From NCBI RefSeq assembly GCF_036321535.1, contig NC_087436.1, positions 1 through 64,000 of the forward strand: a stretch of DNA of 64,000 bases, given 5' to 3'. Positions 1 through 64,000 of this stretch are shown here, in pieces. Origin of the DNA: Camelus dromedarius. Its lineage: Eukaryota. The notes under the pieces are model-generated. The model searched no databases. It was not told where the DNA came from and saw only the letters and a list, made by a program, of their open reading frames with translations. The position numbers were made by a program, and so were the translations under genes. Positions within the stretch are counted from its first letter, which is position 1. The number at the start of each line of letters is the position of its first letter.

Positions 1-2841
1 GTTTGAAAATATTCGTGAAAAAACAGTTTCAAAAAGCAACACTTGAATTTGCCATCATTGACAACTACTTACATAGCATTCATGTTGTATTAGATACAGT
101 GAGTAATCCAGAGATGATTTGAAGATATAGATAAAGTACATGGGAGGGTGCACATAAGTTCCATGCAAGTCCTATGCCATTTTATACAAGAGGCGTCAAC
201 ATCCATGGATGTTGACTTCAGGGGGGAGTCCTGGAACCAGTGCCCCATGGTTACCAAGGGATGACTAGAAGTCCAGGCTCCTTATCCCAGCCTGTCAGGT
301 CCCCATGTGGTCTGAAACCTACCTGTACCACACTTCCCTTGTCACTCTCCTCCAGCCCTGGCAGACTGTCCTTTGATTTTTGAACAGGCCACACTCACTG
401 TGCTTCATATCTGGCCCCTAGAAATACCCGTTACTTTCTGAGCATGGCTCTGCTTTCACAAAAAGGGCTGCATTGTCACTAGAGAAGACACTGTGGAATT
501 TCCTTTAAAAACTGAAAATAGACTTAACTCATGATCCAGCCTTCCCACTCCCGGGCATATGTCAGAAGAAAACTCTAATTCAAAAAGTCACATGCACCTC
601 AATGCTCAGAGCAGCACTATTTATAATAGCCAGGACATGGCAAAAACGCAAATGTCCGTCGACAGCTGACTAGATAAAGATGTAGTAGTATATTTATACA
701 AAGGAATACTACTCAACCATTAAGAAGAACAAAATAATGTCATTTGCAGCAACATAGATGGATGTAGAGATAGTCATTCTAAGTGAAGTAAGCCAGAAAA
801 AGAGAAGAATGCCATATAATATCACTTATATGTGGAATCTAAAAAAAGACACAAGTGAACTTAACTACAAAAGTGAAACAGACCCACAGACATAGAGAAA
901 CAAACTTACGGTTACCAGGGAGAGAAGGGGATGGGAAGGGATAAATATGGTAATTGGAAAAGTGTCCCTCTTGGAGAGTTATGGAAATGTTAGCTATCTT
1001 GATTGCGATGATGTTTTTCTGGGTGTAGACATCTATCAAATTCATCAAATAGTACATGTGAAATATGTGTAATTTACTATACAGGAATCGTACCACAATA
1101 AATATGCCTGTAAAAAAAAAAAAACAAGAAAATATTGGCGGCATTGTGTCCTACGTTTTTATGTGTCTTTAGTGAGTGGGTCTTCAATTTTCCGGTCTGC
1201 CATATTTTCTGAACCAGAAGTGCCCTCCTTCCCTTTTCTTTGATAAACTGTCAGTGGGTGGCATTTATTCCCGTGGCTTCAACTGCTCTCTGTCCACTGA
1301 TTAACTGTCAAATCTTTTCCAGCAAGGACATTTCATTTCAGTCCCAGAAATATACTTATAATTGACAAGTAGACATGCCATTGTTTGAAGAAGTAAACCT
1401 AGTTCTGAGCGAGTGTAAATTCAAACACACAGAGCTGGAGATTTTTATGGGCTAAACAAGTGGGAATGTCTACTTGTCAATTATAAGTATATTTCTGGGA
1501 CTGAAATGAAATGTCCTTGCTGGAAAAGATTTGACAGTTAATCAGTGGACAGAGAGCAGTTGAAGCCACGGGAATAAATGCCACCCACTGACAGTTTATC
1601 AAAGAAAAGGGAAGGAGGGCACTTCTGGTTCAGAAAATATGGCAGACCGGAAAATTGAAGACCCACTCACTAAAGACACATAAAAACGTAGGACACAATG
1701 CCGCCAATATTTTCTTGTTTTTTTTTTTTTACAGGCATATTTATTGTGGTACGATTCCTGTATAGTAAATTACACATATTTCACATGTACTATTTGATGA
1801 ATTTGATAGATGTCTACACCCAGAAAAACATCATCGCAATCAAGATAGCTAACATTTCCATAACTCTCCAAGAGGGACACTTTTCCAATTACCATATTTA
1901 TCCCTTCCCATCCCCTTCTCTCCCTGGTAACCGTAAGTTTGTTTCTCTATGTCTGTGGGTCTGTTTCACTTTTGTAGTTAAGTTCACTTGTGTCTTTTTT
2001 TAGATTCCACATATAAGTGATATTATATGGCATTCTTCTCTTTTTCTGGCTTACTTCACTTAGAATGACTATCTCTACATCCATCTATGTTGCTGCAAAT
2101 GACATTATTTTGTTCTTCTTAATGGTTGAGTAGTATTCCTTTGTATAAATATACTACTACATCTTTATCTAGTCAGCTGTCGACGGACATTTGCGTTTTT
2201 GCCATGTCCTGGCTATTATAAATAGTGCTGCTCTGAGCATTGAGGTGCATGTGACTTTTTGAATTAGAGTTTTCTTCTGACATATGCCCGGGAGTGGGAA
2301 GGCTGGATCATGAGTTAAGTCTATTTTCAGTTTTTAAAGGAAATTCCACAGTGTCTTCTCTAGTGACAATGCAGCCCTTTTTGTGAAAGCAGAGCCATGC
2401 TCAGAAAGTAACGGGTATTTCTAGGGGCCAGATATGAAGCACAGTGAGTGTGGCCTGTTCAAAAATCAAAGGACAGTCTGCCAGGGCTGGAGGAGAGTGA
2501 CAAGGGAAGTGTGGTACAGGTAGGTTTCAGACCACATGGGGACCTGACAGGCTGGGATAAGGAGCCTGGACTTCTAGTCATCCCTTGGTAACCATGGGGC
2601 ACTGGTTCCAGGACTCCCCCCTGAAGTCAACATCCATGGATGTTGACGCCTCTTGTATAAAATGGCATAGGACTTGCATGGAACTTATGTGCACCCTCCC
2701 ATGTACTTTATCTATATCTTCAAATCATCTCTGGATTACTCACTGTATCTAATACAACATGAATGCTATGTAAGTAGTTGTCAATGATGGCAAATTCAAG
2801 TGTTGCTTTTTGAAACTGTTTTTTCACGAATATTTTCAAAC
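1..2841. repeat. Long inverted repeat (palindrome): arms 1-1376 and 1466-2841, 89-bp spacer 1377-1465; left arm runs to the window edge
   Basis: Position i pairs with 2842-i. Identical mirror ORFs at 839..1144(-) and 1698..2003(+). The A13 tract at 1112-1124 is mirrored by T13. No mismatch in spot checks. Confidence 0.97.
489..960 (+). mobile_element. LINE-1 3' end fragment (ORF2 end/3'UTR); mirror copy ~1882-2353 (-)
   Basis: Typical L1 3' motifs: atccagccttcccactcccgggcatat, gcagcactatttataatagccagg, catttgcagcaacatagatggat, atcacttatatgtggaatct. Confidence 0.85.
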
Positions 2842-2892
2842 CACAGTTAGTTGAATCTGCTGGATAGGGAGCCCCTAGATACGGAGAACCCC
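2576..2892 (+). mobile_element. MER2-like Tigger (TcMar) non-autonomous DNA transposon; truncated mirror copy at 1-267
   Basis: agtcatcccttggtaaccatggggcactggttccaggac...aaatcatctctggattact...gaatattttcaaaccacagttagttgaatc resembles the recalled MER2 consensus. Confidence 0.8.
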
Positions 2893-4022
2893 CAAGCTCT
2901 TCCTTTCCACCTCCTAAATTTCCACTACAAGCACTGAAGGGGTCCAAACATAGAAGAGCGCCATGTACCTGCTGGAAACCCTGAGGAATTCCTTCAGCTT
3001 ATGTAGCACAGGAGAGAAAGTATAGGGACATCTAGTGGGAAAGGACGGCCTGCCTGGAGAGGAAGGAGGAAAGACCGCAGTGGAAGCCAGCTCGCACCCT
3101 ACTGGAGCTAGCTGATAGCAGTGAGGGACGCCGAGGAACTGGGGACACGTCACGTGGGGGGCGATCCTGGCCGCCAGATGCAGGGTTCGCATAGCTGGGG
3201 CCCAGTTTGCAAGATCAAAATAACAAGGGGGGAGAGGGGCTGCCTCAGTCCCGGGATCCTGACAACGGCCACAGCGCCGTGACCCCAGCTATTGCGGCTC
3301 CCCTAGTAAGCCAGAAAAAGGAAACTCTGAGCCAAGATATTGCAGATTCCACCGCAGCCACACGGATAACTAGATCTCTAAGCTGACAAAATGTAACCAC
3401 CAGAAACAGGAATCTTTCCTTTTCTCTTCATTTGGACCTTTGGACAGGGAGCCACACATCTCTGACGGGAACCACCTTTAATCCGATAGAGAGCTCACTT
3501 TTTCAGGAATAAGCATGGAGCAAAAGAGTGGGGTGATGGTTTAAAGTGGAAGTCAAAGCGGAAGCCCGTCTGAGAAATGGTAAAAACATGCATCTCAGTG
3601 AATCCGAGTTATGGCGAAAAGAAGGGGGAAGGTTAAGTAAATCTCTATCCACCAGAAAAGACTAGCCAGTCATAAAAAGACAGCAATTTAAATCAAGAAA
3701 ACTTTTTTGTTTTTTTGGTGATGAAAAACAATGCCATATTTTAAAACAAGGCTTGGGCCATCAACAACACCCTGAGAGTTGTTGAGGAGGAGAACATAAA
3801 GCTTCATATAGACATGAAAGTGTTCCAAGTCCACTTCTCAAAAAAACTTAGCCAATCATGTGTCCAGTTGATTTGAAAATCCCGATAAGTAAATAACTCA
3901 AAAGTGGGAAAGACATGGTATTAAATAGTGGTAGTGAGCAATGAAATCCAGGAAGTTTATAGCTATATTTCATTGTTAATATAACAAACTGGAAGCAACT
4001 GTCTAAACATAGTAACTGGAGG

Positions 4023-4070
<48 letters not shown>

Positions 4071-4089
4071 GCGCGCGCGCACACACACA
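4023..4089. repeat. (CA)n(CG)n(CA)n compound microsatellite
   Basis: Directly visible alternating purine-pyrimidine tract. Confidence 0.95.
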
Positions 4090-5094
4090 ATCTGGAAGAG
4101 CAGAGAGGTAAAATATGCTAAATTTATCATTATTGAGGAACAGGATCTAATAGGTTATTTCAGTTTTGATAGTGTTATAGGAATACTGGTCCAATTACAT
4201 ATAAAGTTATGAACTTAGAGATGATTTATAAAAATTTAGAGAGAATTTTCATTAAAAGGCAATATAGCTTCCAAATCATTGAAGAGAAAATTAACAATAA
4301 AAAAATTAATCAATCCAGCTAATATGGAGTAACAGAGACCATATTTACCACCCTAAAATAAACCACAAAATGGATACAATATATGAAGCAATGATTTTTA
4401 AGAGAGGTGAAAACGATCATCCACTAGGACCCTGTCCTGCCACCACTATACCGAGGCTGCTAGGCCTCCTACTGCCATCACCAATAATGTCCACCAAGAG
4501 GTGACATTTCCTTCCTCTGCTCCTACTGCAGAGCCAGTCCTGAGCAGTCCTTTTGCAGGTTTTGGCAGGCAGCTCCCAGAAGTGCTCTCGTGGACCTTGG
4601 TCCCTTTTGGCCACCAGCAAAGGGATCAAGGATGAGCAGTGAGCCTCTTTACTCATCCAAGACCTAGGAACCTATCTAATTTCTGAGCAGGGCTTCACTC
4701 TTCTCTGCTGTCTGGTACTCTCTGCCCGGCTTCCCGTGTCCCGTTTGGGCAGCCTGCACGCTGGCCACAGCCCATCAGAATCTGTTCCCCCGCCAAGAGG
4801 CAACGCGTGATCTTGAGTAGGGCTCCAGGCCTCTGGAGCAGCGTGGCTTGGACTGCGTCCTGGCCCTGGGTGCGCGAGCTCCATGTCCTTGGTTGAGTCA
4901 GTTAACATCTCTAAGCTAAGTTTCTTCATCAGTAAAATGAAGACATATCAATATGGAAAAATAAAGTCAGAATCGGGGGGGAATAAATTTCTAGTGACTG
5001 AAGATTTTTTTAATTTTGAATTATACAGCAAAAGACATCATACAAATTTTACTACTTCATAATTCTAAAGGACAGCTTCTACTGTTAATACTAA

Positions 5095-5316
5095 TGCATG
5101 CACATACACACAAACACACGTGCAGATGCACTGACTCTGGCCCACATACATTCCCTACACACAGACGTACATGGACTCATGTACCACACACACACATAGC
5201 ATACACACAACCACACACATCCCCAGGCGCGTGCGCGCACAGCCACACACACACTCACAGTCATGTACCACACAATTCCCCAGGTGCGTGCGTGCGCACA
5301 CACACGTCATACACAC
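5095..5316. repeat. Degenerate CA-rich minisatellite with internal duplication
   Basis: tcatgtaccacaca and ccccagg(c/t)gcgtgcg each occur twice. Confidence 0.8.
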
Positions 5317-8300
5317 CTTTGGCGTTATTCTAAATCAATTTACAATTGAGGGTCTCAGTGTCCATTGTTTTATCCGCTCAGAAGATCCTGACTTCGGACT
5401 GTGAAGCAGGAGCCCCTCCTCTCTGGAGATGGTCTTTGCCACTTACAGTCTCAGTAGAGCCAACATAAATGCTCTGGACCCTTGGAAGTGCAGGGCCAGA
5501 GCATACCTGGGAGCTCACATTCTATATATCTAAACATTTTAAGTGCAGTAGGTTCTAAAGTCCTGCCTTTACAAATATACATTCATTATAAGGGGGAAGG
5601 CCAGGTTCAAAATTAGAACAACCAGACTCAGGGGAGTCCTGCAAAGAAAGTGAGTGTGTGGGGAGAGCTGATTCCCAGACTCTGATCACTAGCCTGACCC
5701 TTTTCTTCCCAATGCTGGGTCCATCCCTTGCCATAAGTGGCCTTGGATGTGCACAGGGGGACACTCAGATTTCACGTCCGGGCTCTGCCTATAACCTCCA
5801 TGCAAACAGCTGCCCTTTGGCCTCTCTGTGAGTCCTGGGAATCTGAACTCCGGGGAGAGCCGGTGCAGGCACTAGAAATGGGTCAGGGGCTGCTGAGGCA
5901 GGGCATTCGGCGTCCTGGGTTTCTAGAGCATGGGATGGAGCCAATGACCATGTCCCCTTGGCCTTGCTGACTCCACCCGATGGAGGGCGTGGCCAGAGGA
6001 AGTGTCAGGGCCAGGGGAACCTTCTGCAGTGCAGGACCCAGGGCAGCGGGGGGCCCGGGTCTAAGGAGAGAAGCCCTAAGGAAAAGTCTGTGGAGGCTGT
6101 AAGGTACCTTCATTCCCATTAATTAAATAAAACAAAAGCTTACCACAGGCGTGCGGGGGAAGGGTTTTGTTATAACAAGGGAAGGCACTTGCCAAGGTCT
6201 GGCCATAGAGGGCTGCTGGGTTTGCCAGGTTGAAGAGGAACCGAGAGGCCGTTTGCCTCCCCTGGGTCTAGACACTGCTTGAATTCTTCCAGGTGACACT
6301 TAAATGCAGTGAGACATGGAACTCTCTAAAGTTGTTAAAATATTCATGGTGAGCCATTCAACTCTCTCCTCATTCTTGGCTACGAAAGCACGATAAACAC
6401 AGGTGGGAATCTCATCAGCCTGTTGGTTGGTTCACTGTCCATCTGGCGCCCCCTCTTGTAGGAGCCTTTATCACATCACCCAGGGCTGACCCATCTCAGG
6501 ATCACAGCTGATTTTCCACAGGTGGCACCACTTGCTGGTGACATGAAGGAACCATGTTAGCCACCTCCCAAACTCTGAGGCTTCTCCTGGGAGGAGCCTG
6601 CAGACACCCAGTCCAGCCTCTGCACAATGATGCTCCCCAGTGTCACTCCCGGCTTGCTGCCCTGGCCTCTAGCTCTGGCCAGAACCTCGCTGAATTGTCG
6701 ATAGATGTCCCCCATGCACCACGTCTAAGCTTGGGGTCCAGAGGTGACCATGGTTCTTATTTTCTTCCCATCGATGGACTGTTTGATCTTCATGTAATCG
6801 TGTTGGCAGGAAGGCCAGTACCACCCTCTTGAGGCCTCCCCGAGCCGCCTCTGTCTATAACTGTCCTAGCACCCCAGGGGATCAGGTCTGAAGCCTGGCA
6901 CTCAGACACGAGGATGACAGCTGGAGAGACAGGAATCCACTCCTGCTGTGGCTTCTGCTGAGGCTCGATGTGGCCATACAAATGGATCCCACAGGCCCTG
7001 ACTTCACTTGACTCGCTGCAGGGATGCTCCCACACTGCCCCGTTCCCCCCCAGAGACAGAGGGCTTTCTGCTTGTTCCCGAAGGCCCCACCCCCGAGGGG
7101 GCACTGGGTCCAGTGGAGCGTCCAGCCTGGTTCCCCGCCAGCCCTTAGGGCTTTGGTGGGGCCTGGAACATCAACTACCCTCCCCTTAGGGGCCCGTTTG
7201 TCCTTTCCAGCCAACAGACCTAGGTCATAAGCACTTTAACTCACCTGAGGGTGTTTTCCTCACTTCAGGGGCAGTGAGGACGGGGCTTCTTCACACTCCA
7301 AGTGCCCCAGGTCTGGATGCAGACAGTCTGGCTCTCCCCCAAGTCCTGCAGTTCTGGGCCACACCTGCTGCTGGTCACAGTCTGTGCTGTGTTCTCTTCC
7401 AGGACAAGGGGTGCACTCTGACCCCCGCCCCGCCCCCACCAGCGGTGGCAGAGGCGGCGGACAGGCAGGTGAGCTGGGGCCTGAGACCGTGCCCGCAGGT
7501 CAGTGCCCCAGAGGCCGCTGGTGACTAGAGGGGCCACGGGGCAGAAGGCAGCATGGGATGGGAGGAGGAGGAAGGTTCAGGATAAGGAGATGAAAGGGGG
7601 AACGGACAGCACTGTGAGGGCCTCGGCCATGAAAGGGAAGAGAAATCACAGTGACAGCTGGAGCGGTGTCGGCGTTAAAAGCTGCGGGCTGTTTTTTTTA
7701 ATTTTATTAATTACCAATATATATTGACAGATTTCTTATTTTATTAAAGATTATGTTCCATGTCATATAACAGGATAGAGTATGTTATTATTTATTAAAT
7801 AATACATAATAGAAGATATACTAGCATATTATCTTCTGTTTATTTATTAGCAGATAGTATATAATACATATGTAGGTGTTTATACACATAATATATAATT
7901 CATGCATCTATATAATATATAACCCATAACAAATAATGTAAGATTATGATTAATATATAATATAACAAGATTACATAACAATAATGATGTAATATTACCC
8001 ATTGTATGTCTTGGTTCATGACACATTCTCATCTTAGGTGCCTGTCAGAGGTATTTATGTATTAAAATTAATATTATAAGACACAGTTATGAACCTATCA
8101 CCCAGCATCATAACAGGAATATTGACAGTGACATACTGTGTCCTCTTTCCCTATCCTGCTCTTGGCCTTTTCTCACAGGAAGTAACCAGCATCCTGAATC
8201 CTGGCTTACCCTTGCCTTGTGTTACTTTCACACACACAACATTTAAGATCAGTTAAAACAAATGAACTGCAGGTACATGCAATGAAGTGGATGAATCACA

Positions 8301-8429
8301 CACTCCATGTTAAATTGAAAAAGTAACCCCTAGAAGGTAGCCGATAGTGTGCTATGCTTTTAACTGTGTATATATATGTCAACTAAACTCACTGAATTAA
8401 GAACAACTACAGCTAGAGTCCAGGTGGGA

Positions 8430-9480
8430 GAGGGACAGATAAAAGGTGAGGTGAGCAGGTTTGCTGCAGGTGAGCCAGTTCCTTTCCAGTGACATGTCAT
8501 TCTCTCTGAAGCAGGAGGCAAGGCCATCTGCTGGGAGTCAGGGAAGAGACAGAGGGAAGGTTAGAGGTGTGCAGAGAGCAGAGAATGTTGACACCACTGA
8601 GTGATAAGTGGGGAAATGTGCTCACTAGAGAAATCCTGGAGGATTGCCTGGCAGCGGCAACATGGTGGGCATTGATTTGTAGTCTTGGAAATCTGTGCTG
8701 GGAGAGCCTGCTGCCTGCAGGCTCAGAACAAGTAGAGCTGGGTGAACCGAGATGGAAGTCGGCCTGGTGAGGAACTGAAAAGGTCAAGGCTCAAGGGGGT
8801 TTTGTCTGTCATAAAGAGAGTGCTGACTGTGGATGCAGAGCTGGAAGGTGGGGAAGTGGAAGTAAGAGGAACGTGGACAGGCAGGAAAGCAGAGGAGTCA
8901 GCGCATGATGCCCCAGTGAGGGTGAAGGAGGGCCAGGGAGGCTGGTGGAGAAGAAGCTGGACGGCTAGAGGTGGGCACTTAAAGGAGAGAGGCTGGACCT
9001 TGGGTGGAGACACGCCCGGGTATGAGCCCGGGGGTAGGGTGAATGGGGGGTGGCTGGCTCAGGCTGACAGAGAAGAAGACCCTACTATGACCATACTGGG
9101 TGGTGGAAGGAGAATGAACTTTGACGTCTTGATGGTAGGAGGCGAGGCAATACAGAGCTGGTGGTCCAGGTGCTCCTGACTGAGGCAGATGAGCAGGGAG
9201 GCCAGGGTGGCAGGCACTGCTAGGAAAGGATCTGGGTTTTCCATGTGCTCCCACGAGGGGAGGAGCAATCATCTGAAGGTGGAAAGTGAGCACAAGGAGG
9301 CCAACCCAGGCTCCTGATCAAACGGGGGTTGTGAAGGTGCAAAGCGTCAACTCCAGTGATGGTGGCCCAGGAAGCAGGGACCACGGGTGAAGTGAGGGGG
9401 CACTCAGAGAAGAGAGGGAGAAGAGTCTTCTGGGTGTAGGGGGAAGAGAGGCCCCAGGACAAAGGAGCACAGAGGCACAG
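8430..9480 (-). mobile_element. Ancient LINE-2 fragment
   Basis: Purine-rich plus strand with gcaggaggcaaggccatctgctg and gagaatgttgac...aggattgcctggcagc, typical of antisense L2 ORF2. Confidence 0.55.
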
Positions 9481-11280
9481 TGATGAGGATGGACTGGCTC
9501 TATGGTGACACTGCAGGGATGGCTGGATCTTTGTCCTGAGGGCTTAGGTTGGGGGGACTACTGGCCTCATGAGGATCCCCCTCTCAGCAGCCTGGACAGA
9601 GGCTCTCGCTCCTGAGAGCTGTGTGGCCACCACTGTTCCCGGAGGGGCTCTGCCTCCATCTTCTCTTATCAGACTTTCCTGCCCAGCCCCCGACCGCCAG
9701 CGAGGGAGCCTGGGCCTCGCAGCTGTTTGCCGTGGAGGGACACAGGCTCCTCGGAGGAGCAGGCGGATCTTACTTTGCTCCGTAACCCAGGGCCTAGCAA
9801 AGCGCCAGCCCATGTGTGGGCCATGTAGGGGCTCGGATACTTACTATACTAACTCAAAGCAGTAGAATTGCAGAGCTGGAGGAAGTGACCACTGAGCTCA
9901 CAGAGTTCACTGCCCACACCCCCATTCTACAGATGAGGAATCAGAGACCAAGCAGTGAAGCAGCCTTGGCCAAGGTCACGCTGCTCGTAAATGCTGGCCT
10001 GTGTCGGGCATGCCAAGTGATGAGCTGCAGTGAAGGGGCTGAGAGGGGTCTCTGGTTCCAGAGAGCTCGGATTCAAGTCCCAGCTCTGCCATTTATTAGC
10101 CGTGTGACTAATGAATGTCCTTACCTTTAAAGTGGAACTCATAGTGGTGCCAACTCATTGGGTTGTCATGAACACAGCGTTCCTGGAACAGCAGGACAGA
10201 GTTCTGTAAGGGTTTGCTGTTGCTTTGGTTATGATTATTATCACCAAGTGAACCCTGAAATGAAGAACAAAGGCAGCAAGAATTTTTATTTTAAAGGAGT
10301 TTCAAATCCTCTGATGAATGCTTCATTTCATCTATTCAAGTTTTCATTTGACCCTTATTAACAACTACACAATGGATGACTTTTGAGGCAATCTTGCTTC
10401 ATGTCTTTAATTCTCACTAACGACACAGGCTATTTAACAGGCAGCAGTTTCTTTTCCAGGAAGAGGGACAAAAAGTTAAAAATGACTCAGTGCCTCTCGG
10501 TCCCCAGTGAGTTGGTTGTGACCTGTCAACCCAGCTTTGGGGAAGTGCCTGCTCCCCCTGGGCCCACTGAGCTGCCCCGCAGCCTCCAAGGGGTGCCGTA
10601 CCCCCACACGAATCCAGTCTCTTGGTTCCTATCTTTGCTTCAGATCCCTCAAGGACTGCCCATGCCCCAGGGCCCCATCTGCCCCACCAGCCTTGGCTGC
10701 TGGACTCCAGGACACCATCCTGGGTCTCAACCATCCCCTGTTCCTATGACCGCCCCACTACTCTACATTTTGTCCTTCAAGTGTGGGCTTCTGTGGCTCG
10801 CCACACAGCAGGGGTCTCCCCGTCCTCCACCTTGGGTAACTGCATCGTCCTGCACGGTGCCTAGGGAACCCGTGTGGAGGCAGGAAGAATACAGAACAAC
10901 AGGTGCTCAGAGGGGCTGCCTTTCCCACTGCAGGGGCCCTAGAGAGCTTTCTCCCAGCTGGTTATTCACAGGCGCTGAAGCTGTGGAATCTCGATCTCAC
11001 CAATTTAAAGGGCATCATCACTAATTACAAAAGCAATCATTTCTTCAGTAGCAAAAGGAGAAAAGACTTTGTGTTCCCCACCTCCAACTGTTTTCCTCCA
11101 CCTTCAGATGTTTCTCATCTCTGGGCAAGGGTAGAATGCAACTCACAGAATATTATTTTTCAATGTCTTTTCCCACTCTGAAGATTGCTTTCCCAGAACC
11201 GATGAAGGCTAGAATGGTTTAGCTTCCCTGGACTGAGGATTCAGAGGCCTGGGGGGAAGGGGGGAGGGGGAGGTGAGATA

Positions 11281-12905
11281 ACTCAGCAATATTGAACCTA
11301 ACAGAGACATTAAAAAGTTCTATTCTAAACAGAAAGGAAGCAGGATGCTATAGAAACAGGAAAACCATAGTTGGAAATGCAATAACGAGTTGCAAGAGAA
11401 TAAACATAAAGATGTAAAAATGAAAAAGGACATCAAAATAAAAAGAGTTGGGAATGGGAGAGGGGAGCAAGAAAATGTAGATTTTTTTCTTTCTTTTTTT
11501 TCTTCGTTATTCTTAGGATGTGTTGGAGCCTACGTGATTATCAGTCTAAAGGAAATAGATATAGTAATGGGCTGATATATTTGAAGAATAAGGTAACCAC
11601 AAATCAAAAGCATACATTAGAGTCGCAAAAAAACCAAAAAGAAACAAACTCAAAATGGCTTAAAGACTTAAATATTACACACGACACTATAAACTTCTCA
11701 CAAGAAAACATAGGCAAAACATTATTTGACATACATCTCAGCAATGTTTTCGTAGGGCAATCTAAGTAACCCAAGCAACAGAAATAAAAGCCAAAATAAA
11801 TAAATGAGACCTAATTAAACTTATAAACTTTTGCACAGCAATAGAAACCATAAGTAAAACTAAAAGACAACCTATGGAATGGGAGAAAATATTTGCAAAA
11901 GATGAGACTGACCATGGCTTAATTTCTAGACTATATAAATAGTCCATACAACTTAATAAGAAAAAAATAAACAACCAAATCCAAAAATGGGCAGAACAAC
12001 TAAACAAGCAATTCTCCAATGAAGACACACAGATGGCCAATAGGCATATAAAAAATGCTTAATATCGTTCAATTATCAGAGAAATGCAACTCAAAACTAC
12101 AATGTTATCATCTCACACCAGTCAGAATGGCCATCATTCAAAAGTCCACAAACCATAAATGCCGGAGAGGCTGTGGAGGAAAGGAAACCCTCCTACATTG
12201 TTGGTGGGAATGTAGTTTGTTGCAGCCACTGTGGAAAACAGTATGGAGATTCCTCAAAAGACAAAAAAAAAAAAAAAAAAAAAAAGGCTTATTACCTAAT
12301 CCAGCAATCCCACTCCTGGGCATATAACCAGAGGGAACCTTCATTCCAAAAGATATCTGCACCCCAATTTTCACAGGAGCACTGTTTACAATGGCCAAGA
12401 CATAGAAGCAACCTAAACATTCACTGACAGATGACTGGATAAAGATGCGGTATTTAGATATAACAGTCATAACAAAGAAGGAAATAAGGCCATTTACAGC
12501 AACATGGATGGAACTGGAGATTATCTCACTAAGTGAAATAAGTTAGACAAAGACAAGTATCATATGATATCATTTATATGTGGAATTTTTAAAAAAATGA
12601 TACAAATGGACTTATCTATAAAACAAAAAACAGACTCACAGACTTATAAAACAAACTTAGGAGTTTGGGATTAACAGATACAAATTACTATATGTAAAAC
12701 AGACAAACGACAAGGATTCACTGTAGAACACAGGGAAGAATATTCAGTATCTTGCAACCTATAATGGAAAAGAACCTGAAAAAGAATAGACTATGTATAT
12801 GTACAACTGAATCACTATGCTGCATACCTGAAACTAACAAAACAGCTGTATAACTGAAACTAACAAAACATTGTAAATCAAACACATTTCAATTTAAAAA
12901 AAATT
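11281..12905 (+). mobile_element. Artiodactyl-type LINE-1, internally deleted (ORF1 end/inter-ORF joined to late ORF2, 3'UTR, A-tail)
   Basis: ORF2 remnants NSKWLKDLNI..TINFSQENIGKTLFDI and [53 protein letters not shown]. Confidence 0.9.
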
Positions 12906-13372
12906 GATAAGCTCTAAATACCTTTATTCAAAGAAAATCTTGAACTCTTCCCTCTTACAAAATTTAAAATGGGTAGCTTGAGCAGGACCAAATTATACTG
13001 GATGGGCAGTTACATATCTTCTCCAGCACGTGGCCCATGCTACACACACATCGTGTTTTCCTACAGGTAAGAACAGCCCTGACTGCACAGCGAGCGACTC
13101 TTTCTGGGACAAGGGCCTCTGTGGCAGTGGCCTCCTTGTCACCGCTGCATCTCACCAGGAGGCCAGGGTTTTCAGAGGGGAGGGGACATAGAGCTCATAC
13201 ACTTCAAATTGACTTCCCGAAAAAACTATGGAAAAACCAAATTCACCTGCAGTGTAGGAAACATGAGCAGGGCCCCTAAGCAGACCGACAAGCCCAAAGT
13301 AAGATGGCCCGATGTTCAGATCGGAACCAGAACAAAGACCACCTGGCCCCAGTTAAATGACCACCACCTCAC

Positions 13373-13605
13373 CTGCAACGAACTGCTCGTACTCAATGTC
13401 AGGGATGTTTCTGTTGAGACTTGGGAGGTCAAAGGAGTCGGACCAGGGATCGGGGCTCTGCCAGTGGTAGAGGTGGCCCCAAGGGAATAGCACCAGTACC
13501 GGCTCCTCCATCTTCAGCAGGGTCTTCAGGAGGAAGGCAATGTGGATGCAGACGTTCCTAAGGAGGTTGAAGCCCTCTGGAGGGTTGAAGTCACACAGAA
13601 GGTAC
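13373..13605 (-). pseudogene. POFUT2: POFUT2 (protein O-fucosyltransferase 2) exon 2, degenerate duplicated copy
   Basis: Reads [77 protein letters not shown] against recalled human [83 protein letters not shown]. Acceptor ccag and donor gtgagg are intact; 6-codon in-frame deletion. Confidence 0.95.
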
Positions 13606-13873
13606 CTGGCTGGGAGCAAAGGAGAGCGGGTCTTCAGGGCCAGGCCTCTGCACAGGAATCCCGGCTTAGATAGAACAGATACAACGGGAATCCCTGCACA
13701 GCCCATGGCCTAGACTCCAGACACATTCAGCAGCTTCTGGTTTGTAAAGTGGAGGCACTGCCCACCCATCTCCATGTGGCCAATTACTTCAAGTCCGGGA
13801 GCAGTTGCGGAAGACATCTTGGCATCCGTCTAACACCACTAAGCACCCGACTAGCATCTGAGCACCCGTTCTC

Positions 13874-14346
13874 CAGGGGCTCTCAAACTTCTTGTTCTAC
13901 AGAACCCTATACACTCTTAACAATTACTGAGAACTCCAAAAGGCTGCTATTTATGTGAGTTTAATCTATCACTATTTCCTGTGTTAGAAGTTAAATAAGA
14001 AGTTAGAGAAAGTGTATGAATTCACTTAAAAATATTAACAATCTACTGTATGTTACCATTAATACTCTTAAACAAAATATATTTCTATTTTTCAAAAGAA
14101 AAATCATTAGTGAGAAGAATAGCAGTGATTTTAATTTCTGCAAATCTCTTTTGGACTGGTGAGAGCTGAATTCTCCTATCTGCCTCTGCATTCCCTGTTT
14201 TGTGATATCGCAGGCCAGGTTTTCCCTGGAAAACCCCGCAGGAACTCGGGAGAGCAAGAGTGTGCAAAAGGCAGGTGACATCCCGGCGTTTCTATGAAAA
14301 TGGTCTTGCACCTCAGGGGCCTTGGATACACTTTGATAACTGTTGC
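13874..14346. mobile_element. hAT-Charlie DNA transposon fragment (Charlie4a/MER80-like) in POFUT2 intron 1
   Basis: Ends caggggctctcaaact... and ...cactttgataactgttg, with the internal tacactcttaacaattactgagaactccaaaagg motif. Confidence 0.6.
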
Positions 14347-14759
14347 CCTATCCAAGGCGAGACTCTTCTACACAAGAGCCAGGCAAGGGTCCTGGATTCT
14401 GTAATGAGTTACCGCCAAAACACCCCTCCCTTCTCTGTGTGTTTCTCACAAGCTCCATTACTGCAGATGAGGATGTAATCCTCAACTGGGGCCTCTAATC
14501 CCAGAAGACTGCTAACTTCAAGAGGGAGGGTCCCATCTACCATCCCTACACCCCGCATAGTTTATTTTGAGTCAAGCCCTAGATAACTGCTTATCGGCAC
14601 TGACCCTTGTGTCTTTTTCCTGAGGTTGACTGAAGGAACCAACATCTGGATGGAACTGAAATTTCCCTGCAGATAAACAAGGCTGATAAGCCACCCCATT
14701 CCAACATCTGATTCTGGGGCTCTTCAAAACCCGGGTAAGGCCCCGCTTCATCTAAGATG

Positions 14760-15640
14760 GGTCCTCCGCCTGCCCTTTCCGGGGGGTTCTGGGAGGCCGC
14801 GGCCACCAAGGGCGACCCAGACTCGCGGCCCCAGCCCCATTGCCTGAGGGGGAGGAAAGCTTGAGGCTGTGCCCAAGCCCTGCCCCGCCCCGCCCCAACA
14901 CGCTCCCCGGCACCACAGCCCTCCCCGGCCACCGCCCCAACCCCGATCCCACCCCGGTTCATGTCCGCCGGCCCCGCCGACGGCGCGGACGTACGTTTAC
15001 CGTCTGTGGGACGCCGCCCCAGACAGGATGTCGGCCGCCGACTGACCAGGCCAGAACTAGTCGCCCGGCCGAGCAAGCCGCCATCCCCAGCAGCAAGCAC
15101 CGCCATGGTCCCGGGCAGCTGCACACTTCCGGAGCCCGCTACCCGCCCCAGAAGCGCACGCCGGCCCGCGCAGAGCGTGGCGCCTGTAACCATGGCAACT
15201 CCGCGGGACCCTCCCCTAGCGCTTGCGTCGTGCGTCCTCCCGAGTCTAGTTGTGCGAGGGCAGAACTTGCAGAGCCAATGGGAGCCAGGGCGCAGCCAGG
15301 ACGGGGGTGGGGGGAGGCTTATGGGACAGCTGGGCGGGGCCGGGGAGGGCAGGGCCGCCCGGAAGTCCTGACCTGCAGGTGGCGCCGGCCGGAGGCTGGG
15401 GCGTTGCTGCCACCAGTGGGCGGGGCAGCGGGGCAGCGGGGCGGGGGCACCCTCACCTGTCCGTGTGTGGGGATCAGCCTGGGCTCCGTGGCCTCCGCTT
15501 GCACCGGACGTGGACCCAGGCTACCGGTGGGCAAGATAGAGGACTGAGCCCAGGCACGCACGGCTGGCCAGGTAGGGCACCTGAAGTGCAGATCCGCCAG
15601 GCCCGCTGCCGGCCTTGAATACGCGCTGCTAGGCAGTTTC
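14760..15640. promoter_or_regulatory. CpG island / bidirectional-type promoter of the POFUT2 duplicate
   Basis: Dense CpG. ETS ACTTCCGG at 15125-15132 and CCGGAAGT at 15359-15366 in opposite orientations, RFX X-box GTAACCATGGCAAC at 15186-15199, CCAAT at 15275-15279, several GC boxes. Confidence 0.8.
15001..15106 (-). pseudogene. POFUT2: POFUT2 exon 1 coding part, degenerate
   Basis: Minus strand gaccATGGCG...TAG TTC TGG CCT GGT CAG TCG GCG GCC GAC ATC CTG TCT GGG GCG GCG TCC CAC AGA CG|gtaaac gives [19 protein letters not shown] (human [20 protein letters not shown]). Stop at 15057-15059; deletions in the signal peptide shift the frame. Confidence 0.93.
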
Positions 15641-17869
15641 CAAGAAGACGGGATCTGTCATAAGAGGGGAGGTAGGGCTTGGGTACCAGATGTCGGGTTG
15701 GGTGCAGTCTCACAGGAGAGCCACGGTGAGAGGGCGCAGAGCGGCCCCTGTGTTGGCGGGGCTAAGAGTTTGGGGTATAGGGTCGGGGTGGTGTGTGCCT
15801 TTCTCCGTGGTCTCCTCACTCCAGAGCAAGGGGCTCTGCTTCCCCCCTCCCCTCACTGCACTCCCTGCCTTCCCCAGCACCACCTGGGGTGTGGTCATGT
15901 CGAGGCAGGGAAGGCCCAGGGAAGGGGCTCATTCAGGGGCAGGGGCCACTCTGCAGGGATGCTGGACCTGACAGCAATGCAGTGCTTCGGAACTCCCCTG
16001 GGCTGGGTTTCTAACCAGTGGGATGGAAGGGCCTTTCCTTCCTGGGGTGCATTTGGGGGAACTAGATACGTCATGAATGTCAGCCCTGAAAATGGAGGCT
16101 GTGCTACATCCATTCTTGGAAAGAAAAATCAGGCCCTTCCAGCCCAGGTGACTCAGAAAGTCAGTCAGCAATGTTCGGGGTCCCCAGTTTAGGCTTTCAA
16201 ATAGAGCTGAGCGGCTCAGGAGGCCAGATCCCTGTCCGTGGCTCCAGGAGTAGGCTTTCTGCTGGGGGACAGGATCCTCACAAACACCTGTGTCTTTGTG
16301 GGTCACTCCCCTCTGACAAGCTGGGAGGCAGGGTGCAGTTGTGGGAAATCGTGTTTCCATGAGGAGAGGGCCACCAAGTGGTGGGGGCACAGGAGACAGT
16401 GAGAAAGAGTCCCGCAGCCTTTCTGGAATCAAAAAACTGGCAAATGTGAAAAAGTGCATAATTTGTTTTATTGAACAGGCTGCTTATGTACGTTTGGAGG
16501 GCCAGGTTCAAGGACTCTGCATCCCTCCAGGACAATAGCCTCAAGAGAAGAACAGACAGAGCAGGAAGAGATGTGGGGTTTCTCCCAGGAATGAGGCAGA
16601 ACAGGGATTTCTGCAGATTTGCAAGGAGACCCCGACCGCTGAGCACCGGGTTACAACCCCACGTGACCCTTGTCGTGTTTGGCTTGGGCTCTGGGTCTGG
16701 CCTGATCATGTATTCTTCCAGCTGAGTTCCAGAAATTCAGAGGGTAGACTTAGAGAGGCTGCGTTTGGAACCCGGTGTGGAGACGGAGGGTCCTTTATCC
16801 TGAGTCCCCTCAGCCTAATCACTGTAGCTGAGTTCCAACACCACCCAGGCCCCCAGGGTGGCCGTGGAGGGAGAGCAAGCCTGGCAGGTGACCCAGGGGT
16901 CCCACTGCTGTGCCCCTCCCTTATCTTTGTTCCCTTTCACCCCGGAGGGTGTGATTGTCTCATGTCATGGTGACAAGCCATCTCTCTTCTCTGTCAGGTG
17001 GGATCCCCACCCCCGCTCAGCCTTCTTTCTGCATGGATGCTGAAGGACCAGGCTCACTTGAAGTTCTGAGTTTGAGCAGTAAGGTGGAAACAAAGAAACC
17101 AATGGAAACAAAGAAACAAGTCATTGTGGCAAAGCTCCCCACCACAGAGAAGCTGCCCTGAGTGGAAGGGAGGGTGTGGGCATGCCCATTTGTTTCGTGT
17201 CTCCCAGTGCTCTTCGCTTTCTTATTGCAGACCTGCATGGTTACAACAAAATGATCTGCAAAACTGAAAATATTTACTCTCTGGCTTTTACAGAAAAGGC
17301 TGACCAGCCTCTGGTTCCCGTACCGGTCAACTGATTGGAGTACCTTTCCAGTTTGGAAACATCTGGGCAGGCCCAGGTTTGCAAAATTCTTTAAGAGTAG
17401 TTATGGAGTTTTGCTTCTAAACATTTTTATGGCTCTATACTTCTGAGCTGAGGTTGTGCTGTGTAATTCTGAGCCGGGATTTTCTCAAACTGTTTCTTAT
17501 TTCTTATACCGGACACCCCTAAATTCCAAGGGGAATGGGATGTTAAGGAAGCCATGGAGTTTAGGAAAAAGATACAGATTTCATTTCCATTTAAGCATCG
17601 ATGTATCTCCATCCTAGGCAGTATCGGTTCTGTGGTATTGATAGGGGAACTAAATAGCAACCAAATTTATAGAAAATAGTGGGTCATTGGGTACACAAGT
17701 TCTTCTTTTCAACATTTTTGTAGTGTTTGTAGTTTAAGATGACCGTTCCTGAGAAACAGGCAGCCTCTTAGAATGAAATAGCATTTTCCCTGAACCATAC
17801 TCAATTTTTATTTCGTAGACAGCAGGAAGGGCAATCACACATCCAACACTTGGGGACCTCAAAGATAAA

Positions 17870-20345
17870 ACGTAACTTTCTGGGAGCACACTCCCCCCGT
17901 CTCCCTCTGCTCTTTTCACTGTCCCATTGTCCCTGAAGGCTCTTTTGTATCTTCTGCTCATGACTCCAGTAACTCTTCCTTCTCTTCCCTCAGCTGGTAA
18001 GTTTACTTTTCTACTTTGACCAAGCAAACTGAAGCCAACAGAAGAGAACTTTCACCAGCAACTCCCAGCACATCCGCTCGCCTTCTGATGTCTGTGACCT
18101 CACTCTCGCTGCCCCACCTCTTATTACAGGTGACATCGAAAGCCAGATCATCCAAAAGTCACCAGGGGGCCCATCCATACAATCTTCTCCGGGCTGTCAC
18201 TCCCACATCCATCCTCTCTGTCACTACCTCATCTATTTTGTTCTCCTGCTAGTTGGCTCCTATCAGTATATAAAAGTCCATCCTCTTAAAAGAAACAAAC
18301 AGCACTCCTTGACTCTAATTGGCCCCCACCAATTGCCACCCCATGTCTTTGCAGCAAATCTTTAATGAGTCGTTTAAACTCACTGTCTGCATATTCTCTT
18401 GAGCCATTCCCTTTGGCACCCACTCTGGCTTTCCCCCTGATCCCTCGCTCTATGGAAACTGCTCTGTCAAGGCCATCAGTGACCCCACGTTGCTAAATAT
18501 AGTGGTCAGTTTTTAGTCTTCATCATGCGTGGCCCTTTGGCAGCATTTGACCCAGCTCTTCCATTTCTCCTCCCCCGTGTTCCTGCTTCACTTGGCCTCC
18601 AGCCCATCGCTCTGCTTTCGATCCACTGGCTGGTCTTTTGCCAACGTCTCCTCTTTTTTCCAAATATTTACTGCGAATGTGCCTCGGAGTTGGGTCCTGG
18701 GTCTCTCCTCTATCTCACTGCTATACTTTTGGTGGAAGCAACCAGACTTGGAAATTGACATGCCATCAATTTCTCGATTTGTCCAAAACTCCCTGATTGG
18801 CCTTTTCCATTTGGAACTCTCTCCCTGATACTCATATTCTTTTTCTTTCATTCATCTTGCTTTCACATTCATACATATGTTCTACTGTGTAAATTACTTT
18901 TCCAAATTTTGAATCAGTCCATACATATCATGTGAAATGCTCAGATCTCTATTATTTCCACTAAGATGCTTATTCTACCTTAGAACCTTTCTGCATTTCT
19001 GTATTTATGTCAATAAAGTGAATAGTATTTCTACAAGCCTCATAGTTAAACAGTGTGTTTGTTTGGGGCTACTATGTAACATGAAATAATGATACATCAA
19101 CATAGTCCTTTTTCATTTAATTTTATGTAACACCAAGATGAGGTTTTTGCACTGAAGACTGTTTCATTGAAATTTTACCTACGTTATGGACAGTCAGTTT
19201 ATGTGAAAGCCCTCATTTCTCCCCTTTTCTGATATATTTTCCATTTGGCTATTATAACATATACCTTGGCATGAAATAAAATTCCAAATCCATTCACATA
19301 ATAAAATTAATACATTTAAATTATATTTTTTAATGTTAAAAAGAAAGAAAAAAAACCCCAGACTCCTCTACCTATTAGGCATTTCTGTGGCAATATCTAA
19401 TAGACTCCTTAATCATGACATTGAAGAACTGAGCTGATTCCAGCCCCTTTCCACCTGCTCAGCCCCATCTTGTCCCATCCCCTGTGGATGGAGAGGACAT
19501 CCATCCCATTTTCCAGGTCCAGATGTTGGAACCATGTTCTCTCTCTCTCTTTCTCTTACACACACACAGACAGCAAATCCAGCTTGTTAGAAAATTCTGG
19601 CTACTCTGAAATCATTAACCACATACTCTCTGTTCCCCACCCTCCTAGGAGCCACCTTCAACCCCTTGTTGGACACCAATTAGCCTACTTCTTCCATCTT
19701 TGCTTTTCTACAATCTCATCCACACAGAGTCAGAGGGAGCCTTTAAAAGCATACATTGAGGGGGTGGGTGTAGCTCAGTGATACAGTGCATGCTTAGCAT
19801 GCATGAGATCCTGGGTTCAAACTACAGCACCTTCACTAAAATAAATAAATTAACCTCCTCCCAAGAAAACTCAAAACAAAAGCATAAATTGGACATCACC
19901 CATCCCATCAAAACTCACTAAAAGGGTCACCATTCCATTAGGAGCCAAAGTCGTCCCAAAGTCTTCGAGGACCCGGCCTGCTCTGCCTCTCCGCCCACAC
20001 TCTCCCCACCACTCTGGGGGCCTCTGGCTCCGGCTCTTCCTTCTTCCTCCGGATCTATTCTGCTTCAAGTTCATTACTCCTTGAGATCTGCCAGGATTGC
20101 CTTATTCCCTCCTGCCTGCCTCCCACCCCACCACCATCACCTGAGTTTGCTCATATCACTCTTATTTTTCCCCAAGCTCTTGCTACCCCCATCATGTTGC
20201 CTGTTTTCTCTGCTAAAACTCTGAGCCCCCAGTGATGGGGAGTCGTGTCTATTTTGTTGACTAATAAAGCCCAAGAGCCTTGGGAATGGGTATAGTTACT
20301 AGATTCCCATAAGTAGTAGGAGCTTATACAGATTTGCTGAATGAA
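17870..20345 (+). mobile_element. LINE-2 (RT region to 3' end), interrupted by an AT-rich insert (~18830-19350) and a SINE
   Basis: ggaaactgctctgtcaagg...gttgctaaa...ggtcagttttt...gcagcatttgac is the L2 RT motif ETAL.KV..D...DLSAAFD; 3' end ttgctgaatgaa at ~20340. Confidence 0.75.
19759..19877 (+). mobile_element. tRNA-derived SINE (camelid Vic-1 type) with target-site duplication
   Basis: ggggtgggtgtagctcagtg...gcatgcttagcatgcatgagatcctgggttcaa (Pol III A/B boxes). TSD aaaagcatacattg 19745-19758 / aaaagcataaattg 19878-19891. Confidence 0.88.
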
Positions 20346-20598
20346 AGCAGAGGTCCTGGTCCAATTCGATGGAGCACTTCTGTGTCCTGCTCAAAGATTA
20401 ACTCTCCTTTCCTCCTGAGAGAGGGTGACCACTTCCTTGGTGATCAAAGGCAAGATCTATTTTCTTTATGCTGTTAACCTTAGGCGGGGAGACTGGGGGA
20501 TCTTCATTTATATTTTAAAATTTGATTCACTCTGCAGTTTGTCTCCTGTCTATGTATCCTTTTGAGAAACCATTTATGAGTGATCATTCTTCCATCAG

Positions 20599-23500
20599 AT
20601 TGAACAGGATCCAGGGGGAAGTACCAAGCCTGTCCCATCGGCCATCCTGTGTGTCATGTCCTGTGACCCAGTGGATGCTCAGCACGTAAGTGAACCAACA
20701 GGAGTGAGTGAAGTGATGGGAACATCTCATTATTGTGGTGGCTGCACTCTGTCCGATGCCTTGAGATTTGGGGAAGGGTTTACAACTGCGGAGGCGAGAT
20801 GTCAGGTCCTCTGTGCTCTTCCTGAGTGCCCTGGCCTTACCCATTCCCCCAGTCCCCTCTGGGCAGCCAAGCCCAGGAGCTGGGCCACCGGCGATTGTGC
20901 TGATCAATAATCCACCTCACCCAATGTCCGGGGGTAAGAGCGGCCAGCACAACTGTTTGTAGACTCTGAAGTCAGGTCCTTGGAGGAATTCCTCACTGAA
21001 CAATGTTTTGGACCTTTTATTTTTCTCTATAGCCTCCAGCTGAAGAAACAGATTGCCTTAGGTACATGAAAGGTGAGGACACCTACTATCCCCATGGAGC
21101 GCAGGTGGGGCTGGGAGTCTGCTGTTTGTACAGCCGGTGGGCTCGTGTTGCTTTGGGCATCCCTGTGCCTGAATTCCTGCAGTACACTCGGTGGTAAGAA
21201 CGGGGGTGCCTGGCAGGGAGGGAAGCGGGTCGGGGGACTGCACAGCTGGGGAGACGTTAACCTGGGGTGAGCGGGAGCCGGCTGATGCATGGAATCTCGG
21301 TGCAGGGAACTCTCCAAACTCAGAGAGGTTCCCACTCCCGCAGGGTCCCTTTGATCAGGGTGCTAGGCTGTCAGCACTGCAGGGTCCCTGTGAGGATCAT
21401 GGTGCCTTCAGGCAGTGGGAAGTGAGGGGTCCAGTGGCAATTAAATTAACTGTGCACCCAAAGCCAACCCCCGTCTCTTTCAGCCTGTTTCCTAATCTGC
21501 AAAACTGGAATGATGTTAACCATCCCGCAGGTTTGTTGATGGGCTGGGACACACTAGACTGCCAGGAGCTGGAATTCCTCTGTGCCCTGATTGTAATCCT
21601 TCCTTCACACTATTTACTCTCACAAGTTCAGTCTCTCTGTCTCTCTCATTCACTTGTAACTTTCTCTACTGCTCTGGTTTCATTTGATTCCCACCCTCCT
21701 CCCAATCCCCAGATGAGTGAAATTAATTTCTGTGTGTCAGTTCCAAATTCCCGGGAAAGATGCTCTGTCCCCTCTGGATTGGTTGTCCAACCCATCAGTT
21801 GCAGTCAGAGGAGTGAGTCCCTCTGTGACCAGAGGAGGGGCTCTGCCCAGCCCCCCAGCCACCACTGTGGGAGCACATAGCTCTCCGAGGAGGAGGTACT
21901 GGCTGTGACTTGGTGTCACTAAGTGTGAATTTATCTCTCCTCTTGCCCCACATTCATCCTCCTAAACAAAGATGAAAATTAAACACTCCCGAGATTTGTG
22001 TCATGGAACACTCAGGGTGGGGGCTAAGAGGGCTGGATTCCCTGCTGAGTGTAAGGGGCTACAGTGACTCGCCAACGAGAGCCTGTAAAGGAAACAGCAC
22101 CGGCCCCACTGGACATTAGGGTGCTAAGTCTGCGTGACATTGAGCCAGGCTTCTGACCACAGCTCAGGGGTCTGTTCTGACCGGTTAGTCTTTGAAACCA
22201 ACCAGCTTTGGATTCCTCAATCCCTCCCTGAGGTTTTACCTGAACCACGAGCTTCTGTATCTCTGAAGACAGATGATGAGGACCCTTCACGTAAGGCATT
22301 TGCACAGCCCTGTGCGGGAATTTGTGCTGCACGGTCTGCCCGGCGAGCTGACCAAAGTTCGTATTTTACTGATCTTAGAAATAGTCTGGTTTCCTGATGC
22401 ACTGTTTCACTGAACAAGCAACAGAAGCCACCTCTGGCTGATAAAAGCAAAAAAGGGACTTAATGAAAAGATACTGGGAGGGTGCATGGAGTGGCCCAGA
22501 CCAGAGCCGACCCGGGGGCCGTAGGAGATGTTGGGGAGCCCCAGGCACCAGGCTGCGCAGGGTGCTACCGGGCCCCCTGCTGCCCCAGCAGGGACCCCAC
22601 TCCTCCTGACACTCCACCTCACTGCAGGTTCATGTCCCGGCAGGGCCAGGTCACACTGAAGCCACCAGCACACACCTCAATGGGGGAGTTGGCCCCTTCT
22701 CAGCTGAGGGCGTGCCTGGTGTGGGGAGATGCCCAGTTAGAGGAAGGCGGTTCCCCTACTGTTCCGAGTTAATGCGCAAGTCAGTGTCCATCACTCAGGA
22801 GAGCCGGGCTGGTCGGACCTCATTGTGGTGACTAGGCCGTCTGAGTTCACGTATTACTTTTTAGGTTGGAAGGCCCAAGAGGGAGAAAAAGTGGAGGTTC
22901 TAGTACTTATTTTATATTTCCCATGTACCAGGTGCGGTAAGCAAGCCACTTCAGACAAGGCCCATAACAACCACATTAATAGGCCACGGAGAAAGTCATG
23001 CAGTCAGGCCTCTGCAGCCCCGAAACCCGTGTCCTCATCAGTTCCGTAGTTACCAGTGGAAGTTGTAGGGATTTATGGGACTGTGTGCTCCTGTGGGGGC
23101 TGGGATGTGTGTGTTTAAATCCACATCTTCAGAAACTCGGCCAGAACCACAGCCACTGATTGTCTGCATGGAGGCAGAGGAGGGGAGGCTTCCAGCCTCT
23201 GGTCCAGCTCGTGTGGAGCTCAGAAGTTGCTCCTTCTGTCCTGAAAACAACACCAGAGCTGAGGGAGCTGCAAACCCACTGCTCTTCTTAGATCCACAAG
23301 AAAACTGAGGGGGAAAGCTGCTCCCAACACAGAGAGGCAGCCGGGCAGGCTTGGAGAGTCACAGCTCCCAGGGCAGAACCCGCTTTTGTAAGAACCCCGG
23401 GGGCAGGCAGATTTAACAGGTCCCTGAGGCCAGCTGGAGGCTCAGCGTGGGGAAGTCCGAGTGTGACAACTCCAGGGGGCCAGTCAGAGGGGCCCCCTGC

Positions 23501-24683
23501 TCTTTTTCATGCATTTTACTTCCAGGACCGTTTCCTGTTCTCAGAGTGAAGATCATAGGAAAACTCCTCATGGTTCCTGCCAGGAAAGGAAAAAATAGCT
23601 CTATTGAAATACACCCAGAACATTCTCTTCCATTGTGGGTGGTTGTGTTTTGTTTTTTTTTTTTAATGAGAAATTATTTTCCCAGAGCCTAACCTACCTG
23701 GGGGAAGGGAAATACCTTCTGTGTCACCCAAATTGGGGTGGGGGAAAGAGACACACTTGTGGAGGTCACAGCTCAGGGCACAGGCTCAATGAGAACTAAT
23801 CACAGGACTACAGATGCCCTGCTCTGTCCCACTCCCCCAACACCTTACCTCCATTTCAGTAGGGCCCCTGTGTTATAACAGGAATAAAATTAAAAGAAGT
23901 AAATGTCTCAGGAGTGTCTAGGGAAAACCCAAAGACAGCGGGGAGATGGAAACAAGGACTCACGGGTGGCTTTAGCCTCTCGCACGAATAGCTGTAGCAA
24001 ACTACACACAGCCCAGCCCCAGTAGATAAACAGAAAACCTCACAGAAGAAACTATTTATTTTGGTTCTCTTACCCAGTGCATTCCATGGTGCATCCTCGC
24101 CTAGAATTGAGTGGAAGCAAGTCCATCTCAGAAGGGACATACCTGAAGAGAAATGGCTTTCCAGACTCTGAAGGGCAGAGAAAGCACCAGCCTGGGTTAG
24201 AGAAAGGTGAGGGGTGGGGTAGGGGGTGGGCTGCCTTCTTCCCCAAATAAGGAACCTTCCTGAGGCCAGCACAGTGGGAGGGAGGGCCATAGGGTGGAAG
24301 CAGCCAGACTTCTTCCTGAGAAGTGATAGGATGCCTCCAAGGGACCATTCAGATGCCCAAACTGTGTCCTGATGGTGGGAGCCAGTCGGTCTGCCTCAGA
24401 GCCCAGGACTGAGGTGGGCGCACAGCAGGCCGGTCTTACTTGGCCGGATCAATTTCACTTCTCCGAAACCCTGTGTAAAACATGAAGCGTGGACGACCTG
24501 GTGAGCACAGCTCTGCCCTCAAGACCGGTTTCAACTCCTCTCTTCCCAGAGAACAGCATCTCTGAGCCCGTCCTGGGTGACCTCACAGAGATCACCCTAG
24601 TGGCCCAGGCTAGTGACCGGGAACATGTACCTTCCTGCAGCCAACCCCAGACGTCCACTGATGCATCATATACTGGCAAAGAT
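20599..24683 (+). pseudogene. Candidate exon relics of an unidentified gene (20599-20685, 21033-21072, 22189-22290, 23526-23588, ~24467-24683)
   Basis: The first three have canonical AG/GT(A/G)AG sites and compatible phases (0-0, 0-1, 1-1), splicing into one open frame. The last two have one damaged site each, and the last has a TGA (likely ex-CGA). Confidence 0.5.
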
Positions 24684-24744
24684 GTGAGTTCCTGTGCATT
24701 GGTCTAACAGCAGAGACTGCCACAGGCCCAAGAGGTGGTGTGTG

Positions 24745-24917
24745 GGACAAGCAGGGGTGCAGGAGTGTACGCAGTGCAAAGGTGTAAATGGTGGCAGGGG
24801 TGCAGGGGCTGTGGAGGGTGCAGGCAGTTCAGGGGATGCGGGGGTGCAGGCAGTGCGGAAGGGCAGAGAGTGGCAGGGGTGCAGAGGTACAGGGAGTGTA
24901 GGGGTGCAGGAAGGTGC
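24745..24917 (+). repeat. Degenerate (GCAGGGGT)-type G-rich minisatellite
   Basis: Repeated gcaggggtgcagg / ggggtgcagg motifs. Confidence 0.8.
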
Positions 24918-25000
24918 TCCGGCACGTGGCCAGGGTCAGAAGGCAAGTGCACATCCTCGCAGTCAGCCTGACCCCGGGAGATTAGTGCAGTGGTCTGGGG

Positions 25001-27085
25001 TGGCGGAGGGGGCGGCGGCGGCGGCGGCGGCGGCGGTGGGTGGGAGGCTGCCCGGGCAAGCCGGTCGATTTCTTCTCTTCCCTGCAGCCTGGCCTGGGGG
25101 GGTGTTGGCCGCCGGAGATTCGCCAGATGTTGGACTCCAGGTAAGCTTGCTCCTGGGTGGTGGGGCGGTTAGGTCAGTGGGCGGTGGCAGCGGCAAGGGG
25201 GCGGAGCGGGGCTGCCCCTGGCGAACTGATGGAATAGCTGCCTTCTCCCGGCTGCCGGGCCTGGGAGCGGCCTCTGCTGCCCCAGGTCGCTGCACACACC
25301 TGTCCCACTCAGCAAGCTGAGTGGGGAGTGGAGGCGGTGTGGTTAAGGTGCAGGGCCCACGGGGATAGGGGGGCTGCCGCACGGAAGCCGGTCAATTCGC
25401 TCCGCTCTCCCCCGCGGCGGAGCCAGGGGCGGCTTCTGCTGCCGTAGAGGCGGGACGCCGGTCTCCAGGTGAGCTTGGTCCTGGGAGGCGGCGGCGGCGG
25501 CGGCGGCTGGGGGTTGGGGTCCGTTCCAGGGAGCTGCTCCATTTCTTCTCTCCCCCGCGGCCTGGCCTGGGGGCGACCTCTGCCGCCAGAGATTTGCCTG
25601 AGGTCCGACTCCAGGTGAGCTTGCTCCTGGGAGATGGGTGCGGTGCAGTCAGGGGGCTGGGATGGTGGTGGCTGCGGGGATAGGGAGGCTGCCCCGGGGG
25701 AGCTTGAGGATTAGCTCCCATGTCTGTGCCGCGTGGCCTGCAGGCGGCCTCTGCTGCGCCAGGTCCTGGGACAACCCTTTCCCACTTTGCCTGCTGGGGG
25801 CGGGAGGCAGGGTAGTCAGGGTGCACGGGTGGCGGGGGTCGGGGGCCTGCAGCGGGGGAGCGGGCACATTTGCTCCCATCTTCCCCGCGGCTTGTCCTGG
25901 GGGCGGTGTCTCTTGCCCTGGGTTAAGAGACACGTGTATCCTAGTCAGCCTGGCCCCAGGAGGCGGGCGTGTTACGCTGGGTGTGGTGGCAGCAGCGGCA
26001 GGTTTTCCCATGGAGCCGGTCCATTTGCTCCCATTTCTCCCCGTGGTTTGCCCTGGGGGCGGTCCCTGTTGTCCCTAGTTCGCCGGACGTCCATCTCCAG
26101 GTCAGCCTGCTCCCTAGAGGCGGCACCGTGAGGTCAGGGGGCAGGAGCGGTGGCTGCTGTGGGGGTAGGGGGCTGCCTTGGGGAGCTGGTGGATTGGCTC
26201 CCGTCTCCCCGATGGCCTGGTGTGGGAGTGGCCTCTCCTGCCTCAGATCACCAGACACACCTGTCCCATTTAGCCTGCTGGGGGAGGGGCGCCCTGGGAA
26301 GTGCCTTTAAAGTGTGGGGGAGGCGACGGCAGGCGTAGAGGACCTGCAGCGCGGAGCCGGTCAATTTGCTCTCCTCTTCCCCACGGCCAAACCTGGGGGC
26401 GTACTCTGCTGCCCAAGAAGCCGGATGCCCGTCTCCAGGTCAGCTTGCTCCTGGGAGGCGGGCGCGATGCTGTCGAGGGGCAGAGGCAGCTGCGACGGCC
26501 GGCTGCCCCGCCTAATGGGGCCACTTCTTCTCCTCTCCCCTGACCTGGCCTGGGGACGGCCTCTCCCGCCCAAGATTAGCCTGAAACCCCACACCCGGTC
26601 AGGTTGCTCCTGGGAGGTGGGCGCGGTGACATCAAGGGTTGGAGAGGAGGGGGGCTGCCCCTGGCGGGCTGGAGGATAAGCTCCCATCTCTCTGGAGGCC
26701 TGACGTGGGGGTGGCATCTGCTGCCCCTCATTCCTGGGTCACCCTTCTCCAGGACATATTGCCCCGGGGGTGCTGTAGGCTGCGGGGGCGGCGGGTTGTT
26801 GGCGGGGGTATGGAGCTTGCCGCTTGGGAGCTGGTGGTTTAGATCCCATTTCCCCCGCAGCTTGGCCTGGGGGCAGCCTCTGTTGCCCCAGGTCGCAAAG
26901 CACTGTTTCCCTGACAGCTTAACCACCGGAAGTGGGCAGGATGTGCTGAGGGGGCGGAGGCAGCCGCCAAGGCAGCGACGGAGGGGGCTGTCCCTGGCCA
27001 GCCGGTCAATTTGTTCCCATCTCAACATTTGCTGTCCCAGTTTCGCAGGACGCCCTTCTCCAGTTTATCCTTCTCCTGGGAGGTA
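25001..27085 (+). repeat. GC-rich tandem array, ~13 degenerate ~160-bp monomers with 3-mer higher-order structure and two (GGC)n tracts
   Basis: Anchor motif (gagccggtcaatttgctccc / gagctggtggattagctccc) at ~25059, 25224, 25386, 25531, 25700, 25858, 26013, 26183, 26354, 26515, 26666, 26828, 26999. Shared ggcctgggggcg and ctccaggt(g/c/a)agcttgctcctgggagg motifs. Confidence 0.9.
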
Positions 27086-28489
27086 GGCTCAGTGCATGCA
27101 GCCCAAGGTCTGGGCTCTCCCCTGGGGAGGGGCAGAACGCTCTTCTTCTTCTTTGTCTTTATTCTTCAGCAAAGTGGTTACTGGCCCCAATTCTTAATTC
27201 TGAGAAAGTGTAGCCTGTGTTACGGAGGAGCTGCTGGACAGTGAGGTTTCTGGGTGGGTTTTCATATCAGCTGATGCCCCAGGCAGGCAGGAAATGTATT
27301 GCTTAGAGCTTCTTAGTCTGGAGTTGGGGGATGGCCCCGCCATCCTCACCATGCTTTTTAAAAATGTGTTACTCCCCTCTTTTTCCTAGGTGACATTTTA
27401 GGTTATTGGGTCCCAGATTGCTGGCACACTCATCCCTGTTCTCAAACATCTTTTAAACTTGGGTGAAGTGATAAGTTGGGGAAGAAGATGATTTACTGAA
27501 AGGTAAGAATACTTAAATTTGCATTAAAGCTACATTCTGTCAATCTTTCTCAAATGATTTTTCTCTGATTCTAAATCCATGACCTAGTGAATGTTGTACT
27601 CCTGTGTAAATCATTGATCTTCACATCACACTTGTTGAGTGGTCAACGAGATTTGTTATTTAGATTATTCCTGAAAGGAAAAGCTCAGGCTTTTGAGAAT
27701 TCCTTGTCTGATGTCACCCAGGCAGTCACAGTAGAAGACAGAGCTGATATAAAAATCCCTCACCTGCCTGAACTGCAAAGCTTCTGGGATTACTGATCCC
27801 TGAAATGCAGGTGACTCTTGATGATAATCTGGGGGATGGTTTATATGATCAGATTCTTCCAGTCCTGTAAATGGGTTCCGTGGCCCCAGCCCCGGGAGAG
27901 CTGGTCATAAGGGCCATATCGTGAGGGGTGGGATGGGAAGGCAAGGTCTAAGAGCTGGCATCACTGAGATTCCACACTCGCTAAACACAGACCCCAGAGC
28001 CTAATTGTTGTCAGGTTCTGTTCTGGATTTGAGAGTGTGTTCAGACATGATTCTTGCCCTTCAGGGGTCACTGCCTGGGTGGAAGTAACCTTTACATAAA
28101 TCTGGGGAGGATGACAATTAAGTAGATGGGCTGTTATGATTCTCAGTGTGCCCAGGCTCGCTCTTCCAGGCACTCGTGGGACTAACGAGAGTCATGTTAT
28201 TCACTCATACACTGATTTATTACCCTTGAATTGATCATTTGTCCCACAGTAAGTGAAACAAGCGATGAGGAACCTGAGTTTTGTCCCCTTTCCTAGCACT
28301 GATTGTATCTGTCAGTCAGGCGCCCTGCGTATGCATTGTGAAATGGTGGTATTTCTTGCCCAATGGGACTGCACTGTCAGTTCTGAGAATCAGGGGAGAC
28401 ACGTGGGTAGGACAGCACACTGACACATATGGCACCCCCCCCACCCCATGAGACAGCATTGTCGATGCTTAGGTGACCCGATGTAGACC

Positions 28490-28659
28490 GCGGTGCTAAA
28501 TCTGAGCATGTTTAGTGATCTTGGTGGCTATGAAAATACAGACTGCCGGTCCCTAATTCTGGAGACTCTGAGGGTGTGCACCCCAGAATTCTGCATTTTA
28601 AGAAGCACTTTAACTAATTCTGATGAAGATGATCTGAGTGTCCCACTGAGAAACACTGG
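28490..28659. mobile_element. MER5-like hAT DNA transposon
   Basis: aaaatacagactgccggtccc...gaattctgcattttaagaagcac...aattctgatg...ctgagaaacactgg. Confidence 0.6.
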
Positions 28660-28900
28660 TGTGCGATGCACCAGTATTGAGGATTCTCAGGGAGCGATGT
28701 TTTTTCAGGATGGTCCAAGGGCCCTCACGAGACTTTTGCCTTGGGTGTAATTGTATGTGTTCGAAAGTGATGTCTCTCACTTCCAGTGCTTGTCAGCATG
28801 CTCTGTGCAGGGATTTGCTCTCAGCAGATATCAAAAACTATAAGTCTTCAGGTCACCGAGCTAGAGTGTGGGCGATCTTTTATTTTGGTTTTCTTTATTG

Positions 28901-29290
28901 CAATGCGGAGTCTCCCGAGAAGAGATTCAGACTGAACAGCTTTGTGTCGGACTTTGGAAGACCGCTGGTGCCCAAGGGGTTCTCTGGCAGCACAATGACG
29001 AATCTAGGTCCCTCTTTCACTGCTACGTCAATGAAGTGGACCGCATGGACAAGGCCAAAGCTGGTATCCCAACCATAGCCCTTGACAGTGATGTTCGGCT
29101 CCAGGAAGCCATCAGATGCAGCAGGTGGCCAGAGAAGGAGCCTAACGGGCTCATGAAATGTGACACCCCCAGCTTCATCAACACGGACCAGAACTCTTCC
29201 TTTGGGGAAGATGATCTCCTGATTTTGGAACCACCGATTGTTCTAGAAAATAAGCCAGTTGCCCAGACCTCACACAAAGACTTGAATTGG
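28901..29290 (+). pseudogene. MRAP2: MRAP2 (melanocortin-2 receptor accessory protein 2) terminal coding exon, degenerate; 3'UTR-like sequence to ~30820
   Basis: NAESPEKRFRLNSFVSDFGRPL, then a frameshift at ~28985, then QHNDESRSLFHCYVNEVDRMDKAK...ALDSDVRLQEAIR...GEDDLLILEPPIVLENKPVAQTSHKDLN; matches the recalled human MRAP2 C-terminus. Acceptor reads ttattg (AG lost) and the stop codon reads TGG. ATTAAA at 30746 and AATAAA at 30812. Confidence 0.95.
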
Positions 29291-31119
29291 AAATGTGCTT
29301 TGTCAAGTGTTTCTCTGAAGATGTGAAGTCTGTCTTTGTATGGCAGGAAGTCCCCTTTCACAAAATTGTATGTGTTTGTGTCTGAGAGAGAGAAATGGAG
29401 ACAGACAGAAAGACGGAGACAGAAGAGAGCCCCTCAGAAGAGAGCTAGTTAAGGTGAGTTTTTGTGCCTTAGTAAACATTTGGGGTTTTGGGGGGAACAA
29501 AGTATTTACACTGTCTCATTCTCCTCGTTGGAAACCTTGGCCCCGTCCTCAGTGTCAGCGGCCTTGAACGGGGTTGCCATGGTGCTTTTCATCTGGCGCT
29601 GCCACTTCCACGCTCTGCCTTTAGCACGTTGCTTTGCCTCCCAGGGCTGCCACCCTTTAAACTGTAAGGTGAGGAGTCTGGAGTAGATGATCCATCCCAG
29701 CTCTGCTGTTTTGCAAATTTCTGATTTCGTATTCGGATGAGGCTGGGATACACCCAGAGCAGCATAAACCAGGCCCTACCTCCTGTCTCTTGCTGGGGCA
29801 TCCCTCAGGTCTGTGCCTTCTACTCAAGCCTTTACTGAGCCCAGCTTTTGTCAGGAGCCCAAGTGCCTACCGGGATGGCAGGAGACCTGTCTCTCCTGGT
29901 CACGGTGGCAGACATTTCTATTGGTTGTGCTGAAACAGCTCTTCTGAGATCCTCCGGCCACCCTTGCTCCAACCTGAGGACAGACCTACCGTTCCTTTCC
30001 TAGGAGGAGGATCAATCCATGGTGCATTTTATGACAATCCTGTCCCCAGGAATGCACGGAAGGTTATCAGCTGAGTGAGGGGAAGTGCCTCTGTGTCTCT
30101 GTGTCCCTGTATCTCTGTCTGCTCACAGTGCCCTGCCACCGGCTACTGAACAAGAAAAGTGCTATTCACCATGCTGTGTCTTTTGCAGATGTGTAGGTGA
30201 TGGTCTTGTGGCTCATGTGTGGGCTTTGTGCTGGGATGGTGAAGGGCTTATAAATACCTCATCAACATGTATTCGAGATGGCCTGGTGCCACACAGACTT
30301 GATTCATGAAGGCATCAAGCCTGCACACTGGTTTGGAAACAACTTGGTTTTGATCAGTCACACTGCATGCATGACTCACTGCTGATCTCTGGGTGGTTTT
30401 TTCATTTTAGATTTATTCACCCAGTGTCTTGCTTAAGCTGAAAAATACATTTATTTCACTAGAATATTCTCAGATTCTTTGTTTTCACACATCCAGTTGT
30501 TTAATTCCTTTAAAAATCATTTTGTGTTTATAATGCCTCCTAATATCTATCATCTCTAGGTTCCCAGTGGCCTGAGCCATGCACCAGATTTGATGTAGGA
30601 ACTGTTCCACCAAAAGAAATCCCTTTGCCATAATATCTTTTGAGGAAAATATTATTCTTTAAGGCTCTAACAGTAAATCGTAGAACAAAGCATGGAACAT
30701 TTATTGTAGTTAATACATGTTCATGCAAAAAGAAATGATATTTTCATTAAACAATGTTGATTTTAATAACTTTTACTAATGTGAATATTATTACTCATAA
30801 TTTAAGTAACCAAATAAAACCACAGTTATTTATTATGAAGTTTGAAAACTATTTACACTGTCTCTCAATTAGAGGTAGCTTTATTAGAAGACTGAAGGGT
30901 ATTTAAAAGATGGAAAAATACCCATGATGACACCATCATTTTTATTAACTAAATATCAAGAACTGTGCAGGGTTAAGATTGAACCCTCTGCAAGCTCTCA
31001 AGTTAGCATGAGGTAGTTTGTGGATGCTGCCAGAAGACAGGAGACTCCCCCAGGTTCAGAGACAAAGAACTTCTTGCCAGCACAGCAGGCAGCTTGGGGT
31101 TCATGTTCATGTTGGTTCC

Positions 31120-31395
31120 TGAGTTTCTTTCCTTTTGCTGTTCTAACAAAGGACCACAGACTCAGTGGCTTAAAGCAATACACATTCATCATCTCACTGT
31201 TCTTTTGTGCAGAAGTGCAAAGTCATTGTCAGTGGGCTTAAGCCAACGTGTGGCCAAGGCTACGTTCCACACCGAGGCTCTAGGGAGGGATTCGTCTTCC
31301 TACCTTTCCCAGCTTGCAGAGGTGTTCACACTCCTTGGCCCAGGGCCCTGTGTCACTGTGACCTCTGCTGCCACTTTACATCTCTGTCTCTGACT
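31120..31395 (-). mobile_element. MLT1 (ERVL-MaLR) LTR fragment
   Basis: gctgttctaacaaaggaccacagactcagtggcttaaagcaa...gaggctctagggaggga...cctttcccagctt. Confidence 0.7.
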
Positions 31396-32092
31396 ATATA
31401 GATATAAAGGAAGAGTCTTCGACATCTGGTATGGACCCTTTTTCCTAAATGGACATTGTATCTCTATTTATGTGCAGATTAAAACCCCTTCCCTCCAGGG
31501 TGTGGTGGCATCAGCTCTCAAGATTACCACTCTGGGCTTTAAGTGTCCTCTTTGTATTGACACCTGGGAACTTCTCTTTCCATAGTTAGCTCTGTGTTAC
31601 ATTTGTTGTTGTATTTTACCCGGCATTACTGAAAGTTTTACTTAAAAGGGATCCTAATTAGCTCTGTTTACCTGTTTCCAGAGCTGAAGGCTTCAGTTCT
31701 AGATTATCTGTTTGATTTCTCTTAAAAATACATTCCAGTATATTTCTCTGGTGAAAGTCTTTACCCTGTTGTCTATTCTCCCATAATTTCCTTATTTTCT
31801 TGAATATATTAAAAGTATTTTATAGCCTTTATTGGTAACTCTGATGCCTACATCACCTGGGGGTTTGCATCCTTTGTCTAATGTTTCTTATTCTCATATT
31901 ATCCGTTATATAGTCTTGACATGTTGCATGTCTTGAAATTCTTTATTACATGGCAGACATTGCAAATGAAAAATCCATATGTTATTTTCCGTGAGAGGTT
32001 TTCTACCTTCCTGTTAGGCAAACAGGGTGAGGGACTGATCATGTCGCTCCAATCAGGCGCTGAGGTGGATCAGGACTGAAGTGCCTTTTTTC

Positions 32093-33660
32093 TTAAAACA
32101 GCTTTGAGGTATACTTGGCAAAGTAATTTTCACACGTATAAAGTGTACAGCTAATACGTTTTGACATAAGTATATCCCCAAGAAACCATGACCACATTCA
32201 AGAGAGTGAACATACCCATCACCCACAAAGCTTCTCTCCTGCCATTTGTTGTCCCTCCCTCCCTCCCCATCTCTTCCCCTGGAAACCATTGATCTGCTTT
32301 CCATCACAACATATTGGTCTGCATTTTCAAGATCCTTGTATGAATGGATTAATGCAGTATCTACTCTATGTTGTCTGACTTCTTTCATTCAGTGTAAGTA
32401 TTTTGAGAGTCATCTGTGTTGCTGTATTAATAGCTTATTTTTCTTATAGCAGAGTATTGTTTAGTGCTGAGTTTTTACTGAAGAGTTTGTTGTGAGCAGT
32501 GTTTGGATAGACCATCATTTGTTTCTCCATTTACTTCTTGATGGATGCATGGGTTATTTACAACTTGAGCTATTATAAATAAAATTGCAGTGAATATTTG
32601 GTTACAAGTCTTTATATGGACATATGCTTTTCTTTTCTAAAGCACCACATGAGGAATATCTGGGTTATATGGTAGATAGGTATTTACCTTTTTTAAAGAA
32701 ACTGTTAAAGACTTTTCCAAAATGGTTGTACTATTGTAAATTCCTTGTGGTGTGTATCAGCTCTGGTTGCTCTACTTCCTTACCAGCACTTGGTAAGGTC
32801 GGTCTTTCTAATCGTATTCATTCTTGTATGTATGTGTACTAGTATCTCACTGTGGTTTTTGAAAGCATTTCTCTAATGACTAATGGCATCTTTAATCAGC
32901 ATCTTTTCATATGCTTATTATCCATCTGGATATCTTTACTGAAGTGTGTTTTCTGGCCTCATTCATTCATTCAGGTGTTTGCATTATTATTGAGTTTTGA
33001 GACCTCTTTATTCTGGATCAGATACAAAGAGAGACCTTTATCAGATATATGATCTGCAAATAGCTTCTGTCTAAGGCTTGTCTTTTCATTTGCTTAGCAG
33101 TGTTTAGAACAGCTTTGAAGAGTCTTCATTTTGATAAAGTTCACTCTATCAGTTTCTTTTTAAAATAGATTATACTTTTGGTGTCATAGCAAAGAAATAT
33201 TTGCCAAACCCAAGGTCATAAAGCTTAAGCCTATGCTTTTTCTCCTAGCTGTTTTATAGTTTTAGATTTCCTATTAAGATCTATGATCCATTGTGACTTA
33301 ATTTTTGTATATTTTGTGAGGTGTGGATCAAAGTTCATTTTTTTTTTTTTTGCATATCACTATCTAATTCTTCCAGCACTACTTGTTGAAAAGATCCTTT
33401 CTCCACTGCATCCTTTTTGAGAATCAATTGTCTATATAAGTGTTGGTTTAGTTCTGAACATTCTATTCTGCTCCATTATTCTATTTTCCTGTTTTACACC
33501 AACACCATACTTTCTGATTACTGTAGTTTAAAAAAAAAAAAAAAAGGCTGAAAATCAGATAGTGCAAGTCTTCCAACTTTGTTTTTCTTGTTCAAAATTG
33601 TTTTGGATATTTGGGATCCTTTGAATTTTTATATGAATTTTAGAATCAGTTTTAAAATTC
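32093..33660 (-). mobile_element. Old L1M (L1MB/MC-like) 3' fragment, antisense
   Basis: T-rich strand with ggaaaccattgatctgctttcc, gcatttctctaatgactaatg, tctatgatccattgtgacttaatttttgtata, aagtcttccaactttg. Confidence 0.85.
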
Positions 33661-35340
33661 CTTACATCCTGTTCTGCCAAATTTCCACCCATGTCTTTGG
33701 CCATCTCCAAAGCCACATTTTCTGAAGAAGTCTCTCTAGATCCCAGGTGAAAGGAATTTCTGTTTCATCTGTGCTCCAATCACATTTGATAATATTTGAT
33801 TACATTTATTCATATTTGGCTGGATGTACTTGTGTGATCTTTCCTGCCATATAGTAAATCTCTCAAGATTTGGAATCTTGACTTGGTTCCCTCTGTCTGC
33901 TGAGAAAACTAGTTCTATGCTTTGCAGGAGTGAGCCCTGCAGTAAGAGGTATCTGCAGCACACATCTAGCTCATTGCTTGCATATCGTCAAGGAATCCTG
34001 CCGATTTAGAATTGTTTATTGATTGTTGTCTCCAAGACGGCTCAGCCTTTTTTATTTCTATTGCTACTGCTGCAGTTTCAAAGGAAAATGGGCTAATTAT
34101 TTTCCAAATATCTAAACATACTGTAATTGAGCTGTGACGCAAATTATGTGCTGCTGTTTCTTAACAACCTGCTTAGTGTTCACAGGTACCTTCACTCATG
34201 GAACTTTTGGGAGAATGTCATATCCTCAGAGATAGCAATGCTGTCTTTGGCAACCTGAGCGGTAGTATCTGAACTCACTCCTGCTGTTTTTCCAGTGCCC
34301 CCTCTAGCACTCCTCCAGCCCTCCATGGGGGGCCTGCAGTTCTTCCCTCGAAAATCCTGTTGTTTCTCAGGAAGAATTCCCTATGAAACATATTCATGTC
34401 CTTCTTGTGGGGACATTCAGTCCAGAGACCTGACAGCAGGGGAAAATGTTTAGACTGCTTTTGGTAGAACGTAAATTCTTCCATACTTGTTAGAAGCAAA
34501 TCCAATGAGGAAACTGTGTTGGCATCTAACAAATCAGGATAAATGTCTGATGAGGAAGATCAGCTTCCCCATCCCACTCAGGCGTCATGTTGATGTGACG
34601 CTCACCTTGGCTAACATTTTCTCCTGTGAGCAACGTGAAGTTCAAGACGTTATGAATGGCTTTTTGTTTTTCTTCCTTAGTCTTTCCACATTCACTGTGT
34701 CTGGTGAGATTATATGAATCCTGCTTATTTTCAGCCCAGCACTAAGCTTTTTAAAAGGATCACGTGTTTAAAAGGCTAGTGGACAATTTGTTAGAAGATT
34801 GAAATCCTTAGACTTTGGTCCTAGAGTTGAATCTTGGTTACTGGTGAATGAGAATTCCCGTTAAAATTTTAAATTCAGTGATATAAAGTTTTAAAAATAG
34901 TTAAATATTAGTCAATTTCATTAAACACTACAGCAGTTATTTACTTTTAAGCCTGTCTCTGGGGCAATTTTGCAATGATTCCCTCCCTTTATTAATTCCC
35001 TCTTTATCAGAATCCTTGAGAGGTCCCTGTCATCATTGTCAGTATCATCATCATCATCACCATCATCATGGAACTGATTCCTCTGGGAGATTCTAGGAAA
35101 ATAAAGAGCTGGACGGGGTTATGTGCAGGTCAGTGTGTGCATATACAGTAAGAACAGTTGTCAGACATTAGATTCAAGATACCCATTCCATTTAGAGAAG
35201 AATGTGGTCATGAAATCCTGATGTGCTGAATGAAGGAAGCGATGGGAACAGGGTAGTCAATGGAAAGGAGGAGGAAGTGAGCGAAGCGGGGAGCATAGGT
35301 CCTTGGTTAGGTGATCAGCACATTGGTGAGAATGAGGGGA

Positions 35341-36110
35341 GTGTTATGGCAGAATCATGTCCCTCCCCGGCCACAGGGTAGCCACCTGTGACATGTTACT
35401 GTACATGGCAAAATGCATGACAGATATTTTAGGACAAAAATCTTAGAGGATTTCTGTCTTCTAAATTGTCTATCAGTTAGCATTTTAAACCCATGATACA
35501 TTATTAAAGATTAGTGCAGGGGGACAAATAAAAAGGATTCATATAATCTCACCAGACATACTGAATGTAGAAAGGCTAAGGAAGAAAAACAAAAAGTCAT
35601 TCATATGTGCCTTGAACCATAAAATGCCCATGAGAGGAAATGTTACACAAGGTGAGTGTCACAGCCACATTCATAATGCCTGAATGGGATGGGACAAGGG
35701 GATCCTGAGATGAGACAATAGGGCGAGTAGCCTGGATTGTCCAGGTGGGCTGAATGTAATCACAGGGGTCCTTGAAATGGAGGACATTTCCCAGCTGAGT
35801 TTAAAATCAGAGGGAGGTGTAGCCATAGAGCAATGTTCAGAAAGGCTGCTGACCATGAAAATGGAGGAAGTCGTGGGGCACAAGCTAAGGAAGGTGGGTG
35901 ACCTCTGGAAACTGGAAAAAAACAACAACAACAAGGAAACATTCTCTTCTAGACCCTCTAGAAGGAAGGAACCCTGCTGCTACCTTGAATTTAGCCCAAT
36001 GAGAACTGTGTTGGATCTCTGACCTCCACAGCCATAAGCTGATAAATCTGTGCTGGTTTAAGCTCTTAAGCTTATGGAAATTTCTTACATTGGTAAGAGG
36101 AAAATAACAT
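35341..36110 (+). mobile_element. MLT1D-like LTR interrupted by a ~280-bp non-LTR insert (~35415-35700)
   Basis: 5' part tgttatggcagaat...acctgtgacatgttactgtacatggcaaaa resumes at gatcctgagatg...cctggattgtccaggtgggc...aatgtaatcacaggggtcctt and ends aggaaataacata. Confidence 0.75.
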
Positions 36111-36427
36111 AGTGAGCCGTAGTGTAACGGATTAAAGGTATAGGATGGGGTGTGGAGAGGATTCTGACATTTACAACTAAAAAACAACCAGGTGAAGTGG
36201 AAGGTGTTTTAAGGAAGACCTACCTGGCAGGGCTATTAAGCAGACTGGAGCGAGGGGAGCATTGGAGTTAGAGGAATCAATTAAATCTCTACCAGAAAAA
36301 TAAGGAATAAAATGTAACAGGGCTTCAGTGATAGTGGATGTAGGAATGGAAATGGGCAGAGAGACATAAATATTACTTTGAAATTAGCTACAGGTTTGAT
36401 GACTGCATGTTGGGGAGACTTAGCCGA

Positions 36428-36783
36428 TGTGTGGACTGAATGTTTGCATCCCCTCAAAATCCATATGTCGAAACCCCATCTCCCAGGGTGATGGTATTGG
36501 GAGGTGGGGCCTTTGGGACGTGATTAGTAGGATAAAATGAGGTCATGAGAGTAGAGCCCTCATGAATGGGATTAGTGTTCTTATACAAGCCCCCAGAGTG
36601 CTTGCTTCTCTCTGCTCTCTGGGATATGAAGATATTGGGAAGACAGCCATCTTCGAGCTGGCAATCCTCTCAAGGATACATTGACCTTGAAAGTCTCAGC
36701 CTCCAAACCATAAGGAATATGCTGGTTGTTTAAGCCACCCGACCCACGGTAATTTGTTACAGCACCCCAGACTGACGAAGACA
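36428..36783 (+). mobile_element. MLT1A-like LTR
   Basis: tgtgtggactgaatgtttg...gtgatggtattgggaggtggggcctttggga...gttgtttaagccacc...gactgacgaagaca. Confidence 0.8.
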
Positions 36784-37780
36784 GTGGAGAATGCCTCTGA
36801 GTTTGGCACTGATTGCCTGGAGAATGCTGAAACCCAGGGAAGTGGGCAGCACAGACGTTTACTCATTTAATCCTGCCAACACAGTAGGAGATAGAGTCTA
36901 CATATTCCTCGCTACTTAAAAGGTAAGGAAAAAGAGGCACAAATAATAACAACGACAACAAAAACAACAATAATTTGTCCAAGATTCACACAGAACCCCC
37001 TGGAGGCAGAGTGAGAATTTATACTCAGGCAGGCTGGCCCCAGAGCCCCTGCTCATAACTAATAAGTCAGATCACCTTGCTTATGTGGATCAGTTTTTTT
37101 CAACTGTGATATGAGGGTACTGTGTCCAGTAACTTATAATTTCAAAATACTTCACTGTAACGGAATCATTAGTCACAGGCCTTACAAACCACAGAAACCT
37201 ACACATACAAAAATATCTCGTTAGGTCAAGATAACCAATAACGTTTTTAAATATTATACCTGCTGGGCCTTTGCAATAAAATGTCTTTTTATAATTCTGT
37301 CTGGCTACAGAATAACTTCATAATCCTGCATGTTGCTGGTAGCTCCCATGTTGGACAGCACGGGCCTAGAGATTTTAAATTACTTGCCCAGACTCGCCCA
37401 GGAAGCTCGTGGTGGGATCCGAGCTATAGTCTGGGACGTTTCCTTCCTATCCAACAAGTCCCTCATGGAAGTTTAGAAGCTTCTCCTTTGGTGCCCAGCT
37501 GTCTATCCGTACTTATAACATCTTGTCAGGTGTTCCAGCCTGCTCCTGAACATCAGCCAGAACCCACTTCTTCTCTATTTTGTCCAGGTAATACCTTCTA
37601 GCAACTTCCATTGCCTTCTTGGCATCAGTTCTTACCTGGAAGGGTAGTGGCTAGAGGTGGAAATGTGTCCACATGACAGGTTTTTCATAAACATAGCAGG
37701 AGTGGTCAAGAGAATAAAACGTCAGGAAGATGAGTAGAAGCAGGTCATTTAATATACCAAATGGGTACTTTCAATGTGTG

Positions 37781-38301
37781 TGTTTCCGAGTCCAGGCTTG
37801 TTCTGCTCGTGCATTACAGGCCAATAAATCAGGAGACCTGGTTTTGGGGGCAAGAAATAGCGACTTTAATTTGGAAAGCCAGCTGAGAAATGGTAGAATA
37901 ATGTCCTGGGGAACCATCACCCCAAGTCAGATTTCAGGCTCTTCTTATATTAAAAATGGGAAGTGGGAATGCTTGGTTGTTGCAAACTTGGTGTATGAAT
38001 TCTTTGTTGTTAGAATCCTTTGTTCTTGCAGCTCTTCACCTGGGTCACATCCGTGTAAACCTCCAACAAACAAATGTTGTTTTCTATTCTGTAACTTGTT
38101 ATCTTTATGTGAATAGAAAAGTGTTAATATCCTTCAAAGTCAGAGCCTTGAGAATAGGGTCTCCTGTATATTTCAGGCTCTAGGCAACATTGTTTTACAA
38201 AAGGTGCAGAACCAACAAGACTAAGCCTAGGAAACAGGGCACAGGGTTAAAGTCAAAGGAACAGATCTAATATGGAGTCAGATTTGTTCTTTCCTATTTC
38301 A
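37781..38301 (-). mobile_element. Solo ERV LTR (minus strand)
   Basis: TG...CA termini on the minus strand; full-length similarity to the copy at 38954-39436. Confidence 0.8.
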
Positions 38302-38953
38302 GTAGTGCCATGGAGAAGGCAGTTTGGGCAGCTTTTTGTAGGGTCCTGGAGGCTTTCTCTCTCAGCCTCTGTGTGCCTCTGTTGAAAACCCTTCAGAGCT
38401 ATCTGGCCTGCTGGAAAACCACTCCGCCTGTTTTGCCCTGAAGATGTGTTCTGTTTATAACTGATCTCTACTTCTTGGAAAACAACTCAATAAAAACTCA
38501 GTTGGTTTTCCACCAGCCATGGGCAGGGGTGAGGAATAGCACTTTATTATTTTATGAAAAAAAATAAAAGAAGTCTTAAAACAGCACTGGGCACATAGGA
38601 GAGAGTCAATAAATGCTTCCTGGCTGAAATCAAAAGTGATGGCTCAGTGATTCCATGGCTGCTTTATTTGCTGAGCTTGCTACTCCTTTGCTCCATTACA
38701 CATTTTTTTTAACTGAAAAAGAAATACATGCATGTGGTTAAAAAATTTCAAACAGAGCACAAAAATACACAAGTGAAAGAAGTTTTCCCTCATCCTCTCT
38801 TCTTTCAGCCCTCCCTGGAGATGCCACTGTTTACAAACCTTTGTGTGTTTTCCAGATATGCTATGCACATTCCGACCTATGTATGTAAATTCCTTTAAAA
38901 TATTACTTATTTTTAACTTAAAGGGATTTAAATCCTCATGTGTCTTCTGCCCT

Positions 38954-39436
38954 GGTAATAGAAAAGAACAAATCTGACTCCATATTAGATCTGTTCCTTT
39001 GACTAAACCCTGTGCTCTGTCTCCTAGGCTTCATCTTGCTTGTAAAACAATGTTGCCTAGAGCCTAAAATATACAGGAGAGCCTATTTTGAATGCTCTGA
39101 CCTTTAAGGATATTTAACACTTTTCCATTCATATAAAGATAACAAGTTACCTAATAGAAAATAACGTTTGTTTTGTTGGAGGTTTACAGGGATCTGACCC
39201 AGGTAGATAGCTGCAAGAACAAAGGATTCTAACAACAAAGAATTACTACATCAAGAAGATTGCAAAAACCAAGCTCGTAGGAAAGGAGCCTGAATTCTGA
39301 CTTGGGGAGATGGTTTTCCAGGACATTAGTTTGCCATCTAGGTCTACAGAAAGTTGCTATTTCATGCCCCAACACCTGGTCTCCCAACTTACTGGCCTGT
39401 CCTGCATTAAGGAGAATGAATTTGGACTCAGTAACA
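38954..39436 (+). mobile_element. Solo ERV LTR, same family (plus strand)
   Basis: Starts gtaatagaaaagaacaaatctgactccatattagatctgttcctttgact (reverse complement of 38250-38300) and ends ggactcagtaaca. Confidence 0.8.
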
Positions 39437-40099
39437 CTCCTATCTTCCTAGCAAGATGGGCACTGGAATTGAGGGCAGCTATCCCACACCCAGGGACATA
39501 CTGTGTGCCCTTGATGGTTCCCCGAGTGTGGGGAGTGGTTTACCCAGGAAGGATGGGGACTATGCACCAAAACTCAGGCAGTATGCTCCTTTTGGGATCT
39601 GACCTTGTACCTCCCGCTCCCCGCCAGCACAACACCTGGGACAGTGGAGGTAAGGCAGATATATTGCCTGCCTGTGTCCCAGCGTGTAAAAGGGGAATAT
39701 GTACTCTTTCCAAGGTAGTTCTGAGCGACAACACCTGCGGGTGCTTGGTTCCCAGAGCAAAAGGAAACCCAGCTCCGCTTGGGGGCAACGGGTGTGATCC
39801 CCGTAGGGGTCCTGCAGAGGCCTTGGGTGGAGGGCTGTGCCAGGGAGTTAAAATATGAGCTGCGGGCCTTGAAGGGTTAGAGAAGTGTGCAGAGGCAGGA
39901 CTGCTGCCTCCTTCAGGATGCCCCCAGAGTTAAAACTATTTCTCTCCATCTCTGCTACTCTCCTCCACACTCCAGATCCCTGCCTTCTCTCTGCTCCTCC
40001 TGTCCATGTCTCTCCCTCCACTTTTCCCCTTCTCCCCTCCTCCTCCCATCTTCTCCGTCCCTCCCTTCCCCAACTTCTCTTGCAGAACACAGAGAGGAT

Positions 40100-40710
40100 A
40101 GCTGGCCCTCCTGCGCATGCGCAGTCTGTGCCAGCTGGACCGAGGGTTGGAAGCTGCAACTCCGAGCCGGGGATCGGCCCCAAAGGCTTCTCAGCTCTTT
40201 CGCCCGGTAGGACTTTGGCTCCTGCCCCGGCGCCCCGGCCACAGCTGTCCAGGGCCAAGTGTGCACTTGCCGCGTCTCGCCCCAGCCGGGCTCCCCTCAG
40301 TCCGCGGCTGGCGTCCCCTTCCCCTCTCCCGCCCGCGAGTTCTCTCCTCCCGGGCTGCCTCTCCTCGGCCGCCGGCCCGTCCCCGCCCCTGGGCGGGCTG
40401 TGTCCCGGGCGGGCGGGGTCTGCCGACCCGGACGGGGGCGGGCGGCTGGGGCTGGGGCTGGGGCTGGCCTCCGAGCGGGGCTACAGCCCGCGTCCCCCCC
40501 CCCCCCCGCTTTCCCTGACCCGCGACCCCGGGGCTGCCCTCCTCTCCCTTTCCCGCTACCTGGGGACCAGCTCAGTGGTGTGGGCGCTGCTCCCCGGGCT
40601 GAGAGCCTCCGGCTGTGAACCCCAGCTTCTCCTGTTGGAGTCGGGAAAAGGGAGCGTCAGTGCTGAGCGAGCTTCCGTCTCCTCCCTCAGTGTTTCTGCC
40701 CCAGGTAAGT
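40100..40710 (+). promoter_or_regulatory. CpG-island promoter with NRF1 site and a non-coding first exon ending at a consensus donor (source gene not recognised)
   Basis: Perfect NRF1 palindrome CTGCGCATGCGCAG at 40111-40124; dense CpG/GC boxes; CAG|GTAAGT at 40704/40705. Confidence 0.8.
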
Positions 40711-43700
40711 ACCTTGAACACTTTCACGTGTTTTGATGGCGGTGCTTGATGATGTCACTGTTTTTATAGTGAGAGGGATTACAGTGTTGAAAGCAAGGCT
40801 TGGTTCAGTTAAAAATGAGCTGAAGGCATGAGGCTGTGACATCCTCCATCCTTCCCTCTCCCAGGGTGAAACGTGTGGCCGTCTTTCTTAAAAAGATAGT
40901 TACAGTCCCTAACTAGCCCAGCCCAGCTAGGGTGTGTTAACAGGAACAGCACCACCAGAGGAGTTGGAGACTCAGGGACTTTGCAGTCCTAAAGAGCTCC
41001 TGGCAAAATTTGGTTTGTTTTGGTTTTTTTGTTCTTCTTAAATTGTGGGGCAGACTAGTAGTATAGAGGGAAAAATAATTGTCAAGAAATATTTTTTCAT
41101 TTAACATCTTTATTGTGATATTGTTCACACACCATGAAGTCCACCCACTTAAATGCTACAATTCAGCAGCTTTAGCATATTCACAGTGGTGCAACCATTA
41201 ATATTCCAGAACGTTTTCATCACTTCAGAAAGACCAGTGGAAATGAATGACCTATCCACCCCTTCCCAGTGCTGGTTCTAAAGAAGTTTCTTGGTTGCTC
41301 CTGACCATAAATTATCTTGTTACCCATAAAAACTCTGGTAGGAAATCTAAACAGAATTGTATTGAATCTGTCTATCAAAGGAAGAAGAATTAATGTCTTT
41401 ATGGCATAAATTTCTTCTACCCATGAATATATCTCGGACCCTATATTTTCATATTTCCAGAGCCTGGCACATGGGAAGTCCTCATTAATTGTTGGGTTTG
41501 TGAATGATGAGATTCTATACATCGTTAGTTGCAACTGAAGCCTTTCACAGAAGAGAAAATAAACTCACTGAAGCCAAGTGACTCTCTGATGGTCAGAAAG
41601 AGTGACAGCCAGTGCTGGAGTGACCCAGTGGACTTGGTGTTTGTAACCAGATTTCTCTAGCACCTACAGCTAAGGGGATCAGAGAATTCTTTTATTTTTT
41701 CTAAATGGCGTTGCTTTTATTTTTACTTATTTTTTAAAATTACTTTTTATTGAAGTGTAGTCAATTTAGAATGTTAGTTTCAGATGTACAGCAGAGATTC
41801 AGTTATAAACATATGCATATGTATCTACATATGTTTTAGATTGTTTTTAGTACAACTCATTACAAGAAATTGAATATAGTTCCCTGTGCTATATAGTAGG
41901 TCCTTGTCATTTATTTTATATTTATTAATGTGTATCTGTTAATCCCCCCTTTCCTGCCTGCTAACCACAGTTTGCTTTCTATGTCCATGAGTCTATTTCT
42001 AGCAGCACCGTATTTGCTAGTAATATATGCTGGTTGGCTGCTTTCAGTTTCAGTAATTCCACCTTATCTGTGGGCATTTTCCTTCTGGTGGGCCTGTGTG
42101 TGGTTTGCACACGTGATATAAGAGTTGTGTATTTGGGAGAACTCCAGGCCTCATGTAGTGCCTGGTACAGAGTGCCCACTGAGCTGATGCTTGAACTGGG
42201 AAAAAAAACATAGTAAACGTTGGAATTTCCACTATGGTTGAGAGTTCCAGGTTTCCATAACCTGTTTAGCCCACCTTAATGTTGGCTGCACCCATACTGG
42301 GTAATTTGGTGGAACTTCATGGTATGGTGGTGTAGAGACGGGGCCTCGTATGCTTCTTCTCTTTCCGTTTTCTAAGACTCATTCTCCTGGGCCTTCCAGA
42401 TCCTCCCCCAGAAGTGCCCAAGGCTGGCTTGGTGCTGCGCTGAGGCAATATTTGTTAATAAGACCCTTTCCTCATCTCTTCTGAGCCTCCGTTTCCTTCT
42501 CTGCACAATGAAGACTTAGACTAGAAAAGTGCTTTTCAGTTTCTTTTAAGCCATGTTTCCTTTGAGAAACCGAATATACAAATCTCTCCTCCCATTCAAC
42601 ATACAGATTTTGACACATCCTCCAAGGAATGACATAGCTCTTTGTGGAAAATTGAAGTGATTGTGATTCCAGGTGGCACAGAAAAGACTCTTCAGACATT
42701 TATTGCAGGGAGAGGGCAGGAAAGGGGCAGTGTATCCCACTTTCTAGTGTGAGCACTGGAACAGGGGCTTGGGTTTAAATACAGTGTCTGACGTGGCCTC
42801 AGTCTAATCTTTTTTTTTTTTTTGCCTCTCTCTAATCTTGCACAATGTGATAAACCTCTCTCCCTCAGTTTCTTAATGCGTCAAGTTGGGGTGATAATAG
42901 TTTAAGTCTTTTGTGAAACATTATACACATAAGACATTTGTTTCTCGGTAGAAACAAAACCTGCGAGAGAATCAGGGATTTTTTAAAAAAAAAAAATCTT
43001 GTCCACAGCACTCTGTCTGTGTCTATTTTGAAGTTCCTTGAGGGTGAGTGTTGGGTCTAAAGTCCATCGTGGGACAGGTGGCCCATGGGTCTGTGTGCAG
43101 CAGATTGCCCCCTCCTCCCCAGTCCTCTTCCTCTCAGTCCAGGATGAAGTTCCCTAGTAGATTTACACAGAGATCTTGTGGAAATGGCTTTTCATTTTAT
43201 TGTTTCATGAAGAAGGGCTGCCATCATGATCTCTGTAGTCTGCTTTTGGTGACCTGAAGGCTATGCAATTACGTTTTTCTATTTAATAAATAGAAAAAAA
43301 TTACAAGTACAAAATTAGACCTACGGTGGTGGCAGGGGCTCTTGAAAGTGGGGACCATTAGCTTTGTTAGTTTCAGGTGCAGGGGCCTCTGGCCATGAGG
43401 ACACATCATCGTGCTCTGAAGTTTGAGGGACCAGTGGGCTCAGTGGGAATGTTTACTGAGTGTATCTCATGGGCTGGGCATTGACCTATTTGTACTGTGT
43501 GTTCCTTATTTGAGACAGTGAGCTCATTTAACCTCAATAGCCTCTTTAATAAATTAGACTTTTTATTTTGAGATATAATGTAGATTCCCATGTAGTTGTA
43601 AGAGATAATATGGAGAGGGCCTACGGACTTTTTGCCCAAGTTTCTTTAAAGGTTCCATCTTGCAAAGTTGGGATACAATTCAGTAATGACTCACTAACCC

Positions 43701-44252
43701 TTTGAGGTTTGTGTTATTGCCCTCATTTCTATTCATGATTAAACTGGGGTTAAGAGGAGCACACAGGCCTGCCCAGGTCACACATGGTTAGTGTAGAGTC
43801 GGGTGAAACGTGGGCTTGGGATTTCCAGGCAGTACCATCATGATGCTCTGTGGCAGGGAGCAGCATTCACTTTGCTTGTTCATTCATTCAACAAGCATTT
43901 ATTGAGTAAACTCTGTGGGTCAGATGCTATCATAGGTTTATCTGATTCTTCAGCAGTATGGAGAATCCGGTAATGTTTCCTTCTTTTTTTTTAATCTGAG
44001 AAAATTAGCTCTGAGATGTTATAAACCGCCCAAAGGAAATATAGCTCATAAATGAGGGATAGTAAATTTGTACATTTCCTTCTTCTTATGCAGGTGGTAC
44101 CCTAGGCATTTTACACTTGTAAACTTCCATAATCCAGATATATTCTTGTAAGGCAAGGATTTTTTTTTTAATTGAAGTATACTCATGTTTACAATGTTGT
44201 GTCAGTTGCAAGGTGTTTTTTTTTTTTCTTGAATTTGGAATTCAAAAAATAT

Positions 44253-44381
44253 TTTTTGAGGGGGGTAAATAGGTTTATTTATTTGTTTCATTTTTTTTTT
44301 TAAATGAGGTACTGAGGATTCAACCCAGGACCTCATACATGCTAAGCATTTGCTCTACCACTGAACTGTACCCTCCTCCCC
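44253..44381 (-). mobile_element. tRNA-derived SINE (camelid Vic-1 type)
   Basis: Minus strand ggggaggagggtacagttcagtggtagagcaaatgcttagcatgtatgaggtcctgggttgaatcc. Confidence 0.85.
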
Positions 44382-44810
44382 AAAGCAAGTTTTCTTATCA
44401 AGTATTCTGCAGCTTAGGAGTTCAAATAAATTGGAGTTGAAATCCAGGACTTTTGATCCTACTGTGTTTCTTTGCATTATATCCTGCTGAGGGGTGTGGA
44501 AGCAGTTCCTTTATTCATTCCTTTATTCAGCAGTTTTGAGCACTGACTTTGCATCAGGGCCTGGCTAGGTGCTTGGAAACAGAAAACAAGAAATGACCCT
44601 TTTCTGCAGAGGGCGGAGGCCTAGACCAAAAGCTGCGTAATGTGATCTGAGCTGCGGTAGCCATGTGCAGACGCTGAGGACAAACTGTACCCCCGGCTTT
44701 GCTTGGGCTTCCCCTGCCTTCTGACTGGTACACACCAGGTCACCGCAACCCAGTGAGGCCCGCAGCCCGCAGCACAGTATGTACCTCGGTCTCCTCTTCC
44801 CTCTCGTCAG

Positions 44811-45383
44811 GGCCTGCAACATGAACATCCCTGACTACGTGCAGTGTGCTGAGGACCACCAGACTCTCCCCGTGGTGGTCCAACTCGTGGGGATCATCTC
44901 AGAGCAGAATTTGTTATGCATCTATAAGCGAATCTCCTTGGTGAGGCAGATCAGCCCGTGCGGCTCGCAGTGGGCACTCTGTATCCACTAAAGTCACCAC
45001 TATGCGCCTGAGAATGGGTGGAGCGACTTCCAGACACACCACAAGGTCGTGGGCCTTGTCACCATTACCGACTGCCTCTTGGCCAAGACCTTCGAGAAGC
45101 TCCACGTGCAGAGGAGCTGTATGGCACCACGCTCTATGACTCTCGGCTCTTTGTCTTTGTGCTGCATGGGGAGGTGGCCGAGCAGCCGCGCATGAACGTG
45201 GCCGTCAATTTACGAGGACTGCAGGGTGGTGGAGAAGAGGATCGAGGACTTCACTGAGTCTCTCTTCATCATGCTCAAGTCCAAGTGGCTGGACGTTGCA
45301 TCCGACAAGTCTGGGGACAAGATCCTCCTGCTCTACATCCTGTTTGAGAATGAGGACTTCGTGGGACTGGACACAGAGAACAG
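44811..45383 (+). pseudogene. TRAPPC9: TRAPPC9 (NIBP) first coding exon, degenerate duplicated copy
   Basis: [38 protein letters not shown]...[16 protein letters not shown]...LYDSRLFVF...[16 protein letters not shown]...DKSGDKI...[10 protein letters not shown]. Acceptor intact at 44809-44810, ATG at 44821, premature TAA at 44989-44991, frameshifts, donor GT>GA at 45384. Confidence 0.96.
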
Positions 45384-45679
45384 GAAAGTCTACCTGGATG
45401 CCCGGCCACCCTGGCTATGTGAAGGGTTGCTTCCCTACATCCAGAAAGGGATCAGCAAGGAGGAGGGCTGTCTTGTAGCCAAGGCGTGAGGGAGGAGCAA
45501 CCCGCCGGTTTTCAGACGTTTAAAAGTGAATCCGCCTTTGTTTCGGAGAGATTCTTTTAGGGTTATTATGGACACTTACTCCCGCTTTTCAGCCAATTAC
45601 CCTGGTGTGACCCCTGGAGTTGCTGTCCAATAGATTAGCCAAAGCCACTGATGCTAGGAGAGCTGGGGAGGAGGCTGCT

Positions 45680-45930
45680 CGGAGCTGAGATGTGCTCTAG
45701 GTCAAATGCACATCAGACGCTGAGACTTGTCTAGTAAATAGAATGTAAACTATCTTGTTACTTTCTTTATTGATTACATGTCAAAATGATAGTATTTTAC
45801 ATACAGTAGAATAAGTAAGATATGTTCTTAAAATCAGTTTCTAGGGGTTTTTTTGGGGGGGTTACCTCTTTAAATGTGGCAACTGGGAAACTTTCTTTAC
45901 ATGGCTCACATTTCATTCCTGTTGGACAGC
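45680..45930. mobile_element. MER33/MER3-like hAT-Charlie fragment
   Basis: tgagatgtgctct...attgattacatgtcaaaatgatagtatttt...atgtggcaact...atggctcacattt...ctgttggacagc. Confidence 0.6.
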
Positions 45931-48900
45931 CTCTCCTGGGACAGTCTCATCCCTGTGCTTATAGATGTCATGCTGAATCCTGAGATGCAGAATGAGGCGC
46001 TGGTTGAGCTGGGGGTGGAGCCAGTGTCTCCTGCTTCCCAGGTCCAGCACCTGCACGGCTCAGGCCCTCTCTCCCTGCCTGACAACCACCATGCCAATTG
46101 AGGACAACGGAAACACTGCCAGGGGCTTCCAAATGAACTCCTTACGCAGGGAAAGGCATGTCACGGAGTATGGGGCACAGCAGGGAAAGATTCGTCCTCA
46201 CTTTGTCCCTGTGATTAGGTCAACGGACCCACTTTGTCTTGGAAGTGCAGACGAGTTCTTCTGGGCTGCCTACCCCCCCCACCTTCTGCTCTGTTTCCCT
46301 GTGTATCTATTGAGATATCCCTCGAGAAGAAGAGGGTGAGATGCCTTTGCCGAGAGGTGGTCCCCATTTGCTGGGGAGATTGTGGGAATCTGTGTCCCCC
46401 CGGCCTACGGCCTCGGGCCTTGACTCTGGAGAGGGCTTATGGCGGTCCCACAGGTGACGGTCGGAGGACCTGGCACGTGCTGCCGGGCCCGAAGTGGAGG
46501 AGGTGTTCTGCGATTCTCTGTGAGTCTAAAATCAGATTCTACTTTCTGGTTGTTGGTAAGTTGGAGGAGAAGATGCCAGAGAATTGATAAAAAGATAGTC
46601 CAGACCAGTCCTGTGAGTGACAGGCACAGGGGACCCGAGTCCCACCTGCTTGTGGTGCCTGGCGGGCTCTGGATGAATTTTCACTTCCTCCCCGGACATA
46701 CCTCTATGGCTTAAGGAAGGGGCGAGGCATATCGTGGCCATGACCTGTACTTGTCCTCGCAGGGCCCTGTGATCTACATGGCTTTCTCCCCTTCTGCTTC
46801 TTGTAGATGAGCTGGCAGATGTAGTGGTCTGGGCAAAGCCGAGGGCACAGATGCCAGCACCGTGCCACTCCCAGGCTGGCTCCATTCCCGTCACCTGTCA
46901 CCTCCTGCTCAGTCCCCAGGCGTCAGTGAATGTAGGTGCATCGGTGCAACGTAAGCAGGGACCACATTATCCCCCTGGACAGAATGGTGGGTGAGCAGTG
47001 GAAGCCTGGAGCCCTGCCCCAGCCCCCTGGCCAGTGCCTCCTCTTTTGTCACAGGAATCACTTGTGATATGTTTGCTCAGCAACTGCTTGGCTCTGAGTC
47101 TGCAGACCCACCAGAGAATGCCAGCTTGTTTTTGCTTTTTGAAGTGTGTCCTTGGGATTTGGCGGAGTAGCTGGTTGTGTGCTTAGCCCATAGTGGTTGA
47201 CACTGTCACCATTGTTTACCCAGAACCTCGTTTACCAGGCATGGCTCTCGGCATCAAAATACAGCAGCGCATTAAACCTCCCTCCTGGTGGGTCTGTCTG
47301 TTTTGGTACCGTAAGGGCTCAGCCAGCATCTGAACGTCAGTGAGATAACGCGGCCAGTGAGCTCGGGTCAAGTACGCTCTCCTCCAGTCACTTTTACTCC
47401 ATTGTTGCTTTTACTATTCCTCAGTCGTTACTTTTTTTAAACAATGCTTTCGTGCAGGAACAGAGCCTAATTCTCTCCTGTTACTCTTGGTGGGAGTGAG
47501 TAAAATTGTCCAGCTTGAAATGCGACCACATTTTGTAGCTCAAAAGCTGTCTACACGCATCTAGGTGAAGTTTAGGTTTGGGGCGCTGACCACGTTGGGG
47601 TCCCCAGGCAGCGCCGCTCGCCTCAGGCCCCTGCCTTCCCTGGAACAATAGGTGAGGGTGGGTCTCACCGTCCCCTCGTCCCTGTCCTCACCAAACTCAC
47701 CTAAATTCTTGTAATTGCTGTCAGTTATTTTTGTTCTCATGTGTTTCTAATTTTCGCTGTTCCTCTTTTCCTTTTTCTATTTCCCTTTCTATCTTGTACC
47801 GCCCTGTGAGCATGTTGTTGCGTCTGAAAAGTGGACTGTGCACACCCTGCATTGGAAATAGCCAGATTGTCCTCCGTGCTGTCCCCATCGCTTTAAAAAG
47901 CAAAAACCTTAACAGTTGCCTTGATCCATATATTATCCTAGTCATCTTTTTATTTTCTAGTTTTTTGGAATGTTTGCTTTGTTAGCACATCACCCACTGG
48001 GGTTTGATACCTGTTAAAATCCTTGCTTTGAGGAACCAGTTTGGTCCTCCTTATGTTTGGTGACAAATGCGCACTTATTAAATTTGTTTGATTGTTTTGA
48101 AGAAGTGAGATGCGAATTGATTTAGGCGGCTGCTGAGGGATTTTTTTCATGGAGTATTTAAACTTGGAAAGTCAAAATCTGCAGCATCTTCCTTGATTCT
48201 GTCTTTCACACAAACGTGTTTGGCACGCGGTTCCGGGCTGTCGCTGTGTGACGTGCGTGACGGAGATTCCTGGCCGGTGGTCACTGGTGAGAAAGTGGCA
48301 GGCTCGGAGATGAGCAGCTGCAGGGGATGCTGTTGGAGGAAGCAGTCACCGGTTTTATGTTTTTTTTGTTTTTTGTTTTTGCATTCACCTTCCCCGTGCC
48401 ATTTACTTTACTTTGCCTTCATAGAGAGGCAGGAGCGGGTCTAAACTCCATGCCACTCTTATTTTCCCTTTACGAGGCTGGTTTTTCTGAGTATCAGAAC
48501 AACATGGCCTTCTCCTAAGTAGCTGGCTCACTTGGATCTGGTGGACACAGGGACCGCTAAAGGGGACCGTAGCTTCCTCTCTGCTCCAGCCAGTGGGCAT
48601 TCAGAGTCGGGTCTGTGGTTTGCCTCAGCAGCCATGCAGGCCTCCCTGTACCAGCCTTTACTATTAACCCATGTTGGCAGTAAATAGCTGACTCCGTGTC
48701 TGTTGCAGCTGACGTCCACCACTGACGGCCGTGTCGTTAGTTTGCGGTAGTGAGTCTCCAACACCCCAGTCAGCCGTGAAGTGACCTTGCATTCTCACCC
48801 ACACCCTGGTTCATCTCACCCGGGGAAAGGGTTTGGCCACCACCGTCATGCTGGCCATGAGACCTTGTTTCTCCTTTCATGCCCTGGTCCAATTGTGGAC

Positions 48901-51279
48901 ACTTCATCCTTCACTGACTTGGTCTCGCTTGAGACAGGCCAGACTTTCTGAAAGAGTCCATCACATTCTGGGGGGGAACAGAACAGAAGGAAGAGTAGCA
49001 AGTAGGTGTCTAGGCAATCTGGGTTGGCAAATGCAGGCTGGGATCTGTGAAGGCTGGGCTGTGCCTTGGACACAGGCCTTTCCCGTGGCTCCCGATAGCC
49101 CAGGGGTCGGAGTGAGAACAGCCTTGCCTGGGTTCCCCCATCCTCATCTGCTCACTGGCAGGTGTGTCTGCTAACTAGGAACTGCCCCAAACCTCGGGCC
49201 CTTCAAAGTTCAGATCACAGGAGAACCTTGAGTCCCTTCTCCTGGGCCTCCTTTGTGAGAATCCAGTGCCTTCTGAGATGACCAGCGGCAGGAGATGCCT
49301 CCCCCTCCAGGGAGCTCTCTTCGGAGGACTGTGACGCACTGTACCTTGCTATGAGCTTGTGGGGTTCCATCCGTGGTCCTTGCAGAACCAGACTTGAGAC
49401 TGGCTTAACGATAGAAATGACAGGAGTGATTCCAGGGCAGGGCCGGGGGGAGGAACAGGGGAAATTGAATGTGACCTCAAACACCTAGGTGGGTTCTGGG
49501 TCTGTTACTAAAATCGGGAGCCTGGGAGGTACCTGCCAGGAATCGAACTCTAGAGTAAATGGTGGACATGAGGCATTTTTAAGATTCCATTTTTCATCCA
49601 AGTTAGGACTTCAAAGAGGCACTCGGGTCTATGGCCCTGGGGCTCATGTGAAGGAGCCGGACCACAGATACACGTTGGGAGTCATCATTCTTAGCTGGTG
49701 TTCACAGCCGTGCAGGTGGATGAGCTCATCTCGAGAGGTGCAGACTGAGGCTGAGGCGGGGCAGGGCTGTGCCTGGGTTGGAGGAAATCCCAGACCATGC
49801 AGCTTTGGTGTGTCAGTCAGTGGCGTTTGGGATTTTCAGAGCAATGGCATTTATCCTTAAGGGTCCTGGGGGTGGGCAGGGCCACCCAGGAAGAAATCTG
49901 AAGGGAGGGTTGTGGCCACGCGTGCGCGTCTTGGGATGATGCAGAGGCTGAATGGTCCGGGAGAGGAACCTCCTCGGAAGCTGGAGTCGGAGTGGGGAGT
50001 GGGGAGAAGGTAGTCACACTCACCTGTGAGGGAGGGACAGAGGCCTAGGGAGTCTCCACCCTAGCGGACTCTCTTTCCCACGAACAAAAGGCCAGCAGAC
50101 AGAAGATTTGAGGTGAGAAGGGACGGGCGCTGGGAGAGGAGCCAAAGTGGAGAATGGTGGTTGGACAGTTCTGGAATAGTCTCCCTGCAAAATAGAGTTA
50201 AAAAACCCAGACTCTTAAGAATATTGATAGTGACGTTGGAGGAGATAGTTCTTTTTCTGGCCTCCTAAATGTAAGGCATGTATCCGGGGATACACAGAAG
50301 AATCGGGCAGTCTGGTCCGGGGGCTTGACCCTTACCAGGGGGAACAATGCAAGTTTAAAGGGGGAGAAGGGCAGCGGAGGGAAACTAGCCAGGCCTCGTG
50401 TCAGGTACCAGTCGGCCACACTACTTGCGTGTTGCATTCACATCCATGTCTCCCAGGTGGGCGGTGGCAGCCCCCTTTTGCAGATTGGGAAGCCTTCTCA
50501 GAGGGGTTAAGGGATTGGTCCGTTTAGCAGCTAGTCAATGCTGTAGCAGGATTCAAGCAGGGCCTTGTCAGACTTCAAGGGCATGTTCTATCTACTAATT
50601 CCGGTACCTCCCTGTTGTACCTGGATTGGTGAATTGGGTCAGTTTTGGAGCCTTTCACAAAAAGTACGATTTAAGTGCCTCAGGACTGTTTCACAAAGCT
50701 CAGAGTTCTTTGATGGTTCAGAAGCACCGCAGTGCTTTTCGCCCCACAGAGGTAAGGTCTTACTCCTTTGACGCTGACGTGGTTGCAAATGACGTACAGG
50801 TGCAAAACCAGACTTAGCAGCTTCTGAAGGGAAACTCTCCAGTTCTCCCTTGATAGGCTTTCTTCCACGGGATGTAACCTGCTGCAGCGTAGATCTGAGC
50901 TTTCCGTATGGAGTGAGGGTTTGATATCCAAAGTTAGCAAAGAAGGGTCAGATGGAGAAAATCGACGTTAACTATTTATTTTGGGGTTTCATTAGACAAG
51001 ATGCACTATCGCTTAATGGCCCATATAACGTATGTAATTGAATACAGAATATTGCATTCCTTAATTTCTAATGAGAGCTGTCTTGCAAAGTAAGGTTGTC
51101 TGCTTTGGAACTTCAGCTTAGCCACTAGGGCGCCTGTCAGTGTGTTGGTGTGATTGTATTTACACAGTGCATGTAATCTGGGCTTCCTCAGCCCCAAACA
51201 CTCTAGTGCAGAATCATAGGCTGTAGCCATCACTTAGTTACACAAATACTTCTACAGCTATATGATACAAAAAAAAAAA

Positions 51280-51315
<36 letters not shown>

Positions 51316-52492
51316 CTTTATCAAAGTTCCTTTGATTTTAACTGCAAACTGTTGTTGAGCAGCTCTGGTTTCCTTTGGATATGAATATGTACATTTCTTT
51401 GCATGTAACTTGGATTTTAGACTAGAACACCAACCTCTTGCTTTCCATGAGCCACAAAACTCATAGCCAAATGACATACGTATGAAATATTTTATTCTTT
51501 TCTTCTGAGACAGAATCCTTGAATCTGGGACTTGGGCTGTGATTTTGCTTTTTGCTCTTCCCACCCCTCTTGTCGTCTCACTCCTTTTTCCCACGTGGCC
51601 TCCAAGATGTCATGGTCTCCGAGGAGCAGGTGGACAAACACCAGTTGGTCGCCAAGCAGTCCTGCTGTAGAGGGAGCCCAGCCAAGAGCTAAAGGACATC
51701 ATCAGAGAGGGCTTCCTTGAAGAAATGGGCTCTACATTCAGTTATGAGGACAGAGTAAGAGTCAGCCAAGAGAAGGAATCAAGAGGGTGACTCAGGTGGC
51801 AGGAGCAGCCCGGGTAGAGGCCTGGAGGATTGTGGGGTGGGGACTCGGGGAGAGTGCACTGTGTGGTCCAGGGTGGAGGGTGCCCCTGCTTGGGAGGACC
51901 CTGGAGTGGGCCTAGGGTTGGAGGTTTTGGAGGAGCTTGCTTTTTTACTAGAACTGACACAGAAGAGGCAGTGAAGTGTGTCAGCAGAAAGTGACCCTCA
52001 GGAGAGGTACTCCTGGTTTTGTTTCTGATGTTCTACAGAAAGAAGGGGTCGGGGTGGGCGAGAGCAACTCTGCCCGTCCCTTTGAGACCCACCCCTTCAT
52101 TCATTTATTCATAACACATGCAATTCTGAGTGTCCAGGGGAGAGAGGGTGGACTCACAGTAGTAAGAAAAATGTATTGCTTCTTGAGAGCTTAGCAGTGT
52201 CAGAAGTTGTCTTAGCGTAGAATGTTCTAGGAACACAGCAGGGGCACCTAACCCAAAGGGCAGAGGTTCGAGGGAAGGAAGGCTTCCTTGACAAACCGTC
52301 AAAATGAGCCTGGAGGCAAGTGGGAAGTAGCAGCAGGTCAGGGGGCACCTGAGGTCATTGTGGACCTGGGTACTGTGGTGAAGGTGGGCGAGCAGGGTCG
52401 GGGGTGGGGCTAGAACTCTACCAGGGAGCCTCTGAAGGGTTTGAAGTGGGGGTGATGTAATCAAATTTGTGCTTTGGGAAGGCTGTCCTGGC

Positions 52493-52539
52493 TGTGTGTG
52501 TGTGTGTGTGTTGTGTGTGTGTGTGTGTGTGTGTGTGTG
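52493..52539. repeat. (TG)n microsatellite; others at 61479-61510 (TG)n, 51282-51310 (GA)n, 53603-53641 poly-T
   Basis: Directly visible. Confidence 0.95.
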
Positions 52540-53600
52540 AAGTGGGGAAGAGGGGGAGAGTGCCAGCAACTGGGAGGGTCATTAGAAGACCATTGACAGG
52601 CTGGGGGGCCACCAGTGGGAGAGGGGCGTCGGGGCTGCTTGGGGACGGCAGGGGCAGTGTGGATGCCGGATTTCCTCATGGGGAGGGCTTATTAACTGTG
52701 ACCCCCTAGCGGCACCTTGTGGCTGGAAGAAAACGGATGCAGCCAGGTGGACTTTTCTCTTCTTCCCTGCCTTGTGTGATGATCTTAGCTCAGCCAACAT
52801 TTGGAACAGAAGAGCTAAGTTTCAGGGTAGTCCAGGACTTTGATGAGCTCGTTCGAGTGAGATCTGATAGGATTTAGGCTTGTGTTGAGATCTGCATGTT
52901 CACTTAGCTAGAAACGTCCCGTCTTTTGGATTTCCATAGGGGTATTTATTCTTGATAAAGATTGCTTTCTTGGTGAGAGGAAATTTAATACAGCTGCTGT
53001 CTTTCTCAAAAAAAAATCTTATCTTTTAAGAAATTTAATATTCAAAAGAATAGCAAAATTTAAAAATGATAAAGTAAGGCTTTGGTGTAGTTTCTTTGGA
53101 TTCTGAGTTAATGTAGAGTTAGAGCCTTTGCATTACTTAAATAGCACATCCTTGTCAGTATTTAAAGAGCTGTTAGTGAGCGCCCCAGGCCCCACTTCTC
53201 AAAGCATCATTAAATCTTGCTCTGAAATACTGAAGTCATAAAGTTCTTGTTGGCAGAAGCCAAACAGTTGGTTTATAATTTGCAGCATAGCACCCTTTAT
53301 AAAATAATAATAGGTTCAAAATTAAGAAAGTGGAAGATAACTGATTTTTTTAAAGCTGAAATATAAACTCTCTTGTGTTAATGTTGCAACTGGAAATTTC
53401 AAAAAAAAAATCCTACTGTAATATCATCTACGTGGAATACATATATGTCTATCACGTTTGCAACGTAACTGCGCAGTGGTTTTTGAAGACAGGACCATTC
53501 CAGCTGAGATACTGGCAGTGATGCTTGCTGGTTTTCAATGGAAAACCCTAAATTTGCCTACTTAGCTTTATTCTTTTCTTTTCTGTTCTCTCTCTCTCTA

Positions 53601-53642
<42 letters not shown>

Positions 53643-53746
53643 TAGTGAGAGGGCTCAGTAGTGCTCTGCCAGCATGATTTTGGGGCAATTTGGGGGCAGA
53701 TATCGTGCACAAGCAGTGAGATATTTCCATGCATTTTACTTTCCGG

Positions 53747-53868
53747 ACATCACCATGGAACATGTGGGGGTTTGTGCCTGCAGGCCGGGATGCTGCAGGA
53801 CTCCCTGGTCCATCACCGTTATGTCTTGGAGCTGCTCCAGTCAGTGAATGACTTTCTGTGGCTTGGAG
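53747..53868 (+). pseudogene. TRAPPC9: TRAPPC9 next coding exon, degenerate
   Basis: [32 protein letters not shown]|gtaag against human [33 protein letters not shown]. Acceptor AG>GG; 5' deletion removes the KKRCQGRMR region. Confidence 0.93.
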
Positions 53869-54224
53869 GTAAGGTGATCTGATGCAGATGATCAGATGTG
53901 TAAAAAGTACTGTTACTTGAAATAGAAAACCTATCAAAAATGGCTCTAAAATACAGGATGAAGGAGGAGAAATGGCTGAGCTGCTTGCATGGGGAATATT
54001 CTCAGGTGACTCCCTCATTGTGTCTCCTGTCAATCCCCCCACCCAGCCCTGCACGGCAGTCATGCTGAAGCAAGCATGCACTTTCTCAGAAACACGCTGA
54101 ATTTCCTTGTGCCTCTGTTTGTTGGCTTTTTTTTTTTTTCAAAGCACATCTTGCCCTTTGTTTAATGCCATCCCTGCCTAGTCACCTCTTACACTCATTC
54201 TTCTGGACCTCGTCCGTACAAAGC

Positions 54225-54750
54225 TGCTGAATGGATGAACAGAATGTAGTATCTCCATGTAGTGGAACATTATTCAGACGTAAGAGTGAATAAAAAAGAA
54301 AAAATAAATAAAGGGGAATATGAAAAAGCCACCTGCTCTGGGAAGTCCACCCTGACTGCTCAACCCGCCCTTTTCCCTTTGAAACCCAATCACTTATGCT
54401 CCTCTCTACTCTTTTTGATAGTACTTACCACCTTCTAATAAACTTTAACACTTTCAAAAAAAAAAAAAAGAGAGAGATGCTGATACCACTTCAACATGGA
54501 CGAGCCTTCATAACAGCACGTTAAGTGAAAGGAAGCAGACACAAACGGCCACATATTGTTGACTTCAGTGATCTGAAATGCTCAGAATAGGCACATGCAG
54601 AGGCAGGGAGCAGGTGATGGTTGCAAGGGGATGGGTGGAGGGGGCTTGGGGAGTGAATGCTAGTGACAGGGGTGTTCTTCTGGGGTGATGAAGTGTTCTG
54701 GAAATAGATGGTGGTGAGGGCTGCACAACCGTGAGTGTGCAGAAAACTGC
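54225..54750 (+). mobile_element. L1MB-like 3' end fragments
   Basis: gctgaatggatgaacagaatgtagtat...caacatggacgagcctt...cacatattgt...ttctggggtgatgaagtgttctggaaatagatggtggtga. Confidence 0.75.
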
Positions 54751-55820
54751 TGAGCGCTGTCTCTGGGAGTGCCTGTGGTTGGGGGCGGATTTATTTTGTT
54801 CTCATCCGTGAAGAGTCATCTTGTGCTGAGGCCATTCTACTCCTGTGAGTGGTGAGGCTCAGAGACTTTGCAGAGTCATGTGTTATTTTCCCCCTTGCTG
54901 AGTGTAAGCAAAAAATTTTTAAGCCTGAGGAAGTGCTCTATCTGCAGAAATGTCTTTGAGTTTTGCATGGTGTAAAAATCTTGAGAGATTTTTAATCGTT
55001 GAGGAGAGCCTGTGGGGGGAAACAGCCCGTGAAGCCTGGGTGACACTGGGAAGAGCCGCGCTTCCATCCCTGACAGGGGTGGGGATTTCACCCCCGTTCA
55101 GGCAGTGAAGGGCCCAGACCCGTGAGCGGAGTTGACAATCGTGAATATTTACGTGTATCCGCTGCTTCATCTTGGATATTAATTTCAAGCTGAGTCAGTT
55201 TGTGGCGGCAGCCTCATCCTACATCAGGAATCTATACTATCTGCTCTTTGAGGTGAAGACCTGACAGACTTGATTATTTAACAGTCTCCCTTGAATTGAT
55301 ATCTCAGATTCCTTTGTCAATAGTAAAACAGCAGAAATATAGACGTCCTTTTATGCCGATGTGACCTGGAGCAGGTTTAGTCTCTGTGCCTCAGTGGCCT
55401 TATCTGCGGGTGGGGAAGATGATAACAGTGCTTCCCTCAGAGGGGCTGGTGAGGGGAGAGGGAGGAGCACAAAGGGAGGACTTACACGAGATACTCATGA
55501 ATGACAAAATTTAGTGCTCTCAGCCTGGTGAGGCCTCAGGGCCGAGATGGCCGAACAGAGCAGTCCTAGCCGGAGCTCGATCCGTGTTGGCAGCTGTTAT
55601 GATCAGTATCACCACTGTGGGTTATCAGGCAGTTTTAAGACTTGGTAATAGGAATTCATGAGTAATGTTAAAAGATTAGACAACTCAGATCCGGTTTACA
55701 TAGTTCTCAAGATTTCCTATGAGAAATGGATATTTTTCCCCCATCTTTAATCTGAGTTGAGTCTCTAAACAACTTCTGTATTCCTCCAAATTTTATTTAA
55801 TTCTCCATTTCTTGAAAAAA

Positions 55821-55908
55821 AAGTCTTTAAATGGAGTTACTGGTGTCTGAACTGAGGGTCTCATGCATGCTGAGCACATACTCTCTCAAGTGAGGTATAA
55901 TCTCCCCC
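55821..55908 (-). mobile_element. tRNA-derived SINE (Vic-1 type), diverged
   Basis: gaactgagggtctcatgcatgctgagcacatactct...tataatctcccc. Confidence 0.7.
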
Positions 55909-58900
55909 GTGATTTTTTTAAACTTTTCTTTCTTAGTATTCAGAGATTAGAGGCCTCTAATTCTTTTTCTGGAGACATGTCCATGAACCTGTAAATCTAT
56001 AATTAGTGGACAAAATTTGGTTTATTAAAAAATTCTATAAAACATTCTGCAATCCTTTCAAAAGTAAATGCTCATTGACATAAAATGTTTCTCCTTTATG
56101 GTGATTTCTAATTTTTTGTCTGCCTTAACTTATTAAAAGTAATCCTCATCATCATAATGACCAAGCTTGCTCTGAGTGGACACCTCCCTAAGGCTAAAAT
56201 GCTTTCCTCATATTTTACCTCATAGCAGGTGTTTAAGGGTAGGCATCAGTGTCTCCTTTTTTGCAGCTGAGGGATTGAGAAATGGGGCAGCTTGTCCAAA
56301 ATCTCACACAGCTGGCGCTGGCAGACTCAGGGCTGGAACCCAGGCTGCACAGGATGCTTTCTCAATGTCTCCTCTGATCAGCCCCGTGTTGAGTGGTTTC
56401 CCGAACTCCTGTGAGTCCATAAGTGAACGATTTTAGCGGTCTCAGTTTGATGAAGCCTTCAAAGGAGAGACACCAGTGAGAATGTGAGACAGAGTGGCAT
56501 AAATTGAAATTGTACATTTTCACAAATGTTGCATTCTCAGGCAATGGCTTAAAAAGTTTATATTTTTTTATTTTAGTGCTCTGTAAACACTAAAAACAAA
56601 ATATTAAAAATGATTATAGTGCAAAATAGGAGTGGGCTTTGAAAGTCCAACCATTGCTAATGATGTTGCTTGTTTTTCTCTAGTGGTGCTTATTGACAGA
56701 AAAATTTACAAAGACTGAATTGGTTCTATGTAGTCTTAGTATGGAGGAAAGTTTTGTCAGTGAATATTGTAAGTAAAATCTTTACTCTTTTCTTTCCTGT
56801 TGATGAATATGTAAGTTGTTTTCATGGCTTAAGTACATTTCCTCATTTGTGAAATTTGAGTGATGCCGTTTACCTTGTTTGACTGTGAGATGTAGACGCC
56901 TTGTATACGAAGCACCCAAGAGCTGCTTAGTAAAAATATGCTGTCACAAGGACAGATAGTTTAGAAGGATCAACTCTGAATACTAAAGAGGGTGGCTTGT
57001 TTCTGATGCATATTCAATATGCATATATATGAATATATGAATATGGCTTAAAGTAACAAGGATTCAGGGTTTTGTGTGTGTGTGCAGTATGAAGGTTTAA
57101 TGAAATCTGTATCATTCTAGTGAGACAGGGACTAGTTAAATCACCTTAAGCAGATGGCCTTGAAGATTATTTACACAGAATGTGTGTTGTTACAACTCAG
57201 AATTCATGTTGCCGTGTAACCATCCACTCAGACATTTAAATTCGTAGAAATCTGACCAGAACTATTAAGTTTAGAAAAATCCACATTGATTATTTTAAGG
57301 GAATAAGCTTCTTTCTTTTGTGATTAAAGAAATTTTGATTTATTTTTCTGCATGCTTAATAGGTTTTAAAATATCAAAACATTGATTTGACATGTCACTT
57401 TTTTTAATAGAATAAAGCTCATGCTGTTTTAATGTGCAAATAAAAGTTTTTGTATTTCAATACACTTGTATGATTTCCCTGGCTCTTTGAGAAGTATTTT
57501 GCAAGATACTTAGATTACCTACTGTTGGAAAAATACAGACGTGACTTTTATGAATAGAGGTCTAGTACAGATCTGTTGGTTTTTGCTACAGTGCATGACA
57601 TGAGGCCTAGGAGAGAGAGCTTTGCTGCTGATTGCCGGAAGGACAGATCCCAGATCTCAGTCTCCCCTCCTGTAAAATGAAGTGGCTGGACTGGATTCTT
57701 TCCTCTTCTAAGATGTGTTTCCATGAGCCTGTGTCTTTTGTTTATATTCAAGAGTATTAGCAATGTCAGATTAAATACTGAATACCCCTCCCTTCCCCGA
57801 AGCAAACTGCAGTATGTGCTACATAAGCTTTTAGTTATCTGATTCTTGTTTCTGATTCAACAAGCAATTTTTGTGTTGCATCTTTCCCGGCAACCTGGAA
57901 GGTCTTTTTAGCCATAGGAGGCGCTGTTGCACCTTCATACATTCTTAATTTTCCTGTTTGTAAAAGAAGGCTTAACAAATATTTTTTTGCTTTGATTCCT
58001 TTGCTTAGTGCTTCAGAATAGCACAATGTCCATTATGTCTGTCTACCTGGAAAAATTATTCTGCCTATATCTTTGTTTTATTCTGTCATCTCGCTGTGAA
58101 CATTTCAGACTTGCTGTGCAACAATGGCAAAATCGGTCTTTTATTCCAGTGTTAGCAACCAGTGAGCCGGGATTTTATAAAGCAGCTAGAAGCGGCCTCT
58201 TGAGCACCTTAAAGCTGAAAAGTGTACTGAGTTCCCTGAGTATTGACCCAGCCGCTGTGTGTCATTTGGTGGGAGGTGATTTTGTACATAGAAGAAGGGG
58301 TGTAGTGATTTGACTTGGGTTTGCGTGCACACGCTGTCACTGAGCCACGTGAGCCTGAGTCAGTTTGTTCTGAGTTTCTCCCTCGTCTGTGAGATGGGGA
58401 TGCTCGTATATGCTTTGCAGAATTGTGAGAATTAGAAATTATGTAAATTGTTTAGCACAGTGGGAATGTCAAAGGGCTCATAAAGTTTAGCTCCTGTTTT
58501 GTATGAAGCCATCATTTTACAGTCTTTGGCAATTACTAAGAAACAGGAAAATAAGAAAAGCTGGTTTTATGATGAAAGATATTTGAGGAGGTTCCATAGT
58601 TCCTATACCCATAATTTAGCATCAGCAAAGTCAGGACCGTTACACAGTCGCCCTGAACCAACGTTAAGCCACAGAATTTTTTGGTACTTCATATATATTG
58701 GGGCTTAAGTGGACCCAATACTTATACACATGTTTTCTCCAGCAGCCAACTGAGAGATGACACAGAAGAACAGACAGGCGATAAATGTCTCCTTTATTAC
58801 TGATGAAGCCACGTTCTCCATGAAATTCAGGGCTGTGGGAAAATGCATGTCATGATACTGTGTCCCAGAATTAGAGACTCACGCAGTCCCAGGTAACTCT

Positions 58901-60960
58901 GGGCCACAGCGAGCCTTCCCTTAAGATGATCTGCCCCATCCTGCACAGGGCTGCCCTGCCATGGAGCTGAGCATCCCGGGTGCTTCCCAAGGGTGGCCAA
59001 CACTGGAGGGAAAGGAAAGGTTTCATATGCCCTGCTTGTCTCTCCGGACTCACACCTCAATCTGTTATTGTGAAGAGTGCTAGCCGTTGGCCAGGGGTCA
59101 GGGGTGTGAAGGGGGAAGCACTCTCCATGGACCAGAGGAGTGTGGAGGAGGCATCCCTTCTCTCAGTTTAAACAGGTGGTGAGATGCAAGAGAAGGGTGC
59201 TCTCCAAGAGTTTATAAGAGGGGAAATAAGGATTTCCTTTGGGACTCAGACTAGCCATGAAACACAGAAGATGATTAGTAGGGAGACTTGTAAATCACTT
59301 TCTTATTAAATTCACATTTGTTGAGCACCAAAAATGTGCTACATTCTTTTCTGAGCGTTTTACAGAAATGAATCCTTCAATCTTCACAACAAGTGAGTAA
59401 GGGAGATTTGATTGTTATCCCAGGTTTACAATGTGGAAATTGAGGCACGGAGAGAGTAAGTTGGCCAAGGTCACAGAGCTAGTAAGTGGCAGAGCTGGTA
59501 TTTAAACCCTGGCTGTCTGGTTTCCAGGCTCCCAGGGATGGGCTTTGGGTGTTTAGAGGTATCTGCATCCCTGGATCTCTGTACCTCTGTGCATCACTTA
59601 GCCCAGAAAGGACAGGGAAAGGAGAGTTACACAGGTGCTCACAGTCGTGTCTCAGCCACTGTCCACGGACAGTGCACCGTGATTGGCGTTAAATGTCTTC
59701 TGGGCAGCAGATCTGTTCGTATAACAGAAATTTAGTCCATTGAGTTAATCTAGAAACCCTTCCTGCTCTGCTTCTGTCCATGGTTTCCATGTGACTGCCT
59801 GCCCGTGATTGGGCCGTTGAGGAGAATCTGTACTCATAGTTGAACTCTGATATTTCAGTCTGGTTCGTAGTTTCACATCTCCTGTTACATTAATAAATTC
59901 AATTTCTGGTTTCTTTGCATCAGTCTCTCATGAGTTTGGTTAATGTGACATCAGTCCATGGGAGCCTAGTGTTGCTGACGGTATATTTTCTGAGCACGTT
60001 GTGGCACTTCTACCCGTGTGGACCTGGGTGGAAGATTTCCGCCTTCCGCACTTATTTTCCCGAACAGCAGGGTCCTCTCCCACCCCCGGATGTGAGGCTG
60101 GGAGCTCTCAGAGTAGGCCAGTCAGAGGCCAAGTCCACAAATCAGAAAATAATGAAGTCCTTGGAAGTGGGTTTAATAGAAAAAAAGGGCTTCCAGGTAT
60201 TCCGATGGGCTGTTCGAGTCCATTTGGTGAAAAGCTATCCACTGTTACTGGTTGAGCTGCTTCTTTGCTGTTGAAAAGTCTGGATTACATGGAGGGATTT
60301 TAAAAAGCAGAAAGGTGTGATTTCATGTGGTACATCCACACCGGTGAGTAGTGATGGATGACCGCCTGTGTGAGGCATAGACAGAGTCTTACAAACTTCA
60401 TAAAACAGCTTTAAAAGCTCTGCCATCTGAGTGCACTTCATATGGGGTCCAATTCATGACTGGGCATGCTGAGAGGGCAAATAATTGATAATGGCAGAAA
60501 GGACACAGAGGCATCAAAAAGGTCTCAGTCATGTTCCCTGTTTAAAGGATGTGGCACAATGTAATATATTTGAGCTGGTTCTTCACTGAACAGTTTTGAG
60601 TGTTTTCTGGGACTCCCCAGTGCACCAAGGTTCCGTGCAGCTGGGTGTCCCCTCAGTGCAGCTCTGTCAGCGCTCATCCTGGGCTGACGTGGTGTCACGG
60701 GGAGCAGGACAGTCAGCGTCCCCGGCTCCTCCGAGCTCCGTTTCTTCATCCGCAATGCTGGGTTTCTCTTCGGTGTCTACTTAGTAGGGTTGCTGAGAAT
60801 CACACGTGATGGTTGTCAGGGGCGATTTGTGGTTGTCTCTGTGATTGTCATATAGTGAATATTTGATAGAAACTCTTGTTTTTTATTAAAATTATGGCTC
60901 CTAGATTGCAGTGGTTTTTAGTCTGCATTTACTCTTTTTATAAATTTATTCTTATTTTTA

Positions 60961-61065
60961 AATAAGCACTTATTTTTATTTATTTTTATGAAGGAACTGG
61001 GGACTGAAGCCAGCACATTGTGCATGCTAAGCAGGTGTTCTACAACTGAGTAATACAGACCCTCC
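60961..61065 (-). mobile_element. tRNA-derived SINE (Vic-1 type), diverged
   Basis: ggaactggggactgaagccagcacattgtgcatgctaagcaggtgttctacaactgag. Confidence 0.75.
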
Positions 61066-61476
61066 TTGTCTGAACTTAAAAATAAATATTTCAATACACA
61101 AAATAGCTCTTAAACCCCATCATGGGCCTATTTTCTGTATAGACAATTGAATACATATGCTAATTCAATAAGAATAAATGTTGTTGGGACATAATTTCTG
61201 AATCTGTTTATGTGTTTAAAAACGATCATAGGTAGTGATAAACACGAGTCTTGGATCCACTACTTAGGGTCTGTTTTGCCATCATGGGAAATTATATTTT
61301 ACAGAGAAGGCTAATTGGGTCTCGTTGATATTTGGATGATTTAGCAGATGATGAAGGCTTTCAAAAGCTGACAGTTTTGTATTTTAAACTAACTACAAAG
61401 TTATCTTCTATAAATTGGAAGTCCTCAGCTTGTGAATTGCCCAGTAATTCAGTGTGTACATGTCTGTGTCTCTGTG

Positions 61477-61511
<35 letters not shown>

Positions 61512-61937
61512 TTTCAGGAAGGTAGAAATAAGTTCCATATAGCCTTCTGATACCTTTCTCTTCCAGTTCAAGGTGTAGGCATATATTTATACAAATAAAT
61601 TGATACTCTTTTGTCATTTGGCATATTGGTGGGTATAAAAGTTTCTCATACTTGTTTCAGAAGGGTTGGGGAGAATGAGCTTAGAAAATAGGAGGAGATA
61701 GAGGCAGGAAGGTTCTTTACACTTTGTGCAGGATGAGAAAGAGTAGCTTTTCTTTTTTCTACTAAAGCAAACTGGCACTGAATTGTAACATACTATTACT
61801 CAGAATTGCTTTTCTGATCAGATACGAGTGCCTCAGATTTTTCAAGGCGACATGAATGATGAAATGTGTTTTAGCAATTATCTTTAAATGTAGTTTTATT
61901 TTTTAAGTAAAAGGCTATAGCCTGTTCTTTCTTCCAG

Positions 61938-61964
61938 CGTTACAAGAAGTTCCCATTGATCCAG
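61938..61964 (+). pseudogene. TRAPPC9: TRAPPC9 27-nt micro-exon homolog
   Basis: ttctttcttccag|CGTTACAAGAAGTTCCCATTGATCCAG|gtacat gives (A)LQEVPIDP(G), against human AQEVLIDPG. Both splice sites intact; correct order and strand relative to the upstream exons. Confidence 0.8.
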
Positions 61965-64000
61965 GTACATGATAATTGTGCTTAGTTTCTTCGGGTTATT
62001 GTTTTGTTTTTTTTTTTAAGTGCTTGTTTCATTGTGGTGTGAATGAATGTTTAAAATTTCTGGATTTTGATGTTTAGAACATGCTGATTTATCAGAACTG
62101 TTAAAAACCTGATTGTTGTTTGGTCCTCGTTTGGTGGGGCAACCTATTGAATTCTGTTGTCTGTTAAAGAGGGAAATTCTTCCTCTAGCCTGTAGATCAT
62201 TAAGTGAATGGTTTGCAGTGTGCCTTTAAAATTCTTTGAATGCATTGAGCATGTTTGTCCAGTGAATTTTGAATTGACTCATAGTAATGAATTTGTTTGA
62301 TTCTGTGGCTTTTGCTCCTCTCCACATGAATTTGAATTCTCTGTTGCATTTTGTATACGTGTTCTTAACAGGGGAAGAAATTTTGCATTTTTTACATAGG
62401 TGGGTTTTCCTATCCCCTCTGAATGCCTTCTGTAATTGATACAGCGAAAATCTGTTATTTCAGTGCTTAATTATTTCATAAACTATTTTTTGGCTTAATC
62501 AGAAACAATGACAAAGAATGATAATAAAAAACATGAAAACCTTCCTTCCTTTGAAGAATAGAAATGAGGTGGTCAGGCTCACGCGTGCTTTGTACCTGAC
62601 ACCCGTACTTTCATGTCATTGTGTATCATGATTCGGAGATGGAGTTGCTTCAGGTTTGTAGATTTTTGTTTTAACATTTGTGTTGAATTCATTCTCTAGG
62701 CTGATGTTTCCTGTTGCGTTTGTGGAAAGTGTAGGTGAAGGGAAACAGATGCTACGTTTTGTATTCAGGAGGCCTGAGTTGCTGAAGAGTATAGAGTAGA
62801 GGGTGGGCTGAGGAACAGAGTGACACTCCCTCACCTCCAGGCTGAAATTGATGAACGATGAAATCAATTAGGTGTATCGGTATTTATTTGACCAATAGAA
62901 GTCAGAGGGCCCAGACTGTCTAGTTATGCGCAATGGAAAGTACTGAATTCACCTGCAGAATTAGGTGATTTACCAAGTAGAAACAGCTTAGAGCAATCAG
63001 AAAAATCAGTTCTATGATGAGATATAAAAAGAATATAATATCTATTATTTCTGAAACTTTTCTATGTTAAGTTGTGTAGAGCTAAAATTAAGTTCCAAGC
63101 ACCAGGAGTTAAGAGTCTGGGTGGTTCTGTGGGATCGTTATTCAGGGATGTGTCTAGACCCTGCTGGAATGGCCGAAGCTGGCAGGAAAAGACGCAGAGG
63201 CAGGATTTGTCATCCTAGGGTGTCCTCCATAATGGTTCCATGTGATAGCCCATGATTGGGTTAACAAATTTAACAGACACCAGACGCATGTCAACCTTAA
63301 GAAGAAAAAGTGTGCTTAGTAACTGCTTTCAAGCAAGCACCTGTGCATCCTCACTCCTGTCTCCTTGCCATAAAAAGCAGAGACAATGCCTTGCTTGCAT
63401 ATTTGAGGTTTTAGATAGCACTCTGTTCATTGCACAGCAATGACCCAGGCCCTCAGCTATAAATGCTGGGCGTGCGTGCTGTTAGATAGTCTATTATCCC
63501 CAAAACACGGACCTGGCTGGACTGGTGGTCTGCTTTGTAATGAATATCTAAAGAATTTATCTTGTTCCCCTCTCCCCATGACTCCCCTAAAGGTAAACTA
63601 AGCCTTTTTACTCATTGTGGATTCTACAATCTCTGTCTCATCCTGTCTTTCCCCAAGTTCCTGTTTACTATCACACAACTGTTAAAGACTATTTTCTTTG
63701 ATTATACACAATAAATATGGGAGGATTTGAGAGGCTCTTGGAGTTGGCTCCCTACTCCCTCTCGCTTTCTTTCCTTTTTCCACAGTCTTGAGTCATTCAT
63801 TCCATGTCGGTAAGACTTCTGCCAGCCAGAACCCACAGTTCCAGGTGAGAAGGATGCAGACTTTATCTCTCCTACCCGAGGGAGAGAGAGAAGAGAATTG
63901 AGATCTGCTCCCCCGTGGTCCCTTCCTGCCCCAGGGCCACTCCAGTTCACCTGCAGCCTTCTGGCCTCTGCTCTCAGGGCCTCTGTCCCAAGACTGACAT

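What the first reader, a model, noticed from the sequence alone, without database searches (positions are those of the whole stretch)
13373..61964. Mosaic of intron-containing gene fragments from unlinked loci: a segmental-duplication acceptor region
Seen: POFUT2 exons 1-2 with intron and promoter, the MRAP2 last exon with upstream intron-like sequence, TRAPPC9 exons separated by ~8-kb introns, plus unidentified exon relics, all within ~50 kb and all disabled. Established: POFUT2 (21q22.3), MRAP2 (6q14) and TRAPPC9 (8q24.3) are unlinked in human, and retrocopies would lack introns. Inference: a duplicon mosaic like primate pericentromeric/subtelomeric hubs, here in a probable camelid genome (acrocentric short arm, pericentromere or sex chromosome), likely multi-copy.
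Basis: partly seen in the sequence, partly recalled or inferred. Interest (0 to 1): 0.7.

Follow-up and report, generated by a model that had tools for sequence, protein, structure and literature searches.

The report
Camel multi-copy mosaic of gene fragments
This stretch of a camel chromosome is one of well over a hundred copies of an old patchwork made from unspliced pieces of three unlinked genes, and the newest copies sit in giant mirror-image repeats clustered at one place on most chromosomes.

Summary
The window (first 64 kb of contig C1 of a 2.3-Gb camelid assembly, most likely dromedary) carries three unspliced gene pieces. They are POFUT2 promoter, exon 1, intron 1 and exon 2 (11,644-17,182, minus strand), the MRAP2 last intron, last exon and 3' flank (27,103-37,098), and the TRAPPC9 5' end with an 8.4-kb intron (38,303 to at least 59,985). 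Each piece aligns with its introns to one intact parent on a different chromosome-scale contig (C2, C6, C20), at K = 0.16-0.20. All three are broken relative to their parents.

This is not a unique acceptor site. The three-part module recurs at least 130-200 times on at least 59 contigs, in the same order and orientation. Copies form age classes, with K to the window from 0.001 to 0.19. Alpaca and camel gene models span the same junctions.

The window starts 1.4 kb past the centre of a near-perfect palindrome with an 83-nt spacer. Other contigs read through this centre, and markers stay mirrored for 0.3-0.36 Mb.

Tests for protein-level constraint were negative or inconclusive. I read it as a camelid counterpart of primate pericentromeric duplicon mosaics, a new member of a known kind. 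A neighbouring window of this scan had already noted the TRAPPC9 units.

The parts
1..2841 (.). Centre of a large palindrome: arms 1-1379 and 1463-2841, spacer 1380-1462 (83 nt). The contig starts 1.4 kb past the centre.
   Evidence: The arms are 100% complementary. Contigs C138 and C57 read straight through the same centre with both arms present, 99.1-99.8% identical to the window. Their two arms are 99.4-99.5% identical to each other over 9.86 kb.
7268..10266 (-). Exon-like blocks of unknown origin (7268-7493, 8418-8537, 9080-9217, 10120-10266). Alpaca and wild-camel gene models use them as 3' exons behind POFUT2 exons 1-2.
   Evidence: tblastn of P0112 and of P0217 and P0218 gives 71-89% amino-acid identity. 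No Pfam family was found.
11644..17182 (-). POFUT2-derived duplicon: part of intron 2, exon 2 (13,374-13,607), intron 1, exon 1 remnant (about 15,000-15,065), CpG-rich promoter and about 2 kb upstream.
   Evidence: It is collinear by blastn with the parent at C2:121,610,404-121,618,696, K 0.195. The parent's exons 1-4 are 100% identical to P0194. Exons 3 onward are found only at C2.
17183..27102 (.). Spacer of unknown origin that belongs to the module. It contains a GC-rich, diverged repeat of about 475 bp (about 24.7-27.1 kb). Its units end in CAG|GTGAGC-type donor sites and supply the 5' exons (24,625-24,684, 25,089-25,142, 25,423-25,614) of 'MRAP2-like' gene models.
   Evidence: The repeat families are, and TRF did not score the array. 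The stretch 20,600-22,400 has 160 candidates in the genome, of which 40 were scored, all inside the family.
27103..37098 (+). MRAP2-derived duplicon: about 1.8 kb of the last intron, the last exon (28,895-29,326) and the 3' flank, with a 2.3-kb insertion at 31,855-34,206.
   Evidence: It is collinear by blastn with the parent at C6:63,132,981-63,147,282, minus strand, K 0.159. A 1-nt deletion splits the native reading frame.
37780..39437 (.). Inverted pair of about 520 bp (37,780-38,298 and 38,957-39,437, 77.5% identity) that straddles the start of the TRAPPC9-derived segment at 38,303, about 1.2 kb beyond the end of the MRAP2-derived one (37,098).
   Evidence: The right copy is an insertion relative to the TRAPPC9 parent.
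38303..59985 (+). TRAPPC9-derived duplicon: upstream region, CpG island (about 39.8-40.7 kb), first coding exon (44,821-45,384), 8.4-kb intron, next exon (53,745-53,870). The following exon is lost in a 3.1-kb deletion at 54,753/54,761. The segment continues to the window end or beyond.
   Evidence: It is collinear by blastn with the parent at C20:2,912,962-2,939,000, K 0.184. The parent's intron is 8.30 kb against 8.36 kb here.

Best explanation
The window is one young copy of a camelid-specific, high-copy segmental-duplication family. Its core is a composite module. The module was built from genomic (unspliced) pieces of three unlinked genes: the POFUT2 5' end, the MRAP2 3' end and the TRAPPC9 5' end. 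Spacers of unknown origin lie between the pieces. The pieces were copied from their parents at about the same time (K 0.16-0.20) and joined into one block. The block then spread as a unit to one cluster on most chromosomes, in successive waves. The last wave copied a very large palindrome, and the window lies at the centre of one such palindrome. The gene pieces are non-functional relics with respect to their parent proteins. Their promoters and splice sites still yield chimeric gene models. Shown here: the identity of the pieces, the breakpoints, the intact parents, the copy numbers, the constant order, the palindrome, and the age classes. Inferred: the pericentromeric or short-arm location, and the mechanism. 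That mechanism would be duplicative transposition into one site, then exchange between non-homologous chromosomes, then local inverted and tandem duplication.
For: Collinear alignments to single parents on C2, C6 and C20 include introns and flanks. POFUT2 exons 3 onward give 5 matches out of 12 candidates, all at C2:121.60 Mb. Copy numbers: POFUT2 exon 2 has 199 candidates, 150 scored, all matching at 75-100% amino-acid identity. The MRAP2 exon has 139 candidates and 137 matches. TRAPPC9 exon 2 has 453 candidates, 150 scored. A later TRAPPC9 exon has 812 candidates, 90 scored. Constant architecture: 122 of 132 MRAP2 places have a POFUT2 exon in the expected orientation 15.4-25 kb away. 96 of 132 have a TRAPPC9 exon 16 or 19 kb downstream, which is a lower bound. 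Age classes: K to the window over 4.95 kb is 0.001, 0.01, 0.05, 0.06-0.09 and 0.16-0.19 in 20 sampled copies. Alpaca models P0024, P0217 and P0218 span the same junctions. Palindrome: plus 11 head-to-head POFUT2 pairs, 9 of them 23.6-24.4 kb apart. Mirrored markers in C138 and C57 reach 307 and 356 kb from the centre (coordinates). Location: combined with contig lengths.
Against: The near-identical class (15-21 places per marker) lies largely on small unplaced contigs. Several contigs begin or end within a few kb of a palindrome centre. Some of these copies may therefore be redundant or mis-joined assemblies, and no read depth could be obtained. No parent was found for two stretches of the module (2.8-11.6 kb and 17.2-27.1 kb). 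Gene models in four camelid species fit transcription. This is at odds with 'pure relics'. No centromere marker was examined.
Confidence: 0.78

Rival explanations
1. The module is an amplified family of working chimeric genes: a truncated TRAPPC9 N-terminal protein of 236-254 residues, POFUT2-exon chimeras and MRAP2-tail chimeras. Its copy number would be kept up by selection or by a drive-like process, as in sex-linked or mouse autosomal ampliconic gene families.
For: Predicted proteins from dromedary, Bactrian, wild camel and alpaca match these exons. By my count from the table, 118 of 150 scored POFUT2 exon 2 copies keep the 118-codon frame open. Some TRAPPC9-like exons keep frames of 253-331 codons. 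In-frame pooled pN/pS is 0.59 for the TRAPPC9-like exon against 0.90 and 1.11 in the two off-frames. Changes by codon position are 107/73/146. Four runs on record as RNA hold most words of the MRAP2-derived exon and its flank.
Against: The MRAP2-derived frame has pN/pS 1.22 and flat codon-position counts of 49/44/48. The TRAPPC9 exon has GC3 of 0.78. After allowing for AT, GC and CpG site classes, the position effect is not significant (observed 107/73/146, expected 108.5/87.3/130.2, p 0.12). Only 6 of 20 sampled TRAPPC9-like exons lack internal stops or frameshifts, and that sample was chosen partly for long frames. The window's own copy has two stops. The P0021-type last exon has no AG acceptor at the modelled boundary in the window. 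No reads were laid, so splicing is unproven.
Confidence: 0.15
2. The pattern is mainly an assembly artefact: foldback chimeras at contig ends, uncollapsed haplotigs or false duplications.
For: The window begins with a perfect 1,379-nt inverted repeat at a contig end. Seven contigs start within 25 kb upstream of a minus-strand POFUT2 copy, which is close to where a palindrome centre would lie. C151 appears to end near one. Many 100% copies are on small contigs.
Against: C138, C57 and C11 read through palindrome centres inside the contig, and their arms differ slightly from each other. Most copies differ from the window by 1-19%. The junctions recur in 122 of 132 places and in alpaca and other camel annotations. 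An artefact cannot produce diverged copies.
Confidence: 0.04
3. It is an amplicon of a sex chromosome or of a B-like chromosome.
For: Giant palindromes with near-identical arms and amplified chimeric genes are typical of mammalian sex-chromosome amplicons (recalled knowledge).
Against: Copies lie on 24 of the contigs C1-C37 and on 35 smaller ones. The window itself is on a 123-Mb contig.
Confidence: 0.03

Closest known systems
Primate pericentromeric and subtelomeric duplicon mosaics, and the 'core duplicon' idea (recalled from the literature of Eichler and colleagues; Bailey & Eichler 2006 is cited in PMC13751797)
   Same: Unspliced fragments of unlinked genes are juxtaposed in one block. The block is then re-duplicated between non-homologous chromosomes, clusters at one region per chromosome, and gives chimeric gene models. 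One piece (TRAPPC9 5') is the most abundant, like a core.
   Different: This is in camelids. Parent-to-copy identity is only about 80-85%, below the usual 90% threshold for segmental duplications, so standard detection would not link copies to parents. The youngest layer is organised as near-perfect palindromes with arms of 0.3 Mb or more. No positive selection or expression has been shown.
Pseudogene-rich repetitive blocks of the alpaca genome (NEK10-, ATF5-, FMN2-, ACTB-like copies; PMC13751797, passages read)
   Same: They occur in camelid genomes. They are multi-copy gene fragments in repeat-rich domains near centromeres, interpreted as segmental duplication followed by decay.
   Different: Those blocks are reported as specific to South American camelids, absent or reduced in camels, and each confined to one chromosome. 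The present family is in camels and alpaca, on most chromosomes, and is built from other genes. TRAPPC9 does not occur in that paper's text (occurrence count 0 in the listing). POFUT2 and MRAP2 were not searched for in it.
Palindromes of mammalian sex chromosomes, such as human Y P1-P8 (recalled)
   Same: Large inverted repeats with arms 99.4-100% identical and a short spacer, carrying amplified gene copies.
   Different: These are autosomal and present in many copies of the same palindrome. The spacer is only 83 nt. Arm-to-arm gene conversion was not tested.
Mouse Sp100-rs long-range repeat cluster (recalled)
   Same: A chimeric gene made by joining pieces of unlinked genes, then amplified in repeat units of about 100 kb.
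   Different: The mouse cluster sits at a single locus and is transcribed. Here the copies are spread over most chromosomes and transcription is unproven.

Membership tests
Segmental (DNA-level) duplication as opposed to processed retrocopy | Introns and flanking non-coding DNA of the parent are retained and collinear | tested here: met
   POFUT2 intron 1 is 1.39 kb against 1.37 kb in the parent. The TRAPPC9 intron is 8.36 kb against 8.30 kb. Collinear alignments cover 5.3, 7.2 and 18.3 kb.
Segmental duplication (usual operational definition, recalled: at least 1 kb and at least 90% identity) | At least 90% identity between copies | tested here: met
   Among paralogues, 18 of 20 sampled copies have K of 0.087 or less to the window, and some are 99-100% identical. 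Between copy and parent the criterion is not met, with 14-17% mismatches.
Duplicon mosaic of unlinked parents | The parental loci are intact and lie on different chromosomes | tested here: met
   POFUT2 is at C2:121.6 Mb (exons 100% identical to P0194). MRAP2 is at C6:63.14 Mb. TRAPPC9 is at C20:2.92 Mb, with an open exon 2.
Duplicon mosaic propagated as a unit | The same order, orientation and spacing of the pieces in most copies | tested here: met
   122 of 132 for POFUT2-MRAP2 and 96 of 132 for MRAP2-TRAPPC9, the second being a lower bound.
Pericentromeric or short-arm heterochromatin location | Adjacency to the centromere or its satellites | not tested
   Only indirect evidence exists. There is one cluster per large contig, terminal on 16 of the 21 contigs whose length I know and interior on 5 (C9, C13, C18, C25, C37). 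No satellite or FISH data were examined.
Large palindrome (inverted duplication) | Two arms in inverted orientation, near-identical, around a short spacer, spanned by contiguous sequence | tested here: met
   Arm length beyond 10 kb rests on mirrored marker coordinates only, reaching 307 kb in C138 and 356 kb in C57.
Functional ampliconic gene family | Purifying selection on the ORF and spliced transcripts | tested here: inconclusive
   pN/pS is 0.59, 0.66 and 1.22 for the three exons. The codon-position excess for TRAPPC9 vanishes after composition control (p 0.12).

The most novel reading that the evidence does not exclude
Camelid chromosome ends or short arms may be built largely from one composite amplicon that is still expanding through germline palindrome formation. 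Arms of several hundred kb meet at an 83-nt spacer, and the whole palindrome is copied more than ten times. A subset of copies may express new chimeric proteins, such as a truncated TRAPPC9 N-terminal domain, under weak selection. That would be an autosomal counterpart of sex-chromosome ampliconic gene families.
Probability: 0.15. Interest if true: 0.7.

Novelty: new member of a known kind. Interest (0 to 1): 0.5.

Why it matters
It shows what much of the poorly resolved, repeat-rich chromosome ends of camels is made of. It also gives a mapped example, outside primates and rodents, of a gene-fragment mosaic that spread genome-wide. There are practical consequences too. More than a hundred 'TRAPPC9-like', 'MRAP2-like' and 'POFUT2-like' gene models in camelid annotations are probably relics. 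Association hits assigned to these genes may fall in the duplications: a dromedary GWAS lists TRAPPC9 and POFUT2 side by side at one locus (PMC10357240, passages read). The near-perfect giant palindromes are also likely points of assembly breaks and of instability.

Tried and rejected
RNA support: the look-up of sequencing runs listed 20 holders, of which 4 are on record as RNA and come from one study. Read laying failed twice: one search was one base too long, and one search was stopped by a filter and counted. Nothing was laid, so expression and splicing remain untested.

Whole-chunk DNA search of the genome with 12 kb scored only 1 of 17,897 candidates, so it could not be used for copy counting.

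Pfam and PDB did not recognise the TRAPPC9-like ORF. Pfam found nothing above cut-off in 150 ORFs of the unassigned intervals. It did not confirm my recalled impression that 11.4-12.7 kb is L1-derived.

The family PF08626 search found only one parental exon.

TRF did not score the diverged 475-bp repeat.

Look-ups of earlier findings by relatives and by words returned nothing.

Four literature searches found no description of this family.

The simple pN/pS and codon-position signals for TRAPPC9 were first read as constraint. I downgraded them after the composition control.

The origin of 2.8-11.6 kb and 17.2-27.1 kb was not found.
Full report
What is there. The window is the first 64 kb of contig C1 (123.3 Mb) of a 2.31-Gb assembly in 171 contigs. 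Three gene-derived pieces are real.

The first piece is from POFUT2. The ORF at 13,353-13,709 (-) hits Pfam O-FucT and human POFUT2 structure 4ap5_A (E 1.2e-32) with a 6-residue in-frame gap. With dromedary POFUT2 (P0194), tblastn places exon 2 at 13,607-13,374 and part of exon 1 at 15,065-15,000. Both lie under a GC-rich block.

The second piece is the last MRAP2 exon, at 28,902-29,287, split over two frames. Its ORF matches true MRAP2 orthologues at about 75% and camelid 'MRAP2-like' models at 84-97%.

The third piece is from TRAPPC9. The first coding exon (residues 1-194) is at 44,821-45,384 and the next exon at 53,745-53,870. Camel 'TRAPPC9(-like)' models match at 94-96%. The best hits in all three searches are camelid. 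The parental POFUT2 exons are 100% identical to a Camelus dromedarius protein, so the genome is a camelid, most likely dromedary.

Parents and breakpoints. POFUT2 exons 3 onward occur only at C2:121.60 Mb: 5 matches out of 12 candidates, all there. The 10 kb upstream of them aligns collinearly with window 11,644-17,182. The copied piece therefore runs from inside intron 2 to about 2 kb upstream of exon 1 and stops 1.7 kb short of exon 3.

The least similar MRAP2 exon match, at C6:63.145 Mb (73%), is the parent. Its surroundings align with window 27,103-31,855 and 34,206-37,098.

TRAPPC9's later exons point to C20:2.97 Mb, and a family search points to C20:2.929 Mb. C20:2,912,962-2,939,000 aligns collinearly with window 38,303-59,985. 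This includes the 8.3-kb intron, but a 3.1-kb stretch with the following exon is missing from the window.

Mismatch-based K to the parents is 0.195, 0.159 and 0.184 for POFUT2, MRAP2 and TRAPPC9. The three pieces are therefore of similar age. At commonly assumed mammalian neutral rates (recalled, rough) this is tens of millions of years.

Relative to the parents all three pieces are broken. POFUT2 exon 1 has a stop and a frame change. MRAP2 has a 1-nt deletion shared by 18 of 20 sampled copies. TRAPPC9 exon 2 has four deletions and two stops.

Copy number and architecture. In the same genome POFUT2 exon 2 has 199 candidates, of which 150 were scored, all matching at 75-100% identity, with 15 at 100%. 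The MRAP2 exon has 139 candidates and 137 matches. I merged five fragment rows, which leaves 132 places. TRAPPC9 exon 2 has 453 candidates, 150 scored. A later TRAPPC9 exon has 812 candidates, 90 scored. A spacer stretch (20,600-22,400) has 160 candidates; the 40 scored all lie in the family, 18 at about 100% identity.

Of the 132 MRAP2 places, 122 have a POFUT2 exon in the expected inverted orientation 15.4-25 kb away, with modes at 15.6 and 18.9 kb. The ten without a partner include the parent and four places at contig starts. Also, 96 of 132 have a TRAPPC9 exon 16 or 19 kb downstream. This is a lower bound, because two thirds of the TRAPPC9 candidates were not scored. The mosaic is thus a unit that was copied as a whole.

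Twenty sampled copies of the 24.5-29.4 kb stretch differ from the window by K 0.001, about 0.01, 0.05, 0.06-0.09 and 0.16-0.19. The two oldest, on C37 and C18, already carry the junction between the GC-rich spacer and MRAP2. Alpaca gene models span the spacer/MRAP2 junction (P0024). Others span the junction between the POFUT2 exons and the downstream 7-10 kb exons (P0217, P0218). The mosaic therefore predates the split of camels and South American camelids, which PMC13751797 puts at 11-25 million years (introduction, passage read).

Palindrome. The window opens with a perfect inverted repeat, 1-1379 against 1463-2841, with an 83-nt spacer. This is not a contig-end artefact. C138 and C57 read through the same centre with both arms, each 99.1-99.8% identical to the window. 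Their own arms are 99.4-99.5% alike over 9.86 kb. C11 has a palindrome whose arms meet at window positions of about 10,334 and 10,550 and are 100% alike.

Among the 150 scored POFUT2 copies there are 11 head-to-head pairs, nine of them 23.6-24.4 kb apart. That spacing is twice the distance from the window's centre to its POFUT2 exon. Markers stay mirrored out to 307 kb in C138 and 356 kb in C57 (coordinates).

Of 91 neighbour distances, 29 fall in the 200-320 kb range, with peaks near 258-260 kb and 308 kb. Seven contigs, C1 included, start within 25 kb upstream of a minus-strand copy. C151 seems to end near a centre. The assembler evidently broke at these centres.

Location. Copies lie on 24 of contigs C1-C37 and on 35 smaller contigs. 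I know the length of 21 large contigs. On 16 of them the copies form one cluster in the terminal part of one end: for example C1 at 0-4.1 of 123 Mb, C11 at 66.7-72.4 of 73.0 Mb, and C6 at 77.9-91.7 of 92.1 Mb. On the other five (C9, C13, C18, C25, C37) they form one interior cluster. One cluster per chromosome fits a centromere-linked position. It also fits the heterochromatic short arms described for camelids (PMC13751797, passages read). I did not test this. If each module stands for a unit of about 260 kb, the family would amount to some tens of Mb, but that figure is only an extrapolation.

Dead or alive. Camelid annotations contain chimeric models built on these exons (P0002, P0021, P0112, P0024, P0217, P0218).

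Pairwise Nei-Gojobori counts give pooled pN/pS of 1.22 for the MRAP2-derived frame, 0.66 for the POFUT2-derived ORF and 0.59 for the TRAPPC9-like exon. The off-frame controls for TRAPPC9 are 0.90 and 1.11. Parsimony counts by codon position are 107/73/146 for TRAPPC9, 36/35/50 for POFUT2 and 49/44/48 for MRAP2.

However, the TRAPPC9 exon has GC3 of 0.78. After stratifying sites into AT, GC and CpG classes, the observed counts do not differ significantly from expectation (p 0.12). A third-position excess does remain at non-CpG sites.

Only 6 of 20 sampled TRAPPC9-like exons are free of internal stops and frameshifts, and I had chosen that sample partly for long open frames. Four runs on record as RNA, from one study, hold about 80% of the words of 28,600-30,600. 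I conclude that constraint is not shown and that most copies, the window's included, are relics.

Comparison and novelty. The pattern matches primate pericentromeric duplicon mosaics in kind: unspliced pieces of unlinked genes joined, then spread between chromosomes. It adds a layer of giant near-perfect palindromes.

A recent alpaca paper describes other pseudogene-rich blocks (NEK10, ATF5, FMN2 and others) as lineage-specific and absent from camels (PMC13751797, passages read). The listing counts no TRAPPC9 in its text; I did not search it for POFUT2 or MRAP2. Four full-text searches found no description of this family. They found only a dromedary GWAS that lists TRAPPC9 and POFUT2 together at one locus (PMC10357240).

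My data agree: C1 has TRAPPC9 exon copies at 45,196 and 99,596. They also add the POFUT2 and MRAP2 partners, the parents and the palindrome.

Noticed in passing
window 24,700-27,100: A GC-rich, strongly diverged tandem repeat of about 475 bp (61-81% identity between units). Each unit ends in a CAG|GTGAGC-like splice-donor motif. Three units serve as 5' exons in camel and alpaca 'MRAP2-like' gene models. Its origin is unknown.
   Followed up: partly
window 37,780-38,298 and 38,957-39,437: An inverted pair of about 520 bp (77.5% identity) that straddles the start of the TRAPPC9-derived piece, about 1.2 kb after the MRAP2-derived piece ends. The right copy is an insertion relative to the TRAPPC9 parent. 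It may be a mobile element or a trace of the joining event.
   Followed up: partly
L011 = G000:C11:69,577,300-69,587,200: A second type of palindrome in the same family. Its arms meet at window positions of about 10,334 and 10,550, so the inner 10 kb is missing. The arms are 100% identical. This could be an independent inverted duplication or a deletion of the centre.
   Followed up: partly
G000:C1:36,651,695 (minus strand): A solitary MRAP2-like exon copy (87% amino-acid identity) far from the terminal cluster of C1. No POFUT2 or TRAPPC9 partner appears among the scored hits.
   Followed up: no
window 507-908, 1,934-2,335 and 12,272-12,659: An interspersed repeat of about 400 bp (71% identity between copies). 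It flanks the palindrome centre on both arms and also lies in POFUT2 intron 2, in the parent as well. From memory it resembles an L1 3' end, but Pfam did not confirm this.
   Followed up: partly
G000 contigs C151 (end), C62, C72, C127, C104, C150, C158 (starts): Several contigs begin or end within a few kb of a palindrome centre. The assembly seems to break systematically there, and the true start of the C1 chromosome probably continues into the other arm.
   Followed up: partly

Follow-up and report, generated by a model that had tools for sequence, protein, structure and literature searches.

The GC-rich array at 25044–27110 of the window (the whole stretch of dromedary DNA that was analysed, 64,000 nucleotides) is best read as a decayed tandem array, derived from FOXO3, that lies in a duplicated block of camelids and would supply alternative exons to transcripts that are probably non-coding (probability of the whole account roughly 0.7). 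Direct evidence was obtained for the repeats themselves, for their likeness to FOXO3-type loci, for the exons placed on them by gene models, and for copies in four camelids.

Extent and composition of the array

An iterated profile search of the 64-kb window recovered 13 monomers, all on the plus strand, from 25044 to approximately 27110 (E values 1e-21 to 1e-36), and no copies elsewhere in the window beyond these and one partial monomer. The preliminary description had counted 13 monomers at spacings of ~145–171 bp; the profile returned the same number, with start-to-start distances of 164, 162, 147, 168, 158, 156, 170, 171, 159, 152, 162, and 171 bp (range 147–171 bp). The total length of the array was 2.07–2.15 kb and the pairwise identity of the monomers 52–79%; monomer 13 is missing approximately 22 nt internally. 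The features of the array and its left edge were the following.

24794..24910, plus strand: degenerate 8-bp G-rich tandem tract to the left of the array, without match to FOXO3-type loci
24956..25016, plus strand: partial monomer (3′ half) at the left edge of the array (profile E = 0.0018)
25002..25036, plus strand: (GGC)n tract of 11.7 copies, arisen within the tail of the partial monomer
25044..27110, plus strand: array of 13 degenerate ~160-bp monomers (iterated profile, alignment, and match to the FOXO3 5′ CpG-island segment)
25044, 25208, 25370, 25517, 25685, 25843, 25999, 26169, 26340, 26499, 26651, 26813, 26984, plus strand: monomer starts
25487..25507, plus strand: (GGC)7 tract in the tail of monomer 3, variable in length among paralogous gene models

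Autocorrelation of 7-mers peaked at lags of 160 (56), 320–340 (41), 480 (71), 640, 820, and 960 (57), and the maximum in 200 order-3 Markov simulations was 39. Tandem Repeats Finder does not detect the array. GC content was 0.67 and G skew +0.12, and the CpG observed/expected ratio was 0.51 for the array overall and 0.72 at its left end (25001–25500) vs. approximately 0.2 in the flanks, in agreement with the G-skewed, CpG-rich character noted earlier. The CpA ratio was raised to 1.38. The array is enriched in CpG over its flanks, but the island is partly decayed, and the CpG ratio of 0.51 together with the raised CpA ratio indicates that the decay is continuing.

No palindromic structure was found, the best minus-strand self-BLAST match within the array being 22 nt long. 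None of the 13 monomers folded more stably than its own shuffles (z from −1.58 to +1.45), and no Rfam family was assigned to the array, the matches in the window being four chance matches near the array and two tRNA-like matches elsewhere. A structured RNA or Rfam family was rejected on the missing fold signal and Rfam score.

Higher-order pattern of the monomers

Pairs of monomers separated by multiples of three were on average 65.5% identical vs. 60.3% for the other pairs (permutation p = 0.00075). Identity was highest at lag 6 (68.0%, p = 0.00025) and reached 64.8% at lag 3 (p = 0.02). These values fall short of a satellite higher-order repeat, in which higher-order copies are far more alike than the monomers within a unit. 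The higher order is real but faint, a fossil that is not homogenised.

The three alternating types and ~480-bp trimer proposed earlier held in part. The excess at multiples of three agrees with a trimer, but the best repeat is a hexamer, and types A and C were not separable, since under the original labels A–A pairs were 64.9% and A–C pairs 65.4% identical. Type B was distinct only as monomers 2, 5, 8, and 11; monomer 12, also assigned to it, paired with monomer 6 instead. The monomer tree that had been recommended for confirming the higher-order repeat was run: the period of three appeared in the pair identities, but none of the 10 branches of the tree was strongly supported. Overall, the pattern suggests duplication of a trimer, followed by duplication of a hexamer.

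The recurring minus-strand peptide of the preliminary description was present, with frame changes between units. A minus-strand coding repeat was rejected on these frame shifts and on the plus-strand position of all gene models, and a collagen-like exon repeat because no Gly-X-Y pattern occurred.

Source of the repeat unit

A profile of one reading frame, built from 11 monomer stretches, gave 6 protein matches among 1.84 billion, and a widened profile gave 9 matches among 8000 scored candidates. Two profile matches were near-copies of the window (96–97%). P0139, P0142, P0143, and P0144 were off-frame translations of one conserved locus, mutually 90–96% identical at fixed codon positions, and it is only from such back-translated proteins that the loci, here called FOXO3-type, are known. 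Back-translated P0142, P0143, and P0144 corresponded collinearly to exactly one period of the array consensus (82, 85, and 79% identity, respectively). P0139 was left out of these full-period alignments, as it ran into a spurious second period (77%). In the core of the unit, all four were 82–85% identical to the consensus at fixed codon positions.

Alignment scores against the FOXO3-type loci were 122–131 for the array consensus and 39–57 for the other CpG islands of the window; single monomers scored 40–96 and shuffled controls at most 26–41. When the four FOXO3-type proteins were searched against the array by tblastn, the best E values ranged from 5e-7 to 9e-4, and controls gave 0.06 or higher. 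Single monomers were only slightly closer to the FOXO3-type loci (69–72%) than to each other over the same columns (65.6%). The flanks of the array had no match to the FOXO3-type flanks.

The FOXO Akt motif RPRSCTWP, as printed for FOXO1 in the accessible parts of PMC7705703 and PMC5247616, was compatible with P0139 (frame shift 2) and with P0142 and P0143 (frame shift 1), downstream of the unit. In each of these three, a single compatible Met-Ala start places the threonine of the motif at residue 32. The motif and start together were matched by 13, 57, and 55 of 2000 shuffles (P0139, P0142, and P0143, respectively) and by none of 141 other stored proteins. The three FOXO frames agreed at 52 of 52 codons, 28 of which were fixed to one residue, and 60 wrong registers agreed at 85% on average and 92% at most. 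An Akt-site Thr32 following a Met-Ala start is what we take to be the mark of FOXO3. Compared by eye with the 20-residue FOXO1 peptide in the accessible part of PMC5247616, P0139 fitted at 16 and P0142 at 17 positions, and the locus is therefore read as a FOXO but not FOXO1.

The unit lies from ~360 to ~200 nt upstream of the FOXO-type methionine. As read from the back-translated proteins, a homologous single locus leads into a FOXO start whose Akt-site threonine is residue 32. A likely exon–intron border was seen upstream of the unit in P0144 and a pyrimidine tract following it in P0142; in back-translation, the unit would sit in intron 1 of a spliced FOXO3 form. The origin of the element, given before as unknown, can thus be replaced by a match to a single conserved locus, which holds one period upstream of the start of a FOXO3-type coding sequence, and the array unit is very likely a tandemly amplified piece of the FOXO3 5′ CpG island. 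The ~160-bp period, earlier called near-nucleosomal, would be the length of the source piece, so that a nucleosome explanation appears unneeded.

Exons of the array in gene models

In total, 45 model proteins were mapped onto the window; the set was picked by likeness to the exons of monomers 1, 3, and 4, so the counts below are biased. The mapped exons and the adjoining features were the following.

14700..16200, no strand assigned: CpG island with a perfect match (15186–15199) to what we take to be the RFX-type X-box consensus; candidate promoter of the transcription unit
18088–18129, ~20599–20685, 21033–21192, ~21485–21529, 24077–24205, 24549–24683, plus strand: six upstream exons of the same models
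25088..25140, plus strand: 53-nt exon in monomer 1, with a pyrimidine tract and CAG acceptor and the donor CCAG/GTAAGC (/ marks the exon end); 45 of 45 models
25423..25614, plus strand: exon across monomers 3–4, with acceptors at 25423, 25427, and 25448 and the donor CCAG/GTGAGC in monomer 4; 37 of 45 models
26079..26132, plus strand: exon in monomer 7; 2 of 45 models (alpaca)
26418..26438, plus strand: 21-nt mini-exon in monomer 9 with the donor CCAG/GTCAGC, or the first part of a terminal exon that reads through; 20 of 45 models
26918..27107, plus strand: exon across monomers 12–13, with donors at 27082 and 27107; 13 of 45 models
27390..27463, plus strand: downstream exon after the array, with a pyrimidine tract and TAG acceptor

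The exon ends of the models coincide with GT/AG in the window. In the alignment, the donors used in monomers 1, 4, and 9 all fall at column 103 and the acceptors used in monomers 3, 7, and 9 at columns 81–82; monomers 3 and 7 also have a GT at column 103, but the models read through it. Scored with a splice-donor matrix, 3 strong donors were observed vs. 0.6 expected at the strictest cut-off, a number reached in 13 of 500 shuffles. The donor excess was modest, being equalled in 7, 113, and 13 of 500 shuffles at the three cut-offs (113 at the middle one). Six runs recorded as RNA (3 studies) contained 0.69–0.75 of the sampled words of 24400–29500, which may be DNA-borne. The upstream exons were 95–100% identical, in protein terms, to most Camelus models. 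On these predicted gene models, splicing of the array exons in RNA is considered likely.

The coding frame starts upstream of the array in all 45 models, and the models use one or another of three frames for the monomer-1 exon (4, 29, and 12 models). Pfam assigned no family to any of 13 model or relative proteins and matched one of 79 window frames (O-FucT, unrelated). The Atlas gave no usable match (best 0.79, for P0098; none for P0140). Because one exon is read in three frames and neither a Pfam family nor a usable Atlas match was found, the products of the array transcript are read as probably non-coding, with spurious frames. The repeat-rich lncRNA domain considered in the preliminary description fits these models, as the array lies within a repeat-rich, probably non-coding transcript and its exons are taken up by gene models.

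The duplicated block and its copies

The array is accompanied by a fragment of MRAP2.

28901..29290, plus strand: duplicate of the final MRAP2 exon, lacking the transmembrane MRAP domain, 1.8 kb downstream of the array

The fragment is frameshifted between 28973 and 28988, a frameshift near the start also being present in duplicates, and no AG precedes the exon start in the window copy. Array exons are joined to the MRAP2 fragment in 4 of 45 models (Bactrian, dromedary, and two alpaca). The nine best matches of the MRAP2 frame were duplicates without the MRAP domain, eight of them camelid by name. In the tree, the MRAP2 duplicates (eight rows, including the window) grouped as a single clade (100/100) within an artiodactyl group of weak support, and the stem of the duplicates was three times the camel MRAP2 branch (0.16 vs. 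0.052). The MRAP2 pieces were 92–96% identical to one another at fixed positions and 88% to outgroups.

When the array-coded part of one model was used as a query, all 10 matches among 1047 candidates were camelid. Among RefSeq models, at least 19 Bactrian locus identifiers on 8 contigs, at least 5 dromedary and 3 wild-camel identifiers, and at least 4 alpaca proteins on 3 contigs were counted; these are minimum counts, the largest cluster contributing 15 of its 84 members. The array almost certainly belongs to a multi-copy duplicated block. The earlier view that the element is old, satellite-like, multi-copy, and central to a duplicated block is borne out, and the genomic copies that were to be counted have been counted through gene models. 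Most Camelus models matched the window at 95–100%, vs. 92–96% among the MRAP2 pieces; by these sequence identities, a young Camelus burst overlies an older radiation. At 44.8 kb of the window, a TRAPPC9 label was not confirmed by Pfam or PDB.

Three further proteins showed related arrays: P0138 was a tandem monomer pair and P0140 one monomer forward and one reversed (scores of 45–92 on the plus and 32–63 on the minus strand), and the units of P0141 grouped with monomers 7 and 8 (bootstrap 95 each). Judging from these three proteins, the array family may be older and wider than the camelids. A 23-base motif had three matches in metagenome contigs, all by chance (no surrounding monomer), and none in viral contigs, and P0143 had no match in viral contigs.

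Age and proposed formation

Compared with a leave-one-out consensus, the monomers had diverged by 23% at non-CpG and 42% at CpG positions, and of 212 fixed positions, in six segments selected because they matched, alpaca models agreed with the window at 208. Monomer divergence thus far exceeds the difference between alpaca and the window, and the array is therefore much older than the camel–alpaca split. It is probably also older than the capture of MRAP2.

The FOXO3-type match is bounded on both sides by similar short GC-rich words, which also open the monomers. Position +4 of the donor is T in 3 of 4 FOXO3-type loci (the fourth is ambiguous); in the alignment of the monomers it is A in 9 of 13, and the B units 2, 5, 8, and 11 have no GT at the donor.

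A ~160-bp piece of the CpG island before the FOXO3 coding start would have been copied to a new place. We infer the direction from FOXO3 to the array, and likewise the mechanism of amplification: the piece was probably multiplied head to tail by slippage or unequal crossing-over between the short GC-rich direct repeats at its borders. Blocks of three units and later of six would have been re-duplicated, after which homogenisation would have ceased and the 13 units decayed. With A at +4 in most monomers and the GT lost in B units, one early substitution would have made the A and C units spliceable: through a T-to-A change at +4 of a GT, a site of low quality would have become a 5′ splice donor. 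If pyrimidine-rich parts of the unit served as acceptors, each A- or C-type unit would be a latent mini-exon, and B-type units would have lost the GT.

The array, the fragment of the last MRAP2 exon, and other pieces would then have been joined into a block of at least 12 kb. FOXO3 and MRAP2 both presumably lie on human 6q, which would be consistent with the block having been assembled on a single ancestral chromosome. The block would have spread to many chromosomes before the camel–alpaca split, with a recent second burst in Camelus. The array would now serve as a bank of alternative internal exons of a multi-copy, most likely non-coding transcript that starts upstream.

Alternative explanations

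Homology alone gives no direction and the tree is unrooted and weak, so the FOXO3 locus could hold one captured monomer of an older repeat. This is highly improbable, since the FOXO3-type piece is a single period, conserved at 90–96% among four loci and continuous with conserved downstream sequence, and it is without the +4 A common to most monomers. The array may be an inert passenger of segmental duplication, with the models representing splicing noise in read-through transcripts and nothing under selection; this shares its origin with the preferred account, differs from it only on function, and is a real possibility, if one below even odds. The lack of a stable fold in all 13 monomers, the incoherent frames, and the loss of the MRAP2 acceptor from the window copy agree with it, but the same array exons occur in models of alpaca and three Camelus species, and in the copies seen the upstream exons, the array, and the MRAP2 piece stay linked to one another. 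A multiplied promoter, with 13 copies of the FOXO3 start site giving the block GC-rich starts when unmethylated, appears rather doubtful. The source does lie within the FOXO3 5′ CpG island, one human FOXO3 mRNA presumably starts in the source segment, and the CpG ratio is still high at the left end of the array; against this stand the upstream start of the coding frame in every model, the separate X-box CpG island 9 kb upstream, and the clear CpG decay with its raised CpA ratio. A new camelid protein family, in which an array-coded N-terminus is fused to the MRAP2 cytoplasmic tail, is very unlikely: the four models that join array exons to an open MRAP2 frame and the exon-start frameshift common to duplicates speak for it, but the database has open frames only, which biases openness, the duplicate stem is long relative to the camel MRAP2 branch, and the N-termini differ in frame, most models ending before MRAP2.

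The array could also be the camelid form of an ancient eutherian repeat that is the same as, or related to, human REP522, the FOXO3 segment then being the origin of the wider family. The divergence of the monomers, which makes the array far older than the camel–alpaca split, points that way, as do the inverted pair in P0140, the tandem pair in P0138, and the grouping of P0141 with monomers 7 and 8, and REP522 also occurs in duplicated regions (PMC3560060), at cancer-activated promoters (PMC4896275), and in lncRNA exons (10.1101/189753). However, the array lacks a palindromic structure, the profile and model matches included no named non-camelid protein, and none of the miRNA families in Rfam, miR-5701 possibly among them, scored in 24000–30000; the link is considered unlikely. 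It is more speculative still that the FOXO3 promoter piece became an early-placental satellite which, with GC-rich start-site DNA and splice sites of its own, started duplication hubs in at least two lineages (camelids and perhaps, in REP522-type regions, primates) by making captured gene fragments transcribable and spliceable. If true, this would be a gene-derived engine for new chimeric genes. A FOXO3-derived, decayed array that is spliced into probably non-coding transcripts is preferred to all of these.

Significance

It is seldom possible to follow the origin of a satellite-like repeat back to a named gene segment; in this array the putative source, the repeats that bound it, and the base that would have made the donor are visible. 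The family is apparently an undescribed one of core-duplicon type in camelids, outside the primates in which such cores have mostly been studied. The very young Camelus burst will confuse annotation (“MRAP2-like” and “uncharacterized LOC” models) and read mapping, and the monomer model offers a direct test for a shared origin of unclassified human repeats at duplication hubs. Within the literature searched (Repbase, Dfam, and the majority of subscription papers lay outside it), neither a FOXO3-derived array nor this camelid family is described.

Comparison with known systems

REP522 is described in the accessible parts of the cited papers as a largely palindromic element of ~1.8 kb with enrichment at promoters activated in cancer (PMC4896275) and in the exons of lncRNAs (10.1101/189753); it is present in duplicated regions such as BAGE (PMC3560060), and miR-5701 overlaps it (10.1101/2021.12.09.471935). 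By these descriptions it resembles the array in its association with duplicated regions and, as far as the array has putative ones, with lncRNA exons or promoters; its ~1.8 kb stand beside 2.07–2.15 kb in the array, about 2 kb in either case. The array, however, runs head to tail. As the palindrome test failed, the array was not filed as REP522 and is set apart from it by description. No REP522 sequence is given in the accessible parts of PMC6545021, PMC6925957, PMC11353194, and 10.1101/2021.12.09.471935, and REP522 does not occur in the main text of PMC8524813.

Among the camelid repeats, the accessible parts of PMC13751797 report alpaca satellites VpaSat01–20 and pseudogene-rich repeat blocks with units of 1.8–8.5 kb. 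As in the array, GC-rich repeats are mixed there with multi-copy gene fragments; the VpaSat arrays differ in being large and homogeneous, and those parts mention neither MRAP2 nor a 160-bp unit. The VpaSat13 primers had no match in the window at 3 mismatches (one of 13 primer pairs), and the array motifs were absent from the first 400 letters of each consensus in the accessible supplement of PMC13751797.

FOXO3B is a processed FOXO3 copy inside a human and gorilla segmental duplication, according to the accessible part of PMC12058530. It is like the array in being FOXO3-derived sequence within a duplication, but there the whole processed gene was copied, whereas the array would be an amplified 160-bp non-coding piece. 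The FOXO3 5′ CpG island itself shares one full collinear period with the array (79–85% to the consensus at fixed positions). It is part of a single conserved locus, whereas the array consists of 13 decayed copies with a gained splice donor and without adjoining FOXO3 coding sequence.

The primate core duplicons (NPIP, GOLGA, TBC1D3, LRRC37, NBPF) have many dispersed copies, gathered gene fragments, and chimeric models. The array block is similar in having a GC-rich, putatively transcribed core in many interspersed blocks, with gene fragments around it and chimeric spliced models, which for the array are predicted ones. Many interspersed copies on several chromosomes were found for it as well, in the Bactrian camel (the 8 contigs above) and three other camelids. 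A fast-evolving coding gene of the core-duplicon kind, under positive selection, is argued against by the exon read in three frames and by the Pfam result. The block thus differs from the core duplicons in being camelid, in showing no one conserved frame, and in having as its core a tandem array that would derive from a gene promoter rather than a protein-coding gene.

Extent of the duplicated block

Beyond the array and the MRAP2 last-exon fragment, three further segments (28331-28699, 35011-35121, and 36772-36872) are common to the window and the GenBank gene models of MRAP2 duplicates in the dromedary, and the duplicated block therefore extends to at least 36.9 kb. Arrays related to that of the window were also seen in P0138, P0140, and P0141, proteins with array-like monomers encoded on contigs of 2360, 975, and 1237 bases, respectively; in one of the three, the monomers were in inverted orientation.

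Other features of the window

The first 2841 nt form a near-perfect palindrome (arms 1-1379 and 1463-2841, 100% complementary, 83-nt spacer), which either arose very recently by inverted duplication or is an artefact of assembly. Two old inverted repeats were located at 37780-39437 and 34568-35693, with arm-to-arm likeness of 77% and 76%, respectively. Two tRNA-like matches were obtained with Rfam, and both are probably tRNA-derived SINEs:

19764-19835, + strand, tRNA-like match
44305-44375, - strand, tRNA-like match

A second CpG island lies in the region 39900-45500, together with a broken reading frame that begins at 44821. This frame presumably represents the 5' portion of TRAPPC9, an identity that no hit in Pfam or PDB confirmed.

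A short way to the left of the upstream CpG island (14.7-16.2 kb), a minus-strand fragment at 13356-13709 matched O-FucT (Pfam, E 3.4e-9), and we take it to be a POFUT1-like processed piece. Within the island, a perfect RFX-type X-box was observed at 15186-15199. Such a motif would be in keeping with a promoter of testis or ciliary type taken over from a different gene.
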